Virus record (IMG/VR): IMGVR_UViG_3300042511_000879
Location: 172,072 to 236,071 of that record
Reading direction: 5' to 3' (one strand)
DNA length: 64,000 nucleotides
Below the pieces are notes generated by a model that did no database searches, was not told the DNA's origin, and saw only the letters and a list, made by a program, of their open reading frames with translations. The number at the start of each line of letters is the position of its first letter. The stretch's first letter is position 1. This document shows positions 1-64,000 of the stretch, in pieces. The position numbers and the translations under genes were made by a program.

Positions 1-107
1 GGTGAATGTATAATCATAGTGACCGTACTCTCCAAAGAGTTCTTTAATCTTTGCTTGCCATTCTTGGAGTTCCGCCTCCTGTCTTTCGGTTAATGTAAAA
101 CTTCTTG

Positions 108-788
108 TCATAGCTCATAACACGTTCTAAGTAACATTACTACATCCATTGCATCTTCGACTGCATTGTGAGTTACCACACCATCGATTCCTGCACGTTT
201 TTTACATTCGTCCAATCCTGGAACGCTCTCATCGTTAATCCAATCAACAAATAGGATTCCTGGGTCCAATACTCTACTACGAATTGAAAAGACTTGTTTC
301 CATCTTGGAAGTTTCTCTAAGAATTTCTTGTCAAATCCTGCAAAGTTTTTACCAGCACATGTCAAGTAGGTTTTTACCATATTTGAACCTAAAATTGGAT
401 ATGGAATACCATCGACTATTTTCATTTGTTTATTTAAAAAGTTAGGGTCTAAATCAACCAAACCATTTCTATAACAAAATTGATATAGTGCCTCTACTAC
501 CTCATCTTCATGATAAAACTTGGCTCCAAATGATTCCTCAACCAGTTTCTTTTCATCTTCGGTACGGGCTTCAGAATAGTCCTTCATCGCCTGAATTAAA
601 TCCTTGTTTAAATTTAAGGCAAAGATACTACCATAAACACTTTCGCGTTTTATAACCGCGTGGAATTTTGGTAGGTCTTCGAATGGAAGTTGATTTAAAG
701 TGTCTTCAATCACTGCTCCTATTGAAAGGATTTGATTAAATTCAGAGTCTAATCCTGTAGTTTCGATATCGATGGAAATGTACTTCAT
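108..788 (-). CDS. DEDDh (DnaQ-like) 3'-5' exonuclease
   Basis: SIDIETTG (ExoI), GKNFAGFD (ExoII) and HNAVEDA (ExoIII) motifs. Confidence 0.85.
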   Translation of the reverse strand: MKYISIDIETTGLDSEFNQILSIGAVIEDTLNQLPFEDLPKFHAVIKRESVYGSIFALNLNKDLIQAMKDYSEARTEDEKKLVEESFGAKFYHEDEVVEALYQFCYRNGLVDLDPNFLNKQMKIVDGIPYPILGSNMVKTYLTCAGKNFAGFDKKFLEKLPRWKQVFSIRSRVLDPGILFVDWINDESVPGLDECKKRAGIDGVVTHNAVEDAMDVVMLLRTCYEL

Positions 789-1373
789 AATCCTTTTTCT
801 TTTTTATATATTTCTAATAGTTTTTTATAAGAATAGTTAGGAGATTTATTTACCTCATTAAATATACACCATTCTGCAAACTCAATAGCAAATTCACCTG
901 CTAGCCTTTCATGTTCAATAGCAACTTCCTCTACAGTACCTTCATAATGCTCTTCAACATCATTAATAAACCATTGTTGGAATCTTTCGTTTAGTGTCAT
1001 AATTATATCTTAAATTCGTGAAAAGTTTACAAATTCTGTCGCCTTTCTGGCATCATTGAATATCTTTAAGGCACTTTTCATGCTTACTTTTCTACCTGTT
1101 CTGGTAGTTAATAGTTCGAATCCTGACTCTTCGAATCGGTCATCAACTCCCCAAAATAAATAATAGTTCGATACCTTTTGGCCAGTCTTCTTATTATAAG
1201 AAGTCTTGTAGGTTGTTTTTTCAAACCTACCCCATTTTGGTGAAACGTATGGTCTTTGTGTTGATGCTCCAAGCGCAATTACACTTGGAAGTTCTTTGCC
1301 ATCTTCTAATCGCTGGAAGCTCATTAAGATTTCTACCGTTTTAAGGTCTTTATGTACTATGAAATTTCCCATC

Positions 1374-1595
1374 TTATTCCTCTAGTTTTACAAATTCATA
1401 TGTACCCTTAATCAAACTGTTTAGGGCAATTCCTTGCGATTCGGCGTTCGCAAATTCTTGATAGACCCCTGCAGGTACCTCAATATATCTGTAAGTCGCA
1501 TGGCCAAAAACCACATAAAGGTTTTTACTCTCATACTCGTATGTCGATGCTTTAATCGTGGACGAATCATAAATGTTTGTTTGTGTTTTAATCAT
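1374..1595 (-). CDS. KTSC-domain protein
   Basis: SSTIKASTY...LYVVF...YRYIEVP..VYQEF.NAESQG pattern typical of KTSC. Confidence 0.8.
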   Translation of the reverse strand: MIKTQTNIYDSSTIKASTYEYESKNLYVVFGHATYRYIEVPAGVYQEFANAESQGIALNSLIKGTYEFVKLEE

Positions 1596-1804
1596 TTTCT
1601 TGTTCTTTTGCTACTAAATTTCTATGTTTTTCAGTAAGTGTCACTACTAATTCTTTGTAGGTGTCGACCGCGTCGTTTGCATTAACTGTTTTAGCTCTGA
1701 TCAAGTCTAATGTCTTAGCATCTTTAATCATGATTGTGTCTACACTTAATTCTACCAAAATACTTCCAATTACTGTTTTCATGTGATTTGTTTTTAAATT
1801 GTTG

Positions 1805-1878
1805 TTTTAATTATAATGTAAATATAATCAATATGTATGATTCCGGAAAATCAGGAGTGTTAAAATTATGTTAAAGTT
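1805..1878 (-). promoter_or_regulatory. Early-promoter cassette, copy 1 of 19
   Basis: Minus strand TTTAACATAATTTTAACAC...TTTTCCGG...TATATTTACATTATAATTAAAA; contains the stop codon of ORF 1871..2461. Confidence 0.8.
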
Positions 1879-2461
1879 TATTGAGTGGATATTCATTGTT
1901 CTCGCATTCGTCCCGTTCAGGGTGCCACTGAACTGCCCAAATCCTCTTCTCTAAGTCTTGAAATCCTTCAACAGTACCATCAGTAGCCCTGTGGGTAATC
2001 TCAAAGTTCAATGGAACCCAACGACAGTGCTGGTGGTGACGTGAATTAACGGTCTTTGAATCTCCATCAATATCATATATTTGATGAAACTGGGATAGTC
2101 TAAATGAATGATCGTCATCGTCGTCAAATGTATCATTGAGATGATTTTCAGTAAGATGTTCGGATATATTTTCAACCTCTCCGCCAAAGTAAACATTTAA
2201 GAGTTGCATTCCTCGACAAATTCCAATAATTGGTTGGCCATTTTCAAGGGCACTAGTAATCCATTCGGTTTCTCTAGCATCTCTTTTAGGACTTTTACCA
2301 ATATCTCCACCTCCGCAAAGTATTAATGGAGCATCGATGTTTTTACATTCGGTTCCTAAGAAATATGGTTTAAAACCATTTTCAATTAACCATTCGCGGT
2401 ACATCTGCTTTTCAAGTTCTCCATATGGCGGAGCCACTAATACTTTAGGTGTTTTAATCAT
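1871..2461 (-). CDS. Class I glutamine amidotransferase / peptidase C26 (PuuD-like)
   Basis: GGGD, GICRGMQ nucleophile elbow, VNSRHHQ and QWHPE catalytic motifs. Confidence 0.9.
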   Translation of the reverse strand: MIKTPKVLVAPPYGELEKQMYREWLIENGFKPYFLGTECKNIDAPLILCGGGDIGKSPKRDARETEWITSALENGQPIIGICRGMQLLNVYFGGEVENISEHLTENHLNDTFDDDDDHSFRLSQFHQIYDIDGDSKTVNSRHHQHCRWVPLNFEITHRATDGTVEGFQDLEKRIWAVQWHPERDECENNEYPLNKL

Positions 2462-2865
2462 TAAAATGTGTTATTATAAACCTGTCGGCCTTCAGCATGT
2501 TCATCACATAGGGTTGCAAGCCAACTTCCACCTCTGAGTTCTCCTAGTTCTCCGCACTTTTCACAAGTAATATATGAGGCATCTTCAGCCAAACGGATTC
2601 GACTGTAAACATCTTCACTAACTCCATTTGTATAGAATCGTAGTCCTCCAAACTTTTCTTTAACTTGACAAATCTGTTTGTCCCATCCAAGTTCAATAAG
2701 GTCTACTATAAGTCTCTTTAAGATTCCTAGCCAACCATTATCTACGGCAAAGTAACCTCTAGCAGTAATGGGATCCCGTCCAGTGTAGTAACCATTTTCA
2801 AGTCCTCCGATGCCTTTTAAAAAAGCCTCAAAGTCCTCATCGGTCATATAGTTATTGTTCTTCAT
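2461..2865 (-). CDS. Conserved phage protein (QxKEKFGxLRFY family, Zn-binding C-terminus)
   Basis: QVKEKFGGLRFY, CEKCG and TLCDEH motifs. Confidence 0.6.
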   Translation of the reverse strand: MKNNNYMTDEDFEAFLKGIGGLENGYYTGRDPITARGYFAVDNGWLGILKRLIVDLIELGWDKQICQVKEKFGGLRFYTNGVSEDVYSRIRLAEDASYITCEKCGELGELRGGSWLATLCDEHAEGRQVYNNTF

Positions 2866-3242
2866 TATTTTATTTGGCTATAAAGTTTGGTTAATATTGT
2901 CTCTTTTTTACCACGGATTACCTCTTCAAGGTCTGTTCGCTGTTTCGATACTTCCTCTCTGATTCTTTTAACAGCTCTTTCCGTTACTTTTGCATTCAGA
3001 TTTAATGGATAGATTTGTTTTGTGTTAACAATTTCTGCCTTTTCGGCATCGATAATTAGGTCAAGGTGAAGCGATGGTACTTGGATATAAAATTTTGCCA
3101 CATCCGGATCTTTAAGAGGTGTTTCAGCCTTAGGGTGATACAACAACTTTAGAATATTTCGGTAACCTCTTAAGTCTTCCGAAGATAATTCTTGTCTAAA
3201 TTTTTTAGCAAATTTAATCTTAGTTCTTCTAAACATAACCTT

Positions 3243-3818
3243 TTATTTTAAAAATTGTAAAATCTTTTCTTTAACACCTTGCTGTTTAATTCCTTCTGCC
3301 ATTTTTGGAGTATTAACAAAGTTAGATAGTCCCCATACTTGTTCCTTTCCATGAGAATCCGCTTCTCCTAATTCTAAGTCATCAACGCAAACCCAATTGG
3401 TAATTTCTGGATGATCGGTTAGATATTGTCGAACTTCGATAGAACGCTGCTGTTCGTACATTGTTCTTCGGGTCCATTCAAATTCATCTGGTTTATCACA
3501 ACCAATATATCTTTTAGTGAATGCGATAGGTTTCTTTAAGATTCCCTGTGATTCGTAGTATTCTCCAATTTCCTCTAAGTTTGCATGTAACCTCCAGTCG
3601 GAACTTACTACTATTTCGGCACAAGTCTCTTCCAAGATTTGGTTTAATACCTTAATTGCTTTTTTATCAAAGTTGTCAAATCGTATGTCAACCGGAGCTA
3701 TAGTATCGCTAGTCGCTTCAGGATTAAGTTTTTTGTACTTAGCCCATTTCTTTGAACGACCTCCCCAGTTATTATCTAGGCATATTACTCCGTCATTGTC
3801 TAAAAATATTACTTTCAT
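3243..3818 (-). CDS. HAD phosphatase, Swiss-Army-Knife RNA-repair type
   Basis: IFLDNDGV, IVVSSDWR and VCVDD motifs. Confidence 0.8.
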   Translation of the reverse strand: MKVIFLDNDGVICLDNNWGGRSKKWAKYKKLNPEATSDTIAPVDIRFDNFDKKAIKVLNQILEETCAEIVVSSDWRLHANLEEIGEYYESQGILKKPIAFTKRYIGCDKPDEFEWTRRTMYEQQRSIEVRQYLTDHPEITNWVCVDDLELGEADSHGKEQVWGLSNFVNTPKMAEGIKQQGVKEKILQFLK

Positions 3819-4254
3819 CCTAGTTTCTAATTAATTCTATTTTTGTATTCTTGTAGTGCTCTACTAGTTTATCTTTAAGATGTCTTTTAACTTCCCAACT
3901 TAAATCTGTTTGGGTTGAAAGCCATTTATGGTACAAATCTATTAAATTTCTGGAACGAATTATCTGTTGCATTGTAGTGCATGAATTAATCGTTTTAACT
4001 ATCCATTCCTCGATTTCCATTGGTGTATTTCCTTCTGCTGCCATACTATAATTTTGTTAGTGGTACCCATTGTCCGTCTTTAAACTTATGTGGGATTCCG
4101 TTAATAGTTCTGAATTGTGAATGAGGGTCTACATTGATTTCCTCTTTCTTGAGTTTTCCAAGTACGTTTTCAAAGTCCTCTTGGGATGTCCTCCGTCTTA
4201 CCGTACTTGGGTCAACTTTCTTCTTTCTACGAGGTCCATTATAATATGCCATAG

Positions 4255-4659
4255 TTATACAGTATGTTCGATTCTTACACGGATGCAATTCTGAGGCAAT
4301 CTATGAATATGTCTATAGTTATTAATATAACCCATCATATTTGCACTACCAACTGCATTTGCAGAGTGTATTACAACATCAACAACATTAGCTCCATCCA
4401 ACCATTGATTGACCAACCATTTAGTGCAATCCATTCCAGTCTTTTCTGTAATATTATCATAGTTCAATTCGTAATTGTGGTACACATTTTTATGCCATTC
4501 GGCCATTGCAGTGTCTCCTAGGTCATGGTCTAATGAAATCAAGTCAATATTTTCAAGTCCAATTTCGGTAACTTTTTCTACAAATTCATCGTAACTTCTA
4601 ACAACAACCCAGTCTTTTTCAACCGGTGTTCTTACGTCATCTAAATATACTCTAATCAT
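4255..4659 (-). CDS. Cyclic-phosphate-processing receiver-like domain protein
   Basis: YLDDVR, ISLDHDLG, TGMD and IHSANAVG motifs. Confidence 0.75.
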   Translation of the reverse strand: MIRVYLDDVRTPVEKDWVVVRSYDEFVEKVTEIGLENIDLISLDHDLGDTAMAEWHKNVYHNYELNYDNITEKTGMDCTKWLVNQWLDGANVVDVVIHSANAVGSANMMGYINNYRHIHRLPQNCIRVRIEHTV

Positions 4660-4670
4660 TTTGCGTTTGT

Positions 4671-4744
4671 TTTAATTTGATATGTAAATATAATCAATAA
4701 GTTTGAATCGGGAAAACTTTAACTGTTAAAATTATGTTAAAGTT
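4671..4744 (-). promoter_or_regulatory. Early-promoter cassette copy
   Basis: Same repeat; contains the stop of 4737..5972 (...KLKL*). Confidence 0.8.
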
Positions 4745-5972
4745 TTAATTTTGTAAGTATTCCTAAACCGTGAGATTCTTCATAATTATAGAAATTAAGA
4801 TTGTATTTAATACTTAAATCTTCGCATGCCTTATACACTTCTGGAAAGGACAAGGTATCATGAAAAACGGTAATTTCTGCATGTTGAACACACCATTCCC
4901 CGCACTTGTAAGTATCTTCGTATGTGTGTATAATATCAACATGAGCCATATTATATACTTCAGGATTATCTTTAATATAATCCTCGTATGAACTTCTAAT
5001 AAGATTTATATTTGTAAATTCCGCAAGATTTGATTTAGTAGCCTCAAGCATATCTTCTCTTAATCCAGCGTGTATGTCTCCAACGAAGGTATCGACCCCG
5101 TCTACTGTATTAAAGTAATTTGCAAAGGCAGATGTTGAATATCCAAATTCAACGCCGAATTCGATCGCTTTTTCTGTTTTTATACCTGATCTTTTTATTA
5201 AATCTTGCAAGATTGTTGGTATATTTCCCCAAGCTGTTGGTTGTTGGGTTGCCAACTTTGGCCATTCTCTAGTTTGAGGAGTAAAAATAGTGTGCATACT
5301 TTTGTTTTTTATATATTTATTAATAGTTGTTTCAATTAGCGGAGGATATACCGATCCACATTCGAATGTAGATTCAAAGTTTGCTTCTACGGAACCTATC
5401 CAAAATTCTTCTAGGTATATATTGGTAGTATCGATTAAAAAATCAGCATTTAAGTTTCTTAAATGCTTATGGGTTGCCCACCAATAATTTCCACTAAAAT
5501 GTGGATCATACCCTTCGTCATGTCGTCTGTAATTAGGGCCAATAGCGTCATATCCATCGTCTAGCATTTGGATATTAGGTAGCCAGTCGCAAAATGTAAC
5601 CCAGTCACATGAATTTCTCCAATCATCTTGAAATATTTCGCGGGTAGTAACGCCCTTTGAATGAAAATAGCAATAATATCCTTCAACTTCATCTGCCATT
5701 TTTTTAAGATTTAGCAGTGTTATTTTAGATTCTCGATAATCACTTGGATATTGTGATTTATCAATTTCAATGACAGTTGGAATTATCTTTTTATAGTCTT
5801 TAACAATATCTAAAAGCCATTGAATTCTGTCTCCATGTGGCGATGCTATATGCAATTGTATTGAATCGCATGCATCGTATAAACCACCTAAAAATAACTT
5901 AGTCAATTGGTCTTGGATTATACTTTTGTAATTACCATCTAGATATGTGTGATAAAAAACAATTTTTTTCAT
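4737..5972 (-). CDS. Fusion of a glycosyltransferase-like domain and a class I SAM methyltransferase
   Basis: N-terminal YFHSKGVT/HFSGNYWW; C-terminal IEFGVEFGYS, VDTF, HVDIIHTYE and FHD motifs. Confidence 0.65.
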   Translation of the reverse strand: MKKIVFYHTYLDGNYKSIIQDQLTKLFLGGLYDACDSIQLHIASPHGDRIQWLLDIVKDYKKIIPTVIEIDKSQYPSDYRESKITLLNLKKMADEVEGYYCYFHSKGVTTREIFQDDWRNSCDWVTFCDWLPNIQMLDDGYDAIGPNYRRHDEGYDPHFSGNYWWATHKHLRNLNADFLIDTTNIYLEEFWIGSVEANFESTFECGSVYPPLIETTINKYIKNKSMHTIFTPQTREWPKLATQQPTAWGNIPTILQDLIKRSGIKTEKAIEFGVEFGYSTSAFANYFNTVDGVDTFVGDIHAGLREDMLEATKSNLAEFTNINLIRSSYEDYIKDNPEVYNMAHVDIIHTYEDTYKCGEWCVQHAEITVFHDTLSFPEVYKACEDLSIKYNLNFYNYEESHGLGILTKLKL

Positions 5973-6532
5973 TTCTTTAAATCTTTTAAATAGTTAACAA
6001 GTTCTTGTAGTTTGTCGGCATCTTTTGGATTAAATATAAATTCATCGAATGCTCCGTAGTTGCATTGTCTTCCAAAAATGTATTTTAATCCGTACTTAAC
6101 TCGTTCCAAAAATGGTCTTTTAGTTAAATGTATATGAAAGTAACATGTTGGATATCTGTGTCCTTCAACCTCATCCTCATCATATAAGATAATAAGTTGA
6201 TGGTCAGTCGAGTGACATGCACATATTAAAATTTCTTTGTCTTCAAGTTGTTTCATAAGTATTATATTTAAAAAACTAGTTTTGTTTATAAACTCTTTTG
6301 TAAGCTCCGTAAATCCAACTATAGATTATCATGATTGCACAGAAAGAATCTAAGATCGCTATAATCCATTTTACAAAGTCTGGTGTTGGGAATGTATCTG
6401 GACCTAACAATATTAATACACCAAACCCGGTAAATACCCAAACTAATCCTAGAAAACCGGCAACTATTCCTGCGATAAACGTAACTGTCGGTCCAACCAA
6501 TTCCCAAATAAATTCTAAAAACTTTTTCATAA

Positions 6533-7273
6533 TTATATTTTTTCAAAAGTTGGTTTCAGCCACATCCCATTTTTAAAGATTAAATCTAAGAATCCTGGAA
6601 TATCTTGGTCAACGTCAGCAAGTAGTCTAAAACTTCTTGGAGTATCATGTTTCATCATTTTTATGATTTCCTCTCTGATTCTCTCTCCACTTACAGTTTG
6701 TTCTAGTTTCTGTAAAATGTTTGGTTGCTTCATCGCATTCCAAATATCAGCGTGCATTTGAAAATCTTTAGTGATAGTAAATCTTAGTGCTCTTAGCAAA
6801 CGAAGTGGGTCATCCATTAGGGTAGCGCTAGCGTGCATCGGAGTTCTTAAAATTCCAGCCTTTAAGTCCTCTACTCCACCGAATAGGTCAATAAGATTAC
6901 CATCAACATCTTCTGCAAGGGCGTTTAGGGTAAAATCTCTACGAATTAAATCGTCTTCCAATGTTCCAAGTTCTAGGATAGGTCTACGGGTTCCTTCAAC
7001 ATATCCAACCTCTTTACGGGCCATTACAAAATCTGCAACCAGTCCGGCGAACTGATGGTCTTTTGGAAACTTAGCACGAATCGTAAAACAATCTGGAGTA
7101 CTTAAGAAGATTTCAAAACCTTGGTCCGTCATCCAGTTTGTCATGATTTGAAAACCATCCTCAACCGTAAAACCTTTAGTATCTTCCAACACGAAAGTGA
7201 AATCTATATCTTTAGAGTCCAATCCAAGGAATTTATCTCGAATACATCCTCCAACACGGTAAATCTTTGCCAT
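6533..7273 (-). CDS. cca: tRNA nucleotidyltransferase (CCA-adding, class II)
   Basis: VGGCIRD..LG..SKDIDF, DLIRRDFTLNAL, DDPLRLLRALRF and SGERIREE motifs; most array tRNAs lack an encoded CCA. Confidence 0.85.
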   Translation of the reverse strand: MAKIYRVGGCIRDKFLGLDSKDIDFTFVLEDTKGFTVEDGFQIMTNWMTDQGFEIFLSTPDCFTIRAKFPKDHQFAGLVADFVMARKEVGYVEGTRRPILELGTLEDDLIRRDFTLNALAEDVDGNLIDLFGGVEDLKAGILRTPMHASATLMDDPLRLLRALRFTITKDFQMHADIWNAMKQPNILQKLEQTVSGERIREEIIKMMKHDTPRSFRLLADVDQDIPGFLDLIFKNGMWLKPTFEKI

Positions 7274-7284
7274 AATTTGTTTGT

Positions 7285-7357
7285 TTTAATTATAATGTAA
7301 ATATAAACAAAAAACTCCAGACCGTAAAATCTGGAGTGTTAAAATTATGTTAAAGTT
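7285..7357 (-). promoter_or_regulatory. Early-promoter cassette with embedded hairpin and U-tract
   Basis: CTCCAGA-TTTTACGG-TCTGGAG-TTTTTG inside the repeat; contains the stop of 7350..7817. Confidence 0.8.
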
Positions 7358-7817
7358 TTTGATTAATCTTTGTGGTTAGTGCGCCAATCGCATCGTCTAG
7401 ATTTTCAAAGATTGGAATGTTATATCGAGTACATACAATGTCGACATTTCCTTTTCGCCAAAACCCTTTAGGACAACATACGATAATATTATCTCTGACA
7501 TGTAAACCTAATTCTAGGAGACTAATTGGACTCTTAGTTTCTGGAGAGAAGTACATGAAGATTATATCTGCATTTTCAAGACTATTCATTTCCCAGTTTA
7601 CTTGTTGGTTAAATTGAGGATTTGATTGTTCTTGAGTCCAGCTAGCATCCCAATCATCACGTCTTGGATTGTAAAGTGTTACATTGGTATTAATGTAATT
7701 GTTCTCGATTCTCTTTTGCCAATCTTCTGCCTTTCCCATTTCTATAGAACCGGCTAAAAATACTGAACATTTATTTTCTTGGTTTTGGTACCTGCTATTT
7801 GGTTTAATTACTTGCAT
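7350..7817 (-). CDS. Nucleoside 2-deoxyribosyltransferase-like protein
   Basis: VFLAGSI, DWQ, YNPRR, QVNWE and SPISLLELG motifs. Confidence 0.8.
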   Translation of the reverse strand: MQVIKPNSRYQNQENKCSVFLAGSIEMGKAEDWQKRIENNYINTNVTLYNPRRDDWDASWTQEQSNPQFNQQVNWEMNSLENADIIFMYFSPETKSPISLLELGLHVRDNIIVCCPKGFWRKGNVDIVCTRYNIPIFENLDDAIGALTTKINQKL

Positions 7818-7819
7818 AC

Positions 7820-8533
7820 TTATATTATTTTAATTGCGTTGTGTTTTTTAATTTTAAATGATTGTCGAAGTTTTTCCTCTTCTTCATTATAATGGTAACC
7901 CCATCCCAGTTTTATGTTATCTTCCGATAGTCTTGAACGGAATAGACGGTATCGATTAACCATATAGTCCTCTCCAATATATTTATAATGCAGTAGGTTA
8001 TATTGATTTAATGAATATGTAACATCACCCCGAGGGGCTGCCTCATGGCATCCTGGATAGAAATTGATTTCAGAGATTTTGCTTTTATCAAATGCAATAC
8101 TTTTATTATAATAATGAGTATACTCACCATATTGTAAGGTATCAATGCTAATATCTGCTGGGTCTTCGGACATATTAACCATATTCCAACCGGTAAATTT
8201 TATTATTGATGTTCCCAGTCCAGATTCATATTCTAATTGTTCTCTAGTAATGAGACCAAGTTCATCAGCATCACAGACAATATTCCAGTCGGTTTTTGAA
8301 TCTTTCCAGCAATTGTTTTTAATTTCTAGATTTTTTCTATCAGAAAAATTATCTCCAGTGTCGTATTGAATAACCTCACAATTAAATTCTTTTGCAATTT
8401 CTACAGTTCTGTCCGTTGATTGGTTATTGTATACAACAATTCGGCAGTCCGGAAATGATGCTCTATAATGTTTAATAAAAAACGGTAGCATAAGTTCTTC
8501 ATTATATGCTACCGTGTAAATTGTTATTTGCAT
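7820..8533 (-). CDS. GT2-family glycosyltransferase
   Basis: YNEELMLPFFIKHY, NNQSTDRT and VCDADE (DxD) motifs. Confidence 0.75.
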   Translation of the reverse strand: MQITIYTVAYNEELMLPFFIKHYRASFPDCRIVVYNNQSTDRTVEIAKEFNCEVIQYDTGDNFSDRKNLEIKNNCWKDSKTDWNIVCDADELGLITREQLEYESGLGTSIIKFTGWNMVNMSEDPADISIDTLQYGEYTHYYNKSIAFDKSKISEINFYPGCHEAAPRGDVTYSLNQYNLLHYKYIGEDYMVNRYRLFRSRLSEDNIKLGWGYHYNEEEEKLRQSFKIKKHNAIKII

Positions 8534-8799
8534 TCGTGTATTGGATTTTTACAATTTCCTTTATGTGAACCCCATCGAGAACTTCCCGAACCTGCAACTA
8601 TATACTCGCAACCTTCAAGAGTATAAACTCTATAGCGTTGATCGTAATATTTTGAAGTACTATCTAATTCGTAACGACTAGCACTAGTATTTTGATGTGG
8701 GTCTTTATAATTATCTGGTTTGCAACTAGTAACCATAAAGATTACTAGTGCAGCCAAAATTACTATTATTAAAGGTACTGGTGAGTACTGTCTATTCAT
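8524..8799 (-). CDS. Putative lipoprotein
   Basis: Hydrophobic stretch followed by a VTSC lipobox. Confidence 0.6.
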   Translation of the reverse strand: MNRQYSPVPLIIVILAALVIFMVTSCKPDNYKDPHQNTSASRYELDSTSKYYDQRYRVYTLEGCEYIVAGSGSSRWGSHKGNCKNPIHECK

Positions 8800-10328
8800 T
8801 ATAGATTAGTTAAACGTTTTCTAATTTCTGTAAGAGTTGTTTGGTTTTCAAATTGACCATTCAAATAGATAGTTTTTAACAATCCAGACTTTTCATCTTC
8901 CCAAGTACATTGGTCTTCTAGTATGTAGAAATTATCTTCTACAGCTCCAGCAACTCTTAATAAACCTTTTGCAGATTTTTTAACTCCATCATCAGTGATT
9001 GGGTCTTTAAAGATTTCTCTTCCAACTCCATCAACTTCTACATAGGTGGCTTTCATTGCAAAACCAAAAGTATCTCTAGTGTTATATTGGTATGTAAAAC
9101 TTCCAACACCTAATACAATGTTTGTACTTGCAAAACCTTTTGCCTCTAATCTTGTGAAGATTTGTTCAGCACGGTCTAATGTAATACTGTCTCCGTAGAT
9201 TGCTCCAATATGAGGGTCTAATACTTTATAACCTTGGTCGTTAATAGTTCCACCGAATACATCCCAAAGTAATTCAATAACACCTTTTACTTCTGGTTTG
9301 TTTAAATATTCATCAGTAGGATTAACTTCTGCTACTCCACCTAAGTAAGCAACTACGTCATTATCGCTATGAACATTTGTTTTGATTATATTAGCACCGC
9401 AAATAATATCTACAGGGTCTCCTGAGTCAGGACGAATAACTAATTTACCATCTCTTGCAAGGATTTCCTCTTTTAAGGTAACGATATGTTCAGTACAAAC
9501 TTTCCATAAGTCCCATGTGTCAGAAACTACTGAAAGAATTCCTGTTGGATATGTCTCCAATAATCTACGGAAGGTTCCAATCTCATCATCTTTACTTCCA
9601 GCACACATTACTGAGTGCTCTGTTGCATTTACCGAACCAGATACAAATCCAGTTTCATTGTAATATTTACGGGCTCCAAAGATTGCAGGTAAACTATCTG
9701 AACCAGAGAAACTTGTTAAGTGTCCTAATCCTGAAGAGATTGTAGCATCTATAGAGTCCATACCTCTCATTGAGAAATCATGGGCTTGCCAATCTACGAA
9801 CCAACCTTTTTCGGCATCAGTTTTTAATTGCCATTCTGTAAATAATTTACGGTAAGCATGGGAAATAGTTGCACTTGTCATTGGTTTCCATAACAAGTTA
9901 GAAATAACTGTCTCCAAGTAATTGGTAATCCAATAGAAATCTGGATGTGTGTTGTAAATTGTCAAGACAGGTACTCTCATTGGTACTGTAGCTCCTTCCT
10001 CAATCGATTTAACTGCGATTGGTAGGTAACCCAAATCATGTAGGGCTTCAAAGTGGCTAACATCGTAGTCAGTATTTAAGTACATTGACAATTCGTTTTT
10101 CATTTCGCCACAAACTTTGTCTTTTGGTTTGCTAAAGAAATCTTTGTCAAAAGCCTCGTGGATTTGTTTCATTACCATTTGTTGGCCGAAACTTACTAGT
10201 TGGTTGCAACCTTTAGGAGCATATTTATTACTACGAGGAGTAAAGTTCGAATAGACCAACGTAGTCCCTTTTGGATATTGTTGGTGATGTCCTGTTTTGT
10301 AACCGTCTGTTAAAAATAATGGGTTCAT
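8799..10328 (-). CDS. Nicotinamide phosphoribosyltransferase-like protein (NAMPT/Namat)
   Basis: TDGYKTGH, HDFSMRG, ATEHSVM, SVVSDTWD, VIRPDSGDP, IYGDSIT, KDPITD and KKSAKG motifs. Confidence 0.93.
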   Translation of the reverse strand: MNPLFLTDGYKTGHHQQYPKGTTLVYSNFTPRSNKYAPKGCNQLVSFGQQMVMKQIHEAFDKDFFSKPKDKVCGEMKNELSMYLNTDYDVSHFEALHDLGYLPIAVKSIEEGATVPMRVPVLTIYNTHPDFYWITNYLETVISNLLWKPMTSATISHAYRKLFTEWQLKTDAEKGWFVDWQAHDFSMRGMDSIDATISSGLGHLTSFSGSDSLPAIFGARKYYNETGFVSGSVNATEHSVMCAGSKDDEIGTFRRLLETYPTGILSVVSDTWDLWKVCTEHIVTLKEEILARDGKLVIRPDSGDPVDIICGANIIKTNVHSDNDVVAYLGGVAEVNPTDEYLNKPEVKGVIELLWDVFGGTINDQGYKVLDPHIGAIYGDSITLDRAEQIFTRLEAKGFASTNIVLGVGSFTYQYNTRDTFGFAMKATYVEVDGVGREIFKDPITDDGVKKSAKGLLRVAGAVEDNFYILEDQCTWEDEKSGLLKTIYLNGQFENQTTLTEIRKRLTNL

Positions 10329-10589
10329 AGTATTAATATTTAGATATTGTTCTTAAATAAATTGCTTGTTGTCTAATTCCATACTCTCGGGTAAGTAAGC
10401 GGTCTGCATAATCATCACGCATAACAACCATAACATTATTAGACATTTCAGTTGCATCATGAAAACTATCTCTTCCTAGTATCATTCCTAAAGAATCTGC
10501 AAAGGATAGAATTAAATCTGCTAATTGTTTTGCATTTTTACATTGATTAACTGCTTCCCATTTTTGTAATTCTGTCATAGTGTATCTGT

Positions 10590-10661
10590 TTTAATTATAA
10601 TGTAAATATAATCAATAGTTTTAAATCGGTAAAATTGGGAGTGTTAAAATTATGTTAAATT
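10590..10661 (-). promoter_or_regulatory. Early-promoter cassette copy
   Basis: Same repeat; contains the stop of 10655..10849. Confidence 0.75.
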
Positions 10662-10845
10662 TCTTCAGGGTCTGGTAAACCTTCTACAATTGTAAACATA
10701 ATTGGAAATGCCCATGCAAGCCTATTGGTTGCTCCATAATCTCCAGTCCAAAAGCAATAAGAACTATGTTCAATTGTCATTTCTCGGCATTCAATTTTTT
10801 GTATGGTAGTATTACCATCGTGCTTGTGTATTACTTTATAATTTC

Positions 10846-11484
10846 TCATGGTTTATAAATTACAACTGACACTTGCATGTCCCTTAATTCTGTTTGAATA
10901 ATGTTTTTAATCCTGTTCCAATCTCCACCAGCCAGTCCGGCTCCAATTTTTGGAAGTCCAATACGTTTACCTGCAAAAGTCTTATTGATTTTACGTAGAC
11001 AAAGCGCAAGTGCCTCATAATCAATTGGCTTGGCAACACCATCTTTATGGTTAGCACCATAATTGTACTGTGTGTATGAATTCACAACTATAATATCTTT
11101 AACACCTGGTTGACCTGATGACTTTGAGTTCATTGGAACTGCAACTCCGGGTTCTGTAACCGATGGATGCTTAAACCATAGATATTGGTGTTGATAATCA
11201 ATAGTACCAAGTTTATTAATGTCTCCACGATTTTTGGTTTTTACCAAATGCTCGTAACCCTCGTCGTCATACTCAATATATTGAGTTAGTTCCATTTCAA
11301 ATTCATCGCATCCAAACGCATCTGCCATTTGAGGCGCTATTCCGGCGCCCATAGTACAAAAACAATTACACCCATGGGTGATTACATCAAATGTACCCTG
11401 TTTTGCCAAACGGATTAGGTCACCTTGGATTTCTTGATAGTTTGTTCCCATCGCTGATACTATTTGTTCGTTCAAATATCCCAT
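10846..11484 (-). CDS. Macrodomain (ADP-ribose binding/hydrolase) protein
   Basis: GDL, HGCNCFCTMGAGIA and PKIGAGLAGGDW motifs. Confidence 0.88.
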   Translation of the reverse strand: MGYLNEQIVSAMGTNYQEIQGDLIRLAKQGTFDVITHGCNCFCTMGAGIAPQMADAFGCDEFEMELTQYIEYDDEGYEHLVKTKNRGDINKLGTIDYQHQYLWFKHPSVTEPGVAVPMNSKSSGQPGVKDIIVVNSYTQYNYGANHKDGVAKPIDYEALALCLRKINKTFAGKRIGLPKIGAGLAGGDWNRIKNIIQTELRDMQVSVVIYKP

Positions 11485-11987
11485 TATGCAAATCTAAATT
11501 GTTTAAGGAAATCTCTTAGGAATATGATTTGGTCTGCTTCCTCTTCAGTTTCGGCAAAATTCATCTTCCATTCATAAAATTGTTTTTCAAGACTTCTACC
11601 TCCTAGTTTTTCTTCTATAGCATCTCCTTCATAATCTGGCCAAGCAACTTTATCATATACTCTATCATCAACTAAGAAAACTACGGCAGTTAATTGGTCT
11701 CCCAAATCTGGTTCGTGGAATTCTCCAATACGGATGCATTGGTCATATAATGTAAAATAATGATTGTTAAGAGTTCCTTTGATAAAAGCCGTATTGTTAG
11801 TAGTACCTCCATTTAGAATTATAAAGGTCTTGTCTCTTCGGGCCCATGTCTGGTACTCTGGAGTCTCTGAGAATTCAAGTCCGTATTCAACAACAGCATG
11901 ACCGAACTGGATGCCTTGCTGAATTGGACTAATATTGTAAGGAACTAGTCCGTACATTCTAAATTCTCTATTGTCTCTATTGTTCAT
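11484..11987 (-). CDS. Peptidyl-tRNA hydrolase PTH2-like protein
   Basis: GIQFGHA and FHEPDLGDQLTAV resemble the phage PTH2-like family. Confidence 0.5.
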   Translation of the reverse strand: MNNRDNREFRMYGLVPYNISPIQQGIQFGHAVVEYGLEFSETPEYQTWARRDKTFIILNGGTTNNTAFIKGTLNNHYFTLYDQCIRIGEFHEPDLGDQLTAVVFLVDDRVYDKVAWPDYEGDAIEEKLGGRSLEKQFYEWKMNFAETEEEADQIIFLRDFLKQFRFA

Positions 11988-12172
11988 CAGTTGCTTTCTT
12001 AATTTCTTCAGTTAATATCCTTTCTAGTTCGGTAGTTGCATCAATTCCAAGATGCTGAAAGAATTCTGATTCTACTACTTCTACCGTTTGTAGTTCATAT
12101 TTAGAGCCTAAAATTGGGTCCTGAACTAATACTAATTGCTCTACAAATATTGTTTTTGGTTTTTTTGACATG

Positions 12173-13045
12173 TTATATTACGTTAAATTGTGTTGTGTTT
12201 GTTTTTTGTTCATATTCATTATCTGCAACATTTCTATGAGAATTTGTAGTATAAATGCCTTCGAAGTATTTGTTTAATTCTCCAAATCCGGTGCTAAAAA
12301 TACCATGAGTTACTACTAGATAAACTTTAGCAGTTGGTCTGCTTCCTTTGATTGCTTTTGCAAGTTCAATAAAGGTTCTACCACCATCGCAGATATCATC
12401 AATGATAACATATTTTAAGTCATCGTGTTGATTCAATGTAGGAATCTCAGTTCTTAGAATATTTCCACTTCGCATATCACGGACCTTAGTTGCGGTAATA
12501 ATATTTTCAATTCCAAACTTCTTTGCAACATCATAGATTTTTTTGTAGGCTCCAGCATCTGGACTTACTAAACAAATTCTGTCTTGGGCACCAATCTTAT
12601 TATCAATCTTTGATAGTGCATGTTTTGCAAGTGTGTGATTATCTACCTTCTCGTAGTTATTCAAACATGCTTCTAAAACATCTGAATGAGGGTCTAATGT
12701 AATTACTGTTACAAAGTTTAAGGAATTGATAATTGGGCAAATAACTTGCTTTAAGTAATTAACTCCGCCTTCAACAAATTTACGGTCTGAACGGGCTCCT
12801 ATAAAATAAGGAACATAAAGTGCAATTTCTCTGGTTGGTTTAATATTACGAACGGCTGCAGTTGCGCAAATAATCAGTTCTAAGTCTTTAAAGGTATTTA
12901 AACGTGAATTGATTTTCACAGCGTCTTCGTATCTTAATAAGTCTTTCCAATCCGTAAGGTCTACTGTTTGCTGACCGTCAGGAAATTGACTAATTTTGTA
13001 TTTAATCTGTGATTTTTCTGGGTTAACCAAGTCTAATATTATCAT
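12173..13045 (-). CDS. Ribose-phosphate pyrophosphokinase-like protein (PRPS/Adps)
   Basis: FPDG, PYFIGARSDR, DPHS, SPDAGA, IIDDICDGGRTF and VTHGIFS motifs. Confidence 0.92.
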   Translation of the reverse strand: MIILDLVNPEKSQIKYKISQFPDGQQTVDLTDWKDLLRYEDAVKINSRLNTFKDLELIICATAAVRNIKPTREIALYVPYFIGARSDRKFVEGGVNYLKQVICPIINSLNFVTVITLDPHSDVLEACLNNYEKVDNHTLAKHALSKIDNKIGAQDRICLVSPDAGAYKKIYDVAKKFGIENIITATKVRDMRSGNILRTEIPTLNQHDDLKYVIIDDICDGGRTFIELAKAIKGSRPTAKVYLVVTHGIFSTGFGELNKYFEGIYTTNSHRNVADNEYEQKTNTTQFNVI

Positions 13046-13057
13046 CTGATATGTTGT

Positions 13058-13137
13058 TTTTAATTATATGTAAATATAAACAAAAGTTTTTAATCGGTAA
13101 AACTTTAATCAATTTATTTTTAAAACTTATTAACAAT
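13058..13137 (-). promoter_or_regulatory. Early-promoter cassette copy
   Basis: Same repeat; overlaps the last codons (IVNKF*) of 13120..13488. Confidence 0.7.
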
Positions 13138-14596
13138 TATTCTGGCAGCAACTCGGGTTCCTGTTATAGTTTCATCAATTGACCATTCGAATAGGTCGCT
13201 CTTCATAATTTGGTCGCAAATTTCACGTTTCATTCCATACTTAACAGAATCAAGTGCGAATCCGGGTCTCATTGCCTCTCCAGCTCCATATGTTTTGTCA
13301 TATTGATTCATGTATTTTTCGGATTGGATAACAACTGGTTTGCCATGTCGAATATCATATACGATATTAGTATTTTTAGACTCTTTAATAATCTTACGGC
13401 TAAACATACTATAGATTGCTCCAAGAGGTCCGGTTAACAAAAAGGTTTTTAGGTCAACTTCACGATTTAATAGTTCTTTAATCTTCATTAGCTACGGTAT
13501 CTTAATTCATTTTGACGGTAAACGCTCAACACTGAACCCTGCCCGTGCGTGATTGCGAATTGGTACCCATAAAAATCATAAACCATTGAAGAGAAGTTCT
13601 CGGTTAGACCATCGATTGGGTCTATTTCAACACCTTCTTTTGATGCAATTTCCCACATTAAATTCATAAGGTGTAGGGGTCTTTCAGCGTATGTTGAGTA
13701 GTGTCTTGCATCATATTTCTCCTGCTTCACTAAAATGTCCAACATTAAATAATCAAAGGTAGAATCGTCACAAACACCATACATTTCTAATAACCTCTTG
13801 GCTCTTGCCTGTTCGATAGCGTCCCGTTGGGCAAGTTTATTAAAATAGTCTTCCATCGATTTTTGTCCTTCTGGACTCTTCATATATTCTAATCCTTGCT
13901 TAAGTGTTTCGTTTGCGTTCATATTTTTATATTTTAAATAGGTGACATGCATTAACAGAACGTCTTCTTGTTTCTGTACTAAATGATTCAGTTATCTTTC
14001 CCCAAAGACCTCTACGTTCTTGCACATTGTTCAATGTTACTTTAAGTTCATTTACCCTTTCGACAGTTCCTACAACTATAGTAACATGTCCGCTACTTTG
14101 TTGTGAATATCCGTATCTTTGTCCAATTTCAATTGGATTTCCTAGTGCGTCTGTTGCTTCCATGTTTAAATTTTAAATCGTTTCATTAACTTTAGTTTGT
14201 CAATTTCAGCACCCATTGCTTCTAATGATTTTGTATCATAGATAACCTCATTAGTTTTTGAGTCCATCATTACTCTATCATATTCTCCAGTTTCTTTACT
14301 TCTTGTAACAAAACAATAGATATTTTTTAGGGCATCTTTAAAAATACCATTATCGGTTTGGGCGTAATTGGTGGTTGTTTTATCATGGAACCATTCATGT
14401 GTTCCAGACTCAAAATATAAGCCATCGATTTCTAAGAATTGGTTTCTACTATTCATCATCGTCAGATTTTGAAGACCATTGTGGAGTAAATATTAGTGCC
14501 CATAACGGCAATCCTGAACTTGTAAAATAACATGCACCTCCGATTAAACCAAAGAATGCTATGTATATAAGTGCTATTGAAATGTATTTCATAATT

Positions 14597-15133
14597 TTAT
14601 TTGTTATGGTTCCAATCTATTTTAGGACAATATTTATTATACGATGCTTTAACAAAACTTACAATAATCGAATCTTGTTCTTCTACAATAGGATTCCAAA
14701 TTCGGTAGCCGTGTTCATCATATTTAATGTTTCGGTTTTTCCATAGTTTTGTTAAATAGTTATAAGCAGTAGCAATTCCAATTCCAAAAGAAAGTACCCA
14801 TCCCATTCCTCCGATTACAATTGAATGATAATATAAGGTGTCTTTAACAGGTTCTACAAAGAGTAAACCAACCCATGATACCATACATATTAGAATAAAT
14901 AAAATAAACCACGCAATAAATCCTAGACCTGCACGTTCTCCAGTCGAATGCGTTTGGCTTCTATCTAGTCTCTCCATAATAATTACAGGAAGGGATAGAA
15001 TCGAATATGGTAGGATAAACGTCCACATTAGGACAAGTTTCCAGAAGTATGGACATAAGGATTCTGGCATTCTAGAAGTTCCATAGAACCATCTGTACAA
15101 TTGTGCTGTGTTTGAATTGATGTTTAATTTCAT
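14597..15133 (-). CDS. Multi-pass membrane protein
   Basis: Three hydrophobic segments; SLCPYFW and KYCPKI ends. Confidence 0.6.
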   Translation of the reverse strand: MKLNINSNTAQLYRWFYGTSRMPESLCPYFWKLVLMWTFILPYSILSLPVIIMERLDRSQTHSTGERAGLGFIAWFILFILICMVSWVGLLFVEPVKDTLYYHSIVIGGMGWVLSFGIGIATAYNYLTKLWKNRNIKYDEHGYRIWNPIVEEQDSIIVSFVKASYNKYCPKIDWNHNK

Positions 15134-15794
15134 AGTTTTATTTGTTAATGATTACGTGAAAGTTTTTGTCTGAACTTAGGATTAAGTCATCTACATAAGT
15201 TTGAGCCTCATTATTCGAGTCGAATGTTTTTCCAAAAGATTGTTTGTAACCTAGTCGGATTTCAACATGAGATTTATTGTAAATCCTTTTGTTGGTTTCA
15301 TCAATTCGATATGATGAATAACCTTCAAAATATGATGTTTTAGTTCTATCCCACTGCCATTTTTCATTTCCTGCACAATCTTTGTATTCGTTCCAACCTG
15401 CTGGAATTGCCTTATTAGTACCAATTGGAATTCCTAAGAACATCTTAGGTGTTGCAGGAATCTCTGGATACCATCGGTAAGCCGTTTCTCTTTCTAGTGT
15501 TAAAGTAATTGATTCTACTTTGTCTAATTCAAAATAATGTTTTTGCATCTTAATAGGTATTAGTTATTTGTGTTGTTAGTATATGTGTGTCTCTTTCTTG
15601 CGACCCGATTCCTAATGATATTGATTTTCCATAAGCCATTGCTTTAATCTGATCATCTTTTTCATCAAAGATAAATCTGACAAATCCGGCTCCAGTTGCT
15701 ATTTCGTTGTGTCCAACCATATCTTTATGTTGGATAGCTGCTGAGAATATGATGGCACATCCATCAACAATTACGTATTTTGCGGCGCTTAACA

Positions 15795-16133
15795 TTACTT
15801 TACTTCTATAATGTTAGGGTATGAACTCAAAAAACCGATACGGTAACCCGATGTTTTGAAGGTATACGTAGAATCTTGTCTCAGTTTACCATACTCGTCG
15901 CTTGAATAAAAATTACCGCGGAAAAGGTCATCTTCTAATTTTAATGTACCTTTGTCAGTGTACACTAAATAATAAGAGTCGATTGTTTTTCCGTTCTGTT
16001 CGGTAATTCTCTCCTTACCTTCTACCTTTGCGGTAACTGTGTTTACGTTAGCATATCCAGTGATTCCAAAACCAATGGCCACGATAATAATTGCTACTAC
16101 TAAAATTTGAATTGTTAAAATTGAATTTCTCAT
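15795..16133 (-). CDS. Membrane-anchored phage protein
   Basis: N-terminal TM helix, YLVYTD and GYRIGFLSSYPNII. Confidence 0.55.
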   Translation of the reverse strand: MRNSILTIQILVVAIIIVAIGFGITGYANVNTVTAKVEGKERITEQNGKTIDSYYLVYTDKGTLKLEDDLFRGNFYSSDEYGKLRQDSTYTFKTSGYRIGFLSSYPNIIEVK

Positions 16134-16147
16134 AATGTTTCTTTGTT

Positions 16148-16220
16148 AAAATTAGATATGTAAATATAATCAATTGTTTTGAATCCGGAAAATCCAGAGT
16201 GTTAAAATTTTGTTAAAGTT
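16148..16220 (-). promoter_or_regulatory. Early-promoter cassette copy
   Basis: Same repeat. Confidence 0.8.
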
Positions 16221-17152
16221 TAGTATCTTCTAGAATTGCTATATGCTGTATTTGCCTCTTGTTCGTTTAAATACAATCGGGTAGTTTCCATTAAATTACC
16301 TTCTTTCATAAAACCTAGTGCATTTTCTCTAATGTTGGTTTTACCTTTTTGTATGTAACAAATAGGGTCATATTCACCATATTTCATTTTAGGGTATTGT
16401 TCCTTAATCTCCTTGATTTTCTCATCAGAATATTTTGCCTCATATCTTCTGGCTAATGCCAAATCCAGGACCATTTGAAGATTTTGTGATTCGTCGGTGA
16501 ATTGAGGGTCTACTCTATCTCCTCTATCTTTATCAGATGCTAAATAATTCTCTTTGACAATTTTGTTTTGAATAGGATATGATTTGATGTTATACTTCCC
16601 ATCAGGGTCTTCGTATGCAAAGAAGGCTCTTTCAGGAGTTTCATTAACATAATAGAAAGTTTTGCTATCACTTCTATAACCATAACTTCTAGAATAGCCG
16701 TACGTTGCAATATTAAATGTACCTAAGTACACCATTACATTTCCATGTTTACATATTGCACTAATAACTCTATCACCTGGAGTCAACGCTCTAACACCGT
16801 AGGTTGCAGCCTCCTCTTTCTCCTTCTTGTCATGTATCATCTCCATGTAATCCAATGTATCGGCGCGGACAAGGACCATCGAACCTCCGACCATTACCTC
16901 TTCTACGAATGTGATTGGATTCTTAATAACACCATATTCTAATTGGATAGTGTCTAATGGCAATTGATGGAAATCAACCCAAATATCTTTTGGTAAGTCT
17001 GGGTGACTTAGTTGAAACCCTAATTGGTTCCATTTCATGATTTTTACGTCCGTCATCGGGTCATTTTTGAAAGGCACTGTAGTTTTGTCCTTTGTTTTAC
17101 GAACTCTCTGTCCGATATGCACGTCTTTTAGTATTCTGTAGTTACAATTCAT
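16220..17152 (-). CDS. Hypothetical protein (310 aa)
   Basis: Long ORF on the coding strand; no recognised motif. Confidence 0.6.
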   Translation of the reverse strand: MNCNYRILKDVHIGQRVRKTKDKTTVPFKNDPMTDVKIMKWNQLGFQLSHPDLPKDIWVDFHQLPLDTIQLEYGVIKNPITFVEEVMVGGSMVLVRADTLDYMEMIHDKKEKEEAATYGVRALTPGDRVISAICKHGNVMVYLGTFNIATYGYSRSYGYRSDSKTFYYVNETPERAFFAYEDPDGKYNIKSYPIQNKIVKENYLASDKDRGDRVDPQFTDESQNLQMVLDLALARRYEAKYSDEKIKEIKEQYPKMKYGEYDPICYIQKGKTNIRENALGFMKEGNLMETTRLYLNEQEANTAYSNSRRY

Positions 17153-17326
17153 ATTTTTTAGTCTAATTGGTTTTCGATTATGTCAAACGTTTTTCCAGAG
17201 CAGTAGCTTGTAGCATAGTGGTAAGCTTCATCATAATCAGTAAAGCTCTTAACATCATTGAAGAATACTCCGTCATCTGGATTAGAAAAGTACGGTAAAA
17301 CTGTGTAGATTGTCATAATTGTTTGT

Positions 17327-17408
17327 TTTAATTATAATGTAAATATAAACAAAAAACCTGACATGGTAAAATGTCAGGTTAATTATTTTTAAAAAGTTAT
17401 TAACAATT
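17327..17408 (-). promoter_or_regulatory. Early-promoter cassette with ACCTGACA hairpin
   Basis: ACCTGACA-TTTTACCA-TGTCAGGT-TTTTTG; nearly identical to the copy at 38355-38436. Confidence 0.8.
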
Positions 17409-18253
17409 TATTTTAAGCCATACATAGTATTAGCTCCACTTGCCAATTGAGTTGTAGGAAGTGCTCCATCCCATCTCTCTATCCATTGTTGCTGTAATAA
17501 CATCGGAGTCAAGGTCGATTGTCTTAATTTATTAGACTCTGCTTCTGCTCTTGCGTTTGTTAACAGGGCTTCAGCGTCTCCTTGTGCTTTTGCTACTTTA
17601 ATTTTAGCTTGAGCTGTCGCAGTTTGTACTTGATTCTCTGCGGTTAGGGCTGCCTGAACTGCGTTGTTCTTAGCATTAATGGCATTCTTAAATGATGTAG
17701 GATATTCTAAGTTAGATGTAAATTGATTAACTATAAATCCTTCTTTAACAATCTGCGCTTCTAATAACCTTCTTACTTCAACTTCGAAAAGGGCTCTATT
17801 TGATATTAATTGTTCTGCTGAATATTTATTAGTTGCAAGTCGGAATGCGTCATATATTGCCGTCTTTAAGAAACCTTCCTCCAATTCTGGTAAGGTTCTA
17901 CGATATTTGGCAAATATTGAAGGTGCTTTGTCGGCTGCTACTGAATAGTTTAAGATAGGTGCAACTCGGAACTCCGAACCATCTTTTGTATTTACAGTAA
18001 ATGAATTGTCTCCTTCCTCTGAGTTCTTATATTCTTTATGTTGAATAAATGTTGGAAACTCATAAATCTTTGTTGTAACAGGATTAAAAAATACCCATCC
18101 TGTGCATGCTGTTACATTATTGACCCCTTTACCTGAGCCATACATGTTAACCTTTACTCCTACATGTCCTGCATCAATTACTTCGCATGAACTAAACATT
18201 GCGAAAATACCTACTACTACTGCTAAAATAATTCCAATCGATTTTAATCTCAT
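17408..18253 (-). CDS. SPFH/Band 7 (prohibitin-like) membrane protein
   Basis: IDAGHVGVKV, Ala/Glu-rich coiled coil and QQWIERWDGALP. Confidence 0.88.
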   Translation of the reverse strand: MRLKSIGIILAVVVGIFAMFSSCEVIDAGHVGVKVNMYGSGKGVNNVTACTGWVFFNPVTTKIYEFPTFIQHKEYKNSEEGDNSFTVNTKDGSEFRVAPILNYSVAADKAPSIFAKYRRTLPELEEGFLKTAIYDAFRLATNKYSAEQLISNRALFEVEVRRLLEAQIVKEGFIVNQFTSNLEYPTSFKNAINAKNNAVQAALTAENQVQTATAQAKIKVAKAQGDAEALLTNARAEAESNKLRQSTLTPMLLQQQWIERWDGALPTTQLASGANTMYGLK

Positions 18254-18565
18254 TTTTTTTGTTTTAAATTAATTATTTGGTTTTTGTTTATTACTTACTT
18301 TTTTTGCTCCACATTTACATGTAGTGCATTCAGAGTCTTTTTTGTTCTTTAACTTTATTAAATAGTCAGCTATAACATATACGGCACTTCCCCATATAAA
18401 AATTACAATTGCTAGATAAAAAAGTCCCAGAAAGAAGAGACCATCGTCCGGTGCACTTAATAGTTCAAATGCAATTTGTTGGAGTTGAAATACTCCGGCG
18501 ATTCCGATAAAGATACCAAGAATCATCAAGAAAAATTTAGAAAATGTATTCATAGTTGTTTAAAA

Positions 18566-19231
18566 TTAAGAAGTTGCCGCGTCATTATGGTGGTCAAATT
18601 CATGGGTTAATAAAGATTTTATAGGTCTATTGCCAATTAGTTTCAAAACTTGTTGAATTGTGTATGGCTGAAAATCAGGACTTCCATCGATTCCAACATC
18701 CATCATTCGGCCAGGTCCAACTTTAAACTGGTGAGGTGTGTGAATATGTCCGTGGATGTGCATAACTCCCTGTCCCATATCTTGCCAACTAGCCATAGGG
18801 TAGTGACTCATTACGAATCGGTGTTTTGCACTTGGTCCGTTTTTAACCAATGGAGGCATAACGATTGTAACCATTCTTTGCTCATTTACTGAGGCGAAAA
18901 GGTCTTGAACATCTCCACGGTTTGTAAGGATATGATGGTCGTGATTTCCTAAGAAAAGGTGGATATTTTTACAGTTTAATTTGTTTCTAAATTCTACAAT
19001 AGAATCAAAACCACCAAAGCTCCAATCACCCAAGTGAATCAGGATGTCGTTTTCCATAACCAACATGTTTATATTGTCCTGCAAGTCGATGTTCATCTGG
19101 TCCAATGTCTTGTAATCCCTAGTACCTCGGGCACCATCCCATTTACTAACTCCTCTACAAATATTTGTATGGTTGTAGTGAGTGTCTGAAGTAAAAAAGA
19201 CTCTTTGTCCTGGGTTAACTACTATTTTCAT
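18566..19231 (-). CDS. Calcineurin-like metallophosphoesterase
   Basis: SDTH, LGD, GNHD, SHYP and HGHIH motifs. Confidence 0.88.
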   Translation of the reverse strand: MKIVVNPGQRVFFTSDTHYNHTNICRGVSKWDGARGTRDYKTLDQMNIDLQDNINMLVMENDILIHLGDWSFGGFDSIVEFRNKLNCKNIHLFLGNHDHHILTNRGDVQDLFASVNEQRMVTIVMPPLVKNGPSAKHRFVMSHYPMASWQDMGQGVMHIHGHIHTPHQFKVGPGRMMDVGIDGSPDFQPYTIQQVLKLIGNRPIKSLLTHEFDHHNDAATS

Positions 19232-19242
19232 AATGTGTTTGT

Positions 19243-19323
19243 TTTAATTTGATATGTAAATATAATCAATAGTTTTGAATCGGTAAAACTTTAAGTGTTA
19301 AAATTTTGTTAAAGTTATTAACA
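19243..19323 (-). promoter_or_regulatory. Early-promoter cassette copy
   Basis: Same repeat. Confidence 0.8.
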
Positions 19324-19350
19324 AAAAAAGAGGAGCAATATTGCTCCTCT
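19323..19350 (-). terminator. Intrinsic terminator
   Basis: AGAGGAGCAA/TTGCTCCTCT inverted repeat followed by a T-tract, after 19374..19790. Confidence 0.8.
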
Positions 19351-19373
19351 CCTGTATTAAATGTATCTTTTAA

Positions 19374-19790
19374 TTAGTCTTTAGAACCGTAAAAATATGT
19401 TACTGTTGCTGGGCTAACCGGGTCATTATTTTTAATATCGATTTTGAAACCTGCAATGTCTGCTGCATAAATTGGTAGGAATGTTGCATTTCCAGATAGC
19501 AATCTTGCGAAATGTATGGTAACTGTAGGTGCGCTTTTATGTGTTAAATAAATATCAATTCCGAAGTTTGAATTAGTACTTGCAGATTGACAATATAGAT
19601 AAATAATTCCAAAATTTCCAGATTGTTCGTTAGTTTCTAATAATACTTCTGTAGCAGATGGCTGAATTTGATTAGTAATTAATGATGTTGAATCGCCATT
19701 AATAGTCTCAGTATCTGTTGATTTTATTGACAATGGATTTGGGAAAAGAGTACTTGAATCCAGTGTTATTGTTGTTTTTAATGATGCCAT
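19374..19790 (-). CDS. Small beta-rich protein resembling the N-terminal domain of 20252..22579
   Basis: MASLKTTITLDS..YLYCQSASTN..TYFYGSK versus MSIFKTTLSVES..FLYVKSTATN..EYFTGSR. Confidence 0.55.
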   Translation of the reverse strand: MASLKTTITLDSSTLFPNPLSIKSTDTETINGDSTSLITNQIQPSATEVLLETNEQSGNFGIIYLYCQSASTNSNFGIDIYLTHKSAPTVTIHFARLLSGNATFLPIYAADIAGFKIDIKNNDPVSPATVTYFYGSKD

Positions 19791-19810
19791 CTCTTTATAT
19801 TATTTTTTAT

Positions 19811-20215
19811 TTATGCAGGGTTTTCTGGAGTTTCTTCTACTACTGGAGTTTCTTCTACTACTGGAGTTTCTTCAACTACTGGAGCAACAGGAACTTCTGC
19901 TTTTGTTTTAAGTGGAAGAGTTGCTTCAAATTTTACTCCGTAAGAGGTTACTGCCTCGGTTCCAACTAAATCTTTTCCGTGCGCTGTAAGTTTAACATCA
20001 ACTACCCCTTCTGGAAGATTTAATTTGGCTTTCACTGATGTGATAATTTCATCTGCAGTGTATGTTTCAATATTAGCCTCTGTTGATAAACTAAAAGCTC
20101 TTTTTTTAACGGGTTCTTTTTTATATTCAGAAAGAAGTTGTACTCCTTTTGAATCTTTCTTTTTATAATTTACATCTACTGTTTCGTAGATGTTTGCGTT
20201 AACTGTATAGTTCAT
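19811..20215 (-). CDS. Hypothetical protein with (PVVEET)x3 C-terminal repeat
   Basis: 18-bp tandem repeat at about 19827-19882. Confidence 0.65.
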   Translation of the reverse strand: MNYTVNANIYETVDVNYKKKDSKGVQLLSEYKKEPVKKRAFSLSTEANIETYTADEIITSVKAKLNLPEGVVDVKLTAHGKDLVGTEAVTSYGVKFEATLPLKTKAEVPVAPVVEETPVVEETPVVEETPENPA

Positions 20216-20251
20216 ATTTATATGTTTTTGTTTTATATTAAATTTTAAAGA

Positions 20252-22579
20252 TTACCACCAGCCGTTGCTATCAAAAGCATAATTGTATCCATTAGGATGG
20301 GTTGTAGTTAACGAGCTTAGCAATTTCCCAAATTTATAATGAGTATAGTTACCATTGTTGTCATAAAATACCCAGTAATTTAATTTTCCGTAGTTAGTAT
20401 AATTATCATAATTTGGTTTTTCAGTATCGATTTCATATAAAAAACTAAGGTTAAGGTCAAAGACACGAACTTTCCAATTAATATTTGAGGTTTCCTTATA
20501 GGCTAAAACTACTGTTTCGGTGCTCATGTCTAAATTCCAACTGTTTATGTTTCCAAGTTTAAGTAATTCCTTTTCATTAGCCGCAGCTCCTCTGGTTATC
20601 ATTCTACAATATAAGGTGTCTAATGTTGAGGTGAATTGAGGTCTAACTAATAAAATTTTACCAGGACTTACAGGGTATTGGTCACCTTCAGAATTAGCGT
20701 TCCAATAACTTCCATTAGTAAATGTTGGAAGTAGTGTCCATTTTTTAGTAGAGGTATTAAAGTACCACTCTTTGTCAGCAGCGTAATCTACGGCGATCAA
20801 TGTATTAAATTCAGTAGACCAGTCATCATCATTACTGATTAAAATTTTGTCCAGTACCTTTGAATCATAAACGGTTATTTCACGAGTGTATGGTGAAACA
20901 GTATCAGGTCTAAGCCATAATGCACGATAATCTCCAAAACAATCCGTATTATAATTTGAAGCATCATAAGTACTTAAATCATTAATAAGGTTAAAACGGG
21001 TTGGTTCAACTCCGGATGTAAAACGAGTTGCAACCAATGGTCCACTTAAGTTACTATCGCCTGATAGTAATATAAAATCTTTATCAGTTGCATAGATTTT
21101 GGTGTTCCAATCGTTACTTGTATAGAAATTGTCTTCAGTATTTGGTACAATATAATTTCTTTGTTCCAAATCATTATTGATAATATAAGTTACTTCAAGG
21201 TCTCCGTCAGTGTCTGTATCTAATAAAAGACTGTTATTGACAAAATAATTACCATGCAAAATAATTGCAACTGATTCTGGTTTGTAGTCCCTTCCAGCTC
21301 CAGTGTGATAAGTATTGCTGATAACTTCATAAGCGTTATGATTTGAAGTCCAAGTTAGGTCCTCTCCGATAAGTTTTCCAGTAAGTTGGTTGTAGTTCAA
21401 GAATATGAAATCTCCAGAACTGTTATTTGTGTATACCACTTGCATTTTACCCGAACCATAGAAATAGTAGTCACGCTGTGTCATTTCAATATTATTAAAA
21501 TCTACAGTTTTAAGAAGTGTACCATCAGTGTTGAATATTTCTAGAGTTTCTATAACATCGTATGTATTTCCTTCGGTTAAAGTTTCAACTACAATAAAGT
21601 TACCGTATGAATATACGTAAGAATTTGTAAAATTGGTGATTGGATTGGTGGTTTTGATTAAGGTTTTATTAGCACCTTTAATTAAAAATACGGCTTCATT
21701 TACTGTTCCATTATATCCTTCAACATACACAGTAAAAGTTCCATCAGCAGTACAGTTATCCCAGTTATTTTCAACGTAGATATTACTAATACCTATAAAA
21801 TCATGTTGATAAAAGTTATCACCATCAAAATAGATTGCATGTCCATCATCTCCGTCATACCAAGTTATTAAGTTGGCTCTTCCATCTCCATTGTAACTGT
21901 TAAAAGTTTGATTAATATTTTCAGCACCGATTATAGAACCTCTACTATTTACAAAAACAAATATATTGTTTCCGGCATTATCAAAAAATCTCCAAATATA
22001 ACCCTTTCGATTAACAACTGCTTGAATTGTCTCATTTGGATAGTCAGTGTGGTTAATTGTAGTATCTACTATTGATCCGTTCATAAATATATTAGGCCCT
22101 TGTCCAGGGATTGCCGTATTAGCGTCTAATGTAAAATATTTCCACGTAGTACCAGAGTCTTTGAATTTTACAAGCACATTTTCTCCAACATCTTCTCCTC
22201 GACTTCCAGTAAAATATTCTAATTCTGCAGTTCCATTTGTTGTAAATGCTCCAATACCGTTACTTCCAAAAGGACCCTCGTTTTCATTATATGTATAAAG
22301 AGGAACAGCGGCAAATTCTCCAGGAGAAAGAGTGATTACGCCTCCACCAGTTACAATACCAATTATATTTTGCTTTGGGTTTGTTGCAGTTGATTTAACA
22401 TAAAGGAATGAACCTCTAGATCTACCACCGCCTAATGGAATTTCTGTAGGATTAGTATTAACTGTTACCTTGCTCATAACAATATTATCTAGTAGATCGT
22501 TGTTATATGAAGTGGTAAATTTAACAGGTGTAGATTGATCGGCTGACTCTACACTTAAAGTCGTTTTAAATATTGACAT
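20252..22579 (-). CDS. Large beta-rich putative virion/receptor-binding protein
   Basis: 775 aa, rich in N/T/Y/D beta-strands; preceded by the late-type GATATATA motif. Confidence 0.5.
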   Translation of the reverse strand: MSIFKTTLSVESADQSTPVKFTTSYNNDLLDNIVMSKVTVNTNPTEIPLGGGRSRGSFLYVKSTATNPKQNIIGIVTGGGVITLSPGEFAAVPLYTYNENEGPFGSNGIGAFTTNGTAELEYFTGSRGEDVGENVLVKFKDSGTTWKYFTLDANTAIPGQGPNIFMNGSIVDTTINHTDYPNETIQAVVNRKGYIWRFFDNAGNNIFVFVNSRGSIIGAENINQTFNSYNGDGRANLITWYDGDDGHAIYFDGDNFYQHDFIGISNIYVENNWDNCTADGTFTVYVEGYNGTVNEAVFLIKGANKTLIKTTNPITNFTNSYVYSYGNFIVVETLTEGNTYDVIETLEIFNTDGTLLKTVDFNNIEMTQRDYYFYGSGKMQVVYTNNSSGDFIFLNYNQLTGKLIGEDLTWTSNHNAYEVISNTYHTGAGRDYKPESVAIILHGNYFVNNSLLLDTDTDGDLEVTYIINNDLEQRNYIVPNTEDNFYTSNDWNTKIYATDKDFILLSGDSNLSGPLVATRFTSGVEPTRFNLINDLSTYDASNYNTDCFGDYRALWLRPDTVSPYTREITVYDSKVLDKILISNDDDWSTEFNTLIAVDYAADKEWYFNTSTKKWTLLPTFTNGSYWNANSEGDQYPVSPGKILLVRPQFTSTLDTLYCRMITRGAAANEKELLKLGNINSWNLDMSTETVVLAYKETSNINWKVRVFDLNLSFLYEIDTEKPNYDNYTNYGKLNYWVFYDNNGNYTHYKFGKLLSSLTTTHPNGYNYAFDSNGWW

Positions 22580-22636
22580 ACTTTAACTTTTTTTTTATTT
22601 AAAGTATATATCCATTTAAAACGACCATATTTTAAA

Positions 22637-23242
22637 TTATAGGTCCAAACTATTAGGGTAATACAATAAGGTTGGGTTCCTTTTTTGTATGTCCAGGTCG
22701 GGATATTTCTCTTTAAACTTTAACACATTGAATTTCTTAGTAATCAAGTGATGTCCATTCTTGGTTGGGATAATAGCCTCGATTTTTGACTCTCCAAATG
22801 GTCCGCATTCATGGTCTATGTAGGCCATCATTATAGGACTGGCTTCCATAATATCATCAACATCGATTATCCATCTCTTCTCTCCGGTTTTGATTTGTCC
22901 TACAACCGAATCGAATAGACCTTTTTGGTTGTGTTGACCATTTTGGATACGTTGAGCCAAGTCAACCATCATACTTAGACTTACATCGAAGTGGTTTTGT
23001 TTTTGTACGTGGATATAGGCTCTGGCTTTAAACATTTCACAAAGTTGAATAACCTCATCCCATCTTCTTTCAAGGTGGTCGATACTCTCAATACAATAAG
23101 TCTTAATAGTCCTTACTGATTGGTGATTATCTCGTTCTTCTGCTGGCTGGTCCTTCTTGCGTTTAAAAACATAGAGCATATAAAAGTCTCCTTTGTTTTC
23201 AAAGTTTAGGAGTGGTTTGATTATTTCTAGGTTGTTTATCAT
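22637..23242 (-). CDS. Conserved phage protein with AEP-like motifs
   Basis: WIIDVDD and PTKNGHH resemble archaeo-eukaryotic primase motifs I and II. Confidence 0.4.
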   Translation of the reverse strand: MINNLEIIKPLLNFENKGDFYMLYVFKRKKDQPAEERDNHQSVRTIKTYCIESIDHLERRWDEVIQLCEMFKARAYIHVQKQNHFDVSLSMMVDLAQRIQNGQHNQKGLFDSVVGQIKTGEKRWIIDVDDIMEASPIMMAYIDHECGPFGESKIEAIIPTKNGHHLITKKFNVLKFKEKYPDLDIQKRNPTLLYYPNSLDL

Positions 23243-23557
23243 TTTAATATGCGATTTTGTCCTTTGGAACTTCAAGTCCATTTAGGGCGTTTAATAATAT
23301 TTGTGTTCCTTCCTCTACATCAGGTTTAACACTTCCAGTACATCTCTTAGAGAATAGTTCGTCAGAAATATTAGTTCTTCCGGTAGAAGTAGCACTTACA
23401 GCCTTCATATACCATGGATTTCTACTAGGTCTCATTGTTAAAATGGCGTACCATTTATTATCACTGCATTGTACTAATACTCCTTCAACACTTGTTGTGG
23501 ATTTTAAGGGCTTTGTTTTAACTACGGTAATTTCTACTTTTTCAGACATATTGTTTG

Positions 23558-23630
23558 TTTTAATTATAATGTAAATATAAACAAAAAACCCCAGACCGTA
23601 AAATCTGGAGTGTTAATGTTTTGTTAATTT
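23558..23630 (-). promoter_or_regulatory. Early-promoter cassette with hairpin
   Basis: CCAGA-TTTTACGG-TCTGG; contains the stop of 23624..24331. Confidence 0.8.
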
Positions 23631-24331
23631 ATGAATGTTACTTCATTAGTAACCGGGTCCCAATCGAATGTTACTGGTTTGTTCGTGTACTTATACTCTT
23701 CATTCAAGATTGAAGCATTAAAGAAATGAGTTCCATTCAAGAACTTATAACCATAACTACCGTGAATATGCCCAAAAACATGTATCTTTGGTTTAACTAC
23801 ATCTACTCGTTCTCTCAATAAGGCGCATCCTAAGAGTGGCTCATTATATGGAGGTCCACTAATATCCAAAATCTCTTGAGGTGGTCCGTGAGTGATTAAT
23901 ATATCAGTGTCTTCCGGAATGGCTTCCCATTTGCTCATTAATCCTGGTCCGCCTTTCGGAAGGTTAAAAGCCCAGTCATAGAACCATGGCTGCCATGGAG
24001 TACCATAAATAACTGTTTGTTGGTCATCCTCGTCCCATAAATCAAGTCTTTCGTCTTGTAAATATGTAATGCCTTTATAAGAACTATAAATCTCTCTTGC
24101 ATCATCTGGAAAATCCTCAAAGGTTCTATCATGATTTCCGGCAATAAATATCTTTTGGTCATAATGCTCAAGCGAATTATACCAGTGACAAAAATCTTTA
24201 ATGTCATTTTTATTATAACCAGAGTTCATTAAATCCCCAGCATGAAGTAATAAGTCTCCACCTGGAAGGTCCAATTTAGGGTCTATTAAACCGTGCTTAG
24301 TATGTGTGTCGCTAATTAATGTGATTCTCAT
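23624..24331 (-). CDS. Metallophosphoesterase (MPPED-like)
   Basis: ISDTH, HAGD, AGNHD, ITHGPP and FGHIH motifs. Confidence 0.9.
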   Translation of the reverse strand: MRITLISDTHTKHGLIDPKLDLPGGDLLLHAGDLMNSGYNKNDIKDFCHWYNSLEHYDQKIFIAGNHDRTFEDFPDDAREIYSSYKGITYLQDERLDLWDEDDQQTVIYGTPWQPWFYDWAFNLPKGGPGLMSKWEAIPEDTDILITHGPPQEILDISGPPYNEPLLGCALLRERVDVVKPKIHVFGHIHGSYGYKFLNGTHFFNASILNEEYKYTNKPVTFDWDPVTNEVTFIN

Positions 24332-24527
24332 CTTATTTTTTATTTATTATAATTTGGTCTATAAAGTCTCCAGGTTGCAGTTCAACATTTTGAAGTATTA
24401 AAGCTCTTAGCATCTCTTCGGTTATTTCCAAAGTTCTTTCTACATCTTGATTGTCTTCATACTCTTGGTCTGTCCAATCCTCGTTGTCTATAATGTACTC
24501 AAGTACAATTTTTACTTTGCTCATTTT

Positions 24528-24911
24528 TTATATTTTAAGTAGTTTATAAATTCTATTATTGATTTTTATTAAATATAAAGTATTGGGCAGGGATTCAAAA
24601 AAAATAGTTTCTTCATTTTTTATTCTACTACTTTTAATCAATCTTCCAGTTAAATCATAGACTTCATAGTCTATAGACTCATCAATTCTAGAATTCACAA
24701 TTATATTATTCTTAGTAGGATTTGGATAAATAGTAACTTCGGAAATTAAGTTATTTAGTAAATTTAACTTAGGTTCTTCATCAGAAATTTGTATCCCTTC
24801 AGGTGCTACATAAAATATTTGACCAATACTGTATTCATATTGACCAGATGTTAGTATAACCTCTTGTGAGTATGTTGTTAAGTAAAACAGTAAAATTAGA
24901 TATTTTATCAT
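24528..24911 (-). CDS. Small secreted protein with a T9SS type-A C-terminal sorting domain
   Basis: Signal-like N-terminus ending TYSQ; IYPNP..YDLTGRLI..LYLIKI..YKLLKI. Confidence 0.8.
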   Translation of the reverse strand: MIKYLILLFYLTTYSQEVILTSGQYEYSIGQIFYVAPEGIQISDEEPKLNLLNNLISEVTIYPNPTKNNIIVNSRIDESIDYEVYDLTGRLIKSSRIKNEETIFFESLPNTLYLIKINNRIYKLLKI

Positions 24912-25114
24912 AATTTTATATATTGTCTTTTAAATCTGGTTTGTTTCTCATTCAGGACTAAAATATATCGAGTGCCTAGAGCGGTCTTATATACTTGGTA
25001 CCTTTCATTATCCGTATAGCACCATTCATTAGTGTAAGAGTGTTTATAGATTCTCTGCTCTACAGAACAAGAGGTTAATAATAGTAATACAAGTAAAAGC
25101 AATAATTGTTTCAT
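24908..25114 (-). CDS. Small lipoprotein
   Basis: LLTSC lipobox. Confidence 0.65.
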   Translation of the reverse strand: MKQLLLLLVLLLLTSCSVEQRIYKHSYTNEWCYTDNERYQVYKTALGTRYILVLNEKQTRFKRQYIKL

Positions 25115-25325
25115 ATCTTATTTATTTTAAAATATTGATGTTGCCTGCATTCTTTACACTGGAGAGTACATCCATACTGCGGCATATTAGCTCTATGAAA
25201 TTCGTAACATTTCCATTTGCGCTTTGCTAGTAACTTTTTAATTCGGACCTTTTTAAGCGGTTCGATAACTACAAATCTTATAAATAATCCTGCTGTAATT
25301 CCTAATAGTCCAAATATAACTTCTC

Positions 25326-26105
25326 TCATAGTTTGCTTGTTTTATTTCTCTTTTCGTATGCTAACTCTTCTCTAAGAAGTTTTATTTCTTTTGCATCTTG
25401 TTCTTGTTGCCATTTAGCACCTCTTTTGAATCCATCTCTAGCTGCAGTTATTTCTTCTCTGTTATAATCATCACTTCTATACCATTCCTTAATTGGAAAT
25501 TCTAGTAATGATGCCTTATCAATAGTTTCTTCAAGTGTTTCTTGTTTAGCATTTTGGATAAACCTTTCCATTATTTCATCTTTGGGAAGGTTTATTGAAT
25601 ATTCAACCCTCTTTCCATAACAAGTTTCGCATCCACGACCTTGATGCAATGTGCATGTCATGTCTGTAAAACAAAGGTCATCAACTCCATTACATCGACC
25701 GCAGCATCTGCTCTTTTCTACTGTTTCTATCTTTTCACAATTTTGATTCTTAATATACCATTTTAAGAATTCCTCTGGAATGGCCTGAACCCCTTCATTA
25801 ATAAGAGCAGTATCCGTTGTTAGGATAATCCTTTTCCATTCTCTTCTATCAATTAAACCTTGAGCATCAACCAGCTTTGGACTGGCTTTCATTACCTCAA
25901 TCCCGTCTGTAACGTAATCTCCTCTATTAAATTTACCATTGGCAGTAATATAGAGCTGCTGAGTACTTCTTTCAAAGGCCCTAAACAGCGAAGTATATTT
26001 GCTAAGAGTTAACTCAGAACTATTACCTAGATAATATAATCTGCTTGGATTCGGTGTTGCTAATAAGTGTACATTTTTCATAGTTTGCTTGTTTATTTTA
26101 CCCAA
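25326..26105 (-). CDS. Hypothetical protein with Cys-rich insert
   Basis: Long ORF; CCGRC...C..H..C..C cluster. Confidence 0.55.
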   Translation of the reverse strand: MGKINKQTMKNVHLLATPNPSRLYYLGNSSELTLSKYTSLFRAFERSTQQLYITANGKFNRGDYVTDGIEVMKASPKLVDAQGLIDRREWKRIILTTDTALINEGVQAIPEEFLKWYIKNQNCEKIETVEKSRCCGRCNGVDDLCFTDMTCTLHQGRGCETCYGKRVEYSINLPKDEIMERFIQNAKQETLEETIDKASLLEFPIKEWYRSDDYNREEITAARDGFKRGAKWQQEQDAKEIKLLREELAYEKRNKTSKL

Positions 26106-26321
26106 AGGCTTAAAGACTTAAGTTATATTCAATGGGTAGGTTTTTGTTTCTTTATTTTAATTATAATTTATAAAAAGCTAATAATTCTTTAGATTTTTTA
26201 ATTTGTTGTCTCAGTTCTTCCATTTTTGAGTGAGACAACTCTGACATGTCATACAATGCTTGCATCATCACTATTTGATTTTCTAACATTAATATTTCTA
26301 TTGCATTCATAATTTTCTTTG

Positions 26322-26395
26322 TTTTAATTAGATATGTAAATATAATCAAAAACTTTTTATCAGGAAACATTAATCCCAAAAAGTTATTAACAATT
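26322..26395 (-). promoter_or_regulatory. Early-promoter cassette copy
   Basis: Same repeat (variant). Confidence 0.7.
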
Positions 26396-26401
26396 TTACA
26401 C

Positions 26402-26428
26402 AAAAAAGCCCGGCATTAACCGGGCTTT
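26402..26428 (-). terminator. Intrinsic terminator ending the tRNA-array/HNH transcript
   Basis: GCCCGG-TTAATG-CCGGGC followed by T6. Confidence 0.8.
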
Positions 26429-26434
26429 GAGAAT

Positions 26435-26947
26435 CTACTTGTCGAAAAATAGATATTGTTTCCATTCGTCTGGAATGTTTTCGATATGTTTCATTAACAT
26501 AAGGAAATGAGGTCTTCTGGGTTGCGGAATGGTCTTACCGTACTCTTCCAGACTTAAGTCTGCTTTTTCACCATTGCATTTTTTGCAGGCAGTGGTAAGA
26601 TTTTCCCAGGTGTTAGGACCTCCTTTTGATTGGGGAATAACATGGTCTATTGTAAGTTTCTTTCTGTCGGATTCTTCGCAATAAACGCATTTATGGTTGT
26701 CTCTCTTAAAGACATTTTCTCTGGTTAGAGGAACGTTTCGGTGCTCAGTATAAATGTACTTTTGTACTTTTATAATCGAAGGCTTATAGATTTCAGCATC
26801 AGGGTCGCATAGACCAAATTTACAATCATGCTCCCAAATCACTTTTGCGTTTCCCTTATACACTATTGAAAATGCTCTAAGACTACTGATAACACTTCGA
26901 GGCATATAGCTCGAATCGATTACTAATGTTTTGTTAAAAATGTTCAT
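26435..26947 (-). CDS. HNH endonuclease
   Basis: RD..KCVYC, TIDHVIPQSKGG and WENLTTACKKCN..K motifs. Confidence 0.92.
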   Translation of the reverse strand: MNIFNKTLVIDSSYMPRSVISSLRAFSIVYKGNAKVIWEHDCKFGLCDPDAEIYKPSIIKVQKYIYTEHRNVPLTRENVFKRDNHKCVYCEESDRKKLTIDHVIPQSKGGPNTWENLTTACKKCNGEKADLSLEEYGKTIPQPRRPHFLMLMKHIENIPDEWKQYLFFDK

Positions 26948-26962
26948 GATATTAAATATTTG

Positions 26963-27048
26963 CGGAGAGCAGAGGTTACGATCCCCATCCGGTTCTCCCG
27001 GACCAACTGTTTAGCAAACAGCACTGAAGCCACTTCAGATTACTCTCC
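26963..27048 (-). tRNA. tRNA-Ser(GCT)
   Basis: Loop TTGCTAA, long variable arm, G73. Confidence 0.85.
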
Positions 27049-27058
27049 AAGTTAATTG

Positions 27059-27152
27059 CGGAAGATGACGGATTCGAACCCCCACACCATTTTAATGATC
27101 GACGCATTTCAAGTGCGCTGCCGGTACCCAGACTCTTTCGGCTTAATCTTCC
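27059..27152 (-). tRNA. tRNA-Ser(TGA), enlarged D-loop
   Basis: GCGCA-CTTGAAA-TGCGT, long variable arm, G73. Confidence 0.85.
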
Positions 27153-27162
27153 AATTTGTTTG

Positions 27163-27235
27163 TACCCCTAGAAGAATTCGAATCTCCATTTAACATCTTA
27201 GAAGGATGTTGCATTTCCATTTATGCTATAGGGGC
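27163..27235 (-). tRNA. tRNA-Arg(TCT)
   Basis: ACATC-CTTCTAA-GATGT. Confidence 0.9.
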
Positions 27236-27331
27236 ATAAAGCCAATCCCGTAGATTGGCCGCTCGGCTTTAGGTACCAAGTTTGCAAGAATAAATCTCTG
27301 ACCAGGACTTATACCCTCTGGGTATCGTCGT

Positions 27332-27402
27332 GTGTTTCCGGGTTTCGAACCCTGTTCTCTACATTCACAGTGTAGCACTTTACCGATTAAGCTAGAAACA
27401 CC
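27332..27402 (-). tRNA. tRNA-His(GTG)
   Basis: CTACA-CTGTGAA-TGTAG; extra 5' G. Confidence 0.88.
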
Positions 27403-27409
27403 ATATTAG

Positions 27410-27480
27410 TCTCGAATAGTGGAATCGAACCACTGCCCTTTGCATGTAAAACAAATACGCTACCATTACGCCAATTCGAG
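27410..27480 (-). tRNA. tRNA-Val(TAC)
   Basis: TTTGT-TTTACAT-GCAAA. Confidence 0.88.
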
Positions 27481-27544
27481 TTTTGAGAGGGTTAGGTATG
27501 GCTCACCTCTCCGTGACTGACGTCCTACCTTAACAGTCTAATTG

Positions 27545-27617
27545 TTCCCCCGGATGGCCTCGAACCATCTACCCCTCCGTTAAAAGCGGAGTGCCCGTCC
27601 ACATGAGCTTCGAGAGA
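27545..27617 (-). tRNA. tRNA-Lys(TTT)
   Basis: CTCCG-CTTTTAA-CGGAG. Confidence 0.88.
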
Positions 27618-27627
27618 TTGTATTTTG

Positions 27628-27699
27628 TTGCGATAAGGAATTTCGAAATCCTGACATCTCCAATATGAGCGGAGTACTCTTCCTCTGAGTTATATCGCA
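27628..27699 (-). tRNA. tRNA with CAT anticodon (Met or Ile2)
   Basis: CTCCG-CTCATAT-TGGAG; first 10 nt overlap the end of the endonuclease ORF. Confidence 0.8.
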
Positions 27700-28322
27700 T
27701 TTTTTAATTTTTCAAATTCACTTAATACAAATTTTTCATTATATCTACCAGAATCTTTAATTATATAAGGAACATATCCACATTTAATTATTTCTTGGAT
27801 TTTTATCCTATCTCTGTTTTGGACCTGTTCTAATGAATGATTTTTGGTAATTTTTTCATAGTGCCATTTACCATTCCATAAAATAGCAATTTTTATTGAA
27901 GGTATTATAACGTCTGCATCCCATCCATTAAATATACATTCATTTGTTAAAATATTTTTAAATTCATTTTGACATAATTCAGCAAATAGTATTTCATTTT
28001 TGCTTCTTTTATTTTGAGATTTAGCGCTATTTAATCCACCTCTTCTACTGTATTCTAAATGATTAGGATGTGCAACTGCACATGATTTAGAACAAAATTT
28101 AGAATTTCTTTTGTGCCATTTTACCGTAAATTCATTTTGACATGACATGCAACATAGTTTAACGTCAGGGTTTGCATTGGCACTTATTTTTTTAGAAACT
28201 TTTTCATTAATTTCTTTTCTTTTGGCTTTAGTACTAAAACCTCTAGAACATTTTGTTGAACAGAATCTGCCAGAACCATAAGTTCCTTCATGTTCGTTGT
28301 TGCAATTTTCACATGTTTTCAT
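27690..28322 (-). mobile_element. Putative free-standing homing endonuclease (Zn-finger repeats + Vsr/DUF559-like nuclease) inserted in the tRNA array
   Basis: CxxC...FCS..C repeats; WDADVII..KIAILWNGKWHY..RDRIK..GY; own GATATATA motif at 28327-28334. Confidence 0.7.
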
Positions 28323-28367
28323 ATTATATATATCTACATATTATTCGAACTTTTAAATTTGCCTTAG

Positions 28368-28440
28368 TAGTCTATGAAGGATTCGAACCCTCATCTTCCG
28401 ATCCGTAGTCGAATGTTACTATCCGTTGAACTAATAGACT
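28368..28440 (-). tRNA. tRNA-Arg(ACG)
   Basis: TTCGA-CTACGGA-TCGGA. Confidence 0.9.
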
Positions 28441-28445
28441 AATTG

Positions 28446-28520
28446 TGTCCTTGGGAGGGATCGAACCTCCATATCTCTCGGTTATGAGCCGAGCGCCTTC
28501 ACCAATTTAGCTACAAGAAC
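28446..28520 (-). tRNA. tRNA with CAT anticodon (Ile2 or elongator Met)
   Basis: CTCGG-CTCATAA-CCGAG. Confidence 0.88.
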
Positions 28521-28527
28521 CTTACAG

Positions 28528-28598
28528 CACGGGTGGAGGGATTTGAACCCCCATCGCTGGTGTTGGAGACCAGAATGCTACCGTTGCACTACACCCGT
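28528..28598 (-). tRNA. tRNA-Trp(CCA)
   Basis: CTGGT-CTCCAAC-ACCAG, G73. Confidence 0.9.
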
Positions 28599-28674
28599 AA
28601 ATATGTAGGATATCGCTTAACCTACCAGGTTTTACCCATTAAATCATATTAAATGACCCAAGACGATTTTTTTG

Positions 28675-28765
28675 TAGATATGGGCAGAATTGAACTGTCC
28701 GGCACGTCCATGTTCCTTGCAACTGCGAAGTACTGAGGATTGCTCTACCACTGAGCTACATATCT
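28675..28765 (-). ncRNA. tRNA-like RNA with expanded, non-canonical anticodon arm
   Basis: Perfect acceptor AGATATG/CATATCT, D arm GCTC-AGTGGTA-GAGC and T loop TTCAATT; about 35 nt replace the 17-nt anticodon arm. Confidence 0.7.
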
Positions 28766-28772
28766 GACCTAG

Positions 28773-28850
28773 TTGCGATTAGAGGAGTTGAACCTCTGGA
28801 GGGTATATCTACCGATACGGCTCATGAGACCGTCTCTGACCAACATCGCA
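28773..28850 (-). ncRNA. D-arm-less tRNA-like RNA, CAT anticodon, long variable arm
   Basis: TGCGAT/ATCGCA acceptor, 10-nt connector, ACGGT-CTCATGA-GCCGT, GGTA-GATA-TACC and AGAGG-TTCAACT-CCTCT. Confidence 0.65.
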
Positions 28851-28856
28851 TTTTAG

Positions 28857-29026
28857 AGCCACGTAACAGGGATCGAACCTGTCTACCGAATCTTGTCAAA
28901 TACTCTCATCTTGTCGACCTTTCAGAGGCATATTCTATTTAACTCTTCATGATTTTCCACCTTACGTCTAAAGTGTTCCATACATAACTAGTTAAAAGAT
29001 CCAGTTGTCACCATTGACTACGGACA
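28857..29026 (-). ncRNA. tRNA-like RNA (~170 nt) with ~100-nt insertion in place of the anticodon loop
   Basis: D arm GTC-AATGGT-GAC, 10-bp helix ACTGGATCTT/AAGATTCGGT and T arm ACAGG-TTCGATC-CCTGT. Confidence 0.6.
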
Positions 29027-29029
29027 TTT

Positions 29030-29105
29030 TGGTGGACCCTGTAGGAATCGAACCTACTCCTCTAGTTCTTCAGACTAGCGTACGCACCAGCTATACCAAA
29101 GGTCC
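29030..29105 (-). tRNA. tRNA-Phe(GAA), CCA encoded
   Basis: CTAGT-CTGAAGA-ACTAG; ends ACCA. Confidence 0.92.
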
Positions 29106-29185
29106 ATAAAAGTATAATATCCGTTATAATACCGACCCAGTTTCCCAGGACCAGGTTGGATTCGAACCAACATCTCTTTTTTACG
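29106..29185 (-). ncRNA. Circularly permuted tRNA-like RNA (3' half precedes 5' half)
   Basis: CGTAA AAAAG AGAT GTTGG-TTCGAAT-CCAAC CTGGTCC T GGGAAACT GGGTCGG TA D-arm CTTTT AT. Confidence 0.7.
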
Positions 29186-29267
29186 TGGGCAGCAGTGGAC
29201 TCGAACCACTCCCTTTAGAGACCGATTTTACAGACCGGCTGCCGTATCCGAACGACTTTTGCTACCC
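29186..29267 (-). tRNA. tRNA-Tyr(GTA)
   Basis: CCGGT-CTGTAAA-ATCGG, variable arm, A73. Confidence 0.88.
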
Positions 29268-29273
29268 TTATTG

Positions 29274-29347
29274 TAGTGATATTAGGAATCGAACCTAAAA
29301 CCTCTTCGGTATCAGCGAAGTGCTCTAACCAATTGAGCTATACCACT
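29274..29347 (-). tRNA. tRNA-Ile(GAT)
   Basis: CTTCG-CTGATAC-CGAAG. Confidence 0.9.
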
Positions 29348-29411
29348 AGTTGATTACCATCTGACTCTTTTCGAACTTTGCAGGCTCGTATCATTCCTTA
29401 ATGGTAATTTG

Positions 29412-29483
29412 CTCTTCCCCTAGGACTCGAACCTAGATAAAATGATTAACAGTCATCCGTAATAACCTTTATACGAGAGAAGA
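29412..29483 (-). tRNA. tRNA-Asn(GTT)
   Basis: GATGA-CTGTTAA-TCATT, U1-A72, G73. Confidence 0.9.
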
Positions 29484-29489
29484 ATTTTG

Positions 29490-29561
29490 AGGACCCTGAG
29501 AATTTCGAAATCTCGACCCGTTGCCTAACAAACAACCGCTCTGCCTCTGAGCTAAAGATCC
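29490..29561 (-). tRNA. Second GTT-anticodon tRNA with atypical identity elements
   Basis: GTTGT-TTGTTAG-GCAAC; G1-C72, U73. Confidence 0.7.
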
Positions 29562-29656
29562 AATTTAGTCTTTTGCTTACCTCTAAATAATTTACTTTGC
29601 CAACCGGGCCTTAGTTCCCGGCGCTTACCAATCATACTGGAGTAATTATTCCTTTG

Positions 29657-29730
29657 TTGCGGGTGAGGGACTCGAACCCCCGACCTTAAGCTTATGAGGC
29701 TCACGAGATACCAACTTCTACCAACCCGCT
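29657..29730 (-). tRNA. Initiator-like tRNA-Met(CAT)
   Basis: Unpaired 1:72 (A:A), GCGGG acceptor; anticodon stem lacks the three G-C pairs. Confidence 0.75.
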
Positions 29731-29735
29731 ATTTG

Positions 29736-29824
29736 TTTCCCTTGAAGGACTCGAACCTTCATCAACTTACGTTGAGCAACCACATTCAATAGTGGTCCAT
29801 GTTTGCCAATTTCACCAAAGAGAA
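29736..29824 (-). ncRNA. Class II (Leu-like body) tRNA-like RNA with 8-nt anticodon loop
   Basis: D arm GTG-AAATTGGCAAA-CAT, ACCAC-TATTGAAT-GTGGT, variable arm TCAAC-GTAA-GTTGA, A73. Confidence 0.65.
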
Positions 29825-29928
29825 AACTACTAAATAAATTTCGTCTGCAAAGTACTCTTTATCATATGTAGTAACCTTATAGTCCCGATAGAATTTGCAG
29901 ATTCTATACTTGCCTATCCAGTTTGTTG

Positions 29929-30002
29929 CCGAGATGACGGGACTCGAACCCGTGACCTTCGCCGTGACAGGGCGACATTGTTACCAACTCTACTACACCT
30001 CG
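29929..30002 (-). tRNA. tRNA-Asp(GTC)
   Basis: TCGCC-CTGTCAC-GGCGA, G73. Confidence 0.9.
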
Positions 30003-30011
30003 ATTATTTTG

Positions 30012-30087
30012 CGGTCCCGGAGGGTTTCGAACCCTCATTTTAGAGCAGTGACAGTGCAATTCCCCGACCAATGGGGCTCACAAGACC
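30012..30087 (-). tRNA. Second tRNA-Asp(GTC), weak anticodon stem
   Basis: GCA-CTGTCAC-TGC with only 3 bp; G73. Confidence 0.65.
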
Positions 30088-30092
30088 TTTTG

Positions 30093-30164
30093 TGGAGCTA
30101 CCGGGATTCGAACCCGGAATAACAGAATGCAAATCTATCGTGATGCCAATTTCACTATAACCCC
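30093..30164 (-). tRNA. tRNA-Ala(TGC)
   Basis: G3:U70; ATAGA-TTTGCAT-TCTGT. Confidence 0.9.
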
Positions 30165-30203
30165 AAATGCACTTCCTCGACTGTTTAGTGCGAACCAACG
30201 TAG

Positions 30204-30275
30204 TATTGCGTATGGGATTCGAACCCATGCCTCATCATAGAAAGTGATACGTGTTTACCCCTTCACTAACGCAAC
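30204..30275 (-). tRNA. tRNA-Glu(TTC), pyrimidine at position 37
   Basis: TATCA-CTTTCTA-TGATG. Confidence 0.85.
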
Positions 30276-30281
30276 ATTTAG

Positions 30282-30353
30282 AGCCTCTACAAGGAATCGA
30301 ACCCTGTTATCTTGTGTACAAAACAAGCGCATCACCATTTATGCTTTAGAGGC
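30282..30353 (-). tRNA. tRNA-Thr(TGT)
   Basis: CTTGT-TTTGTAC-ACAAG; G1-C72, C2-G71, U73. Confidence 0.9.
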
Positions 30354-30359
30354 AAATCA

Positions 30360-30428
30360 ATTAAAGTGGGTGTTTGAATCCCTTCTCCGCTTTATCAGTG
30401 CGGTGCTTTACTACTAAGCTAACTTTAA
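30360..30428 (-). ncRNA. Degenerate tRNA-Ile(GAT)-like element with reduced T arm
   Basis: TTAAAGT/ACTTTAA acceptor, GCTT/AAGC D stem, loop CTGATAA; T arm only GGG/CCC. Confidence 0.6.
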
Positions 30429-30434
30429 TCCTTG

Positions 30435-30507
30435 TACCCAGGGAGGGATTCGAACCCTCAATATCTAGTTCCTAAGACTAGCGTGTCTACCGTTCCACCA
30501 CCAGGGC
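30435..30507 (-). tRNA. tRNA-Leu(TAG) lacking the long variable arm
   Basis: CTAGT-CTTAGGA-ACTAG, Leu-type D loop, 4-nt variable region. Confidence 0.8.
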
Positions 30508-30566
30508 AAATCTAATTCTATGCTCACAATATGTAGTTCTATGAATTAGTAACAATCTCATCTGTG

Positions 30567-30642
30567 TCTGGATAGCAGGATTCGAACCTGCGTGCTCTAG
30601 CGTCCAAGGCCAGCGAGATAAACCGGGCTCCTCTACATCCAG
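30567..30642 (-). tRNA. tRNA-Pro(TGG)
   Basis: CTGGC-CTTGGAC-GCTAG; C1-G72, A73. Confidence 0.9.
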
Positions 30643-30652
30643 AAATTATTTG

Positions 30653-30723
30653 TTGCCTGTGGAGGTAACGATCCTCCTCCGATGCTGTCAAAGAGCATTG
30701 TACTACCTTTATACGAACAAGCA
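30653..30723 (-). tRNA. tRNA-Gln(TTG)
   Basis: ATGCT-CTTTGAC-AGCAT; U1-A72. Confidence 0.88.
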
Positions 30724-31100
30724 TTATTTCAAACTTGGTTTTTAACTAGGTTTCGGAGCGCATCACTTGTATTTTCAAAGTAACGGAACATTCTTAAAGC
30801 TTATTGAATGAACTGCCTAATTAAATTTCCAGTATCACCGCGAGGAGGTGTTTGATTGATACCGCTGAGCTTCGTTATTCTCCGGAGAATATTCTCCTTT
30901 GGATATTCGTTTCATGCTACTTCTATGTTTATCGGCCGATTCCATATTTTCGCCATTATACAATTTATTTCTTTTCGTCATCCCCTACTGCCCACTTGGA
31001 TGCGGTTACGAAAGCGTTCCAGTCTGTTCACGATACAATTTACAGTACCTCGAGAGCGATTTCCCGTTAAGAACCGATACTTGTGACCGGCAATCAATTT
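30724..31100 (-). ncRNA. Candidate ~375-nt structured ncRNA of unknown family
   Basis: Relatively GC-rich block between tRNAs with no credible ORF and several long-range complementarities. Confidence 0.5.
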
Positions 31101-31102
31101 AG

Positions 31103-31178
31103 TTATCATGACAGGATTCGAACCTGCGATTGGAAGACTATTACCTCTACCCGTGCTAACCATCTACACTACATAATA
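31103..31178 (-). ncRNA. tRNA-like RNA with non-canonical anticodon loop
   Basis: Good acceptor, D and T arms; loop GGTAATAG lacks the YU/anticodon/R pattern. Confidence 0.65.
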
Positions 31179-31242
31179 GCTACACTGTGGTATATCAATT
31201 TAATACCCTTAATATTTACTCAATGACGAGCAGTATAGTTTG

Positions 31243-31314
31243 AGCAGATAGGGAGAATCGAACTCCCATCTTTAGATTGGAAGTCTAAAGTAATGGCCAT
31301 TATACGATATCTGC
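31243..31314 (-). tRNA. tRNA-Gly(TCC)
   Basis: TTAGA-CTTCCAA-TCTAA, U73. Confidence 0.9.
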
Positions 31315-31330
31315 AAATTTGGTTATCAGT

Positions 31331-31342
31331 ATGTCAAAGAAC
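31331..31342 (-). promoter_or_regulatory. rrn-type boxA antitermination element
   Basis: GTTCTTTGACAT between the early promoter and tRNA-Gly. Confidence 0.65.
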
Positions 31343-31349
31343 CTTTGTT

Positions 31350-31422
31350 CTAATTTGTTATGTAAATATATAACAATTCTTTCAATCGGTAAAACTTTAA
31401 GTGTTAAAATTATGTTAAAGTT
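31350..31422 (-). promoter_or_regulatory. Early-promoter cassette driving the tRNA array
   Basis: Same repeat. Confidence 0.8.
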
Positions 31423-31430
31423 TTAATTTG

Positions 31431-31500
31431 AGTCTCCGTACAGAATCGAACTGTATCTGTAGCGTTTGCAATGCTACCGGTCGCCATAACCATCAGAGAC
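31431..31500 (-). tRNA. tRNA-Cys(GCA), compact D arm
   Basis: GTAGC-A-TTGCAAA-C-GCTAC; U73. Confidence 0.75.
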
Positions 31501-31510
31501 ATATAAAATC

Positions 31511-31547
31511 AAAAAAGGACCAATCATTTCTGAAAGGTCCTTTTGAA
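31511..31547 (-). terminator. Conditional (attenuator) intrinsic terminator
   Basis: GGACC-TT-TCA-GAAA-TGA-TT-GGTCC followed by T6; its 5' arm is also complementary to 31592-31603. Confidence 0.8.
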
Positions 31548-31567
31548 TATTTGTATGTTAATAGAGT

Positions 31568-31708
31568 TTAACTCATATTAACTAATTTTGTTTCAAAAGA
31601 ACCATAATGCTTCCAATCCCCATTATTTCTATAAGAGGCACATATCGGGCTACCTGTCGTAAGGACTGGTTGTTCCATAAAAATGATATGTTGTTGAATT
31701 GCTTGCAT
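31568..31708 (-). CDS. Putative attenuator leader peptide (46 aa, not in the ORF track)
   Basis: MQAIQQHIIFMEQPVLTTGSPICASYRNNGDWKHYGSFETKLVNMS*; A-rich leader; overlaps the antiterminator arm. Confidence 0.65.
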   Translation of the reverse strand: MQAIQQHIIFMEQPVLTTGSPICASYRNNGDWKHYGSFETKLVNMS

Positions 31709-31820
31709 TGTAATTGTTTTATTTGTTCTAATCTATATATAAGATTTAATTTTCTTATGTATATTATAGTATTATATATCTTTTTGTTTCATGAAATTCA
31801 ATGTAAATTCCATTTATTTT

Positions 31821-32180
31821 TTATTTATTTTTAGATGATTGGTTTTCAATTGAAAGGGCTTTGATATGTTTACAATCTCCTCTTCGGAAGCTCGATGCGG
31901 GACAATTACAACTCCAAACCCCTCTCTGAAACTTGACCAAATATTCTGACTTTCCGTTTGATGATGGTACCTTAAATTCTAGGTCCACCTGTGGTTCAGC
32001 CTTCAATTGGGTTGGAACTATTGGTTTCTCAATAATTATACTGTCATCGAACTCTACATCATCTCTAGTTGTTCCCTCATCTACAGGAATCCAACCCGGA
32101 CATATATAGGTACCAAACATGGTTCTCATAATTCCAAAGTCTTTAAAGACCCGGTCTCTAGGTATTTTATATTTAGCCAT
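31821..32180 (-). CDS. SWIM zinc-finger protein
   Basis: Y.V...WSCNCP...CKHI motif. Confidence 0.8.
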   Translation of the reverse strand: MAKYKIPRDRVFKDFGIMRTMFGTYICPGWIPVDEGTTRDDVEFDDSIIIEKPIVPTQLKAEPQVDLEFKVPSSNGKSEYLVKFQRGVWSCNCPASSFRRGDCKHIKALSIENQSSKNK

Positions 32181-32413
32181 TATCTTTCTAGGATTACGAA
32201 TTCACCGAATGCATTATCAAATGCTTGTAAGAGATTCTCATAGTCTCCGCTCATCATTTCGTTTATGAGTGCTTCACCTCTATCTTTCCATCCTAACTGG
32301 GTTGCAAATCGTTTAGCGTAAGCCATAAGAGCAAATGCATTTCCATCAGGACCTGTAAGGTCTATAATAATCGGGGTGGTTTTGACTTGTTTACTTCGTA
32401 TCATAATTGATGT

Positions 32414-32486
32414 TTTAATTATAATGTAAATATAAACAAAAAACTCCAGACCCGAAAGTCTGGAGTGTTAAAATTTTGTTAAAGTT
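32414..32486 (-). promoter_or_regulatory. Early-promoter cassette with hairpin
   Basis: CTCCAGAC-TTTCGG-GTCTGGAG-TTTTTG. Confidence 0.8.
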
Positions 32487-32489
32487 TAA

Positions 32490-32657
32490 TTACTTTACAG
32501 TGTCTACTTTTGTAGTGTCTACTGATACGGTGTCTACTTTTACTGAATCAACTTGTACTGTTGTTGAATCTGTTCCGGTAGTTGTAGTTTCTACTTGCTT
32601 ACAAGATGTAGCTACTAGTGTTGCCATAAATGCAATCGCTAAAAATACTTTTTTCAT
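32490..32657 (-). CDS. Small Thr/Asp/Val-rich lipoprotein (55 aa, not in the ORF track)
   Basis: MKKVFLAIAFMATLVATSC-KQVETTTTGTDSTTVQVDSVKVDTVSVDTTKVDTVK. Confidence 0.75.
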   Translation of the reverse strand: MKKVFLAIAFMATLVATSCKQVETTTTGTDSTTVQVDSVKVDTVSVDTTKVDTVK

Positions 32658-32720
32658 TTTGGTTTAGTTTAATGTTATTTAATTTAAAAGTTATATGATT
32701 TAAAACCTTTTTGTTTCAAA

Positions 32721-32900
32721 TTATTCTCTTTTCTTTTTATCAATAACTGACCATACTATTCCGATAAGAGTTGCAACTGCACCGATTCCAGTGTTAAGTG
32801 TTACTTCTGTTAAAACTCCTGAAGTTACAAGGTAACCTCCTACGAATGTTAAAATGTGTCTAACAAATCCTAATGTTTTGTCTAATGATTCTTGTGTCAT
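32721..32900 (-). CDS. Small two-TM holin-like protein (59 aa, not in the ORF track)
   Basis: LGFVRHILTFVGGYLV...IGAVATLIGIVWSVIDKKK. Confidence 0.6.
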   Translation of the reverse strand: MTQESLDKTLGFVRHILTFVGGYLVTSGVLTEVTLNTGIGAVATLIGIVWSVIDKKKRE

Positions 32901-32902
32901 AA

Positions 32903-33445
32903 TTATAAATCTATTTTTTGTTTAGAGCCATCTGTCATACTATAAGTAATATGCAGCGGTTTTAGTGAATGTTCTCCTGAATTTAGTATCTTTAAATATT
33001 CAGAACCTTTACCTGGTTTTAAGTAGGCAACAGTCATGTGGGGCATATAATCTGGGTAGTCCGTAGTGTGCGGAAGTTCACTAAGTGATTTATTTGCATT
33101 ATGAAGATTATCACCTTCCATGTCAAATTTTAGGACATCAAATTTATCATTTTCAAAAAGAGAAAGATTGTAGGCTTTGCACTCTCCGAGTTTAATCCCT
33201 TTTAATTTGTCTGCAACCTGATCAACAGTTACTTCAGGGTGAAGTCCGTATAATAAAGTACAGTGTGGTTCATTTTCAAGACCGTAACTTTCATCAGCTT
33301 CTACTGTGAAAATATCTTCAGGTCTTATTGATTGATGTAGAGTTGCCATTGCTGGAAAGTCAAAATATAACATTGCACAATTAAAATCATGTGTTGTTTT
33401 TATTTTTTCATTTAAGAACTCTTCGAATAGTTTAATTCTTTTCAT
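32903..33445 (-). CDS. 2H phosphoesterase (Acb1/T4 57B-like) with N-terminal capsid-targeting-like motif
   Basis: Two HxT motifs (PHCTLLYG, PHMTVAY); starts MKRIKLFEEFLNE. Confidence 0.75.
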   Translation of the reverse strand: MKRIKLFEEFLNEKIKTTHDFNCAMLYFDFPAMATLHQSIRPEDIFTVEADESYGLENEPHCTLLYGLHPEVTVDQVADKLKGIKLGECKAYNLSLFENDKFDVLKFDMEGDNLHNANKSLSELPHTTDYPDYMPHMTVAYLKPGKGSEYLKILNSGEHSLKPLHITYSMTDGSKQKIDL

Positions 33446-33950
33446 TATTTTCTTTTTTATTAATTTCATCCATTTTTTTCATAGCCCAATCAACTCCTTC
33501 ATCTCCACCCCAAATCAACCATGCAACATATCCATTGTCTTTCCACGGTTCTGATTTATGTTCTGGTGCTATTTTCGAGTTCTTTCTATGTCGATTAAAT
33601 TGTGCCATTCGGGAAACTACATCTTGCGAAAGTTTTTCTCCTTTTGCCAACTGATTTGCGCGTTGCCATCCGACTGGAGTACCTGCAGTTACTTCATCAC
33701 GTCCATATTGGTCTCTCCAATCCAGGGCCTTCTTTGCATTCTCCTTTGCGGCAGCAGGATAGTCATTGTAAGTATCTTCTGATTCTAAAACAACAGATTC
33801 TTGCGCGTCCTCCCAGTCCTCTTCATCGGGATAATCTTTATCACCTGGCTTTGCAGGTTTTTCGCCGCGCTTTCTTTTAGCCCATATATTGTCCCAAAGA
33901 CCCTTCTTTTTTTCGTCTAGGAACTCTTCAAATAATTTTACTTTTTTCAT
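33432..33950 (-). CDS. Putative head-internal protein
   Basis: MKKVKLFEEFLDE; GT.VGW.RANQLA and GYVAWLIWGGD.G..WA conserved phage motifs. Confidence 0.6.
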   Translation of the reverse strand: MKKVKLFEEFLDEKKKGLWDNIWAKRKRGEKPAKPGDKDYPDEEDWEDAQESVVLESEDTYNDYPAAAKENAKKALDWRDQYGRDEVTAGTPVGWQRANQLAKGEKLSQDVVSRMAQFNRHRKNSKIAPEHKSEPWKDNGYVAWLIWGGDEGVDWAMKKMDEINKKENNEKN

Positions 33951-34891
33951 TCTACTTCAAATCTTTTTGGGTCAAAGTCCAGGGTTTTCTTAATCATATA
34001 GTCACTCAATTTCTCGAGCTCGGTGTTAGCCGCTGGATTTACATCACGACCGTAAAAATCATTAAATAATTGTCTGTATGCCTGAACTGTAGAATCAAAT
34101 GGTACTCCCGGCTGACTGTTACTTTCAATTATATATAGTTTTCCAGATTTATCTTCCATAATATCAAAACAGATATATGGCAAGTCTGAGAATATTTTAC
34201 CGAATTTTTCAACTAGGTCATTAAATTTCTGTGGTATTTTGGTAACGTCCTTTTTAATGTATTTAAACATCATTTGTTCGTCTCCTTTTCCTTCTCCAGA
34301 TTTTGCTTTAGCATTCAATGGGTTTCTTTCCATCCAGAAAAATGGTTTACCCTTAAATGTAATCAATCTGTGTTCGGCTGCTTTGTCAATATATTCTGAA
34401 TAAACATCCAACTTCGAATGGTCTGCATCGTCCCATGATTTCTGGTCCTTAAAGATTTGAATACCAAGTCCTGAGTGTCCTTCTGCTGGTTTTCCAATTA
34501 ATGGGAATCCAATTTTTAGGGCATCTTTTTCATTATGCGCAGTTTTTGGGATGTTTTCATCACCATCAACCAACTTATGAAATTCTGCCTTGGAACCAGA
34601 TTGTTTGATATGTTCTGGTAGGTTATAGACATTTTCTTTTTTAATTAACCCTTCATCTAGGAGCTTTTGAGTTACTTTAGAATTGTATGTAAGGATTGGG
34701 TATTCTGAATTGATGTTAATGTCTTTGTAATTATCAAGTGTTACCTGTACAAAGAAATTATCTCCGGCGAAGTCTTTATAAGACCACCATCTATGCCCAC
34801 TATCAGGATTAATAGCCAAATAGATTTTATGCAAATCGGAATTGTCTTCCTTCTCTGCAATAAACTGTTCAAATAATTTAATTCTTTTCAT
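33947..34891 (-). CDS. ATP-grasp ligase with N-terminal capsid-targeting-like motif
   Basis: IPKT, FPLIGKP..GHSGLGI, EHR, FDIM and IIESNSQPG; starts MKRIKLFEQFIAE. Confidence 0.8.
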   Translation of the reverse strand: MKRIKLFEQFIAEKEDNSDLHKIYLAINPDSGHRWWSYKDFAGDNFFVQVTLDNYKDININSEYPILTYNSKVTQKLLDEGLIKKENVYNLPEHIKQSGSKAEFHKLVDGDENIPKTAHNEKDALKIGFPLIGKPAEGHSGLGIQIFKDQKSWDDADHSKLDVYSEYIDKAAEHRLITFKGKPFFWMERNPLNAKAKSGEGKGDEQMMFKYIKKDVTKIPQKFNDLVEKFGKIFSDLPYICFDIMEDKSGKLYIIESNSQPGVPFDSTVQAYRQLFNDFYGRDVNPAANTELEKLSDYMIKKTLDFDPKRFEVE

Positions 34892-34903
34892 GTATTATAT
34901 ATC

Positions 34904-35359
34904 TTATAAATACGAAGACGAAAGTTCTTTAAGTTGTTTTAATATAGTAGGGTCTTCAATCTTATGAATCACCTTCATTCCGTCTTGTTGTCGACGGATT
35001 CCAATTGCAGTTGTTCCAGAATTAAATTTAATTGTATGCAGTTTTGCGACCTTAGGGTCCATTTCAAAAATGCAACCCGCAAATTGGTCCTCTTGAGTTT
35101 GTAATGGGACTGAAACCCAATAAACCCGATGTGAATTCATAATCTTATCATGTTGGCTCTTTGGAAATGAAAACGAATCGTAATAGATTAAGGGTGCATT
35201 TGTTTTTACCTCAATGTTATATCCATCAATTATCATATCTTTATCCGAATCAAAAACGTTTAGGGATTCCTCGACCTGATGTCCGGAATCCCTAAAGTGT
35301 TTTGCAACTATCTTTTCTCCTAGCATTCCTAGAAGTACTCTTTTGTAATCAACTGCCAT
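34904..35359 (-). CDS. PD-(D/E)xK nuclease-like protein
   Basis: LGE...DMIIDG..IEVKT motif. Confidence 0.6.
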   Translation of the reverse strand: MAVDYKRVLLGMLGEKIVAKHFRDSGHQVEESLNVFDSDKDMIIDGYNIEVKTNAPLIYYDSFSFPKSQHDKIMNSHRVYWVSVPLQTQEDQFAGCIFEMDPKVAKLHTIKFNSGTTAIGIRRQQDGMKVIHKIEDPTILKQLKELSSSYL

Positions 35360-35360
35360 A

Positions 35361-36485
35361 TCAGTGAGAATCTCCTACGTTATTCTTTTCACCATAAATC
35401 AAGTAGTCTGGATTAATTACTTTCGCAACTTTTTGTCTTTCACCAGTAATGTGCTTGATTACAATTCCTTCATGTGGGACTTTAGTACCGTCGATGAAGT
35501 TACCGAAAACCAAACCATCTTGTACCTCTTGATTCCATAATCCTTCATAAAGAACTGTAACATGAGAGAGTTCTAGAACTTCCTCAACAATGTATTCTGT
35601 TAATTCAGGGTCCATATACTTTCCATCAATTGTTAAATCAAATGCAGCAAATCTAGTATCTTTTAAACCATATTCATAGTTCTTTTGAATTCCTGCACCA
35701 TAGATTTCACCATACAAAACAAAACCAGAACCAATTTCTTCGACTGATTTTCTTTTTACAGCTCTCCAAAGTTTTTCTTTGATACCATATTCTTCGGCAG
35801 TTGTTCTCCAAACGTCAGTTGAATAAAATCCTTGAGAATCAGATCCTTTCTCACAATTATGAGAACCATAAATGTACTCGTAGTTAACCCATTCGTCAGC
35901 AATTCTTAAGAATTTTCTTACTCTGTCCCAAAGGGTCAATTTAGATTTCTTTACAATACCATAACGTGCATTTGTTCCGTGCAATTTTCTGGTGATTTGA
36001 ACCTCATCCGCTTCAGTAAATAATCCAGCCACATTTTTCAAGTTTGGAAACTTGTAGTAGATATGGAAGTTTTGGTTATCTCTCCATTTGATTTTTCTAC
36101 CAGATGCTAATTGGATTTGTTTAACTGGTGGCTCATATTTAGTGATACCTAACTCTTCCATTAAATCCTTTCCTTCTACAATAGATTTTGCTCTAATATA
36201 TGTAACTGGAATGATTAAACATTCTGAATAGACTCCACGCAATTTTACAGTTCGGACTCTTGTACCTTTTCTTAGGTAGTTTGCAACTCCCATTTTTTCA
36301 GAAAGGGCTTCAGGTATTACTGCATCTGTTGTTGCAATTACTGTTAGGGAACCTTCTCTAAATTCACCTTTCTTTGTGATGGCATTCCATCCACCTGCGA
36401 TAACTAATTCGATGTTATCTGCTCCTTCGATTGCTCGAACTTCATTTATTTTTGCTACGTAGCAAACTGAATTTTGATTTTCCAT
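35361..36485 (-). CDS. ATP-dependent RNA ligase (DRB0094/Rnl2-like) with N-terminal OB-like domain
   Basis: GADNIE..GW, KLRGVYSECL, motif I KLHGTN, YGEIYG.GIQK, FD, EGIVIK and KVINPDYL. Confidence 0.9.
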   Translation of the reverse strand: MENQNSVCYVAKINEVRAIEGADNIELVIAGGWNAITKKGEFREGSLTVIATTDAVIPEALSEKMGVANYLRKGTRVRTVKLRGVYSECLIIPVTYIRAKSIVEGKDLMEELGITKYEPPVKQIQLASGRKIKWRDNQNFHIYYKFPNLKNVAGLFTEADEVQITRKLHGTNARYGIVKKSKLTLWDRVRKFLRIADEWVNYEYIYGSHNCEKGSDSQGFYSTDVWRTTAEEYGIKEKLWRAVKRKSVEEIGSGFVLYGEIYGAGIQKNYEYGLKDTRFAAFDLTIDGKYMDPELTEYIVEEVLELSHVTVLYEGLWNQEVQDGLVFGNFIDGTKVPHEGIVIKHITGERQKVAKVINPDYLIYGEKNNVGDSH

Positions 36486-36871
36486 TATATTAATTCATAT
36501 TTGGTTAATGTGTCTCTTCTCTCTTCTTTGTTAATTCCTATCAAATAGTTCTTAACGTTTTTAACGATTAACTTACTATAAAATGTTCCAATGTATGCTA
36601 ATGTTACCTTCTTTTTTTCTGACGGTCTTGTTTTTAAATCTATTTTAACATTTTTAACATCACTAATTGCGGATAGTATTTGATTTTTATAGCCAGAATT
36701 ACCATCGATTAAATTAATAACTCTATTTGTTAAAATACCATTAACAACTACCCGGATTTGATGGGGTTTATTACCTTTAAGATATGTGATTTGATACTCA
36801 TCATATCCAAGGTGTTTAAACCCTTCATCCGTCTTTTCGTATTTGGCAACTTTAAAAATGTTTTCCATCCT

Positions 36872-37279
36872 TTATAGTTTTACTTCAAATCTTTGTTTCA
36901 TTTTTTCTAATGTTTCTTGCGGAACATTGTGCTCATTTACCCCTCCATGTCGGTTTTCTACGATTAAGGAGTATACTCTATAGTCATATTTTTCAGCCAA
37001 ATCATAGTAGGCTTGCATTTCCCATTCTTGGGTAAATGTGTTTGCTACTGCTATTTTAAGTTCCATTTGCATAAACTCTTCACATCGGATTCTACACCAT
37101 TCATGCGCATCTTTTAATTTAGTTGCATTAAATTCATAAGTACCATTACTCATAAAATACTGGTCTGCTTCTAAACGATAACAATTTAATGATTCTGCCA
37201 GCGTAGATTTTCCAGCTCCTGGTAGTCCTCTTAATAAAAATAGTTCTTTACTCATACCATTGTGATTTTTGTAGTTCAT
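36872..37279 (-). CDS. P-loop kinase (AAA_33, polynucleotide-kinase-like)
   Basis: RGLPGAGKST, EADQYF, VANTF and HNVP..MKQRFE; lies two genes from the RNA ligase. Confidence 0.8.
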   Translation of the reverse strand: MNYKNHNGMSKELFLLRGLPGAGKSTLAESLNCYRLEADQYFMSNGTYEFNATKLKDAHEWCRIRCEEFMQMELKIAVANTFTQEWEMQAYYDLAEKYDYRVYSLIVENRHGGVNEHNVPQETLEKMKQRFEVKL

Positions 37280-37720
37280 AATATTCCTCTTCAGTCATTG
37301 GCCTTTCATTGTAAATTGCTTCTGCGACCAAGAATCCAAATAGGAAAGCCATTAAAGCAATTATCAAAATTACTGCATTTGTATCTTTGTCTCCCATCTT
37401 ATTTGTTGATTTGAGATTCTACTTCTTGAATAAAATCTGATGCTGATACTTTACCTCCAACATTAAATTTCATCAATTCATTTTCAGTGTATTCTCTTGA
37501 ACCGGTCTTCCAGTCATATATTGTAAAAATATCACCTTCAAAATCTACAACCCATTCAACTTGAACTTTATTATCTCCACTTGGCTCATTGTATGTAGGT
37601 TCTCCTAGTGCCTCTAGTAATTGACTATAAGTTGCAACAATATAACCTTGAAGTGATGTTCCTGATTCGTCTGCGTCTTCGATTGAAAGTACCTTAAAAT
37701 TTTTCATAGTGTTTCTTTGT

Positions 37721-37794
37721 TAAAATTAGATATGTAAATATAATCAATAGTTTAGAATCCTGAAAATCTAAAATGTTAATTTTTTGTTAAAGTT
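37721..37794 (-). promoter_or_regulatory. Early-promoter cassette copy
   Basis: Same repeat; contains the stop of 37787..38350 (...QKL*). Confidence 0.75.
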
Positions 37795-38350
37795 TTTGTC
37801 TTCGAAAGCTTAAACTTAATCGAGGTTCTACATCATTTTTTTCTTTTGGAATTCCATGTAAATATATGTCTTGCATACCAGGACCCATAAATAACATAGA
37901 ATTATGTTTTAGTACAACCTCGTATCCAATGTTGGTAAATCTATTAATCAATCTCATTTTACGATTAGAATTGCCGAGTGTAAGTGTCGCAACAATCATT
38001 GGTTGTTCTAGGTCTGGCATTTTGTCGGTATGATCCCTAAAAGAACAATTTCCACTATTATAATAATTAAGAGTGCATGTATTAAAATAATCAGCGTTAA
38101 CAGGTAACTTCTCCTCTAATTCTTTTTTAATTCTTAAAACAGTTTCAGAGTAGTTTTTTCGACCATACTTTTTGCCAAATAGTGTGTATGTAATACCCTT
38201 ATCGGTCATTCTACACATTTTTCTACCACCTCGACCGGGTTTATCAAAACTGGCTTCTACTTTAACACTATCAAAAAGATTTGGATAATTATCAATGTCC
38301 AATATATCTTCAATTAAATAGATGTTGTCAATTAGTTTTATTGCTTTCAT
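37787..38350 (-). CDS. AlkB-family 2OG-Fe(II) dioxygenase
   Basis: FNTCTLNYY, HTD, HGIPK and RLSLSFR motifs. Confidence 0.88.
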   Translation of the reverse strand: MKAIKLIDNIYLIEDILDIDNYPNLFDSVKVEASFDKPGRGGRKMCRMTDKGITYTLFGKKYGRKNYSETVLRIKKELEEKLPVNADYFNTCTLNYYNSGNCSFRDHTDKMPDLEQPMIVATLTLGNSNRKMRLINRFTNIGYEVVLKHNSMLFMGPGMQDIYLHGIPKEKNDVEPRLSLSFRRQKL

Positions 38351-38354
38351 TTAA

Positions 38355-38436
38355 TTAAATTTAATATGTAAATATAAACAAAAAACCTGACACGGTAAAA
38401 TGTCAGGTTAATTATTTTCAAAAAGTTATTAACAAT
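38355..38436 (-). promoter_or_regulatory. Early-promoter cassette with ACCTGACA hairpin
   Basis: ACCTGACA-TTTTACCG-TGTCAGGT-TTTTTG. Confidence 0.8.
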
Positions 38437-38648
38437 TTAACAAACTTCATGTTTTTTAATTTTATGTTGTTTTTTATAGCTCTCTATAAAACTGCCACCA
38501 ACTCCAATCTCATCGATAATATAATTATTCGGAATCATTGGTTTCCTGGCATTCAGATTTATAATTTTATCCGGGTTTTGTTCATTCTCAAACACAATCA
38601 TGTATTTTGTTTTTGAACTGCTAGATTTTCTATAGACAACAACAACCA

Positions 38649-39263
38649 TTACGACATCATATTTTCTTCGATGATTGCTTTACCTCTACGAATACGGTTT
38701 TTAATAGTTTGTAGCGGTAAGTCATGTTTTTCTGCGATTTCTTCGTACTTCATCTCATTAATCAAACGATCAATTACAATTTCACGGTACATTCCTTTCA
38801 GGTTTTCAATTTCAGTAAGAGCACGACCATACTTTGCCATAAGTTCGTCATCTTCCTCAAGGAAATCCTGTTCGGTTTTCATTACGTAATCTTCAATAGC
38901 ACCATTTAATCCTTTTGAGCCACTTACAAATTCACCATTCTCACTTACTTCAACACCGTAATCAGATAGGGCATCCAGGGAGGATTGTTTGTTTCTATTA
39001 TTGATATGTCCTAATGCATCATTGAATGCAATTCGGTACAACCATGTAGTGATCTGGTATTGTGGGTCATATTGATCAATTTTAGTCCACAATTTTGTTA
39101 AAGTGTTTACGGCAATATCTTCAGCCATTTCGCGATCTTTTACTATTTTATTAATATAAGTCGTAAGTCCTGGTTTTACTTTGTAAAAAAGTGCAGTAAA
39201 GTCTGCTTCAGAACGGGTTGATAAAAAATTCTCTGTTAATTCTCTGTAAGATTTAGATGCCAT
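38649..39263 (-). CDS. ECF-type sigma-70 family RNA polymerase sigma factor
   Basis: Region 2 AEDI...TWLYRIAFN; region 4 YEEIAE..PLQTIKNRIRRGK. Confidence 0.9.
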   Translation of the reverse strand: MASKSYRELTENFLSTRSEADFTALFYKVKPGLTTYINKIVKDREMAEDIAVNTLTKLWTKIDQYDPQYQITTWLYRIAFNDALGHINNRNKQSSLDALSDYGVEVSENGEFVSGSKGLNGAIEDYVMKTEQDFLEEDDELMAKYGRALTEIENLKGMYREIVIDRLINEMKYEEIAEKHDLPLQTIKNRIRRGKAIIEENMMS

Positions 39264-39277
39264 ATTTGTTTTTGTTT

Positions 39278-39357
39278 TTTAATTATAATGTAAATATAAT
39301 ACAATTTTTTGAATAGGGAAACACTAGAGTGTTAAAATTTTGTTAAAGTTATTAACA
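39278..39357 (-). promoter_or_regulatory. Early-promoter cassette upstream of the sigma factor
   Basis: Same repeat. Confidence 0.8.
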
Positions 39358-39876
39358 TTATTCTACTTCATTGAAGAGCTCAATTATCTTGGATAATTCT
39401 ACGGGTTTAAATTCCCAAAAGTCACAACAACAATTAATTGTTTTGGTCTTATGGTTACTTGCATACTTTTTATTCGGAAATCCTATGATTGAATAGGCAC
39501 CTTTTGATTTGCGTGGCCATTCAAGGAGAGGCCAATATGAAAGAACTGCGTTCTCTTCTGAAAAGACTTCTAATAGTCCATTAAAAAAGTCAATATCTAG
39601 GGCAGAGGCGGTCTCTTCTAGCTCTTCAAGGGCCTGGTCAAATTCTCCGTCTATATTAATAATAGTCCCGTTCAGGTTTCTAAGGAAATATTCCGCAGTT
39701 TCTGGGTCCCATGCAAAGTTACCTAAAACGTACACTATATCTTCCGGAGAGACTGTTGAATTCCATGATTCAAAAAGAGTTTGATTCATTTCTTGGACAT
39801 CCTCGAAGGGTCTTTTATATGATTTTATGGCACCTGGTCGGCCAAATTGCTGATTTGATGTTACGAATGTTTTCAT
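39358..39876 (-). CDS. Catalytically degenerate metallophosphoesterase-like protein
   Basis: TSNQQFG, LGNF and GEFD replace SDxH, GD and GNHD. Confidence 0.7.
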   Translation of the reverse strand: MKTFVTSNQQFGRPGAIKSYKRPFEDVQEMNQTLFESWNSTVSPEDIVYVLGNFAWDPETAEYFLRNLNGTIINIDGEFDQALEELEETASALDIDFFNGLLEVFSEENAVLSYWPLLEWPRKSKGAYSIIGFPNKKYASNHKTKTINCCCDFWEFKPVELSKIIELFNEVE

Positions 39877-40412
39877 TAAACTATTGCAAATTTTACGTTA
39901 AAATTATCCCACAAATTCTCTAAGAATTTTTGTTCATTTACTGCAGATGAGCCTTTGACGATTCTACCATCCTCACTAACATCAATAAACATATAAATAA
40001 CAAAATCATAAGCAGTTGAATATACTATTGATTGTCCAAATCCTTCTCGTAAGGATGAACCTCTGTCTCCCTTCTTAAATTCGATGGCAATAGTAACCCC
40101 TTCGCTTTGGATTGTCATATCCGGACGGTTTTGAGTCCCCATGAATTGAATTTGTTTCACAGTGGTATTTACATTACCCTCCCATTTAATCATTGTTCTT
40201 GCTTTTTCTTTGGCAAGAGATCTGCTAAAGCCCTTCTTTTCCATGACATATTCTGTCAACTGAGTAAGAAGGTGAGGATAAATAAATTGAATTATTTTAT
40301 CCTCACTTTGATTCTTGTAGCCAATTGTTTCAAAAACATCACGAGTAGTAATGCCGTCTTGGATAGCTTCTAGCAAATCTAAACGTTTTTTAGATTTACT
40401 TGCTAATTTCAT
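39876..40412 (-). CDS. PD-(D/E)xK nuclease-like protein
   Basis: RPDMTI..IAIEFKKG..GQSIVY motif. Confidence 0.65.
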   Translation of the reverse strand: MKLASKSKKRLDLLEAIQDGITTRDVFETIGYKNQSEDKIIQFIYPHLLTQLTEYVMEKKGFSRSLAKEKARTMIKWEGNVNTTVKQIQFMGTQNRPDMTIQSEGVTIAIEFKKGDRGSSLREGFGQSIVYSTAYDFVIYMFIDVSEDGRIVKGSSAVNEQKFLENLWDNFNVKFAIV

Positions 40413-40414
40413 AA

Positions 40415-40933
40415 TTATTGTGCGATTTCTTCTACTGCAACCTCAGGTTTTTCTGCTTCATCAATAGCAACATCAAGTTCTGCTAATTGAACGTGTTTCT
40501 CTTGGATTACCTTGTTAGCCTCAGCCATTTCATTTAAGGCATTTGAGATTTGAGCACCTACATTTGTTAGTAATCTAGTAAAGATTTTAGCTCCATCAAT
40601 ACCAGTACCTGTTATGTTTGTGATAATAGTGTACAATTGATTAAGTTGAACTCCACTAAGTTGAACAGTAGATTCTCCCTTGTCTGCGATTTGGAATTGT
40701 TTCTTTTGGTCTGCTAATGCATCATAAAGGTTAATTACAAAAGCAGCATTTTTAATACTCCACTCGTAATTTTTGTCAATTTGCTTTAAGATAGCGTTAA
40801 TGTTTTGGATGCTTTCAAGATTTACAGAATATTTCTTTTCTGCTAAGTCTTTTTGTGCCTCGTTAACTTCAATTTCTAATTGAGAACGTAGGTCTTTTAA
40901 TTCTGCTGTAGATTTTTGTTTTGCTTTCGCCAT
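40415..40933 (-). CDS. Coiled-coil hypothetical protein
   Basis: Heptad-rich ORF. Confidence 0.55.
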   Translation of the reverse strand: MAKAKQKSTAELKDLRSQLEIEVNEAQKDLAEKKYSVNLESIQNINAILKQIDKNYEWSIKNAAFVINLYDALADQKKQFQIADKGESTVQLSGVQLNQLYTIITNITGTGIDGAKIFTRLLTNVGAQISNALNEMAEANKVIQEKHVQLAELDVAIDEAEKPEVAVEEIAQ

Positions 40934-40960
40934 TTGAATTGTTTTAGGTATTATATATTA

Positions 40961-41440
40961 TTAAAAGTTTTCATTAGTTATTTTACAATCAAAATCAAAA
41001 AAGTTTCTAAATTGTTCATTATCTGCTGAAATTCTTCTGTCAGTTGAATCATTTTTATCATTTCGATCACCTAGGCGCTCTCTACGAATCTCTTCTGGGA
41101 TGTCTAAGTATATTACAAAGACCCTGTTTCTGTAGTCCTGTTCAAGCAGAGTAACAGCCTCAGCATTTAGAATCATCACATCGCATCGCTCAAATTCATC
41201 TTTGGTTAGGCCATATTTCCAACCATTAAATTCTTGCCATTCTGCAAATTCTCCTCTTTCAATTTTAGAATCAAATTCCTCAGTTGTTAGATAATAATAG
41301 TCCTTTCCATGAACTTCGCCCTCTCTAGGTAAACGGGTTGTACATGAAACTCCATACACAAATCCCTTGTCCATCATTCGTTTTCTTAAGTAATCCTTAC
41401 CGGTAGCAGCAGCTCCGACAATTGCAATTTTTCCAGTCAT
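40961..41440 (-). CDS. gmk: Guanylate kinase-like protein
   Basis: GAAATGKD, VSCTTRLPREGEVHGKDYYY and YG motifs. Confidence 0.85.
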   Translation of the reverse strand: MTGKIAIVGAAATGKDYLRKRMMDKGFVYGVSCTTRLPREGEVHGKDYYYLTTEEFDSKIERGEFAEWQEFNGWKYGLTKDEFERCDVMILNAEAVTLLEQDYRNRVFVIYLDIPEEIRRERLGDRNDKNDSTDRRISADNEQFRNFFDFDCKITNENF

Positions 41441-41448
41441 ATAAATAT

Positions 41449-42294
41449 TTATTTTTTAGTGTATGCTTCAGGGCTTGGCATTCCGCTATAGTGACACCAA
41501 GTATCAGAGTCAAATTCAACAAGGTCCCATTTCCGGTCGTACCAAAATCTTCGACCATTGGCATCAACTATATTTGCCATAGTTGGATTTGAGTAACATT
41601 GAAAGAAATGTTCTGGAGCGGCGTCTAATCCAAAGGGGTTTTTCCAGTCTTTAATACTTCCACCTCCCATTACGTAGGCAAGTTGCGGTATTTCTCGGCA
41701 TAAGGTTAAAATGTCAGGGTATTGTTGCAGAATCTCTCTAGCCGGAAGGAATGGATTTGCATCTGCAACTCTATATAAAATCTCAGCTCGTAAGTAGTTT
41801 CCAATTCCATTAAAGTACTTCTGGTTCATCATTACCAAGTGAACTGGTTTATCAAATTCCTTCTTGTCAATATTGTCCATTATGTTTTTTTGGAATCCTT
41901 CAAAGTCCTGTGTGGGGTCTGGTCCTCTGTCCGCTGACCAGTCGCTTTCAACTTTCCACTTTCCAAATCGTCGAACATCTACAAAACTCAGGGTCTTTCC
42001 ACATTCTGAATAGAACTTAAGATGGGCATGTTTTGATTCTTTACCTGTTGGGGTTATTTGAAAATGTCCAGCCATACCCATGTTCATTCTGAGAGAAACA
42101 TATCCGATTGGAGAGATTAAATACACCATCAATTCTTTTCCTCGGCTCTTTGCACTAATTTTAAAAACCGTAGATTCTGCATCAATTTCAACCCCTTTAT
42201 GCACGGGATTCTTTTCAATCTTATTAAAAAAAAGACCTTCAGATACTGTATTAATATACGCTGCTGTAAGTTTAAGTTCTGCTAATTCTGGCAT
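41449..42294 (-). CDS. Fpg/Nei-family DNA glycosylase
   Basis: N-terminal MPELAE, RGK, GMAG, DVRRFG and H2TH NQ..FNGIGNYLRAEIL. Confidence 0.9.
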   Translation of the reverse strand: MPELAELKLTAAYINTVSEGLFFNKIEKNPVHKGVEIDAESTVFKISAKSRGKELMVYLISPIGYVSLRMNMGMAGHFQITPTGKESKHAHLKFYSECGKTLSFVDVRRFGKWKVESDWSADRGPDPTQDFEGFQKNIMDNIDKKEFDKPVHLVMMNQKYFNGIGNYLRAEILYRVADANPFLPAREILQQYPDILTLCREIPQLAYVMGGGSIKDWKNPFGLDAAPEHFFQCYSNPTMANIVDANGRRFWYDRKWDLVEFDSDTWCHYSGMPSPEAYTKK

Positions 42295-43062
42295 ATTAAG
42301 ATTTAAAAAATGAAACAATAAATACTATTAGAAAGAATGGCCAAAATACGGCCAATAAGACATGTTCAAACCTTGTATATGGTTTTAAATGGATTCCAAT
42401 CGGATTACTCTCATTTAACAGTTCTCTTAGTTGGTGCATCCCAAATGAATAGGACACACCAAATAATAAGTACAAAATGATATTGTGTATCATTTTATTT
42501 TTTGCTTGAGGTTGAAGTTCCTTTGAATAGGATTGAAAATAAGAAATTCAATCCAAGAGCTTGCCAAAATGTGATTGGGTGAACTCCATCAACTGCACTA
42601 ATTAAACATCCATTCCATAATAATTGTACTGGCCATGCAAATAAGATTGCAGCCACGACTAATAATGCTATCCCAGCAAAGATTAATCCGATTCCTGTAG
42701 TTAATTTTTCCATAATAATTATATTTGTTCTTCGGGTTTTGTTTCAATTACTAAATAAGTTCCAACCTCAGTACGTTTTACCGTTCCATAGGTTACAAGT
42801 CTCCTAACTACTTCTAAATCGGTTGTAGCCATCAGGTTTAATGTGTGTTCCATGTAGATTACTTTCATATTTTCTTTATTTTAAAGTTTAATACCAACCA
42901 TCCTAAAATTAATGTAGGTATTCCAACCCACCATATCCATTCTCTATTATATTCAATTCCTCCAACTTTACCAAAAAAATAGGACATTGTTGGTATTAAC
43001 CATATAGTCATAGACCCTATTGGATTCGAAAAAATGCTTCGTTTAACTATTTTCATATCTTT

Positions 43063-43725
43063 TTATTTTACTTCGTCAATTTTAGTTATTTCGGCAGTTT
43101 GAAAATCTATTCGGTAGATTCCTAATGGTAATGCTATCTCTTTGTCATACCAACTATATGTATGATTGATAATTATACAGTTGACTCCTTGGATTGTTGG
43201 TGAACTTTTAGGTGCAATTGCATTTCCAGTTCGTAAATCATATATGTAATTACCAATCGAAGCAAGATGTCCTCCTATATGGTATGGATAATCTAAACTT
43301 TCCCTATTTAAACAAATTTCTCCAAGTCTATTAATAATTACATGGGTTCCAAATGAAAAACCATTATCGTTCTTTTTTGGTTGTTTTGTTTTAACGTAAT
43401 TAATTAAAGAGCAATAACCATCTTTAAAAGTTCCGCCAAGTCCGCCTTTACGAAAGATTAAGTCCGATACTTTAAGGTCATTATGATATAGGTGAGAATA
43501 TTTCATCCCTACAATTCTAGAGTTTTCAGATTGTTTTTTTGTAAGAGGAATCGGTCGAAGTTCATATCCATCTCCTAATTTTTGGTATGGATATTTTTCT
43601 ATCGGTTCAGGTTTATGTAAACCTCCAAAGATACTCTCAAGCATTCCACCTGAATTTGAAATAAAAGCATTCATTAATTTTAATCCTTCTAATGCATCAT
43701 CGATGTTTTTTTCTTTATTGCTCAT
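43063..43725 (-). CDS. Hypothetical protein
   Basis: 220-aa ORF in an operon-like run. Confidence 0.55.
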   Translation of the reverse strand: MSNKEKNIDDALEGLKLMNAFISNSGGMLESIFGGLHKPEPIEKYPYQKLGDGYELRPIPLTKKQSENSRIVGMKYSHLYHNDLKVSDLIFRKGGLGGTFKDGYCSLINYVKTKQPKKNDNGFSFGTHVIINRLGEICLNRESLDYPYHIGGHLASIGNYIYDLRTGNAIAPKSSPTIQGVNCIIINHTYSWYDKEIALPLGIYRIDFQTAEITKIDEVK

Positions 43726-45044
43726 TACTTGTTTTTTTAAATTGTTCAGGATATAAAATAGTGTAATTTCTGGTTATGCACCATTTTGCATACATTAATG
43801 GAATTCCCCAGAAATATTTTAAGACAGGTTTTACAAAACGGTGTCCATTGTAATCTCCTACTAATAAATAACTATCAACAGTATAATCATGGTCTACTTC
43901 CCATTTAATAATTCCGTCCATTATTTTACGTATTTAATTTTAGTTTTTATAATGGCTAGCATTTGTTTCATTTTATCATAGTGGGGTCCTCCACCTGATA
44001 ATCTTCTAAGAGTTCCACCTTCTATAAATTCATCATTGATTATTGCATGCAGTTCCTTTGAAGTTTCAGCAGCTTCGATTCTTTCACTAACCTCTTCGGC
44101 CCTGTCCCAGAATAATGTATTGGACTTTGACATGCTAACCATAAGTAGGGCAATAGCAGTAAATGGAATTGACATTAGGCTTGAAAATTTAAGAGATGTC
44201 ACTGGATTTGTAAATACATCTTCAGGTCCTCCCATTGCTTGAGAGAGTCCAAACCATATTATAAATACGACCGTTGTCATTATTGCATACCATATTGGAA
44301 GTGCAAGGTACCATTTTAAGTTTGATAGTTTTTCCATGATTAAACTAGTTTAGCTATTAAATCTATTAATAATTGTTTTTTAATTTCAAGTTCAATTATG
44401 CTTTCGGCTAATTGTTTACTTCTTAATACTGAATGAATATCATCACATGATTCTTTACTCATTGATAACATTAATGCATTTTGTTTTGTGCAAACTTTTT
44501 GTAATTCGTCTAGCATAGTCTTATTTTTTAATTATTGCTTGCATTTACGCATGCTGTTTTTATATTTGTTTAAGTGTTAAATTAATATGTTTGATTGAAC
44601 CTATTTTTGTACCTTTGAAGACTATATCCTCGTTAATAATTAGACCCATTTGAATTAACCAATCGATTTCATTTGGAATTGGTAAGGGTTTCCATGGTTT
44701 TCGTTTGCCATCGTATCTTATACGAAGTTCTAAAAGTAATTCTCCATAAGCCCTATCATTATAGATTGTTGCATTATTAAAGACCTCTTTGAACCATAAG
44801 ATGTTAGACAAATGTTGATGTCCTATTCGATTAAATCTTTTACGTTTTCCAAATGCGGTTGTCCAATATCCCATGCTTTTATTTTTTAATTATTGCTTTT
44901 GCAACCTTCTTTTTGCCATTAATACCTATCACTGTGATTTGGGTCTTTGTATTAGTGAATTCGTAATCGGTGCAACCTAAGTGGCTTAATTGACCCATTG
45001 CTTCTGATACTGTATTGAACTTAAATGTCGTCATATTTCTTTGT

Positions 45045-45125
45045 TTTAATTAGATATGTAAATATAATCAACTTTTTTGAATCCGGAAACTATTTTGTGT
45101 TAATTTTTTGTTAAAGTTATTAACA
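45045..45125 (-). promoter_or_regulatory. Early-promoter cassette copy
   Basis: Same repeat. Confidence 0.75.
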
Positions 45126-45549
45126 TATTGCAAAAGTGCTAGCCTTATATTTCTTGTCCAATGCTCTGGCTGCCCCGTGGGGTTTGGGATTCCAACTTAG
45201 TTTAATGCATAGTATGGCTATCAAGATACTATTTTTACATCTTGTGAATAAAATATAATTTTTCATATTACATTACAGGTGAAAAGTGAGCAACTAGAGC
45301 TGTAAGTATTAAGACAATAATACAGCATAATGCAAACTGGAGATTGCTTTTTACATTTTGTTTCATGGCGTTTATTATTAATTTTTAAATGGTACAAGTT
45401 TTTATAAATCCTCGGATTTATCTTTATGCTTTATTTTCTTATAATACTTCTTTTTATTACGATACGGTGCCGGTACTTTTAGGGCATCAAACCATTCCTC
45501 TAATGTGAAGTTTATTTTTGTAAGTTTTTTCTTTTCCATGGTGTTTAAT

Positions 45550-45622
45550 TTAATTAGATATGTAAATATAATCAAAAAACTCCAGACGGTAAAATCTGGA
45601 GTGTTAAAATTATGTTAAAGTT
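45550..45622 (-). promoter_or_regulatory. Early-promoter cassette with hairpin
   Basis: CTCCAGA-TTTTACCG-TCTGGAG-TTTTTTG. Confidence 0.8.
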
Positions 45623-45623
45623 T

Positions 45624-46133
45624 TTAATCTATGTTTTTGAATTCCTCAAACATTTTAATTCTCTGCATCTCATTAAGATAGCCAGAATTTAGTACATATT
45701 TCTTAAATACATTTATTGGTGTTTGATGTCCATTACTTTCAAAGTGAATATTAAAATTTCCAGGATTCTTTTTAACCCATTCAATTGTCCCTTCAGGGTT
45801 AATTAAATTATCCCTCTTACCAAGAATAACAGTATGATTTGCTTTCATACTTCCAATTTGTACTGCTGGTTCCATTGAACGACTATGAACTGCTGGATTA
45901 AAAAGAATAGTTGGTATTCCAGTGATTGTTGAAAGACAATATGCAAACCATCCTCCCATTGAGCTTCCAATTAAAACGTCTGGTCTATTATTTTGTATCT
46001 TTGCTAAGATTTCATTAAACATCCCAGGATTTTTGTAGTCCATTACAGGACATTCGGCATCAAACTTTGCTAAGAACTCTGACTTTTGACTCCTAGCTTT
46101 ACTTTCAAGACCATGTAAAAATAGTGCTTTCAT
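45624..46133 (-). CDS. YqiA-like alpha/beta hydrolase with C-terminal IKMFEEF motif
   Basis: FLHGLES, GSSMGG, LFNPA and GH motifs. Confidence 0.85.
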   Translation of the reverse strand: MKALFLHGLESKARSQKSEFLAKFDAECPVMDYKNPGMFNEILAKIQNNRPDVLIGSSMGGWFAYCLSTITGIPTILFNPAVHSRSMEPAVQIGSMKANHTVILGKRDNLINPEGTIEWVKKNPGNFNIHFESNGHQTPINVFKKYVLNSGYLNEMQRIKMFEEFKNID

Positions 46134-46134
46134 A

Positions 46135-46725
46135 CTATACCTTTGGTTTACCTAACATTACTTTTTCATGGGCTCCTCCACCTATAGTTCGACTATACCA
46201 ACCTCCGCCAGTTCCACCGTCTAGGTTTCCAATCCAATCGACCTTTTTACCCAAGACCTTTTCTACTGTTTCTTGGTCGGTTACAATAGGTACTTGGTAC
46301 TTATTAATTAAGATTTCGGCAATTTTACCAGAAACTTCTATATAATATCCAAGTTGTTTTAATTCTTTTCCTCGTCTATCCATATAATCTCTCTTAGCAT
46401 CTTTGGTTCCATCATGGCCAACTCCTGAGAATTTAAGTCCAAATCGGGTTTTTTCACCAAACATGATAACATCAAAATCATTACTGCCGTGAATATCTAT
46501 TCCCTCCCAATAGTTCCAATCAGGGTCTTTAAATACATCACTAGGTGATTGTACCTTGATATGTCCTCCAATCTCAGAGTACGCTGTACTAATAAGATTA
46601 AAGAATTCCTTTTCTAATTCTGTATCTTTAGTCGGTTTTAATATGACTGGTTTGTTTTTCTTAGGATTAAAAAGCTCTCCGCTTCTCTCTTCTATAAATT
46701 GTTCATATAGTTTAATTTTCTTCAT
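46135..46725 (-). CDS. Putative head-internal protein (possible GNAT-like fold)
   Basis: MKKIKLYEQFIEE; AYSEIGG, GHDG and YSRTIGG..HEK.MLG.P. Confidence 0.55.
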   Translation of the reverse strand: MKKIKLYEQFIEERSGELFNPKKNKPVILKPTKDTELEKEFFNLISTAYSEIGGHIKVQSPSDVFKDPDWNYWEGIDIHGSNDFDVIMFGEKTRFGLKFSGVGHDGTKDAKRDYMDRRGKELKQLGYYIEVSGKIAEILINKYQVPIVTDQETVEKVLGKKVDWIGNLDGGTGGGWYSRTIGGGAHEKVMLGKPKV

Positions 46726-46735
46726 ATTCTATATA

Positions 46736-46800
46736 TTTTAATTATAGTGTAAATATAAACAAAAAACCTGACGCGGTAAAACTTTTTCAATAATTTTTTA
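46736..46800 (-). promoter_or_regulatory. Partial early-promoter cassette
   Basis: TTTTACCG...TTTGTTTATATTTACACTATAAT; hairpin broken. Confidence 0.6.
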
Positions 46801-46845
46801 CAAAAAGTTTAGATAAATAATCTAATCTAAAAATATTCATACATC

Positions 46846-46983
46846 ATGGCAAAAGGCACTACAGGAGGGGCTTTCAACGCAACTCCAAAAAAGAAAAGAA
46901 AAGGGGTTCATTCTAAAACTAAAAGTACTAAGAATAAAGGAGCCCAAAAATACAAAAAAGCTTATAAAGGCCAAGGTAAATAA
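46846..46983 (+). CDS. Small basic peptide ending YKGQGK (45 aa, not in the ORF track)
   Basis: MAKGTTGGAFNATPKKKRKGVHSKTKSTKNKGAQKYKKAYKGQGK*; has its own terminator. Confidence 0.75.
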   Translation: MAKGTTGGAFNATPKKKRKGVHSKTKSTKNKGAQKYKKAYKGQGK

Positions 46984-46996
46984 CCTTGGCTTTTTT
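46970..46996 (+). terminator. Intrinsic terminator overlapping the stop codon
   Basis: GCCAAGGT-AAATA-ACCTTGGC followed by T6. Confidence 0.8.
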
Positions 46997-47298
46997 ATTT
47001 AGCGCAAAAGTTCTCGTTTGTAGTATGCGCAAATGAATTAGGGTTTGCAGTTCCTGTATGTGTTGTATATTTCCCATACAACGGCTGGTTTTCTGGTCGA
47101 AAAGTCCAATCACACTGCGGAAACATTGGATTATATGGTGTATTTGGAGCAGTGTATGGCTGATACGGCAAGGTTGTTCCAGGACCAATCCATGGATTTG
47201 GATTTGGTAACCATTTAGTATTTTCAGTCTTTAATAAGACAACTGCTTCTTTAGCAGTTATTAATTTCTCGTCTAATAATCGTTGAACAATTGATTCT

Positions 47299-47553
47299 TT
47301 AGTTGGCATGATTCTCAAATTTTTCAAGATAGAATTCAACTGGATTAACTCCTACAAATCTTTCAAGTTCAACTCCATTCTCATTAATTAATACTACTGT
47401 TGGAATATTTCGGATTCCATACTTTTCGGTTGTTTCTGTGTCTGAATCTACTAAGATTTTTTCAACAGTAACACTTTCTGCAACTAATTCCATTTTTGGT
47501 GCTAATTGTTTGCAAGGTCCGCACCACGGTGCACTAAAATAAAGGTATTTCAT
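47299..47553 (-). CDS. Thioredoxin
   Basis: WCGPC active site and IPT cis-Pro motif. Confidence 0.92.
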   Translation of the reverse strand: MKYLYFSAPWCGPCKQLAPKMELVAESVTVEKILVDSDTETTEKYGIRNIPTVVLINENGVELERFVGVNPVEFYLEKFENHAN

Positions 47554-47595
47554 AATTTTATAAATTTTATATTATATAAAAAATGCGTGGTTTGT

Positions 47596-50286
47596 TTATT
47601 CTGGTTTGATCTTAACAGTAATGAATGTATCAAAACGTTCTTCTAATGATGTTATTGCATCAATAAGTGGCTGAAGGTCCATAACACCTTTTGCATCGGC
47701 TGTCATTTTGCTTACATCCTTTTTAACTCCAGTAACAGTTTCTTTAATATTGTTAAATGCTCCAGAAACAACATCTGCGGCAGCGCTAGTATTATCTCCT
47801 TGTTTTGCAACACTATCTTCAAGATTTTTAGCTGCTCCAGTAAGTTCTTTAACAGCAACCAGTAATTTATCGGCTAAGACTCCCATTGCAGATTGTCCAT
47901 TATTCTTGGCAAGATCCGTAAGGGCTTTAAACATGTTTGTAGTAGTTTCAATTGCTTTAACATTTAATGTTCGGCTTGCATTTGAAATCTTAGCGTAAGA
48001 GTTTGCAATACTACTTAATGATTTTGCGTTTGCAGTTAAATCATCAGCATCAGTGTCTCCGACAAATTTAGTAACGCTTTCAAATGCTTTAGAAACTCCG
48101 TTTGCTGATTTATTAATAAGAGCAAATCCAGTACCAACAGCAGTAAGCGGTGCTGCTAGTGTTTGTATTTGTGGTCCGAGCGTTGCAAGTTCCCTTAATA
48201 TATCAAGAGGTGAAGGAGTACTACCTCCGAAAAGAGATGAGATTCCATTAAAAATTGCTCCAACTGCTCCGGCTGCCGAACCAAGTAATCCTGCAACATC
48301 TCCACCAGCTACTGCAGCAGAAAATATTAACCAAGCGCCTCCTAAGGCAGCAACACCAATAGCAAGAGGAATCATATTTTCAATTCCAATTTCATCTTTA
48401 AATCGGGCAAATGCTGTGATAATAGCATTTACCGGCATCATTACAATATCGACAAATCCACTGGCAACTCCTTTAAGCGCTGGCATAGCCGGTGCTAATA
48501 AGGAAAGAATCCAACCAACTGCCACGATTGTTATTGCAATTACTATAATACCTAGTGCTCCTAAAAGAAGTGTCGCTGGACTCAATGCTTGTACAGCTAT
48601 ACCAACTCCCGAAATAACAATGGCAAATGCACCAATTGCTAAAGCGGCAGATAATGTCCAATCCATTGGTGGAGCAATAAATGTACCTGGTAACATTGAA
48701 AATAACAATGCAACTGCAATTACTGCGAATGATGCTACAACAACCCCTAATAGGGCTTTAAGCATATCACCCATACTTAATTTTCCAATACTTTTGCTTG
48801 AAAGATACATCATAGCTCCGAATAGGACAACAGAAAGTGCGGCTTTAAGACTCCATTCAGGTTCGGGTGCTTCAAATTTAATCCCAGCAAGTCCTTGAAA
48901 AATCCATGCGGTTGCAAGAACTCCAAATGCAATTATTGGAATTGCAACTGCCATAAATAACATTTCTTTCAGACTCATTCCACTGATTGCTTTTGAAATT
49001 ATATAAAAAGGAATTGCAAAAATAAGCATGGCAAAACCAGCTTTAAGAACCCACATAGGGTCTGGCGCTTTTAAATTGTCTCCTTCCGGAAGAGCCATAA
49101 AAATCCAAGATGTCAAAACAATACCAATTGCCATAACTGGAATTGCTACTGCACCAAATATAATATCTCTAAGAGAAGCTCCTTTGATAGCTTTCATAAT
49201 GAAATAAAATCCAACTGCAAAAAGTCCAATTGCAAGTGCAGATTTAAGAGTCCATATAGGATCCGGCGCCATTAAATTGTCTCCTTGCGGAAGCATCATA
49301 AATATAACTGAAATTGCTACTAATGATAGTGCTATTAATGGAATTGCCAAGGCACCATAAAGAAGTTCTTTAGGACTGGCTCCTTTAATTGCTTTCATAA
49401 TAAAATAAAAACCAACTGCAAATAATCCAATAGCAAGAGCAGATTTTAGGACCCATATAGGATCTGGAGCTATTAAATTGTCTCCTTTTGGTAATAACAT
49501 AAACGCGTAAGCTGCTCCAACAATACCAAGTGCCATTAATGGAATTGCTGCTGCTGCAAACATTAATTGTTCTTTTGTAATATCTTTGGATGCTTTAAGA
49601 ATCATTGAATATGCAAAAGCGGCTGGAATCATTATAACTGCAACTGCTAATGCTGTTAAAAATTGACCACCTGTAATAACTGGCATCAAACTAAATATTG
49701 CTCCACTTAATACTATAGATATTGCAATTCCTACCATCGCAAGAGTCGTTGCTCCTGCAAGTGCAAACATAGATTTTGGTTTACTTAAATCTACTCCCTT
49801 TCCATTTCCAGCAAGGTCTTTTTGTCCACTAAGTACTTCTGCTATTTTAACAAATGTAGGTGCAATAAGTGCAAAAATACCTGCAACTGCAAGTACTGTA
49901 AGTAATTGTCCTATTGAAATAACTGGAACTAATGTAAATATTGCAGCTGCTCCAACAATTGCTCCAGCAACTCCAACTATCATTAGCGCTGTTAATCCAA
50001 CATCTTTAGCCGACATTGGGGAGAACATTCCTCCTCCAGCGCCACCTTTTGCTCCAGCGCCTGATGCTAATACTTTATTCTGCTCTCTTAAGATGCTTCG
50101 AATATCGGTAAGTATTGTTGTTTGTTTTTTAAGCTCATCTGAAGTGGTCTCTCCGGATTTACTACTCGTTCCGTTAAGAACAACTTCAGCGATTCTATTA
50201 AGAATAACCGCAGTTGCTTCGGTAGCGTCTTGAATTTTATTTAATGGGCTTGTTAGTAATCCAATTTGTTTATTGCTTTGAGTCAC
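47596..50286 (-). CDS. Tape-measure-like protein with hydrophobic ~70-aa repeats
   Basis: Repeats AIP..A......LP.GDNL.APDP.W.LK; lies downstream of tube and chaperone genes. Confidence 0.7.
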   Translation of the reverse strand: MTQSNKQIGLLTSPLNKIQDATEATAVILNRIAEVVLNGTSSKSGETTSDELKKQTTILTDIRSILREQNKVLASGAGAKGGAGGGMFSPMSAKDVGLTALMIVGVAGAIVGAAAIFTLVPVISIGQLLTVLAVAGIFALIAPTFVKIAEVLSGQKDLAGNGKGVDLSKPKSMFALAGATTLAMVGIAISIVLSGAIFSLMPVITGGQFLTALAVAVIMIPAAFAYSMILKASKDITKEQLMFAAAAIPLMALGIVGAAYAFMLLPKGDNLIAPDPIWVLKSALAIGLFAVGFYFIMKAIKGASPKELLYGALAIPLIALSLVAISVIFMMLPQGDNLMAPDPIWTLKSALAIGLFAVGFYFIMKAIKGASLRDIIFGAVAIPVMAIGIVLTSWIFMALPEGDNLKAPDPMWVLKAGFAMLIFAIPFYIISKAISGMSLKEMLFMAVAIPIIAFGVLATAWIFQGLAGIKFEAPEPEWSLKAALSVVLFGAMMYLSSKSIGKLSMGDMLKALLGVVVASFAVIAVALLFSMLPGTFIAPPMDWTLSAALAIGAFAIVISGVGIAVQALSPATLLLGALGIIVIAITIVAVGWILSLLAPAMPALKGVASGFVDIVMMPVNAIITAFARFKDEIGIENMIPLAIGVAALGGAWLIFSAAVAGGDVAGLLGSAAGAVGAIFNGISSLFGGSTPSPLDILRELATLGPQIQTLAAPLTAVGTGFALINKSANGVSKAFESVTKFVGDTDADDLTANAKSLSSIANSYAKISNASRTLNVKAIETTTNMFKALTDLAKNNGQSAMGVLADKLLVAVKELTGAAKNLEDSVAKQGDNTSAAADVVSGAFNNIKETVTGVKKDVSKMTADAKGVMDLQPLIDAITSLEERFDTFITVKIKPE

Positions 50287-50338
50287 CTATTGTCGATTTT
50301 TTTGGGATAAAGGTTTTATCTTTGTTATATATCCAAAT

Positions 50339-50363
50339 AAAAAAGGGCCCGATTAGGGACCCT
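50339..50363 (-). terminator. Intrinsic terminator
   Basis: GGGTCC/GGGCCC hairpin followed by T6. Confidence 0.65.
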
Positions 50364-50368
50364 TTGTT

Positions 50369-50617
50369 TTACATTTTCGGCATGCTAATATTTGGCATTT
50401 TCATGTTAGGCATTTTCATATTACCCATCATTCCTGATGCTGCATCATTTTGATTAGTGTTCTGTTTATTCTCCTCCTTAATATGCTCTATCAAGTCTTT
50501 AACAAGATAATGGAATTCATAGTATTCCATTCTCTCAAGTTCCGATGGTTGCGTATGGAGTTTAAGATATATTTGAAACTTCGTTTTAAAGAAGTTCTCC
50601 AGCGATATCTTGAACAA
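50369..50617 (-). CDS. Baseplate/tail assembly chaperone C-terminal part (gp51/T-like)
   Basis: SLENFFKTKF..H..SELERM.YYE pattern; overlaps the upstream ORF in the +1 frame. Confidence 0.55.
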   Translation of the reverse strand: MFKISLENFFKTKFQIYLKLHTQPSELERMEYYEFHYLVKDLIEHIKEENKQNTNQNDAASGMMGNMKMPNMKMPNISMPKM

Positions 50618-51560
50618 TGAAAAGAGATTTGATTCCGTCGCGAAAACTGATGGGAACCTCTTCCTCCTCGTCCCCTAATTGTACTAGCATGTTTGGTTGA
50701 ATTCCGACTTTCATTTTTTCAGCCAACGTATAAACCAGATTGTATTTTTTATTTGTCCAACCGTTTAATTCAATTTCAAATTCAAAAATTGTTTTGTCAT
50801 TAAAAGTTCTCCAATCTTTGTGTAAGTATGGAATGATTTGAAGTACTGACTGGTCAACTTTAAGTCCTTTTTGCTGCTTTTCTTTAATATATGCAGTAAT
50901 TTTTTGCATAACTCCGATAGCAGGTGGTTTCATTTCAATAGTACCAAATGAACGCGTTTCAACTTGAAATGATTTTGTTTCAGAATCATAATATTTGTCA
51001 AGTTCTGTTGGAATTTTAAAGTATTGAAAATAATCTTTTTTAATTTCAATATCATGCTTCTCTCCTTTTTTGCTAGTGTGCTCAATTTTTAAGTTTGATT
51101 CTGGCTCTGGAAAAGTTAAGTCTCTAATAGAAAGAATAACGTAAAAACGGTCCTCTTCTAAAAGGTCTTTATAAGATAATCTTTTTATTGAACATGTAAT
51201 TCTTGTACATGAATCTACTATTGTATTCAGTTTTTCATCGATATCTAACACGTTGGTCTCATCAATCGTTGAAAAATGTCTAACTTCTGCAACTTTAGCA
51301 GATCTAATTGAAAGTTCGGTTCCTTCCGGGTAAAACATACCACCTGAAGGTAATGAAAGTAATGGAATTGTGTGGTAACCTAGGTGAAAATCTGCATCTT
51401 CAGCTTTATCTCCAGTAAATCTTTGCATGTTAACTTTTCCTAGATTTAAGGGTGCCTCTTGTGCTGGTTCCGGAACTTCTACATAAACCTCTTGGTTTTC
51501 TACAGACTGAACCATATTTTTATATTGTTCTTCTAGATTTGAATCATTTTCTGTATTCAT
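50586..51560 (-). CDS. Baseplate hub/tail assembly chaperone (T4 gp26-like)
   Basis: LPSGGMFY, IR...E and DL..EDRFYVILSIR motifs; position after the tail tube. Confidence 0.7.
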   Translation of the reverse strand: MNTENDSNLEEQYKNMVQSVENQEVYVEVPEPAQEAPLNLGKVNMQRFTGDKAEDADFHLGYHTIPLLSLPSGGMFYPEGTELSIRSAKVAEVRHFSTIDETNVLDIDEKLNTIVDSCTRITCSIKRLSYKDLLEEDRFYVILSIRDLTFPEPESNLKIEHTSKKGEKHDIEIKKDYFQYFKIPTELDKYYDSETKSFQVETRSFGTIEMKPPAIGVMQKITAYIKEKQQKGLKVDQSVLQIIPYLHKDWRTFNDKTIFEFEIELNGWTNKKYNLVYTLAEKMKVGIQPNMLVQLGDEEEEVPISFRDGIKSLFIVQDIAGELL

Positions 51561-51563
51561 AAA

Positions 51564-51782
51564 TTATTTGTTTTTAAGTTTTTTAATGTCGATTTTATTA
51601 AATTTGGTTATTGTATCTGCTCTCTTGTCTATTTCGGTTCTTATAACATCTCTAATAAATGCTGAGATTGAAATTGGTCTTTGTCCTGTTTCGATAGCTT
51701 CAGTAAGTATTATTCGATTAATTAAAGTTACTTCATCTTCTGATAATAAGACCTGTAACTTTTTGGTTAGTTTATCCATCAA
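51564..51782 (-). CDS. Small ribbon-helix-helix-like protein
   Basis: KLQVLLSEDE...SISAFIRDVI. Confidence 0.5.
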   Translation of the reverse strand: MMDKLTKKLQVLLSEDEVTLINRIILTEAIETGQRPISISAFIRDVIRTEIDKRADTITKFNKIDIKKLKNK

Positions 51783-51817
51783 TATATTATATTATCATTA
51801 TATTATGTTTTTGTTTC

Positions 51818-51853
51818 AAAAAAATATAGGGAACAAATCAATTATTCCCTATA
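51818..51853 (-). terminator. Intrinsic terminator after the tail tube gene
   Basis: TATAGGGAA/TTCCCTATA followed by a T-tract. Confidence 0.7.
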
Positions 51854-51866
51854 CTTTATAAAATAA

Positions 51867-52421
51867 TTATGCTAGAACTTCTTTCCAAGCATCACATCTC
51901 CATCCTACTTCTAATGTAGCAGCATCCTTAGAATCGTAATTTAATTCAGTAGTAAAACCTAAAGCTGAAGAAATTTGGCAATCTTCTAAAGTTACTGTTC
52001 TATAAATATCTCCAGCTCTGTTGAACTGTACGATAACAATAGTACCTACGTAATCTTTTTTAAGACCCATTGTACCAGTATTCGGATCGTATCTTAAGTT
52101 ATACCATTGTCTCATTGCTTTGTATAAATAAGCTTGATTTGCTTCATTTAAGTTTAATGAGAAGTTAATGGTTACATCAACTGCAGTTCCATCAGGCATA
52201 CCAGCGAACGATCTAGTAACCCATTTGTATTTTTGTTCTACTGCAGCAATGTCTTTATATAATTCTAATCCTGAGATTGAATTAACGTGCTGTAATAAAA
52301 GTGGAGCATCTGCAACACCAGCTGGTGGAAGTATTGTAACTTCAAACAGGTTAGGCTGGATTGGTTCAAAATTTCTACCTTTTCTAGACGTTTGGTCTTG
52401 ATTATAGTGTGGTAATCCCAT
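51867..52421 (-). CDS. Tail tube protein (T4 gp19-like)
   Basis: EP...NLFEV, W....YDP.TG.MGLKKDY and LNY motifs; follows the sheath gene. Confidence 0.85.
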   Translation of the reverse strand: MGLPHYNQDQTSRKGRNFEPIQPNLFEVTILPPAGVADAPLLLQHVNSISGLELYKDIAAVEQKYKWVTRSFAGMPDGTAVDVTINFSLNLNEANQAYLYKAMRQWYNLRYDPNTGTMGLKKDYVGTIVIVQFNRAGDIYRTVTLEDCQISSALGFTTELNYDSKDAATLEVGWRCDAWKEVLA

Positions 52422-52454
52422 GTTAATTAATTTTTATTTTTTTATATATCACGA

Positions 52455-54743
52455 TTATAGGTTACCTGATTGAATTTCTCCAGTATTTAAAACTGTTGTT
52501 CTATGAACTACAATTTCTAAACCTTTAACTGGTTCTACGTAAGTATCAATTATACCCATATTGTTATCGATAATCTCATTAGTGTTATTCGTAGAGTCCA
52601 TTACATTTTTAAACTCATAAATACCATTATCTTGTTTAACACCTTGTAAGAATGAATCTGCAAGGGTCTTGATTTCAAGTCTTGTTTGTGCAGTGTTAAA
52701 TTCAAATACGTAATCTTTAAGAATATTTGCCATACCATCTTCGATGTAAATAAGTACCTCTCTTACGTGAGCAGAAGAAAGTGCAGATTTAATAGATTGT
52801 TGCGCAGTTTTATTACCTAAGATAGTTAAACCTGTTCCTCTTTGGAATACAATTGGATTGTAACCAAATGGCTCTAAAATATCTCTATCACCTTTGTCAA
52901 AAGAATATTCAACTCCTTTAACGTTTGTACCAGATACAACTCCTCTTCTTGGACCAGCAACGATTGACCATGGAAGGGCGTTCGTGTATTTGTCGATGTA
53001 GTTGTTAGCAACATAAGCAGCTGGAGGAACAATAATGTCTTTTCCATTGTCGCTTACAATTAAACCAGGTCCGTAGTAGAATGCATAATTTGCACCTTCA
53101 TTTATACTTGGTAGAGCATATATTTTAGTAGGGTTTTTATCTTGATTACCACCATCTGCAATATAAGCAGTATCAAAAGCTCCATTTGCATCTGTGAAAG
53201 ATGGGTCTGTAGATTTTTTGAAATCTTCAATTGTTGGTGCATTTAAGATTGCGGCAGCATTTTGTCTATCTTTTGCTAATTGAGAAAGATTGCGTTTGTT
53301 GTTTAAACCATTCACATCAAAAGATGTAAAAGTATCTACAACATATCTAAAATCAATAATGTCTTTGTCGATTAGGGCATCATAGATTCCATTACCTCCA
53401 GAAAGAACAGATAAATAGTCGCTTATTTCTTTTCCAGTTATATTTGCTTTTTGTAATACAAATGTCTTATAAACTAGAGAAGCTGATTCATAAGATTTAA
53501 TAATTCTACTTTGGTAATCCGGTACTACATCAGTATAGACTGTAAAAATAGTATCTCCGCCAACTATTGCTTTTGCAATTCTATTAACTCTTGCAAGTCT
53601 AGTTCCAAGATTCTCAGAATCAACGTATTGTCCAACTGTAATTGGGAATGTTGTAGGCTCATCTCCAGTCGTATAAGTTACAGTGAAATTTGAACTACCT
53701 AATGTATTGTCAGTTCCTATAGTAGCGCCATCAGTTATAAAATCAAATATAGTTTCTCTATCACCTGCAGGAACATAGTGAGATAGTAATTCATAAGAAT
53801 TAGCACTATTATGAACATGTCCTACAAAATCAACTTGAGTTCCTTGTTCGTCCATAACTGCATCTTCATTAACTGCACAGAATAAACCAGTTCTTCTAGC
53901 TTCTGCGTTAATAGTTGATTCAATATATAAGTTTCTACCTTCAAGGTCTTTAAATCCTGGTAAGATAGAACCTGTGTATTGTGCAATTAAACTAACCTGT
54001 CTAAGGTTTGCAAATTGTGCAAGTTTTGTTTTATCTAAACCGTCTGCTGTAAAATAAGCAGAATAGATTGGGTCATTTATCATTGCAGCAGCATCGAATT
54101 CTCCTTTGAATACAAATACATCAACCATAAAATCTGACATTTTATCGAAATCATTTAAGTATTCTGGAACATTTCCAACACCATACCATTCTCTTGCAGT
54201 TAAGTCAAATTCTTTAACTTCTTGAGCCTGTCTTACGATGATTGTGATTGGTTCTTGTTTAATATTAACAAAGTTTAAGACGTGATCGTTATCAGGAACT
54301 ATAGTTGCTAATGTTTCAGCATCTGAAGGAACCATGAATTTATCATTATCAAAGAAATCTGCGTATCCTGAATTACCACTATCTGATGTAATGTTAACTG
54401 CTCCAGCACCTCCACAGGTTACTGGACTTTGGTAAGATGCAATATCTCCAGGAACAAATTGCTCAAGATTTAGTGCTAATATAGGACCTCTTGAAAGTGC
54501 TTCGATACAAGATCTGTGGAAAAACATTCCCTTTTTTTCTAAACTTTTATCAATGTTTCCAAACACATTTACAAGAGTTTCAACTGAATCAATCAAAACC
54601 GGTGTGTTGTAAGGACCTTTTTTAGAGTGACCTACCATTAATCTAAGAGTCTCGACATTTATATTTGCTGTCTGAGATTTATCAAACTCAAGTCTATAAA
54701 CTCCTGAGCTCTTAAAATTTAATAATTGCGGACTTAGTGCCAT
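52455..54743 (-). CDS. Contractile tail sheath protein (T4 gp18-like)
   Basis: SGVY..E.D, G...KGP...P, PW..AGPRRG, NPI, LGNKT, VRE, YVFEFN and P.KGLE motifs. Confidence 0.92.
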   Translation of the reverse strand: MALSPQLLNFKSSGVYRLEFDKSQTANINVETLRLMVGHSKKGPYNTPVLIDSVETLVNVFGNIDKSLEKKGMFFHRSCIEALSRGPILALNLEQFVPGDIASYQSPVTCGGAGAVNITSDSGNSGYADFFDNDKFMVPSDAETLATIVPDNDHVLNFVNIKQEPITIIVRQAQEVKEFDLTAREWYGVGNVPEYLNDFDKMSDFMVDVFVFKGEFDAAAMINDPIYSAYFTADGLDKTKLAQFANLRQVSLIAQYTGSILPGFKDLEGRNLYIESTINAEARRTGLFCAVNEDAVMDEQGTQVDFVGHVHNSANSYELLSHYVPAGDRETIFDFITDGATIGTDNTLGSSNFTVTYTTGDEPTTFPITVGQYVDSENLGTRLARVNRIAKAIVGGDTIFTVYTDVVPDYQSRIIKSYESASLVYKTFVLQKANITGKEISDYLSVLSGGNGIYDALIDKDIIDFRYVVDTFTSFDVNGLNNKRNLSQLAKDRQNAAAILNAPTIEDFKKSTDPSFTDANGAFDTAYIADGGNQDKNPTKIYALPSINEGANYAFYYGPGLIVSDNGKDIIVPPAAYVANNYIDKYTNALPWSIVAGPRRGVVSGTNVKGVEYSFDKGDRDILEPFGYNPIVFQRGTGLTILGNKTAQQSIKSALSSAHVREVLIYIEDGMANILKDYVFEFNTAQTRLEIKTLADSFLQGVKQDNGIYEFKNVMDSTNNTNEIIDNNMGIIDTYVEPVKGLEIVVHRTTVLNTGEIQSGNL

Positions 54744-54795
54744 AATTTTAAGTGTATTTTTTTTCTTTTATTATATATCTAAATTAAAATGGATT

Positions 54796-56631
54796 TTATC
54801 CCAACAAATCGTATATGTCATACTGAAGGTCTCCACTTGTTTCATTATTTTTATATAATATTTTCTCCATGAGAGAGTGCTTTTCAGGCTCTATAATATC
54901 TAATAGTTCTTCAACATAATCGGCATAATCAACTGTTGTAAAAAATTCGGTTGCGGTAATGCATGTCATGATTGAATCATCATTTCCCATCTGGGCTCCA
55001 TAACTTCCGTTTTTAACAATTCCAAAAAGACTTGCCTCTTGAACTGTTTGAATGTCATTTATTTTAACACGATTAATTTCTATAAACTTTTTAAAGTTTT
55101 GGCAAAACACTGATTTATTATCAGATTTAAGTCGTATTCCAGGTTTTGGTGCTTTTGCATCATGCCTGTGTTTAAATCTTAGGACCAATTCATCTTCAAA
55201 TTCATTTCGACCTGGGAAAACCGTTGAAAGGTATTGCAATAAGATACTTCCATAAGTATTATATTCAATAATCAATTTAACGTTTTCAGCATTAAATACA
55301 TCAAGTGCTAATATGTATAAGATTTTTGCAAAATCTTCGATTGGATGCTCATTACTTCGGAATATTCCAACCTGATTAATCCGGAAAAAATCATACATCG
55401 CTCCTGGATTAATATAATTTTCTATGTCTTTATCCGGAAGTGGTTCAACTTCAAACATATTTATAACTGAATAGTCTCCTCCATTTCCTTCTGCAATATC
55501 AACTGTAAATAGATAATATTTTTCTTCGTTTCCGGCCTCTTCAATATCAAAACTTGGATTAAATGAAAGAAATCCTTGAGTATCAATATGGGCATTTTCA
55601 AACTCTTCAATATCATGCCAAACAAATTTCTTGGCATTTTTTCGGATATTTTTCATAGTGCCAGGACTTAATAATAAACTGGATGAACTTGTAAACTCAT
55701 TTCCGTATTGTCTATTAAAAGCATCTTCAGAACCTAAGTTTCCAAGTTCTCTTTTATACCAGGCATCGTCCCTATCAGGATGTTGCCACCAATCTATTCG
55801 GGTTGCTTTATATTCATTAAGTCCCTTTTCAGCATCGGCATAAATTTCATAGAACTTATTAAATCCATTTGGTGTAGAGGTAATATTAATCCTCGAAATC
55901 TTCGATGCAGAAAGCGTAGGGTAAACGTTTTCATAGAATGAGTTTACAATCGTTGGGTGAACGTGAGCAAACTCATCAAGATATAAATTGTGAATAGTAA
56001 AACCAATACCTGACTTAGCTGTAGTTGACTGACCAACAAGTCTACAACCATTATCAGCCCTTACGTTCATTACATCATATTTGATAATTCCCGGCTTCAT
56101 AAAGAATGGAAGGTTCTCAATTACAACTTTAGCCTTGTCAATAATCTCTTTTGTTGATTCAGATTTATTTGCAAGTAGTAGGGTTGTTTTGTCATAGTTA
56201 AATGTAAGGTACCATGCATTAAAAATACTGGCAGTTACAGTTTTACCCATCTGTCTGGATGCTAAGACAATATTAAATCTATTGTGTTGAAAGTCCCTTA
56301 AGAGGTCTTTTTGATATTCACGTAATTTTACCTGTTGAATACCATTATCGGTCATTACAACCGCATAGGTTTCTGCAAAGTAAACGATATCATTTGCGCA
56401 CTTTGCAATTTCTTTAAGTTCTGCATCAGTATATTCAAATACAATATTACCTCTTCGTAGGAATTGTTTTCCTTCGTAGAATGGCATGCTGACTTGGGGT
56501 CTATAACCTTTATCAAGCGCAACCATTAAATCATTAATGATTTTAGTTGACCATACTAGTTTCTGTGCATCCTGGTCTGATTCTCCTGAGGGAATCCATT
56601 TGTTGTCTCCAACATATCCTTCGTTTGCCAT
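54796..56631 (-). CDS. Terminase large subunit (T4 gp17-like)
   Basis: LREYQ, ASRQMGKT (Walker A), LYLDEFAH, TSTPNG, VDIAEG.GGDYS and DD motifs. Confidence 0.96.
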   Translation of the reverse strand: MANEGYVGDNKWIPSGESDQDAQKLVWSTKIINDLMVALDKGYRPQVSMPFYEGKQFLRRGNIVFEYTDAELKEIAKCANDIVYFAETYAVVMTDNGIQQVKLREYQKDLLRDFQHNRFNIVLASRQMGKTVTASIFNAWYLTFNYDKTTLLLANKSESTKEIIDKAKVVIENLPFFMKPGIIKYDVMNVRADNGCRLVGQSTTAKSGIGFTIHNLYLDEFAHVHPTIVNSFYENVYPTLSASKISRINITSTPNGFNKFYEIYADAEKGLNEYKATRIDWWQHPDRDDAWYKRELGNLGSEDAFNRQYGNEFTSSSSLLLSPGTMKNIRKNAKKFVWHDIEEFENAHIDTQGFLSFNPSFDIEEAGNEEKYYLFTVDIAEGNGGDYSVINMFEVEPLPDKDIENYINPGAMYDFFRINQVGIFRSNEHPIEDFAKILYILALDVFNAENVKLIIEYNTYGSILLQYLSTVFPGRNEFEDELVLRFKHRHDAKAPKPGIRLKSDNKSVFCQNFKKFIEINRVKINDIQTVQEASLFGIVKNGSYGAQMGNDDSIMTCITATEFFTTVDYADYVEELLDIIEPEKHSLMEKILYKNNETSGDLQYDIYDLLG

Positions 56632-56632
56632 A

Positions 56633-57277
56633 TTATTCTGTTATTTCAACATCTTGAATGTCAGCTTCGGAAGAATCGATTCCTTCGCGGATCATTCTCA
56701 TTAGGTCTTTAGTACCTCTTTGAACATTTCCAGAACCTGCGTCTCCGCCTGAAACTTCTATTTCTCTGATGTTATCTCGTTTTCTGTATATCTCAATATC
56801 TCGTGCAATTCTTTTGGCGCTCTCTTCAGTTGCCATTAAATACATTGTTTGAGATTTGATTATATCGAGCATTGATTTTTGTAGGGTTGCAAGTACTTCA
56901 AACATTCTAGGAGCAACTTCGCCATCTTCAATTGCATTAAGCAAGGTTGTAAGAGCCCGCTCTCCGGCTTGAAGTTGATAAACTAATGAACTCATTGTCA
57001 TTTCGTCCATCTTCTTTTTAGCTTGAATATACTCATCTCGCTCTATAATATCCTCATCCAAATAGAACTTCATTAAGGCAGTAATAGTTTTCTTAGCCTT
57101 TCGGGTAGAGCTCTCTTTAAGTTCGGCAAAAGTTACATGATTTTGTGCTCTTCTTGCCGGAAGTGCTACATCAGTTTCTATTACTTCAGATATTTCTCCG
57201 CTTCCTGCCCCGATTAATTCGTCAAGGTCTTTTCGGATATCCTCTGCCTGGTCTTTTATACTTTTATTTTCTGACAT
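56633..57277 (-). CDS. Probable terminase small subunit
   Basis: Immediately upstream of the large subunit; PRMFEV.A helical core. Confidence 0.55.
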   Translation of the reverse strand: MSENKSIKDQAEDIRKDLDELIGAGSGEISEVIETDVALPARRAQNHVTFAELKESSTRKAKKTITALMKFYLDEDIIERDEYIQAKKKMDEMTMSSLVYQLQAGERALTTLLNAIEDGEVAPRMFEVLATLQKSMLDIIKSQTMYLMATEESAKRIARDIEIYRKRDNIREIEVSGGDAGSGNVQRGTKDLMRMIREGIDSSEADIQDVEITE

Positions 57278-57309
57278 ATAAATTTGTTTTATTAAATTAT
57301 ATATCGAAA

Positions 57310-59244
57310 TTAACGAGCATTGGCATATTTTTGGAATCCTATGCTTGGAATTGCATTATCAACAATAATTGCGTGCTGATTATCTCTTACAACGTATTGA
57401 TTTAAAATATTTGAATGCTGTTCAAATTCAACAGGAGTATCGAATACTCTAATATTGGTCATTATCATATTATTAGCTTGTAATTCAAATTTTGCTTGAG
57501 AAGTCCAAATCTGTTCTTCAAGTTGCGGTACTATTTGGGTAAATTCATTAGTTAAATTATTTCCAGCGCTTTGAGGAAGCATCATATTGTTTGACGTATC
57601 AAGACTATATATTGATGCAGACATTTGAAGAAATTCATTATTGATATTAACAACATAACCATACCATTTTGCAGGGTTAAAAGCTATTCCATGTGTAAAG
57701 TATTGTACTCCTTGTGGTGTTGTAACAATTAACTCGGTATTACTTATTGTTATTGAAAACTTGTCGGCAGTATCTCCAATTAATCTATAATCTAAAACTG
57801 AATTAGATGCAAATCGAGGGGCAAACCATGAAGAGAATGCAATTCCATGTCCTGATTTAACTTCAGATTGAGCTTCGTAAACAACAGCAGAATCTCCTAG
57901 TGTCATATTTAAAAAATTGTAATGATTTTTGCTGACAATAGTCCATCTATTTTTTAAGTCATAATCAACTATTCCAAGTTTTGTATCAACAAAGGTTCGG
58001 ATTCCATCGTTATATTTATTAATAACTGTTTGGAATATTTCCGGCTTAAGATTCTTTTTATATTCGTCTTGAATTCTTTCTCCAAATATTTCTTCAATTC
58101 CAGTTATTAATACGTCAGTATCGTCGTCAAATTGTCCTTTGATAACATCTCCGCGGTCTTGGTATTTAACAAGTTTAACTTTCCAATATGAATGGCTTCT
58201 ATTAAATTCATCTGCTAAAGAAACAGAGTTTATTTCGTACATTCTATTAATAATTGGAATAAACATATAGTCCTTGTTTCTTGGATATTTTCCTGCCCCA
58301 AAATGAGTTTCAAACTCTTCAGCAGTTATATGAATTTCAAAGTCCTCTAATTCAATTCCAAATATATCATAAGTGCTAGCTTCTGTAGGGAATTCATTAT
58401 CTGGAACCATTATCTTTATTGTTTGCTTGTCAGTTACATTATGTAATGAATATTCCATCAAAATAACATCAGATGTTCTTGCGTCAGGTTCAGTTTTAAA
58501 GTAGGTAACCTCATGTCCAAAAATTCCATTAACAATGTTAACAAGTTGCTTATACATTTTAACTGATTTGGTAAGAGCGTATGGATTAAATTGGTTTGAT
58601 GCATTACATGTAACTTGAATATTTGCGCAACCATTCATTGCAAAAGGATCGGTACAATCAGTACAGAAATTTGGACATGATACTATTATACCATCCCCGG
58701 TTATAATTGAAATTGTAATTGAAAGAAATGTTAACGTATTTCCAGTTGCAAGTCCAGCAACCTCTGCCTTAATATCAAAATAAAGAGGCTTGGTAGGGTC
58801 AAAAGTAATTCCTTGAATATCTCCAGAGCCTGTTCCATGATTTAATGGAGCAAATTCAGAGAAAATTGTTCCAGATTTGGACCATCTAAATTCATATTCA
58901 AAAAAGTTTACAAGGTCTGGTGTTGTATAATATTTAGCATTTGTAAAATTGTATTGTAAGGGTTCAGTAACAGTCAATTCAGTATCACTAATAACAACGT
59001 CGATTTCGTATGTTATATTACCAATAATTATAGAATCTCCAGAAGCAAATGACGTAGTGAATTGAGTTTCATATCCAAAAACATTCAATGATGTACTTGA
59101 ACCAGTAACATTACCAGTCATGTGAGGTTTTTTAAGACCTACAACAATATCCCAGTTGTCAACTTGGGTTGTATTAAGATATGGTTGTTGGATAGATGCG
59201 ACAAAGAAATCTCCGTATTCATTTGCTGTATAATTGGTTACCAT
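57310..59244 (-). CDS. Neck/head-closure-like virion protein with C-terminal LamG-like domain
   Basis: FG..V.YF, FGIE..D.FEIHI...F...FG..P...D..F.P core resembling T4 gp14; late-type motif upstream. Confidence 0.55.
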   Translation of the reverse strand: MVTNYTANEYGDFFVASIQQPYLNTTQVDNWDIVVGLKKPHMTGNVTGSSTSLNVFGYETQFTTSFASGDSIIIGNITYEIDVVISDTELTVTEPLQYNFTNAKYYTTPDLVNFFEYEFRWSKSGTIFSEFAPLNHGTGSGDIQGITFDPTKPLYFDIKAEVAGLATGNTLTFLSITISIITGDGIIVSCPNFCTDCTDPFAMNGCANIQVTCNASNQFNPYALTKSVKMYKQLVNIVNGIFGHEVTYFKTEPDARTSDVILMEYSLHNVTDKQTIKIMVPDNEFPTEASTYDIFGIELEDFEIHITAEEFETHFGAGKYPRNKDYMFIPIINRMYEINSVSLADEFNRSHSYWKVKLVKYQDRGDVIKGQFDDDTDVLITGIEEIFGERIQDEYKKNLKPEIFQTVINKYNDGIRTFVDTKLGIVDYDLKNRWTIVSKNHYNFLNMTLGDSAVVYEAQSEVKSGHGIAFSSWFAPRFASNSVLDYRLIGDTADKFSITISNTELIVTTPQGVQYFTHGIAFNPAKWYGYVVNINNEFLQMSASIYSLDTSNNMMLPQSAGNNLTNEFTQIVPQLEEQIWTSQAKFELQANNMIMTNIRVFDTPVEFEQHSNILNQYVVRDNQHAIIVDNAIPSIGFQKYANAR

Positions 59245-59246
59245 TA

Positions 59247-59651
59247 TTAGTCTTTATTTTTATTTACCTCGTCTTGTGGAGCATAAACCTCTCCAGCTAG
59301 CCAAGATGCTACAAATCCAGTTAATGATACAAAATATAGTGCAAGTTCATTTAAGTTTGCTTTAAACCAAATGGCTCCGCAACCTGCGATAGCCCAAAGA
59401 ATAACAATAACATATATCATTACCTCTTTTCGAGAGTTTGGTCCCGGCTTAAGAATTGCTGATTTTGAGCTTGGTTTCTTGGATTCAGCCCATATATAAG
59501 TTGCAGCGTATGCTGTTAGGGATCCAAAATATACTGAAAGGTCTGTGAAGCTTGCCTCTTTAAAGGCTCCAAAAAGTCCCATACCTACCCAAAGAGTTAC
59601 TATAATATAGATTAATGCTTCTCTTTTACCGAAATTACTAAAGAAATTCAT
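59247..59651 (-). CDS. Four-TM membrane protein built from an internal duplication
   Basis: KREALIYIIVTLW..LSVYFGSLT versus RKEVMIYVIVILW..LALYFVSLT. Confidence 0.65.
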   Translation of the reverse strand: MNFFSNFGKREALIYIIVTLWVGMGLFGAFKEASFTDLSVYFGSLTAYAATYIWAESKKPSSKSAILKPGPNSRKEVMIYVIVILWAIAGCGAIWFKANLNELALYFVSLTGFVASWLAGEVYAPQDEVNKNKD

Positions 59652-59685
59652 ATTAAATGTTTTTCTTTTATATATTCACGAAATA

Positions 59686-60330
59686 TTAGTAGTCGGTAAT
59701 TAATAGGATTAATGGGTCCTCTTTTTCAATTTTTGACTCAAGTATATCTAAAATGTCGGTAACTATTCCAGCATCGGAATCTTCAGGGTCTTTTTCATCA
59801 AGATAGAAAAGTATACTATCATAGAGTTCTTTTGCATTAAGTCTAGCAAATGGAATTCCCTCTTCGAATACTTCAATTTCTTCTAGAATCTTATTAACTA
59901 ATGGAAGTTCTGTGTCTTCATATAAATCATAAAGTCTCAGAGTTGCAGTTAGTAGTTTAAAACTGAATTGAATCATTTTTATACCATCAGTTTCAATTAT
60001 TCGGGAGTACTTTTTATCCTTATTGAGGGTTAATTTGATATATTGTAAATTTTCCATTTCTATTAATATTTGGAAAAGAAAAAAGACTGTGTTGATTTCT
60101 TTATGCATAAAATCGGAACCAACCGATTTAATTTTATTGATAGAATTTTGATAATATGTATCTAATATGTATTTTAATTGAGATGACGATACCATTATAG
60201 AGTCATTTCCAAGTTCGATAAAATCAATATCGTTTTGGATTTGTGCCCATAATTTATTGTCAATGTAATTATATTTGTACAGCGTAACGTCGATCGCAGT
60301 TGGGATCGAACTAAATTCAAATTGTTGCAT
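59686..60330 (-). CDS. Hypothetical protein
   Basis: 214-aa acidic ORF. Confidence 0.55.
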   Translation of the reverse strand: MQQFEFSSIPTAIDVTLYKYNYIDNKLWAQIQNDIDFIELGNDSIMVSSSQLKYILDTYYQNSINKIKSVGSDFMHKEINTVFFLFQILIEMENLQYIKLTLNKDKKYSRIIETDGIKMIQFSFKLLTATLRLYDLYEDTELPLVNKILEEIEVFEEGIPFARLNAKELYDSILFYLDEKDPEDSDAGIVTDILDILESKIEKEDPLILLITDY

Positions 60331-60339
60331 AGTCGGATA

Positions 60340-60768
60340 TTAATATACCTGCATCGAATTCTCTATTCTCTGTAAAGAGGTATAAAGTTCTTCTTTAGCA
60401 AATTTTTCAAGTTCTTTAAATTCTCTTTTGCCAATTTCATTTCTTTGCATAAAGAATGAGATGGCTTCTTCTGAGGGTATATATTTGCTTTTTGAAGTCA
60501 CTTCTTTTTCTGACTTTTTGGTCTTAGTATAAATCCAACCCGGTACACTTTTAAATCGGGCTGCAACAAGAGACCAACTATCAATTACTGCAAGTGGATT
60601 AATCCCATTTTTATTAAATAATTGGGCATTTGCTGGGTATTGAATCGAAAAGAAGCGATTAATCATGAAATGATGTCGCTTCTTATTATGGTTACTTATT
60701 TTTTTATATTCAGCAGGTTTGGTGAATATTATTTTTATAAAATCAAACAGTTTTGTTTCGTCTAACAT
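60340..60768 (-). CDS. Probable clamp-loader small subunit (T4 gp62-like)
   Basis: LFDFIK..FMINRFFS motif; near the gp44-like gene. Confidence 0.55.
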   Translation of the reverse strand: MLDETKLFDFIKIIFTKPAEYKKISNHNKKRHHFMINRFFSIQYPANAQLFNKNGINPLAVIDSWSLVAARFKSVPGWIYTKTKKSEKEVTSKSKYIPSEEAISFFMQRNEIGKREFKELEKFAKEELYTSLQRIENSMQVY

Positions 60769-60914
60769 TTTTTATTGCTTTTTTAAAAAGTTCAATTCGT
60801 GTACTAGTTATATCGGTTTTTTGTAATTTGTTTACCTCAGCAATAACCTTGTCAAAGTCGCCGTCTTTGTGCGCTTCAATTAGTAATTCTGTTAAAATAT
60901 CCTCGCTAGTCATT

Positions 60915-62147
60915 TTAAAATAACGTGTTTATTTTTTTAGTTTCAGGTTGTTGAGAAACTTTGTCTAGTTGTAACGTTGCAAATGGGTCAAAACTCTTTG
61001 GAGCACCACTTCCGGTTGCACCTTTTGAATTCCACTGTGTACCTTCTAATATCTTTTCCATCTGAGTTAATCCGGCCAATCTTGTTTCAACTGTAAAATC
61101 TTTTTCAATTTCATCATATATTGCTTTTAGAATTCCACCAGGTATCGTATTAAAGTGAAGTAACATTAAGTCTAGATTTTGATTGAATCGCAAACGGATT
61201 TCATCAATTGTAGATTTACCAACAACATCATGAATCATATTAACTATGGTTTTAACTTGTTCCTCAGAGAAAAAATGGTCAATGTGGAAGTTACCTTCAA
61301 TTTCACGATATTTTTCTAGGATTTGAATTGCCTGTTTTTCAGTGATTGAATAGTTTCGGATAGAACCAGTACTAGTTCTTTTAGTCCATGAAACAACTGA
61401 TTGAATGTTATCGCTTTTATCACCTTGTAAGATTTTAGAGAAGATAAAATCATCACAATTAATCTCTTCTATTTCTACTCCGTTTTTAGCAATCCAACTA
61501 ATAAAATCACCTTTAAGTTGGTTATTAAGAACATCAGCAGAACCCATGTTAAATAACAAGTCATCATTTGATATTTCTACCTCATTAGGTTTGTTAATAA
61601 GGTTTTCGAAACCTTCGAATGCTAACAATCTACGCTTAGAATTATAGTACCATAGGGTATATGCATCTGTTGCTTCATTATAATTAACTAATTGAATAAG
61701 GTCACGGTCACCTGTCCAAACAATACAATTTTTACCTTCATTGTTTAATTGGGTCGACCATCCGAATAAAATATCATCAGCTTCTGCGCCAGGAACTTTA
61801 TGTATAATTACACCTTGCTTTGCAAGAATATCTTGAAACTCTGTATAAACATTAAATACATTTTCCCAGTTAACTGAACTATCAGCAACTCGGGTACCTT
61901 TATATTCTGCTGCTGGGAATAAGTCTTTACGCCAAGATTTTGAATCAACTGCAACTACAATTTGATCGACAAATGGAGTCATTTTTCTGACCTCTGATGC
62001 AAAGTCAATACATAGTTTTCTCATGAATTGTTCTTGTCCATCTCTGTCTCCTAATAATTGTTCTTTTTTAGGACGTGGAAGTACAAAAAGTCTACTATGT
62101 ACGAAGTAATTTCCGTCGATAATAAGTGTGTGTTTTCCTAGTTTCAT
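60915..62147 (-). CDS. 5'-3' exonuclease / T4 RNase H-like FEN
   Basis: IIDGN, SWRK, YKGTR, EADD, GDRDLIQL and GDKSDNI motifs. Confidence 0.92.
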   Translation of the reverse strand: MKLGKHTLIIDGNYFVHSRLFVLPRPKKEQLLGDRDGQEQFMRKLCIDFASEVRKMTPFVDQIVVAVDSKSWRKDLFPAAEYKGTRVADSSVNWENVFNVYTEFQDILAKQGVIIHKVPGAEADDILFGWSTQLNNEGKNCIVWTGDRDLIQLVNYNEATDAYTLWYYNSKRRLLAFEGFENLINKPNEVEISNDDLLFNMGSADVLNNQLKGDFISWIAKNGVEIEEINCDDFIFSKILQGDKSDNIQSVVSWTKRTSTGSIRNYSITEKQAIQILEKYREIEGNFHIDHFFSEEQVKTIVNMIHDVVGKSTIDEIRLRFNQNLDLMLLHFNTIPGGILKAIYDEIEKDFTVETRLAGLTQMEKILEGTQWNSKGATGSGAPKSFDPFATLQLDKVSQQPETKKINTLF

Positions 62148-62159
62148 AGTTCTATAATT

Positions 62160-62211
62160 TATTTATGTAAATATAATAAAAAAATCTGACACGGTAAAAT
62201 ATTTTGTGTTA
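62160..62211 (-). promoter_or_regulatory. Early-promoter cassette (degenerate)
   Basis: TTTTACCG...TATATTTACAT; overlaps the stop of 62209..62997. Confidence 0.65.
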
Positions 62212-62997
62212 TATTTTTATGTTATTTTTTATTATCTCTGGAATATTGGATATAATATTGTTTAGGATTGGTTCAAAATACCAATCTATTACTTTTTGCT
62301 CTTCAGTCATTCTATAATGGCGATTATATCCGTATTTAATAGTTTCAGAGGACCATGGCATTGCCGCCCATTTTAAATGACGTTCAATAGTTGTTTTAAA
62401 ATTAGTTTTATGCATGTGTATTAAAAATAATTTTTCATTTGCAGGAGGATTAGATTGCCAAACATTATTTATTTTATATTTATGAAAACCTATTCCCCAG
62501 TCAAGTTGTTTTCTTGACAATAATGTTTTTCCATAATGCTGCTGTTCAGGGTACCAATATTTAATTTGTGGAAACCAAGGCTCATCTAATTTTAGGTCTT
62601 CTTGTAGGGTTGGAATGTGGATTACTTCATAACCTCTGCATGTTATTATATCATCGCTTTTTGTTAAGCCTTCTAGAAATCCTTTTAGTCCACCTTCGGC
62701 ATGATAGTATATTATCTCATCAACATCTAACGACATCACAAAATCATATCCTTCAGATTTTAGTTTTTCCATGGCAAAATATATTTCATAGAAAGTTGCA
62801 TTTGCATCTAGAATATCTACCTTAGTGTGCATTATATTTGCATTTGGTTTAATCACATCATTTATGTACTCTTCAGACGAGCCAAAATCTAGAATGTAAA
62901 TATCTTTTTTATCTAAATGTTGACTATAGTACTCAAAGAACTTATGGATGAATGTATTTTCATCTTTGATTGGACAAATTATTGCTACTTTTTCCAT
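62209..62997 (-). CDS. GT2-like glycosyltransferase
   Basis: IKDE..FI..F..YY, LDFGS and LDVDEI motifs; paralog of 7820..8533. Confidence 0.7.
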   Translation of the reverse strand: MEKVAIICPIKDENTFIHKFFEYYSQHLDKKDIYILDFGSSEEYINDVIKPNANIMHTKVDILDANATFYEIYFAMEKLKSEGYDFVMSLDVDEIIYYHAEGGLKGFLEGLTKSDDIITCRGYEVIHIPTLQEDLKLDEPWFPQIKYWYPEQQHYGKTLLSRKQLDWGIGFHKYKINNVWQSNPPANEKLFLIHMHKTNFKTTIERHLKWAAMPWSSETIKYGYNRHYRMTEEQKVIDWYFEPILNNIISNIPEIIKNNIKI

Positions 62998-62998
62998 C

Positions 62999-63949
62999 TT
63001 AACCGTTAACTATTGTTTGAATTTTATATACGCATGCAAGCAACGTAATTACTGGGTCAATTACCAATGTTCTCTGTGCTTGATGTTCTGCAACGCAAAT
63101 TGCAATTTGTGGAATGTGTCGAGCGTTTTGAGGTTTTTCAGTTTGAATATACTCAATAAATTCTTGACCAAGTGTCTGCAGCACGTCATCTACTCTATTT
63201 GAATATTCACCTACAATATACTTATAGTTAACTACAGGGTCCATTTGATTAAAAATTAGGTCAAACATATCTTTATAGACTGAGTTAAATTTTTTAACAT
63301 CATCAACAGTAATATTTTGAGTACCTTGAGTTTTATATCCTTGTAATTTATTAAGAGTACTTCTTAGGTCTGGAAAGTTTCTTTTAACAAATTCTACTAA
63401 GGCTGGTTTTTCGATTGTCATTCCTTCCTTTCCACAAATATCATAAACCCTTCTAATATATTTCTTTGTCAATTCATTCTCTTCGGATTTATCAAAGTCA
63501 AAATTAATAACTTCAAAACGGGAAAGAATTGGATCTGGGATTTTATTAACATAATTACAAGTTGCAATAAAACGGGAGTTACTAGCAAACTGCTCCATGG
63601 TTGCACGAAGTGCTTTAAAGAATTGGTCAGATACACCATCAACCTCATCTAATATTACAACCTTAAATTTTCCTTGGTCATCCAGGATTGACATCGTTGA
63701 ACAGAAATCAGTGATCCGGGTTCTAATTACATCAACTGAAGTATCTGTAGATGCATTAATGTAGAGGTATGGTAATCCAAATTGGTTAACAATAGCTTTT
63801 GCTGTTGAGGTTTTACCCGTTCCAGGGCTACCTGCCAATAACATATTCTGTGTTAATCCATTTTCAAATTTCGACATTACACGTTCTGGAAGGATTAGGT
63901 CTTCTAGATTTTTAGGACGATATTTTTCTGTAAAAAGTGCTTGAATCAT
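62999..63949 (-). CDS. Clamp-loader large subunit (T4 gp44/RFC-like)
   Basis: EKYRP, GSPGTGKT, ILDEVD, ATCN, SRF and FPDLR motifs. Confidence 0.95.
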   Translation of the reverse strand: MIQALFTEKYRPKNLEDLILPERVMSKFENGLTQNMLLAGSPGTGKTSTAKAIVNQFGLPYLYINASTDTSVDVIRTRITDFCSTMSILDDQGKFKVVILDEVDGVSDQFFKALRATMEQFASNSRFIATCNYVNKIPDPILSRFEVINFDFDKSEENELTKKYIRRVYDICGKEGMTIEKPALVEFVKRNFPDLRSTLNKLQGYKTQGTQNITVDDVKKFNSVYKDMFDLIFNQMDPVVNYKYIVGEYSNRVDDVLQTLGQEFIEYIQTEKPQNARHIPQIAICVAEHQAQRTLVIDPVITLLACVYKIQTIVNG

Positions 63950-64000
63950 TTTTTAGGTTTAAGTTTATAGGTATTATATAAGAAGGTCTCTATAAGTTTC

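Follow-up and report, generated by a model that had tools for sequence, protein, structure and literature searches.

Why does a virus carry tRNA genes for all 20 amino acids, set other structured RNAs among them, and encode nearby a series of enzymes predicted to heal and seal broken RNA? We addressed this question in a 64,000-nucleotide window (positions 172,072 to 236,071 of IMG/VR record IMGVR_UViG_3300042511_000879; coordinates below are those of the window). With fair probability, its source is an uncultured lake-water T4-like jumbo myovirus, and the region serves translation maintenance within an accessory gene island. An initial annotation had proposed that replacement tRNAs, tRNA mimics acting as decoys, a sensing leader, and repair enzymes form an integrated module. 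The genes, RNAs, and motifs described here, together with their conservation, covariation, and conserved linkage, were obtained directly.

The decoding capacity resides in the following elements, two of which had been counted among seven tRNA-like RNAs:

27162-31500, minus strand: main tRNA array, 26 genes called by ARAGORN, spacer RNAs interspersed
26963-27048, minus strand: probable tRNA-Ser(GCU), 86 nt, type II, with a cloverleaf, anticodon loop TTGCTAA, and an unusual T loop (ATCGTAA)
27059-27152, minus strand: tRNA-Ser(UGA), type II, anticodon loop CTTGAAA, imperfect T stem
29735-29824, minus strand: Ser-like type II tRNA whose anticodon loop has 8 nt (TATTGAAT), called '???' by ARAGORN, anticodon ttga

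ARAGORN finds exactly 26 tRNA genes, the number previously counted, all on the minus strand, and Rfam RF00005 confirms 24 of them at or above the gathering score. The array contains genes for Arg-UCU, His, Val, Lys, three CAU tRNAs, Arg-ACG, Trp, Phe, Tyr, Ile, two Asn, the Ser-like tRNA, two Asp, Ala, Glu, Thr-UGU, Leu-UAG, Pro, Gln, Thr-GGU, Gly, and Cys; a Leu-UAA gene is located outside the window. The claim that these 26 cover all 20 amino acids holds for the locus but not for the 26 alone, which provide 19 amino acids plus the Ser-like gene with its four-base anticodon call; the set reaches 20 of 20 because of the two further serine tRNAs at 26963-27152. The first of these ends in N73-C74 followed directly by an AAA trailer and is called by neither ARAGORN nor Rfam in this genome, and in locus L034 ARAGORN labels its nhmmer homologue tRNA-Ser(gct). 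The second gives a tRNA-Sec-like Rfam match of 30 bits, and its homologue in L011 is called Ser-tga. Both L011 and L015 preserve the 8-nt loop of the Ser-like tRNA, and the stem shows a compensatory change. As had been noted, CCA is encoded by tRNA-Phe (29030-29105) only; the other tRNA genes end in N73-C74 and run into an A/T-rich trailer, and therefore CCA would be added post-transcriptionally.

Contigs from a lake metatranscriptome span the array and its spacers, although these are assembled contigs that carry no strand or end information and may include DNA carry-over. Unlike the array and spacers, the region of an embedded reading frame (27636-28371) has RNA-library depth near zero. This frame is the second of two endonuclease genes:

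26435-26947, minus strand: HNH homing-type endonuclease bordering the array on its 3' edge (Pfam HNH/HNH_5, E 1e-15)
27690-28322, minus strand: another HNH-like endonuclease ORF, embedded in the array (PHROG 559/1271 'HNH endonuclease', E 3e-8; no Pfam match)

A homologue of the first occurs 10 kb or less from the RNA ligase gene at 27 of 80 related loci, most often within the array or next to it.

The candidate RNA-processing enzymes are distributed on both sides of the array:

3243-3818, minus strand: HAD-family 'Swiss-army-knife' (HAD-SAK) RNA-repair phosphatase (Pfam HAD_SAK_2, E 5e-19), DxD motif at residue 7
4255-4659, minus strand: cREC, a cyclic-phosphate-processing receiver-like protein (Pfam cREC_REC, E 2.5e-22)
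6533-7273, minus strand: short class II tRNA nucleotidyltransferase of the CCA-adding type, 246 aa (Pfam PolyA_pol plus RNA-binding domain)
11484-11987, minus strand: peptidyl-tRNA hydrolase 2 (PTH2) fold protein, from predicted structure
18566-19231, minus strand: MPE1, calcineurin-like phosphoesterase (weak Pfam Metallophos match)
23624-24331, minus strand: MPE2, MPPED2-like calcineurin-type metallophosphoesterase (Pfam Metallophos, E 1e-15; PDB 3rl4 MPPED2, E 8e-41)
32903-33469, minus strand: 2H phosphoesterase (Acb1/LigT-like), between array and ligase (Pfam Acb1, 31 bits, and 2_5_RNA_ligase2), with two HxT motifs (H69 and H144) and a weak PDB match to Acb1
35361-36485, minus strand: ATP-dependent RNA ligase of the Rnl5 (Naegleria/Deinococcus) type (Pfam PF09414 and PF21189)
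36872-37279, minus strand: stand-alone P-loop (AAA_33) kinase (Pfam AAA_33, E 5e-14), Walker A motif GLPGAGKS, presumed to be a polynucleotide 5'-kinase
37787-38350, minus strand: AlkB-like Fe(II)/2OG dioxygenase (Pfam 2OG-FeII_Oxy_2, E 3e-13), motifs HxD...H...RxSxSFR

Pfam confirms the ligase, kinase, HAD phosphatase, cREC, CCA enzyme, and AlkB assignments made earlier; MPE1, MPE2, and the 2H phosphoesterase had been overlooked. The ligase, the sole RNA ligase detected across the 236-kb record, combines an N-terminal OB domain (PHA02142 OB) with a nucleotidyltransferase domain, carries motif I (KLHGTN), and matches NgrRnl (PDB 5cot, E 8e-18). The CCA enzyme consists of head and neck domains only and contains the motifs GGxxRD, DxD, RRD, and DDPLR. 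The PTH2-like assignment stands at the level of fold, although the Pfam PTH2 model gives no match to the 11484-11987 protein: its nearest Atlas clusters carry PTH2, and the top 14 PDB matches of its AlphaFold (AF2) model (pLDDT 82) are all PTH2 structures, including 2zv3, 3erj, 1q7s, and 1xty; the target-normalised TM reaches 0.67. The fold spans residues ~9-110, beside a C-terminal helical extension.

Do these genes belong together? The comparison covers 80 related phage loci, which represent 68 distinct arrangements. In 51 of these arrangements, no more than 3 kb separates the kinase from the ligase, and in 35 MPE1 adjoins both (median distance, 1.1 kb). MPE2 is near the ligase in 23 arrangements, cREC is present in 23 (in 18 of them 3 kb or less from the ligase) and in 17 of 21 long relatives, the 2H phosphoesterase in 15, and the CCA enzyme lies about 1.5 kb or less from the ligase in five. 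Arrays of at least five tRNAs are found 10 kb or less from the ligase in 34 of 68 arrangements, and in 19 of the 29 where both flanks extend at least 8 kb, figures biased by ascertainment and shared descent as the relatives were collected via the ligase. The array lies upstream of the ligase in 18 cases and downstream in 16, the side differing by lineage. In relatives, the kinase, ligase, cREC, HAD-SAK (which adjoins cREC in several), and the two metallophosphoesterases cluster tightly, sometimes with the CCA enzyme and usually less than 10 kb from a tRNA array; in a complete 166-kb relative, cREC, HAD, MPE2, MPE1, an unassigned reading frame, kinase, and ligase form one contiguous same-strand operon. 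All cREC-bearing records also have tRNAs, and the three ligase-bearing records without tRNAs lack both cREC and HAD-SAK. Because the kinase keeps close to the ligase, and cREC, phosphoesterases, CCA enzyme, and tRNA arrays recur nearby, gene order supports a genomic coupling of tRNA replacement with RNA end repair. The co-occurrence check suggested in the initial annotation thus bears out the linkage but not an obligate unit: in this genome the repair genes spread across 34 kb, interspersed with genes for NAD salvage and DNA repair, and the CCA enzyme (8 of 20 long relatives) and HAD-SAK (10 of 20-21) occur largely independently of tRNA number, in about half of the tRNA-rich relatives. Membership of AlkB in the proposed module is not supported: it is linked to the ligase in 4 of 68 arrangements, all from the closest relatives, and lies less than 4 kb from a DNA glycosylase gene.

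On balance, we favor a combined explanation in which these components maintain translation through tRNA supply, CCA addition, and the healing and sealing of ends; the enzyme activities, their substrates, and a role against host defenses are predicted throughout. The ~4.5-kb polycistronic array would yield the phage's own near-complete decoding set, in which each amino acid has one or two tRNAs and U34 species predominate. Such a set would fit the A- or T-ending phage codons, which make up 74% of the total (in most four-fold boxes, NNA ranks first or nearly first in frequency), and infection could therefore proceed despite host tRNAs being cleaved by defense nucleases or degraded during takeover. 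The phage CCA-adding enzyme would complete the 3' ends and could also rebuild clipped tails. Healing and sealing would be divided among separate polypeptides: the 2H, cREC, HAD-SAK, and calcineurin-type phosphoesterases may open and remove cyclic or linear 2',3'-phosphates, the kinase may phosphorylate 5'-OH ends, and the ligase may seal the resulting 3'-OH/5'-P break. The PTH2-fold protein may recycle stalled peptidyl-tRNA.

It is an equally good explanation that several of the phosphoesterases act on targets other than tRNA ends. The best matches of the 2H protein are anti-CBASS Acb1 proteins, MPE2 resembles the cyclic-nucleotide phosphodiesterase MPPED2, and cREC is predicted to act also on ADP-ribose cyclic phosphates.

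Further RNAs lie between the tRNA genes. About seven or eight elements of the locus are tRNA-like, the two serine tRNAs and the Ser-like tRNA above among them, close to the number first reported, in addition to two stem-closed elements. Apart from those three, the spacer elements are:

27236-27329, minus strand: R2, 94-nt four-hairpin RNA, not tRNA-shaped (covariance model, covariation)
28675-28765, minus strand: tRNA-like RNA whose anticodon arm is swapped for a longer region with a variable hairpin (RF00005, 36 bits)
29106-29184, minus strand: spacer element with a canonical T arm and then an acceptor-like hairpin; compensatory T-arm change in L079
29348-29410 and 31179-31241: stem-closed elements
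29562-29655, minus strand: R3, stem-closed three-way RNA with D-like and anticodon-like arms and without a T arm
30358-30430, minus strand: R1, conserved tRNA-shaped RNA (covariance model, covariation)
31315-31429, minus strand: copy of a dispersed intergenic repeat that combines a hairpin with a promoter-like segment, located between tRNA-Cys and tRNA-Gly

R1 has an 8-bp acceptor stem, a D arm without GG, and a T arm in which A.A flanks three Watson-Crick pairs. The R1 model finds a single copy per record in 23 of 38 relatives (63-95 bits; next best at most 29 bits). The 28 distinct sequences, drawn from 39 loci, have 97% of cells paired (slid controls, 26-48%; reached by 0 of 500 shuffles), and 7 of 19 pairs show compensatory changes. 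R2, which sits flush between tRNA-His and tRNA-Arg(UCU), has one match per record in 11 of 36 relatives (55-110 bits), with 92% of cells paired (slid controls, 33-42%) and compensatory changes in 18 of 30 pairs, a level reached by 0 of 500 shuffles. It abuts the neighboring tRNA calls within ~2 nt on both sides at 9 of 11 loci, and the flanking tRNAs differ from locus to locus. These covariation patterns indicate that the structure of both RNAs is under selection. R3 has a conserved 3' tail and compensatory changes in 4 of 19 pairs (three sequences), its model matching in 6 of 36 records only, all from the window's own sub-lineage.

The RNA at 28675-28765 retains canonical acceptor, D, and T arms, and variants of it occur in L011 and L016; it is restricted to close relatives and may therefore be a disrupted tRNA. 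The 29106-29184 element is absent from some strains, as RNA-library contigs join 29106 to 29185. The dispersed repeat has at least 20 copies in the genome, nearly always in the same orientation, and 29 nhmmer matches in related loci, often two or three per array.

A decoy role for the mimics is not supported. Two of them are the ordinary serine tRNAs, and R1 keeps its acceptor, D, and T arms but does not conserve the anticodon loop, the part recognized by anticodon nucleases. Its 'anticodon' arm is a variable hairpin whose loop differs in both length and sequence, one form being a long stem capped by TTCG; R1 therefore does not decode. The sensing leader is likewise not supported: no Rfam leader or riboswitch reaches threshold and the only sub-threshold match (32428-32500) overlaps a terminator-like hairpin at 32443-32466.

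How does this locus compare with known systems? The parallel drawn with T4 Rnl1 does not extend to the ligase, which is of a different type, Rnl5/NgrRnl. Rnl5-type enzymes such as those of Naegleria and Deinococcus prefer duplex nicks with an RNA 3'-OH strand, and T4 Rnl1 acts on anticodon-loop breaks; this preference speaks against tRNA anticodon-loop repair here. R1, R2, and the other spacer RNAs may be released by RNase P and 3'-end tRNA processing; likened to T4 RNAC and RNAD, they would be tRNA-processing by-products, and the function of RNAC and RNAD is still unknown (PMC9697503). Linkage of tRNA supply with RNA repair in jumbo phages was described earlier (PMC7824862), comparative genomics of these phages lists the same components (PMC7824862, PMC9503650), and phage tRNAs have been shown to overcome tRNA-cutting defenses (PMC11555353, PMC10264068). 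Thus, while a phage's own tRNA set beside RNA-mending enzymes is a known strategy, the novelty of this locus is two conserved, structured, non-decoding RNAs amid the tRNA genes, R1 (which has no blastn match among 50,697 GenBank phage records) and R2, which constitute undescribed RNA families.

The linkage of tRNA genes with RNA-repair genes has already been published, and the novelty of this region lies in two RNA families, well supported and undescribed, inside a phage tRNA array. The window forms the final 64 kb of a 236-kb IMG/VR virus contig that is about 77% complete by CheckV and recurs in lake-water metagenomes. Its genes all lie on the minus strand, at a GC content of about 34%. Homology of the encoded T4-type large terminase, tail sheath, neck protein and gp44-like clamp loader places the phage among the T4-like myoviruses. 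Compared by terminase, the closest isolates share only 30-34% identity with it: these are Sphingomonas phage PAU, Tenacibaculum phage PTm1 and Flavobacterium phage MaF61. Megablast found no match for the region in 50,697 GenBank phage records.

ARAGORN, Rfam and the gene ends bear out the initial annotation's description of 26 tRNAs, coverage of 20 amino acids and a CCA encoded only in tRNA-Phe. The 26 ARAGORN genes span 27162-31500 on the minus strand and represent 19 amino acids plus one 90-nt serine-like gene (29735-29824); the Rfam tRNA model confirms 24 of them and adds a call at 30360-30428. Just downstream lie two type II serine genes, one at 27059-27152 with the anticodon loop CTTGAAA and the other at 26963-27048 with the loop TTGCTAA. 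The latter is called by no program in this genome, and ARAGORN calls its homologue in a related locus (L034) tRNA-Ser(GCU). Both had been taken for tRNA mimics; their anticodon loops and the ARAGORN-called homologue identify them as ordinary serine tRNAs. Together with a tRNA-Leu(UAA) located 7.5 kb before the window start, the genes make up a near-minimal complete decoding set in which U34 anticodons dominate. This composition fits the codon use of the phage, since 74% of codons have A or T at the third position, and U34 tRNAs match NNA codons, the commonest or near-commonest in most four-fold boxes. All tRNA genes other than tRNA-Phe end in N73-C74 followed by an A/T-rich trailer, mostly with AAA directly after the C, and this universal single encoded C74 may be a signal for 3' processing or CCA completion.

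The serine-like gene at 29735-29824 (minus strand) encodes a type II tRNA whose anticodon loop has 8 nt (TATTGAAT) and is kept in two relatives, together with a compensatory change in the anticodon stem. The enlarged loop could support quadruplet or otherwise altered decoding, or could be an alteration to escape a nuclease; no sign of recoding was seen, as ORFs read normally under table 11. Upstream of the window, at positions 164461-168251 of the record, the tRNA-Leu(UAA) is accompanied by two 85-87-nt 'Pro-like' calls, all outside the main array; these calls have long variable regions, and a weak fourth match to the tRNA model lies alongside. Scanning the array for sigma-70 promoters gave no more sites than shuffled sequence. 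At 31315-31429 lies an intergenic repeat of about 87 nt, in which a hairpin precedes an A/T-rich stretch that resembles a promoter. It occurs at no fewer than 20 further sites in the record (for example, at 176737, 191309 and 188212), nearly always in the same orientation, and two to three times within the tRNA arrays of relatives. The repeat is probably a phage promoter/terminator cassette that marks an internal start within the array.

The enzymes of interest, all encoded near the array or elsewhere in the window, are as follows:

35361-36485, minus strand: RNA ligase
36872-37279, minus strand: AAA_33 P-loop kinase
3243-3818, minus strand: HAD_SAK_2 ('Swiss-army-knife') phosphatase, HAD-SAK
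4255-4659, minus strand: cyclic-phosphate-processing receiver-like (cREC) domain protein
6533-7273, minus strand: class II nucleotidyltransferase head domain (CCA enzyme)
37787-38350, minus strand: AlkB-type oxygenase
26435-26947, minus strand: HNH endonuclease
32903-33469, minus strand: 2H (Acb1/LigT-like) phosphoesterase
23624-24331, minus strand: MPPED2-like calcineurin-type metallophosphoesterase, MPE2
18566-19231, minus strand: second calcineurin-like phosphoesterase, MPE1

Pfam confirmed the first seven, the first six of which the initial annotation had named; the last three are likely end-processing enzymes that it had missed. Catalytic motifs are intact in every enzyme examined. The ligase carries a PF21189 OB domain (residues 10-94), a PF09414 domain (residues 160-357) and the motif I KLHGTN, and matches the Naegleria RNA ligase (PDB 5cot) with an E value of 8e-18 over the N-terminal domain, which assigns it by homology to the Rnl5 family (Naegleria gruberi/Deinococcus type). 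Ligases of this type (NgrRnl, DraRnl) seal 3'-OH/5'-PO4 nicks with an RNA 3'-OH strand and prefer nicked duplexes. It is the sole RNA ligase detected in the 236-kb record: no additional RtcB ligase was found, and the Rnl1 domain RNA_lig_T4_1 (PF09511) has no match in the record, itself about 77% complete, nor in the control genomes. The kinase, a stand-alone AAA_33 protein of 135 aa with the Walker A motif GLPGAGKS, is presumed to be a polynucleotide 5'-kinase from its P-loop and its coupling to the ligase. It does not have the bifunctional architecture of T4-type Pnkp, in which one polypeptide joins a P-loop 5'-kinase to a HAD (DxDxT) 3'-phosphatase: the HAD-SAK phosphatase has its own gene, at a distance of 33 kb. 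PDB sequence searches with the kinase and MPE1 were uninformative.

The HAD-SAK protein matches PF18143 (E 5e-19) and has the N-terminal DxD motif of its family (DNDGV at residue 7). The cREC protein matches the full PF20274 profile (E 2.5e-22), with DD at residues 7-8 and DHD at 43-45. The relevant passages of a jumbo-phage survey describe cREC proteins as having conserved acidic residues, never being paired with histidine kinases and being linked to RNA ligases (PMC7824862), and on these features our protein is assigned to the family. The CCA enzyme head (PF01743, E 2e-18) has motifs A (GGxxRD, DxD), B (RRD) and D (E/DDxxR); at only 246 aa, it apparently lacks the body and tail domains, through which such enzymes bind the elbow of tRNA. 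The 2H protein has the two HxT/S motifs of its superfamily, which lie about 70-80 residues apart, as HCT at residue 69 and HMT at residue 144. The AlkB-like protein (PF13532, E 3e-13) has the HxD...H iron triad, as HTD at residue 107 and a later H, and the 2OG-binding motif RxSxxxR, as RLSLSFR. An Fpg/Nei DNA glycosylase (41449-42318, minus strand) lies within 4 kb, which suggests that AlkB may serve DNA rather than tRNA repair; the surrounding genes also include a guanylate kinase (40961-41440, minus strand), a sigma-70-like factor with regions 2 and 4 (38649-39263, minus strand) and, at the start of the window, an RNase T/DEDDh-like exonuclease (108-788).

The ORF at 11484-11987 had been described as PTH2-like (peptidyl-tRNA hydrolase 2). 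It has no Pfam PTH2 (PF01981) match at E ≤ 0.01, and a six-frame search of the genome gave none at E ≤ 1. We aligned 23 sequences, taken from a family that numbers over 3,500 homologues without annotation, and the AF2 model made from this alignment has a pLDDT of 82. Since the best 14 Foldseek matches in the PDB are all PTH2-family structures (probability 0.82-1.00, target-normalised TM 0.43-0.67), the predicted structure upholds the PTH2 alpha/beta fold, although not the Pfam family match. This ORF lies in an NAD+/ADP-ribose cluster (7350-13045, minus strand) that also encodes a nucleoside 2-deoxyribosyltransferase-like protein, a GT2 glycosyltransferase, NAMPT, a weak Macro-like protein and a PRPP-synthetase-like protein, and that resembles the NAD+-salvage counter-defence sets of jumbo phages. 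Directly downstream of the ligase, a 151-aa ORF (34904-35359, minus strand) contains a PD-(D/E)xK-like motif (D...IEVK) and is kept beside the ligase in 13 loci; it has no Pfam match and may be a nuclease partner of the ligase. Two large minus-strand ORFs, at 20252-22579 (775 aa) and 47596-50286 (896 aa), also have no Pfam match.

The initial annotation had proposed an integrated module and suggested co-occurrence among relatives as a check. We retrieved 80 related IMG/VR loci via the ligase (62-100% identity, phages of 160-271 kb), and placing all window ORFs and all tRNAs on these loci gave 68 distinct arrangements; as all relatives were found through the ligase and share descent, the resulting counts cannot be read as independent trials. 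Of the 68 arrangements, 56 have the kinase, which in 51 lies no more than 3 kb from the ligase. MPE1 occurs in 35 and has a median distance of 1.1 kb to the ligase; MPE2 occurs in 23, as does cREC, which lies at most 3 kb from the ligase in 18. The CCA enzyme lies about 1.5 kb or less from the ligase in five arrangements. An array of at least five tRNAs is found within 10 kb of the ligase in half of the arrangements (34/68), and in 19 of the 29 loci with both flanks of at least 8 kb; 18 arrangements have it upstream of the ligase and 16 have it downstream. In one complete 166-kb relative, the genes form an uninterrupted same-strand series, cREC-HAD-SAK-MPE2-MPE1-orf88-kinase-ligase (locus L053, 6851-11146), with a 19-tRNA array a few kilobases upstream. 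This operon is probably nearer the ancestral arrangement than the dispersed one of the window.

Among the 20-21 long records compared, those bearing cREC all have tRNAs (16/16, with 5-31 tRNAs each), and the three tRNA-less records all lack both cREC and HAD-SAK. Among the tRNA-rich genomes, the presence of the CCA enzyme (8 records) and of HAD-SAK (10 records) varies. The end-healing and sealing genes are therefore tightly linked to one another and more loosely linked to the tRNA array, and this linkage is real. As an obligate unit, however, the module does not hold: the gene set is modular and, in the lineage of the window, spread over 34 kb.

Homology and this conserved linkage suggest how the components might work. 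The array would supply a self-sufficient tRNA pool; the phage CCA enzyme would complete transcripts that lack CCA and could also restore tails that have been damaged; broken RNA would be healed and sealed by the esterases, the kinase and the ligase; and the PTH2-fold protein may recycle peptidyl-tRNA. A caveat to this scheme is the preference of Rnl5-type ligases for nicked duplexes. It is possible, although we think it unlikely, that the array serves chiefly codon supply and host independence rather than anti-defence, with the repair enzymes acting as general RNA housekeeping. Here, A/T-rich codon use and the shutdown and degradation of host RNA by the phage would demand a tRNA pool of its own. 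The prevalence of A/T-ending codons and the match between U34 tRNAs and NNA codons fit such a role, as does a set that is complete and not limited to known nuclease targets, and host tRNA decay is documented in T4-like infections (relevant passages of PMC9697503, citing Yang et al. 2021). Left unexplained by codon supply is the linkage of the array with end-healing and sealing enzymes across rearranged relatives. The supposed codon mismatch would also be weakened by the hosts of the nearest isolates, Sphingomonas, Tenacibaculum and Flavobacterium, the latter two of which are low-GC. In any case, codon supply and anti-defence are not mutually exclusive.

Another caveat concerns RNA repair itself. 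The 2H protein, the MPPED2-like MPE2 and cREC could, instead of processing RNA ends, act in counter-signalling together with their NAMPT, PRPP-synthetase-like and Macro-like neighbours, destroying immune signals derived from cyclic nucleotides or ADP-ribose while NAD+ is restored. We regard this as unlikely, and slightly more so than a primary role in codon supply. It draws on the best Pfam and PDB matches of the 2H protein, which are to the anti-CBASS protein Acb1 (Pfam Acb1, 31.2 bits against a cut-off of 27), on the match of MPE2 to MPPED2 (PDB, E 8e-41), on the presence of NAD-salvage genes within the same island, and on the prediction, in the passages concerned, that cREC processes RNA 2',3'-cyclic ends or ADPr cyclic phosphate (PMC7824862, PMC9503650). 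Against it, cREC, HAD-SAK, MPE1 and MPE2 share an operon with the kinase and RNA ligase in relatives, cREC is missing from all three tRNA-less records, and the HAD_SAK_2 family was defined from RNA-repair contexts. We retain the reading in which these enzymes would mend RNA alongside the tRNA array.

Among the tRNA genes lies a structured RNA, R1 (30358-30430, minus strand), whose RF00005 score of 45 bits would lead to its annotation as a tRNA. From six R1 sequences we made a covariance model, which gave one strong match, of 63-95 bits, in 23 of 38 related records and nothing between 30 and 62 bits. Exact-pattern scans of IMG/VR added one new contig with a first pattern and about 30 with a second, bringing the family to 28 distinct sequences. 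In this alignment, pairing holds in 97% of cells, and compensatory changes are seen at 7 of 19 pairs; the observed covariation was reached by none of 500 shuffles, and shifting the partner columns lowers pairing to 26-48%. The 8-bp acceptor stem, D arm and T arm are nearly invariant in sequence. Within the T arm, three Watson-Crick pairs are flanked by A.A, and the T loop is mostly TACGAAA. The fourth arm shows covariation at every pair and has a loop that varies in sequence and length, with variants that include CTGATAA, GGCTAA, an extended stem capped by TTCG and a 20-nt insertion. R1 lacks G18G19 and the G53-C61 pair, and most members lack U55, so that the marks of a canonical tRNA (a 7-nt loop with U33, a conserved anticodon, G18G19, G53-C61 and T54-Psi55-C56) are not found together in it. 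Comparative analysis thus characterises R1 as a conserved, non-decoding, cloverleaf-shaped RNA. The initial annotation had regarded it as a tRNA mimic; the tRNA shape stands, but R1 cannot serve to divert nucleases whose target is the anticodon loop, since this loop is its least conserved part. The presence of R1 shows no pattern with that of the CCA enzyme or HAD-SAK across long relatives.

All array spacers were extracted and folded, and homologues were sought in relatives. A second RNA, R2 (27236-27329, minus strand), is 94 nt long and forms four hairpins with conserved loops and no cloverleaf. Found in 11 of 36 records, it has compensatory changes at 18 of 30 pairs and 92% of cells paired, which none of 500 shuffles equalled. 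In 9 of 11 loci, R2 lies flush with the neighbouring tRNA calls (about 2 nt on both sides), and these neighbours vary by locus, so that ordinary tRNA 5' and 3' processing would release it. A third element, R3 (29562-29655, minus strand), has four compensatory pairs and a model confined to the window's own sub-lineage. For the elements at 29348, 31179, 29106, 27481 and 30508, nhmmer recovered 3-4 distinct sequences each, too few for a true covariation test; the first three show a few compensatory changes each, in 3-4 sequences. The element at 28675-28765 has canonical acceptor, D and T arms and a disrupted anticodon region, occurs in close relatives only, and may be a broken tRNA. No Rfam family was found for R1, R2, R3 or the other spacer RNAs, and R1 and R2 have no blastn match among the 50,697 GenBank phage records. 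A sub-threshold match to the L10 leader overlaps a terminator-like hairpin and was rejected.

Contigs from four lake metatranscriptomes cover the array, including its spacers, at 99-100% identity (for example, 29058-29247, 29111-29214 and 29541-29732), whereas the region of an embedded HNH-like ORF (27636-28371) has almost no depth. This contrast argues for real transcripts over DNA carry-over, although the contigs, having neither strand nor ends, do not amount to proof. Other-lake contigs join across 26950-27056, 29106-29185, 30363-30432 and 28769-29030, and therefore reveal co-occurring strains without the Ser-GCU gene, the 29106 element, R1 or a 264-nt spacer, respectively. Such strain variants lacking single elements indicate that the array evolves by gain and loss of cassettes. 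We infer the processing sites, since contigs from RNA libraries give presence and strain variants rather than molecule ends.

The spacers might be tRNA pseudogenes in decay, or inert remnants of recombination and of the action of homing endonucleases. The array contains HNH genes, strains have gained and lost elements, and the sequences at 28675-28765 and 29106-29184 resemble disrupted or partial tRNAs present in close relatives only. Decay would not, however, keep pairing intact, and R1 and R2 show many compensatory changes and a sharp separation of model scores among relatives whose ligases are only about 65-75% identical, which makes this explanation improbable. We commit only to the view that R1 and R2 are stable RNAs released by tRNA processing and under structural selection. 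It is tempting to go further and regard them as new families of trans-acting phage ncRNAs made by tRNA processing, although we give this extension little credence. R1 would then mimic the tRNA body, not the anticodon, and titrate a host factor that recognises the acceptor and T arm, such as an immune nuclease or toxin that targets tRNA tails or bodies; alternatively, R1 could be a cofactor or scaffold for the phage CCA and repair enzymes. R2, freed precisely by RNase P and 3' processing of the flanking tRNAs, would be a regulatory RNA. Least probable is the proposal that tRNA-like RNAs soak up tRNA-targeting nucleases in concert with a sensing leader: R1 is conserved, single-copy, tRNA-shaped and under structural selection, and strain-level turnover of several elements fits an arms race, but R1 varies most at the nuclease recognition site (a tetraloop-capped stem in some members) and does not copy the tRNA elbow, R2 is not tRNA-shaped and has no anticodon stem-loop recognition element, two of the supposed mimics are the serine tRNAs, and no riboswitch, T-box or leader RNA was detected at the Rfam gathering score. 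The initial annotation had combined such decoys and leader with tRNA replacement and repair against tRNA-targeting defences; conserved neighbourhoods support the linkage of replacement with repair, and the other two elements found no support.

These results place a phage lineage that is uncultured and abundant in fresh water within a known counter-defence strategy, in which phages bring their own tRNAs and mend cut ones. Because the healing and sealing activities are encoded by separate small genes whose order has been reshuffled many times, the lineage offers a good natural experiment on their mutual dependence. They also show that some 'spacers' of phage tRNA arrays are conserved structured RNAs, including a non-decoding tRNA-shaped molecule, which are routinely mis-annotated as tRNAs or ignored.

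In T4, Pnkp heals and Rnl1 then seals tRNA cut by the anticodon nuclease PrrC. Our phage shares with T4 the scheme of 5'-kinase and 3'-phosphatase healing followed by sealing, tRNAs of its own, and a T4-like terminase, sheath and clamp loader. It differs in that the ligase is of the Rnl5 type, kinase and phosphatase are separate where T4 Pnkp is bifunctional, and cREC, 2H and calcineurin-type esterases are present in addition. Burroughs and Aravind 2016 is reportedly an earlier source for RNA-repair systems, as cited in the jumbo-phage survey. The passages of that survey on these systems propose that RNA repair and tRNA provisioning counter attacks by the host on the translation machinery, and name arrays of about 20-30 tRNA genes, an ATP-dependent RNA ligase, a polynucleotide kinase, the HAD 'Swiss-army-knife' phosphatase, a 2H phosphoesterase and cRec, a domain newly defined there and operonically linked to RNA ligases, with NAD+ salvage genes in the same genomes (PMC7824862; Iyer, Anantharaman, Krishnan, Burroughs and Aravind 2021). 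The likeness to our phage thus extends to the component list and to the proposed role. The present lineage, in contrast, is uncultured and lies outside the phages surveyed in those passages, its enzymes are all stand-alone and are dispersed in the genome studied here, and conserved non-decoding RNAs within an array are not described in them. Neighbourhoods of the Escherichia phage V5/Proteus phage Mydo type also combine a ligase, cREC, a nucleotide kinase and a calcineurin-like phosphoesterase, but have at their core a sirtuin together with MazG and a T4-like tRNA ligase, and the ligase family differs (PMC9503650). More generally, it has been shown or argued that the tRNAs of phages overcome defences that cleave tRNA (PMC11555353, PMC10264068).

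With regard to the structured RNAs, R1 resembles bacterial Y RNAs (YrlA) in having a tRNA-like acceptor/D/T module, a helix in place of the anticodon arm and co-encoded RNA repair. YrlA Y RNAs partner with Ro/Rsr near RNA-repair operons. R1 differs in lacking the long Ro-binding stem, and a Y-RNA-like role was rejected because the 236-kb record contains no Ro/TROVE gene and the Rfam YrlA match is insignificant (16.9 bits, E 9.8). A parallel in array position is provided by RNAC and RNAD of T4, small stable RNAs that are encoded in the T4 tRNA cluster and processed with the tRNAs. To our knowledge, they have remained unexplained since the 1970s. The function of these species 1 and 2 RNAs is described as still unknown (PMC9697503). 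No sequence relationship to them was detected, by Rfam family or by blastn among GenBank phages, and R1 forms a cloverleaf of four arms, the fourth of them variable, while R2 sits flush between tRNAs. R1, with 28 distinct sequences and clear covariation, and R2 nonetheless hold the same kind of position, and offer defined candidates for learning what RNAs of this kind do.
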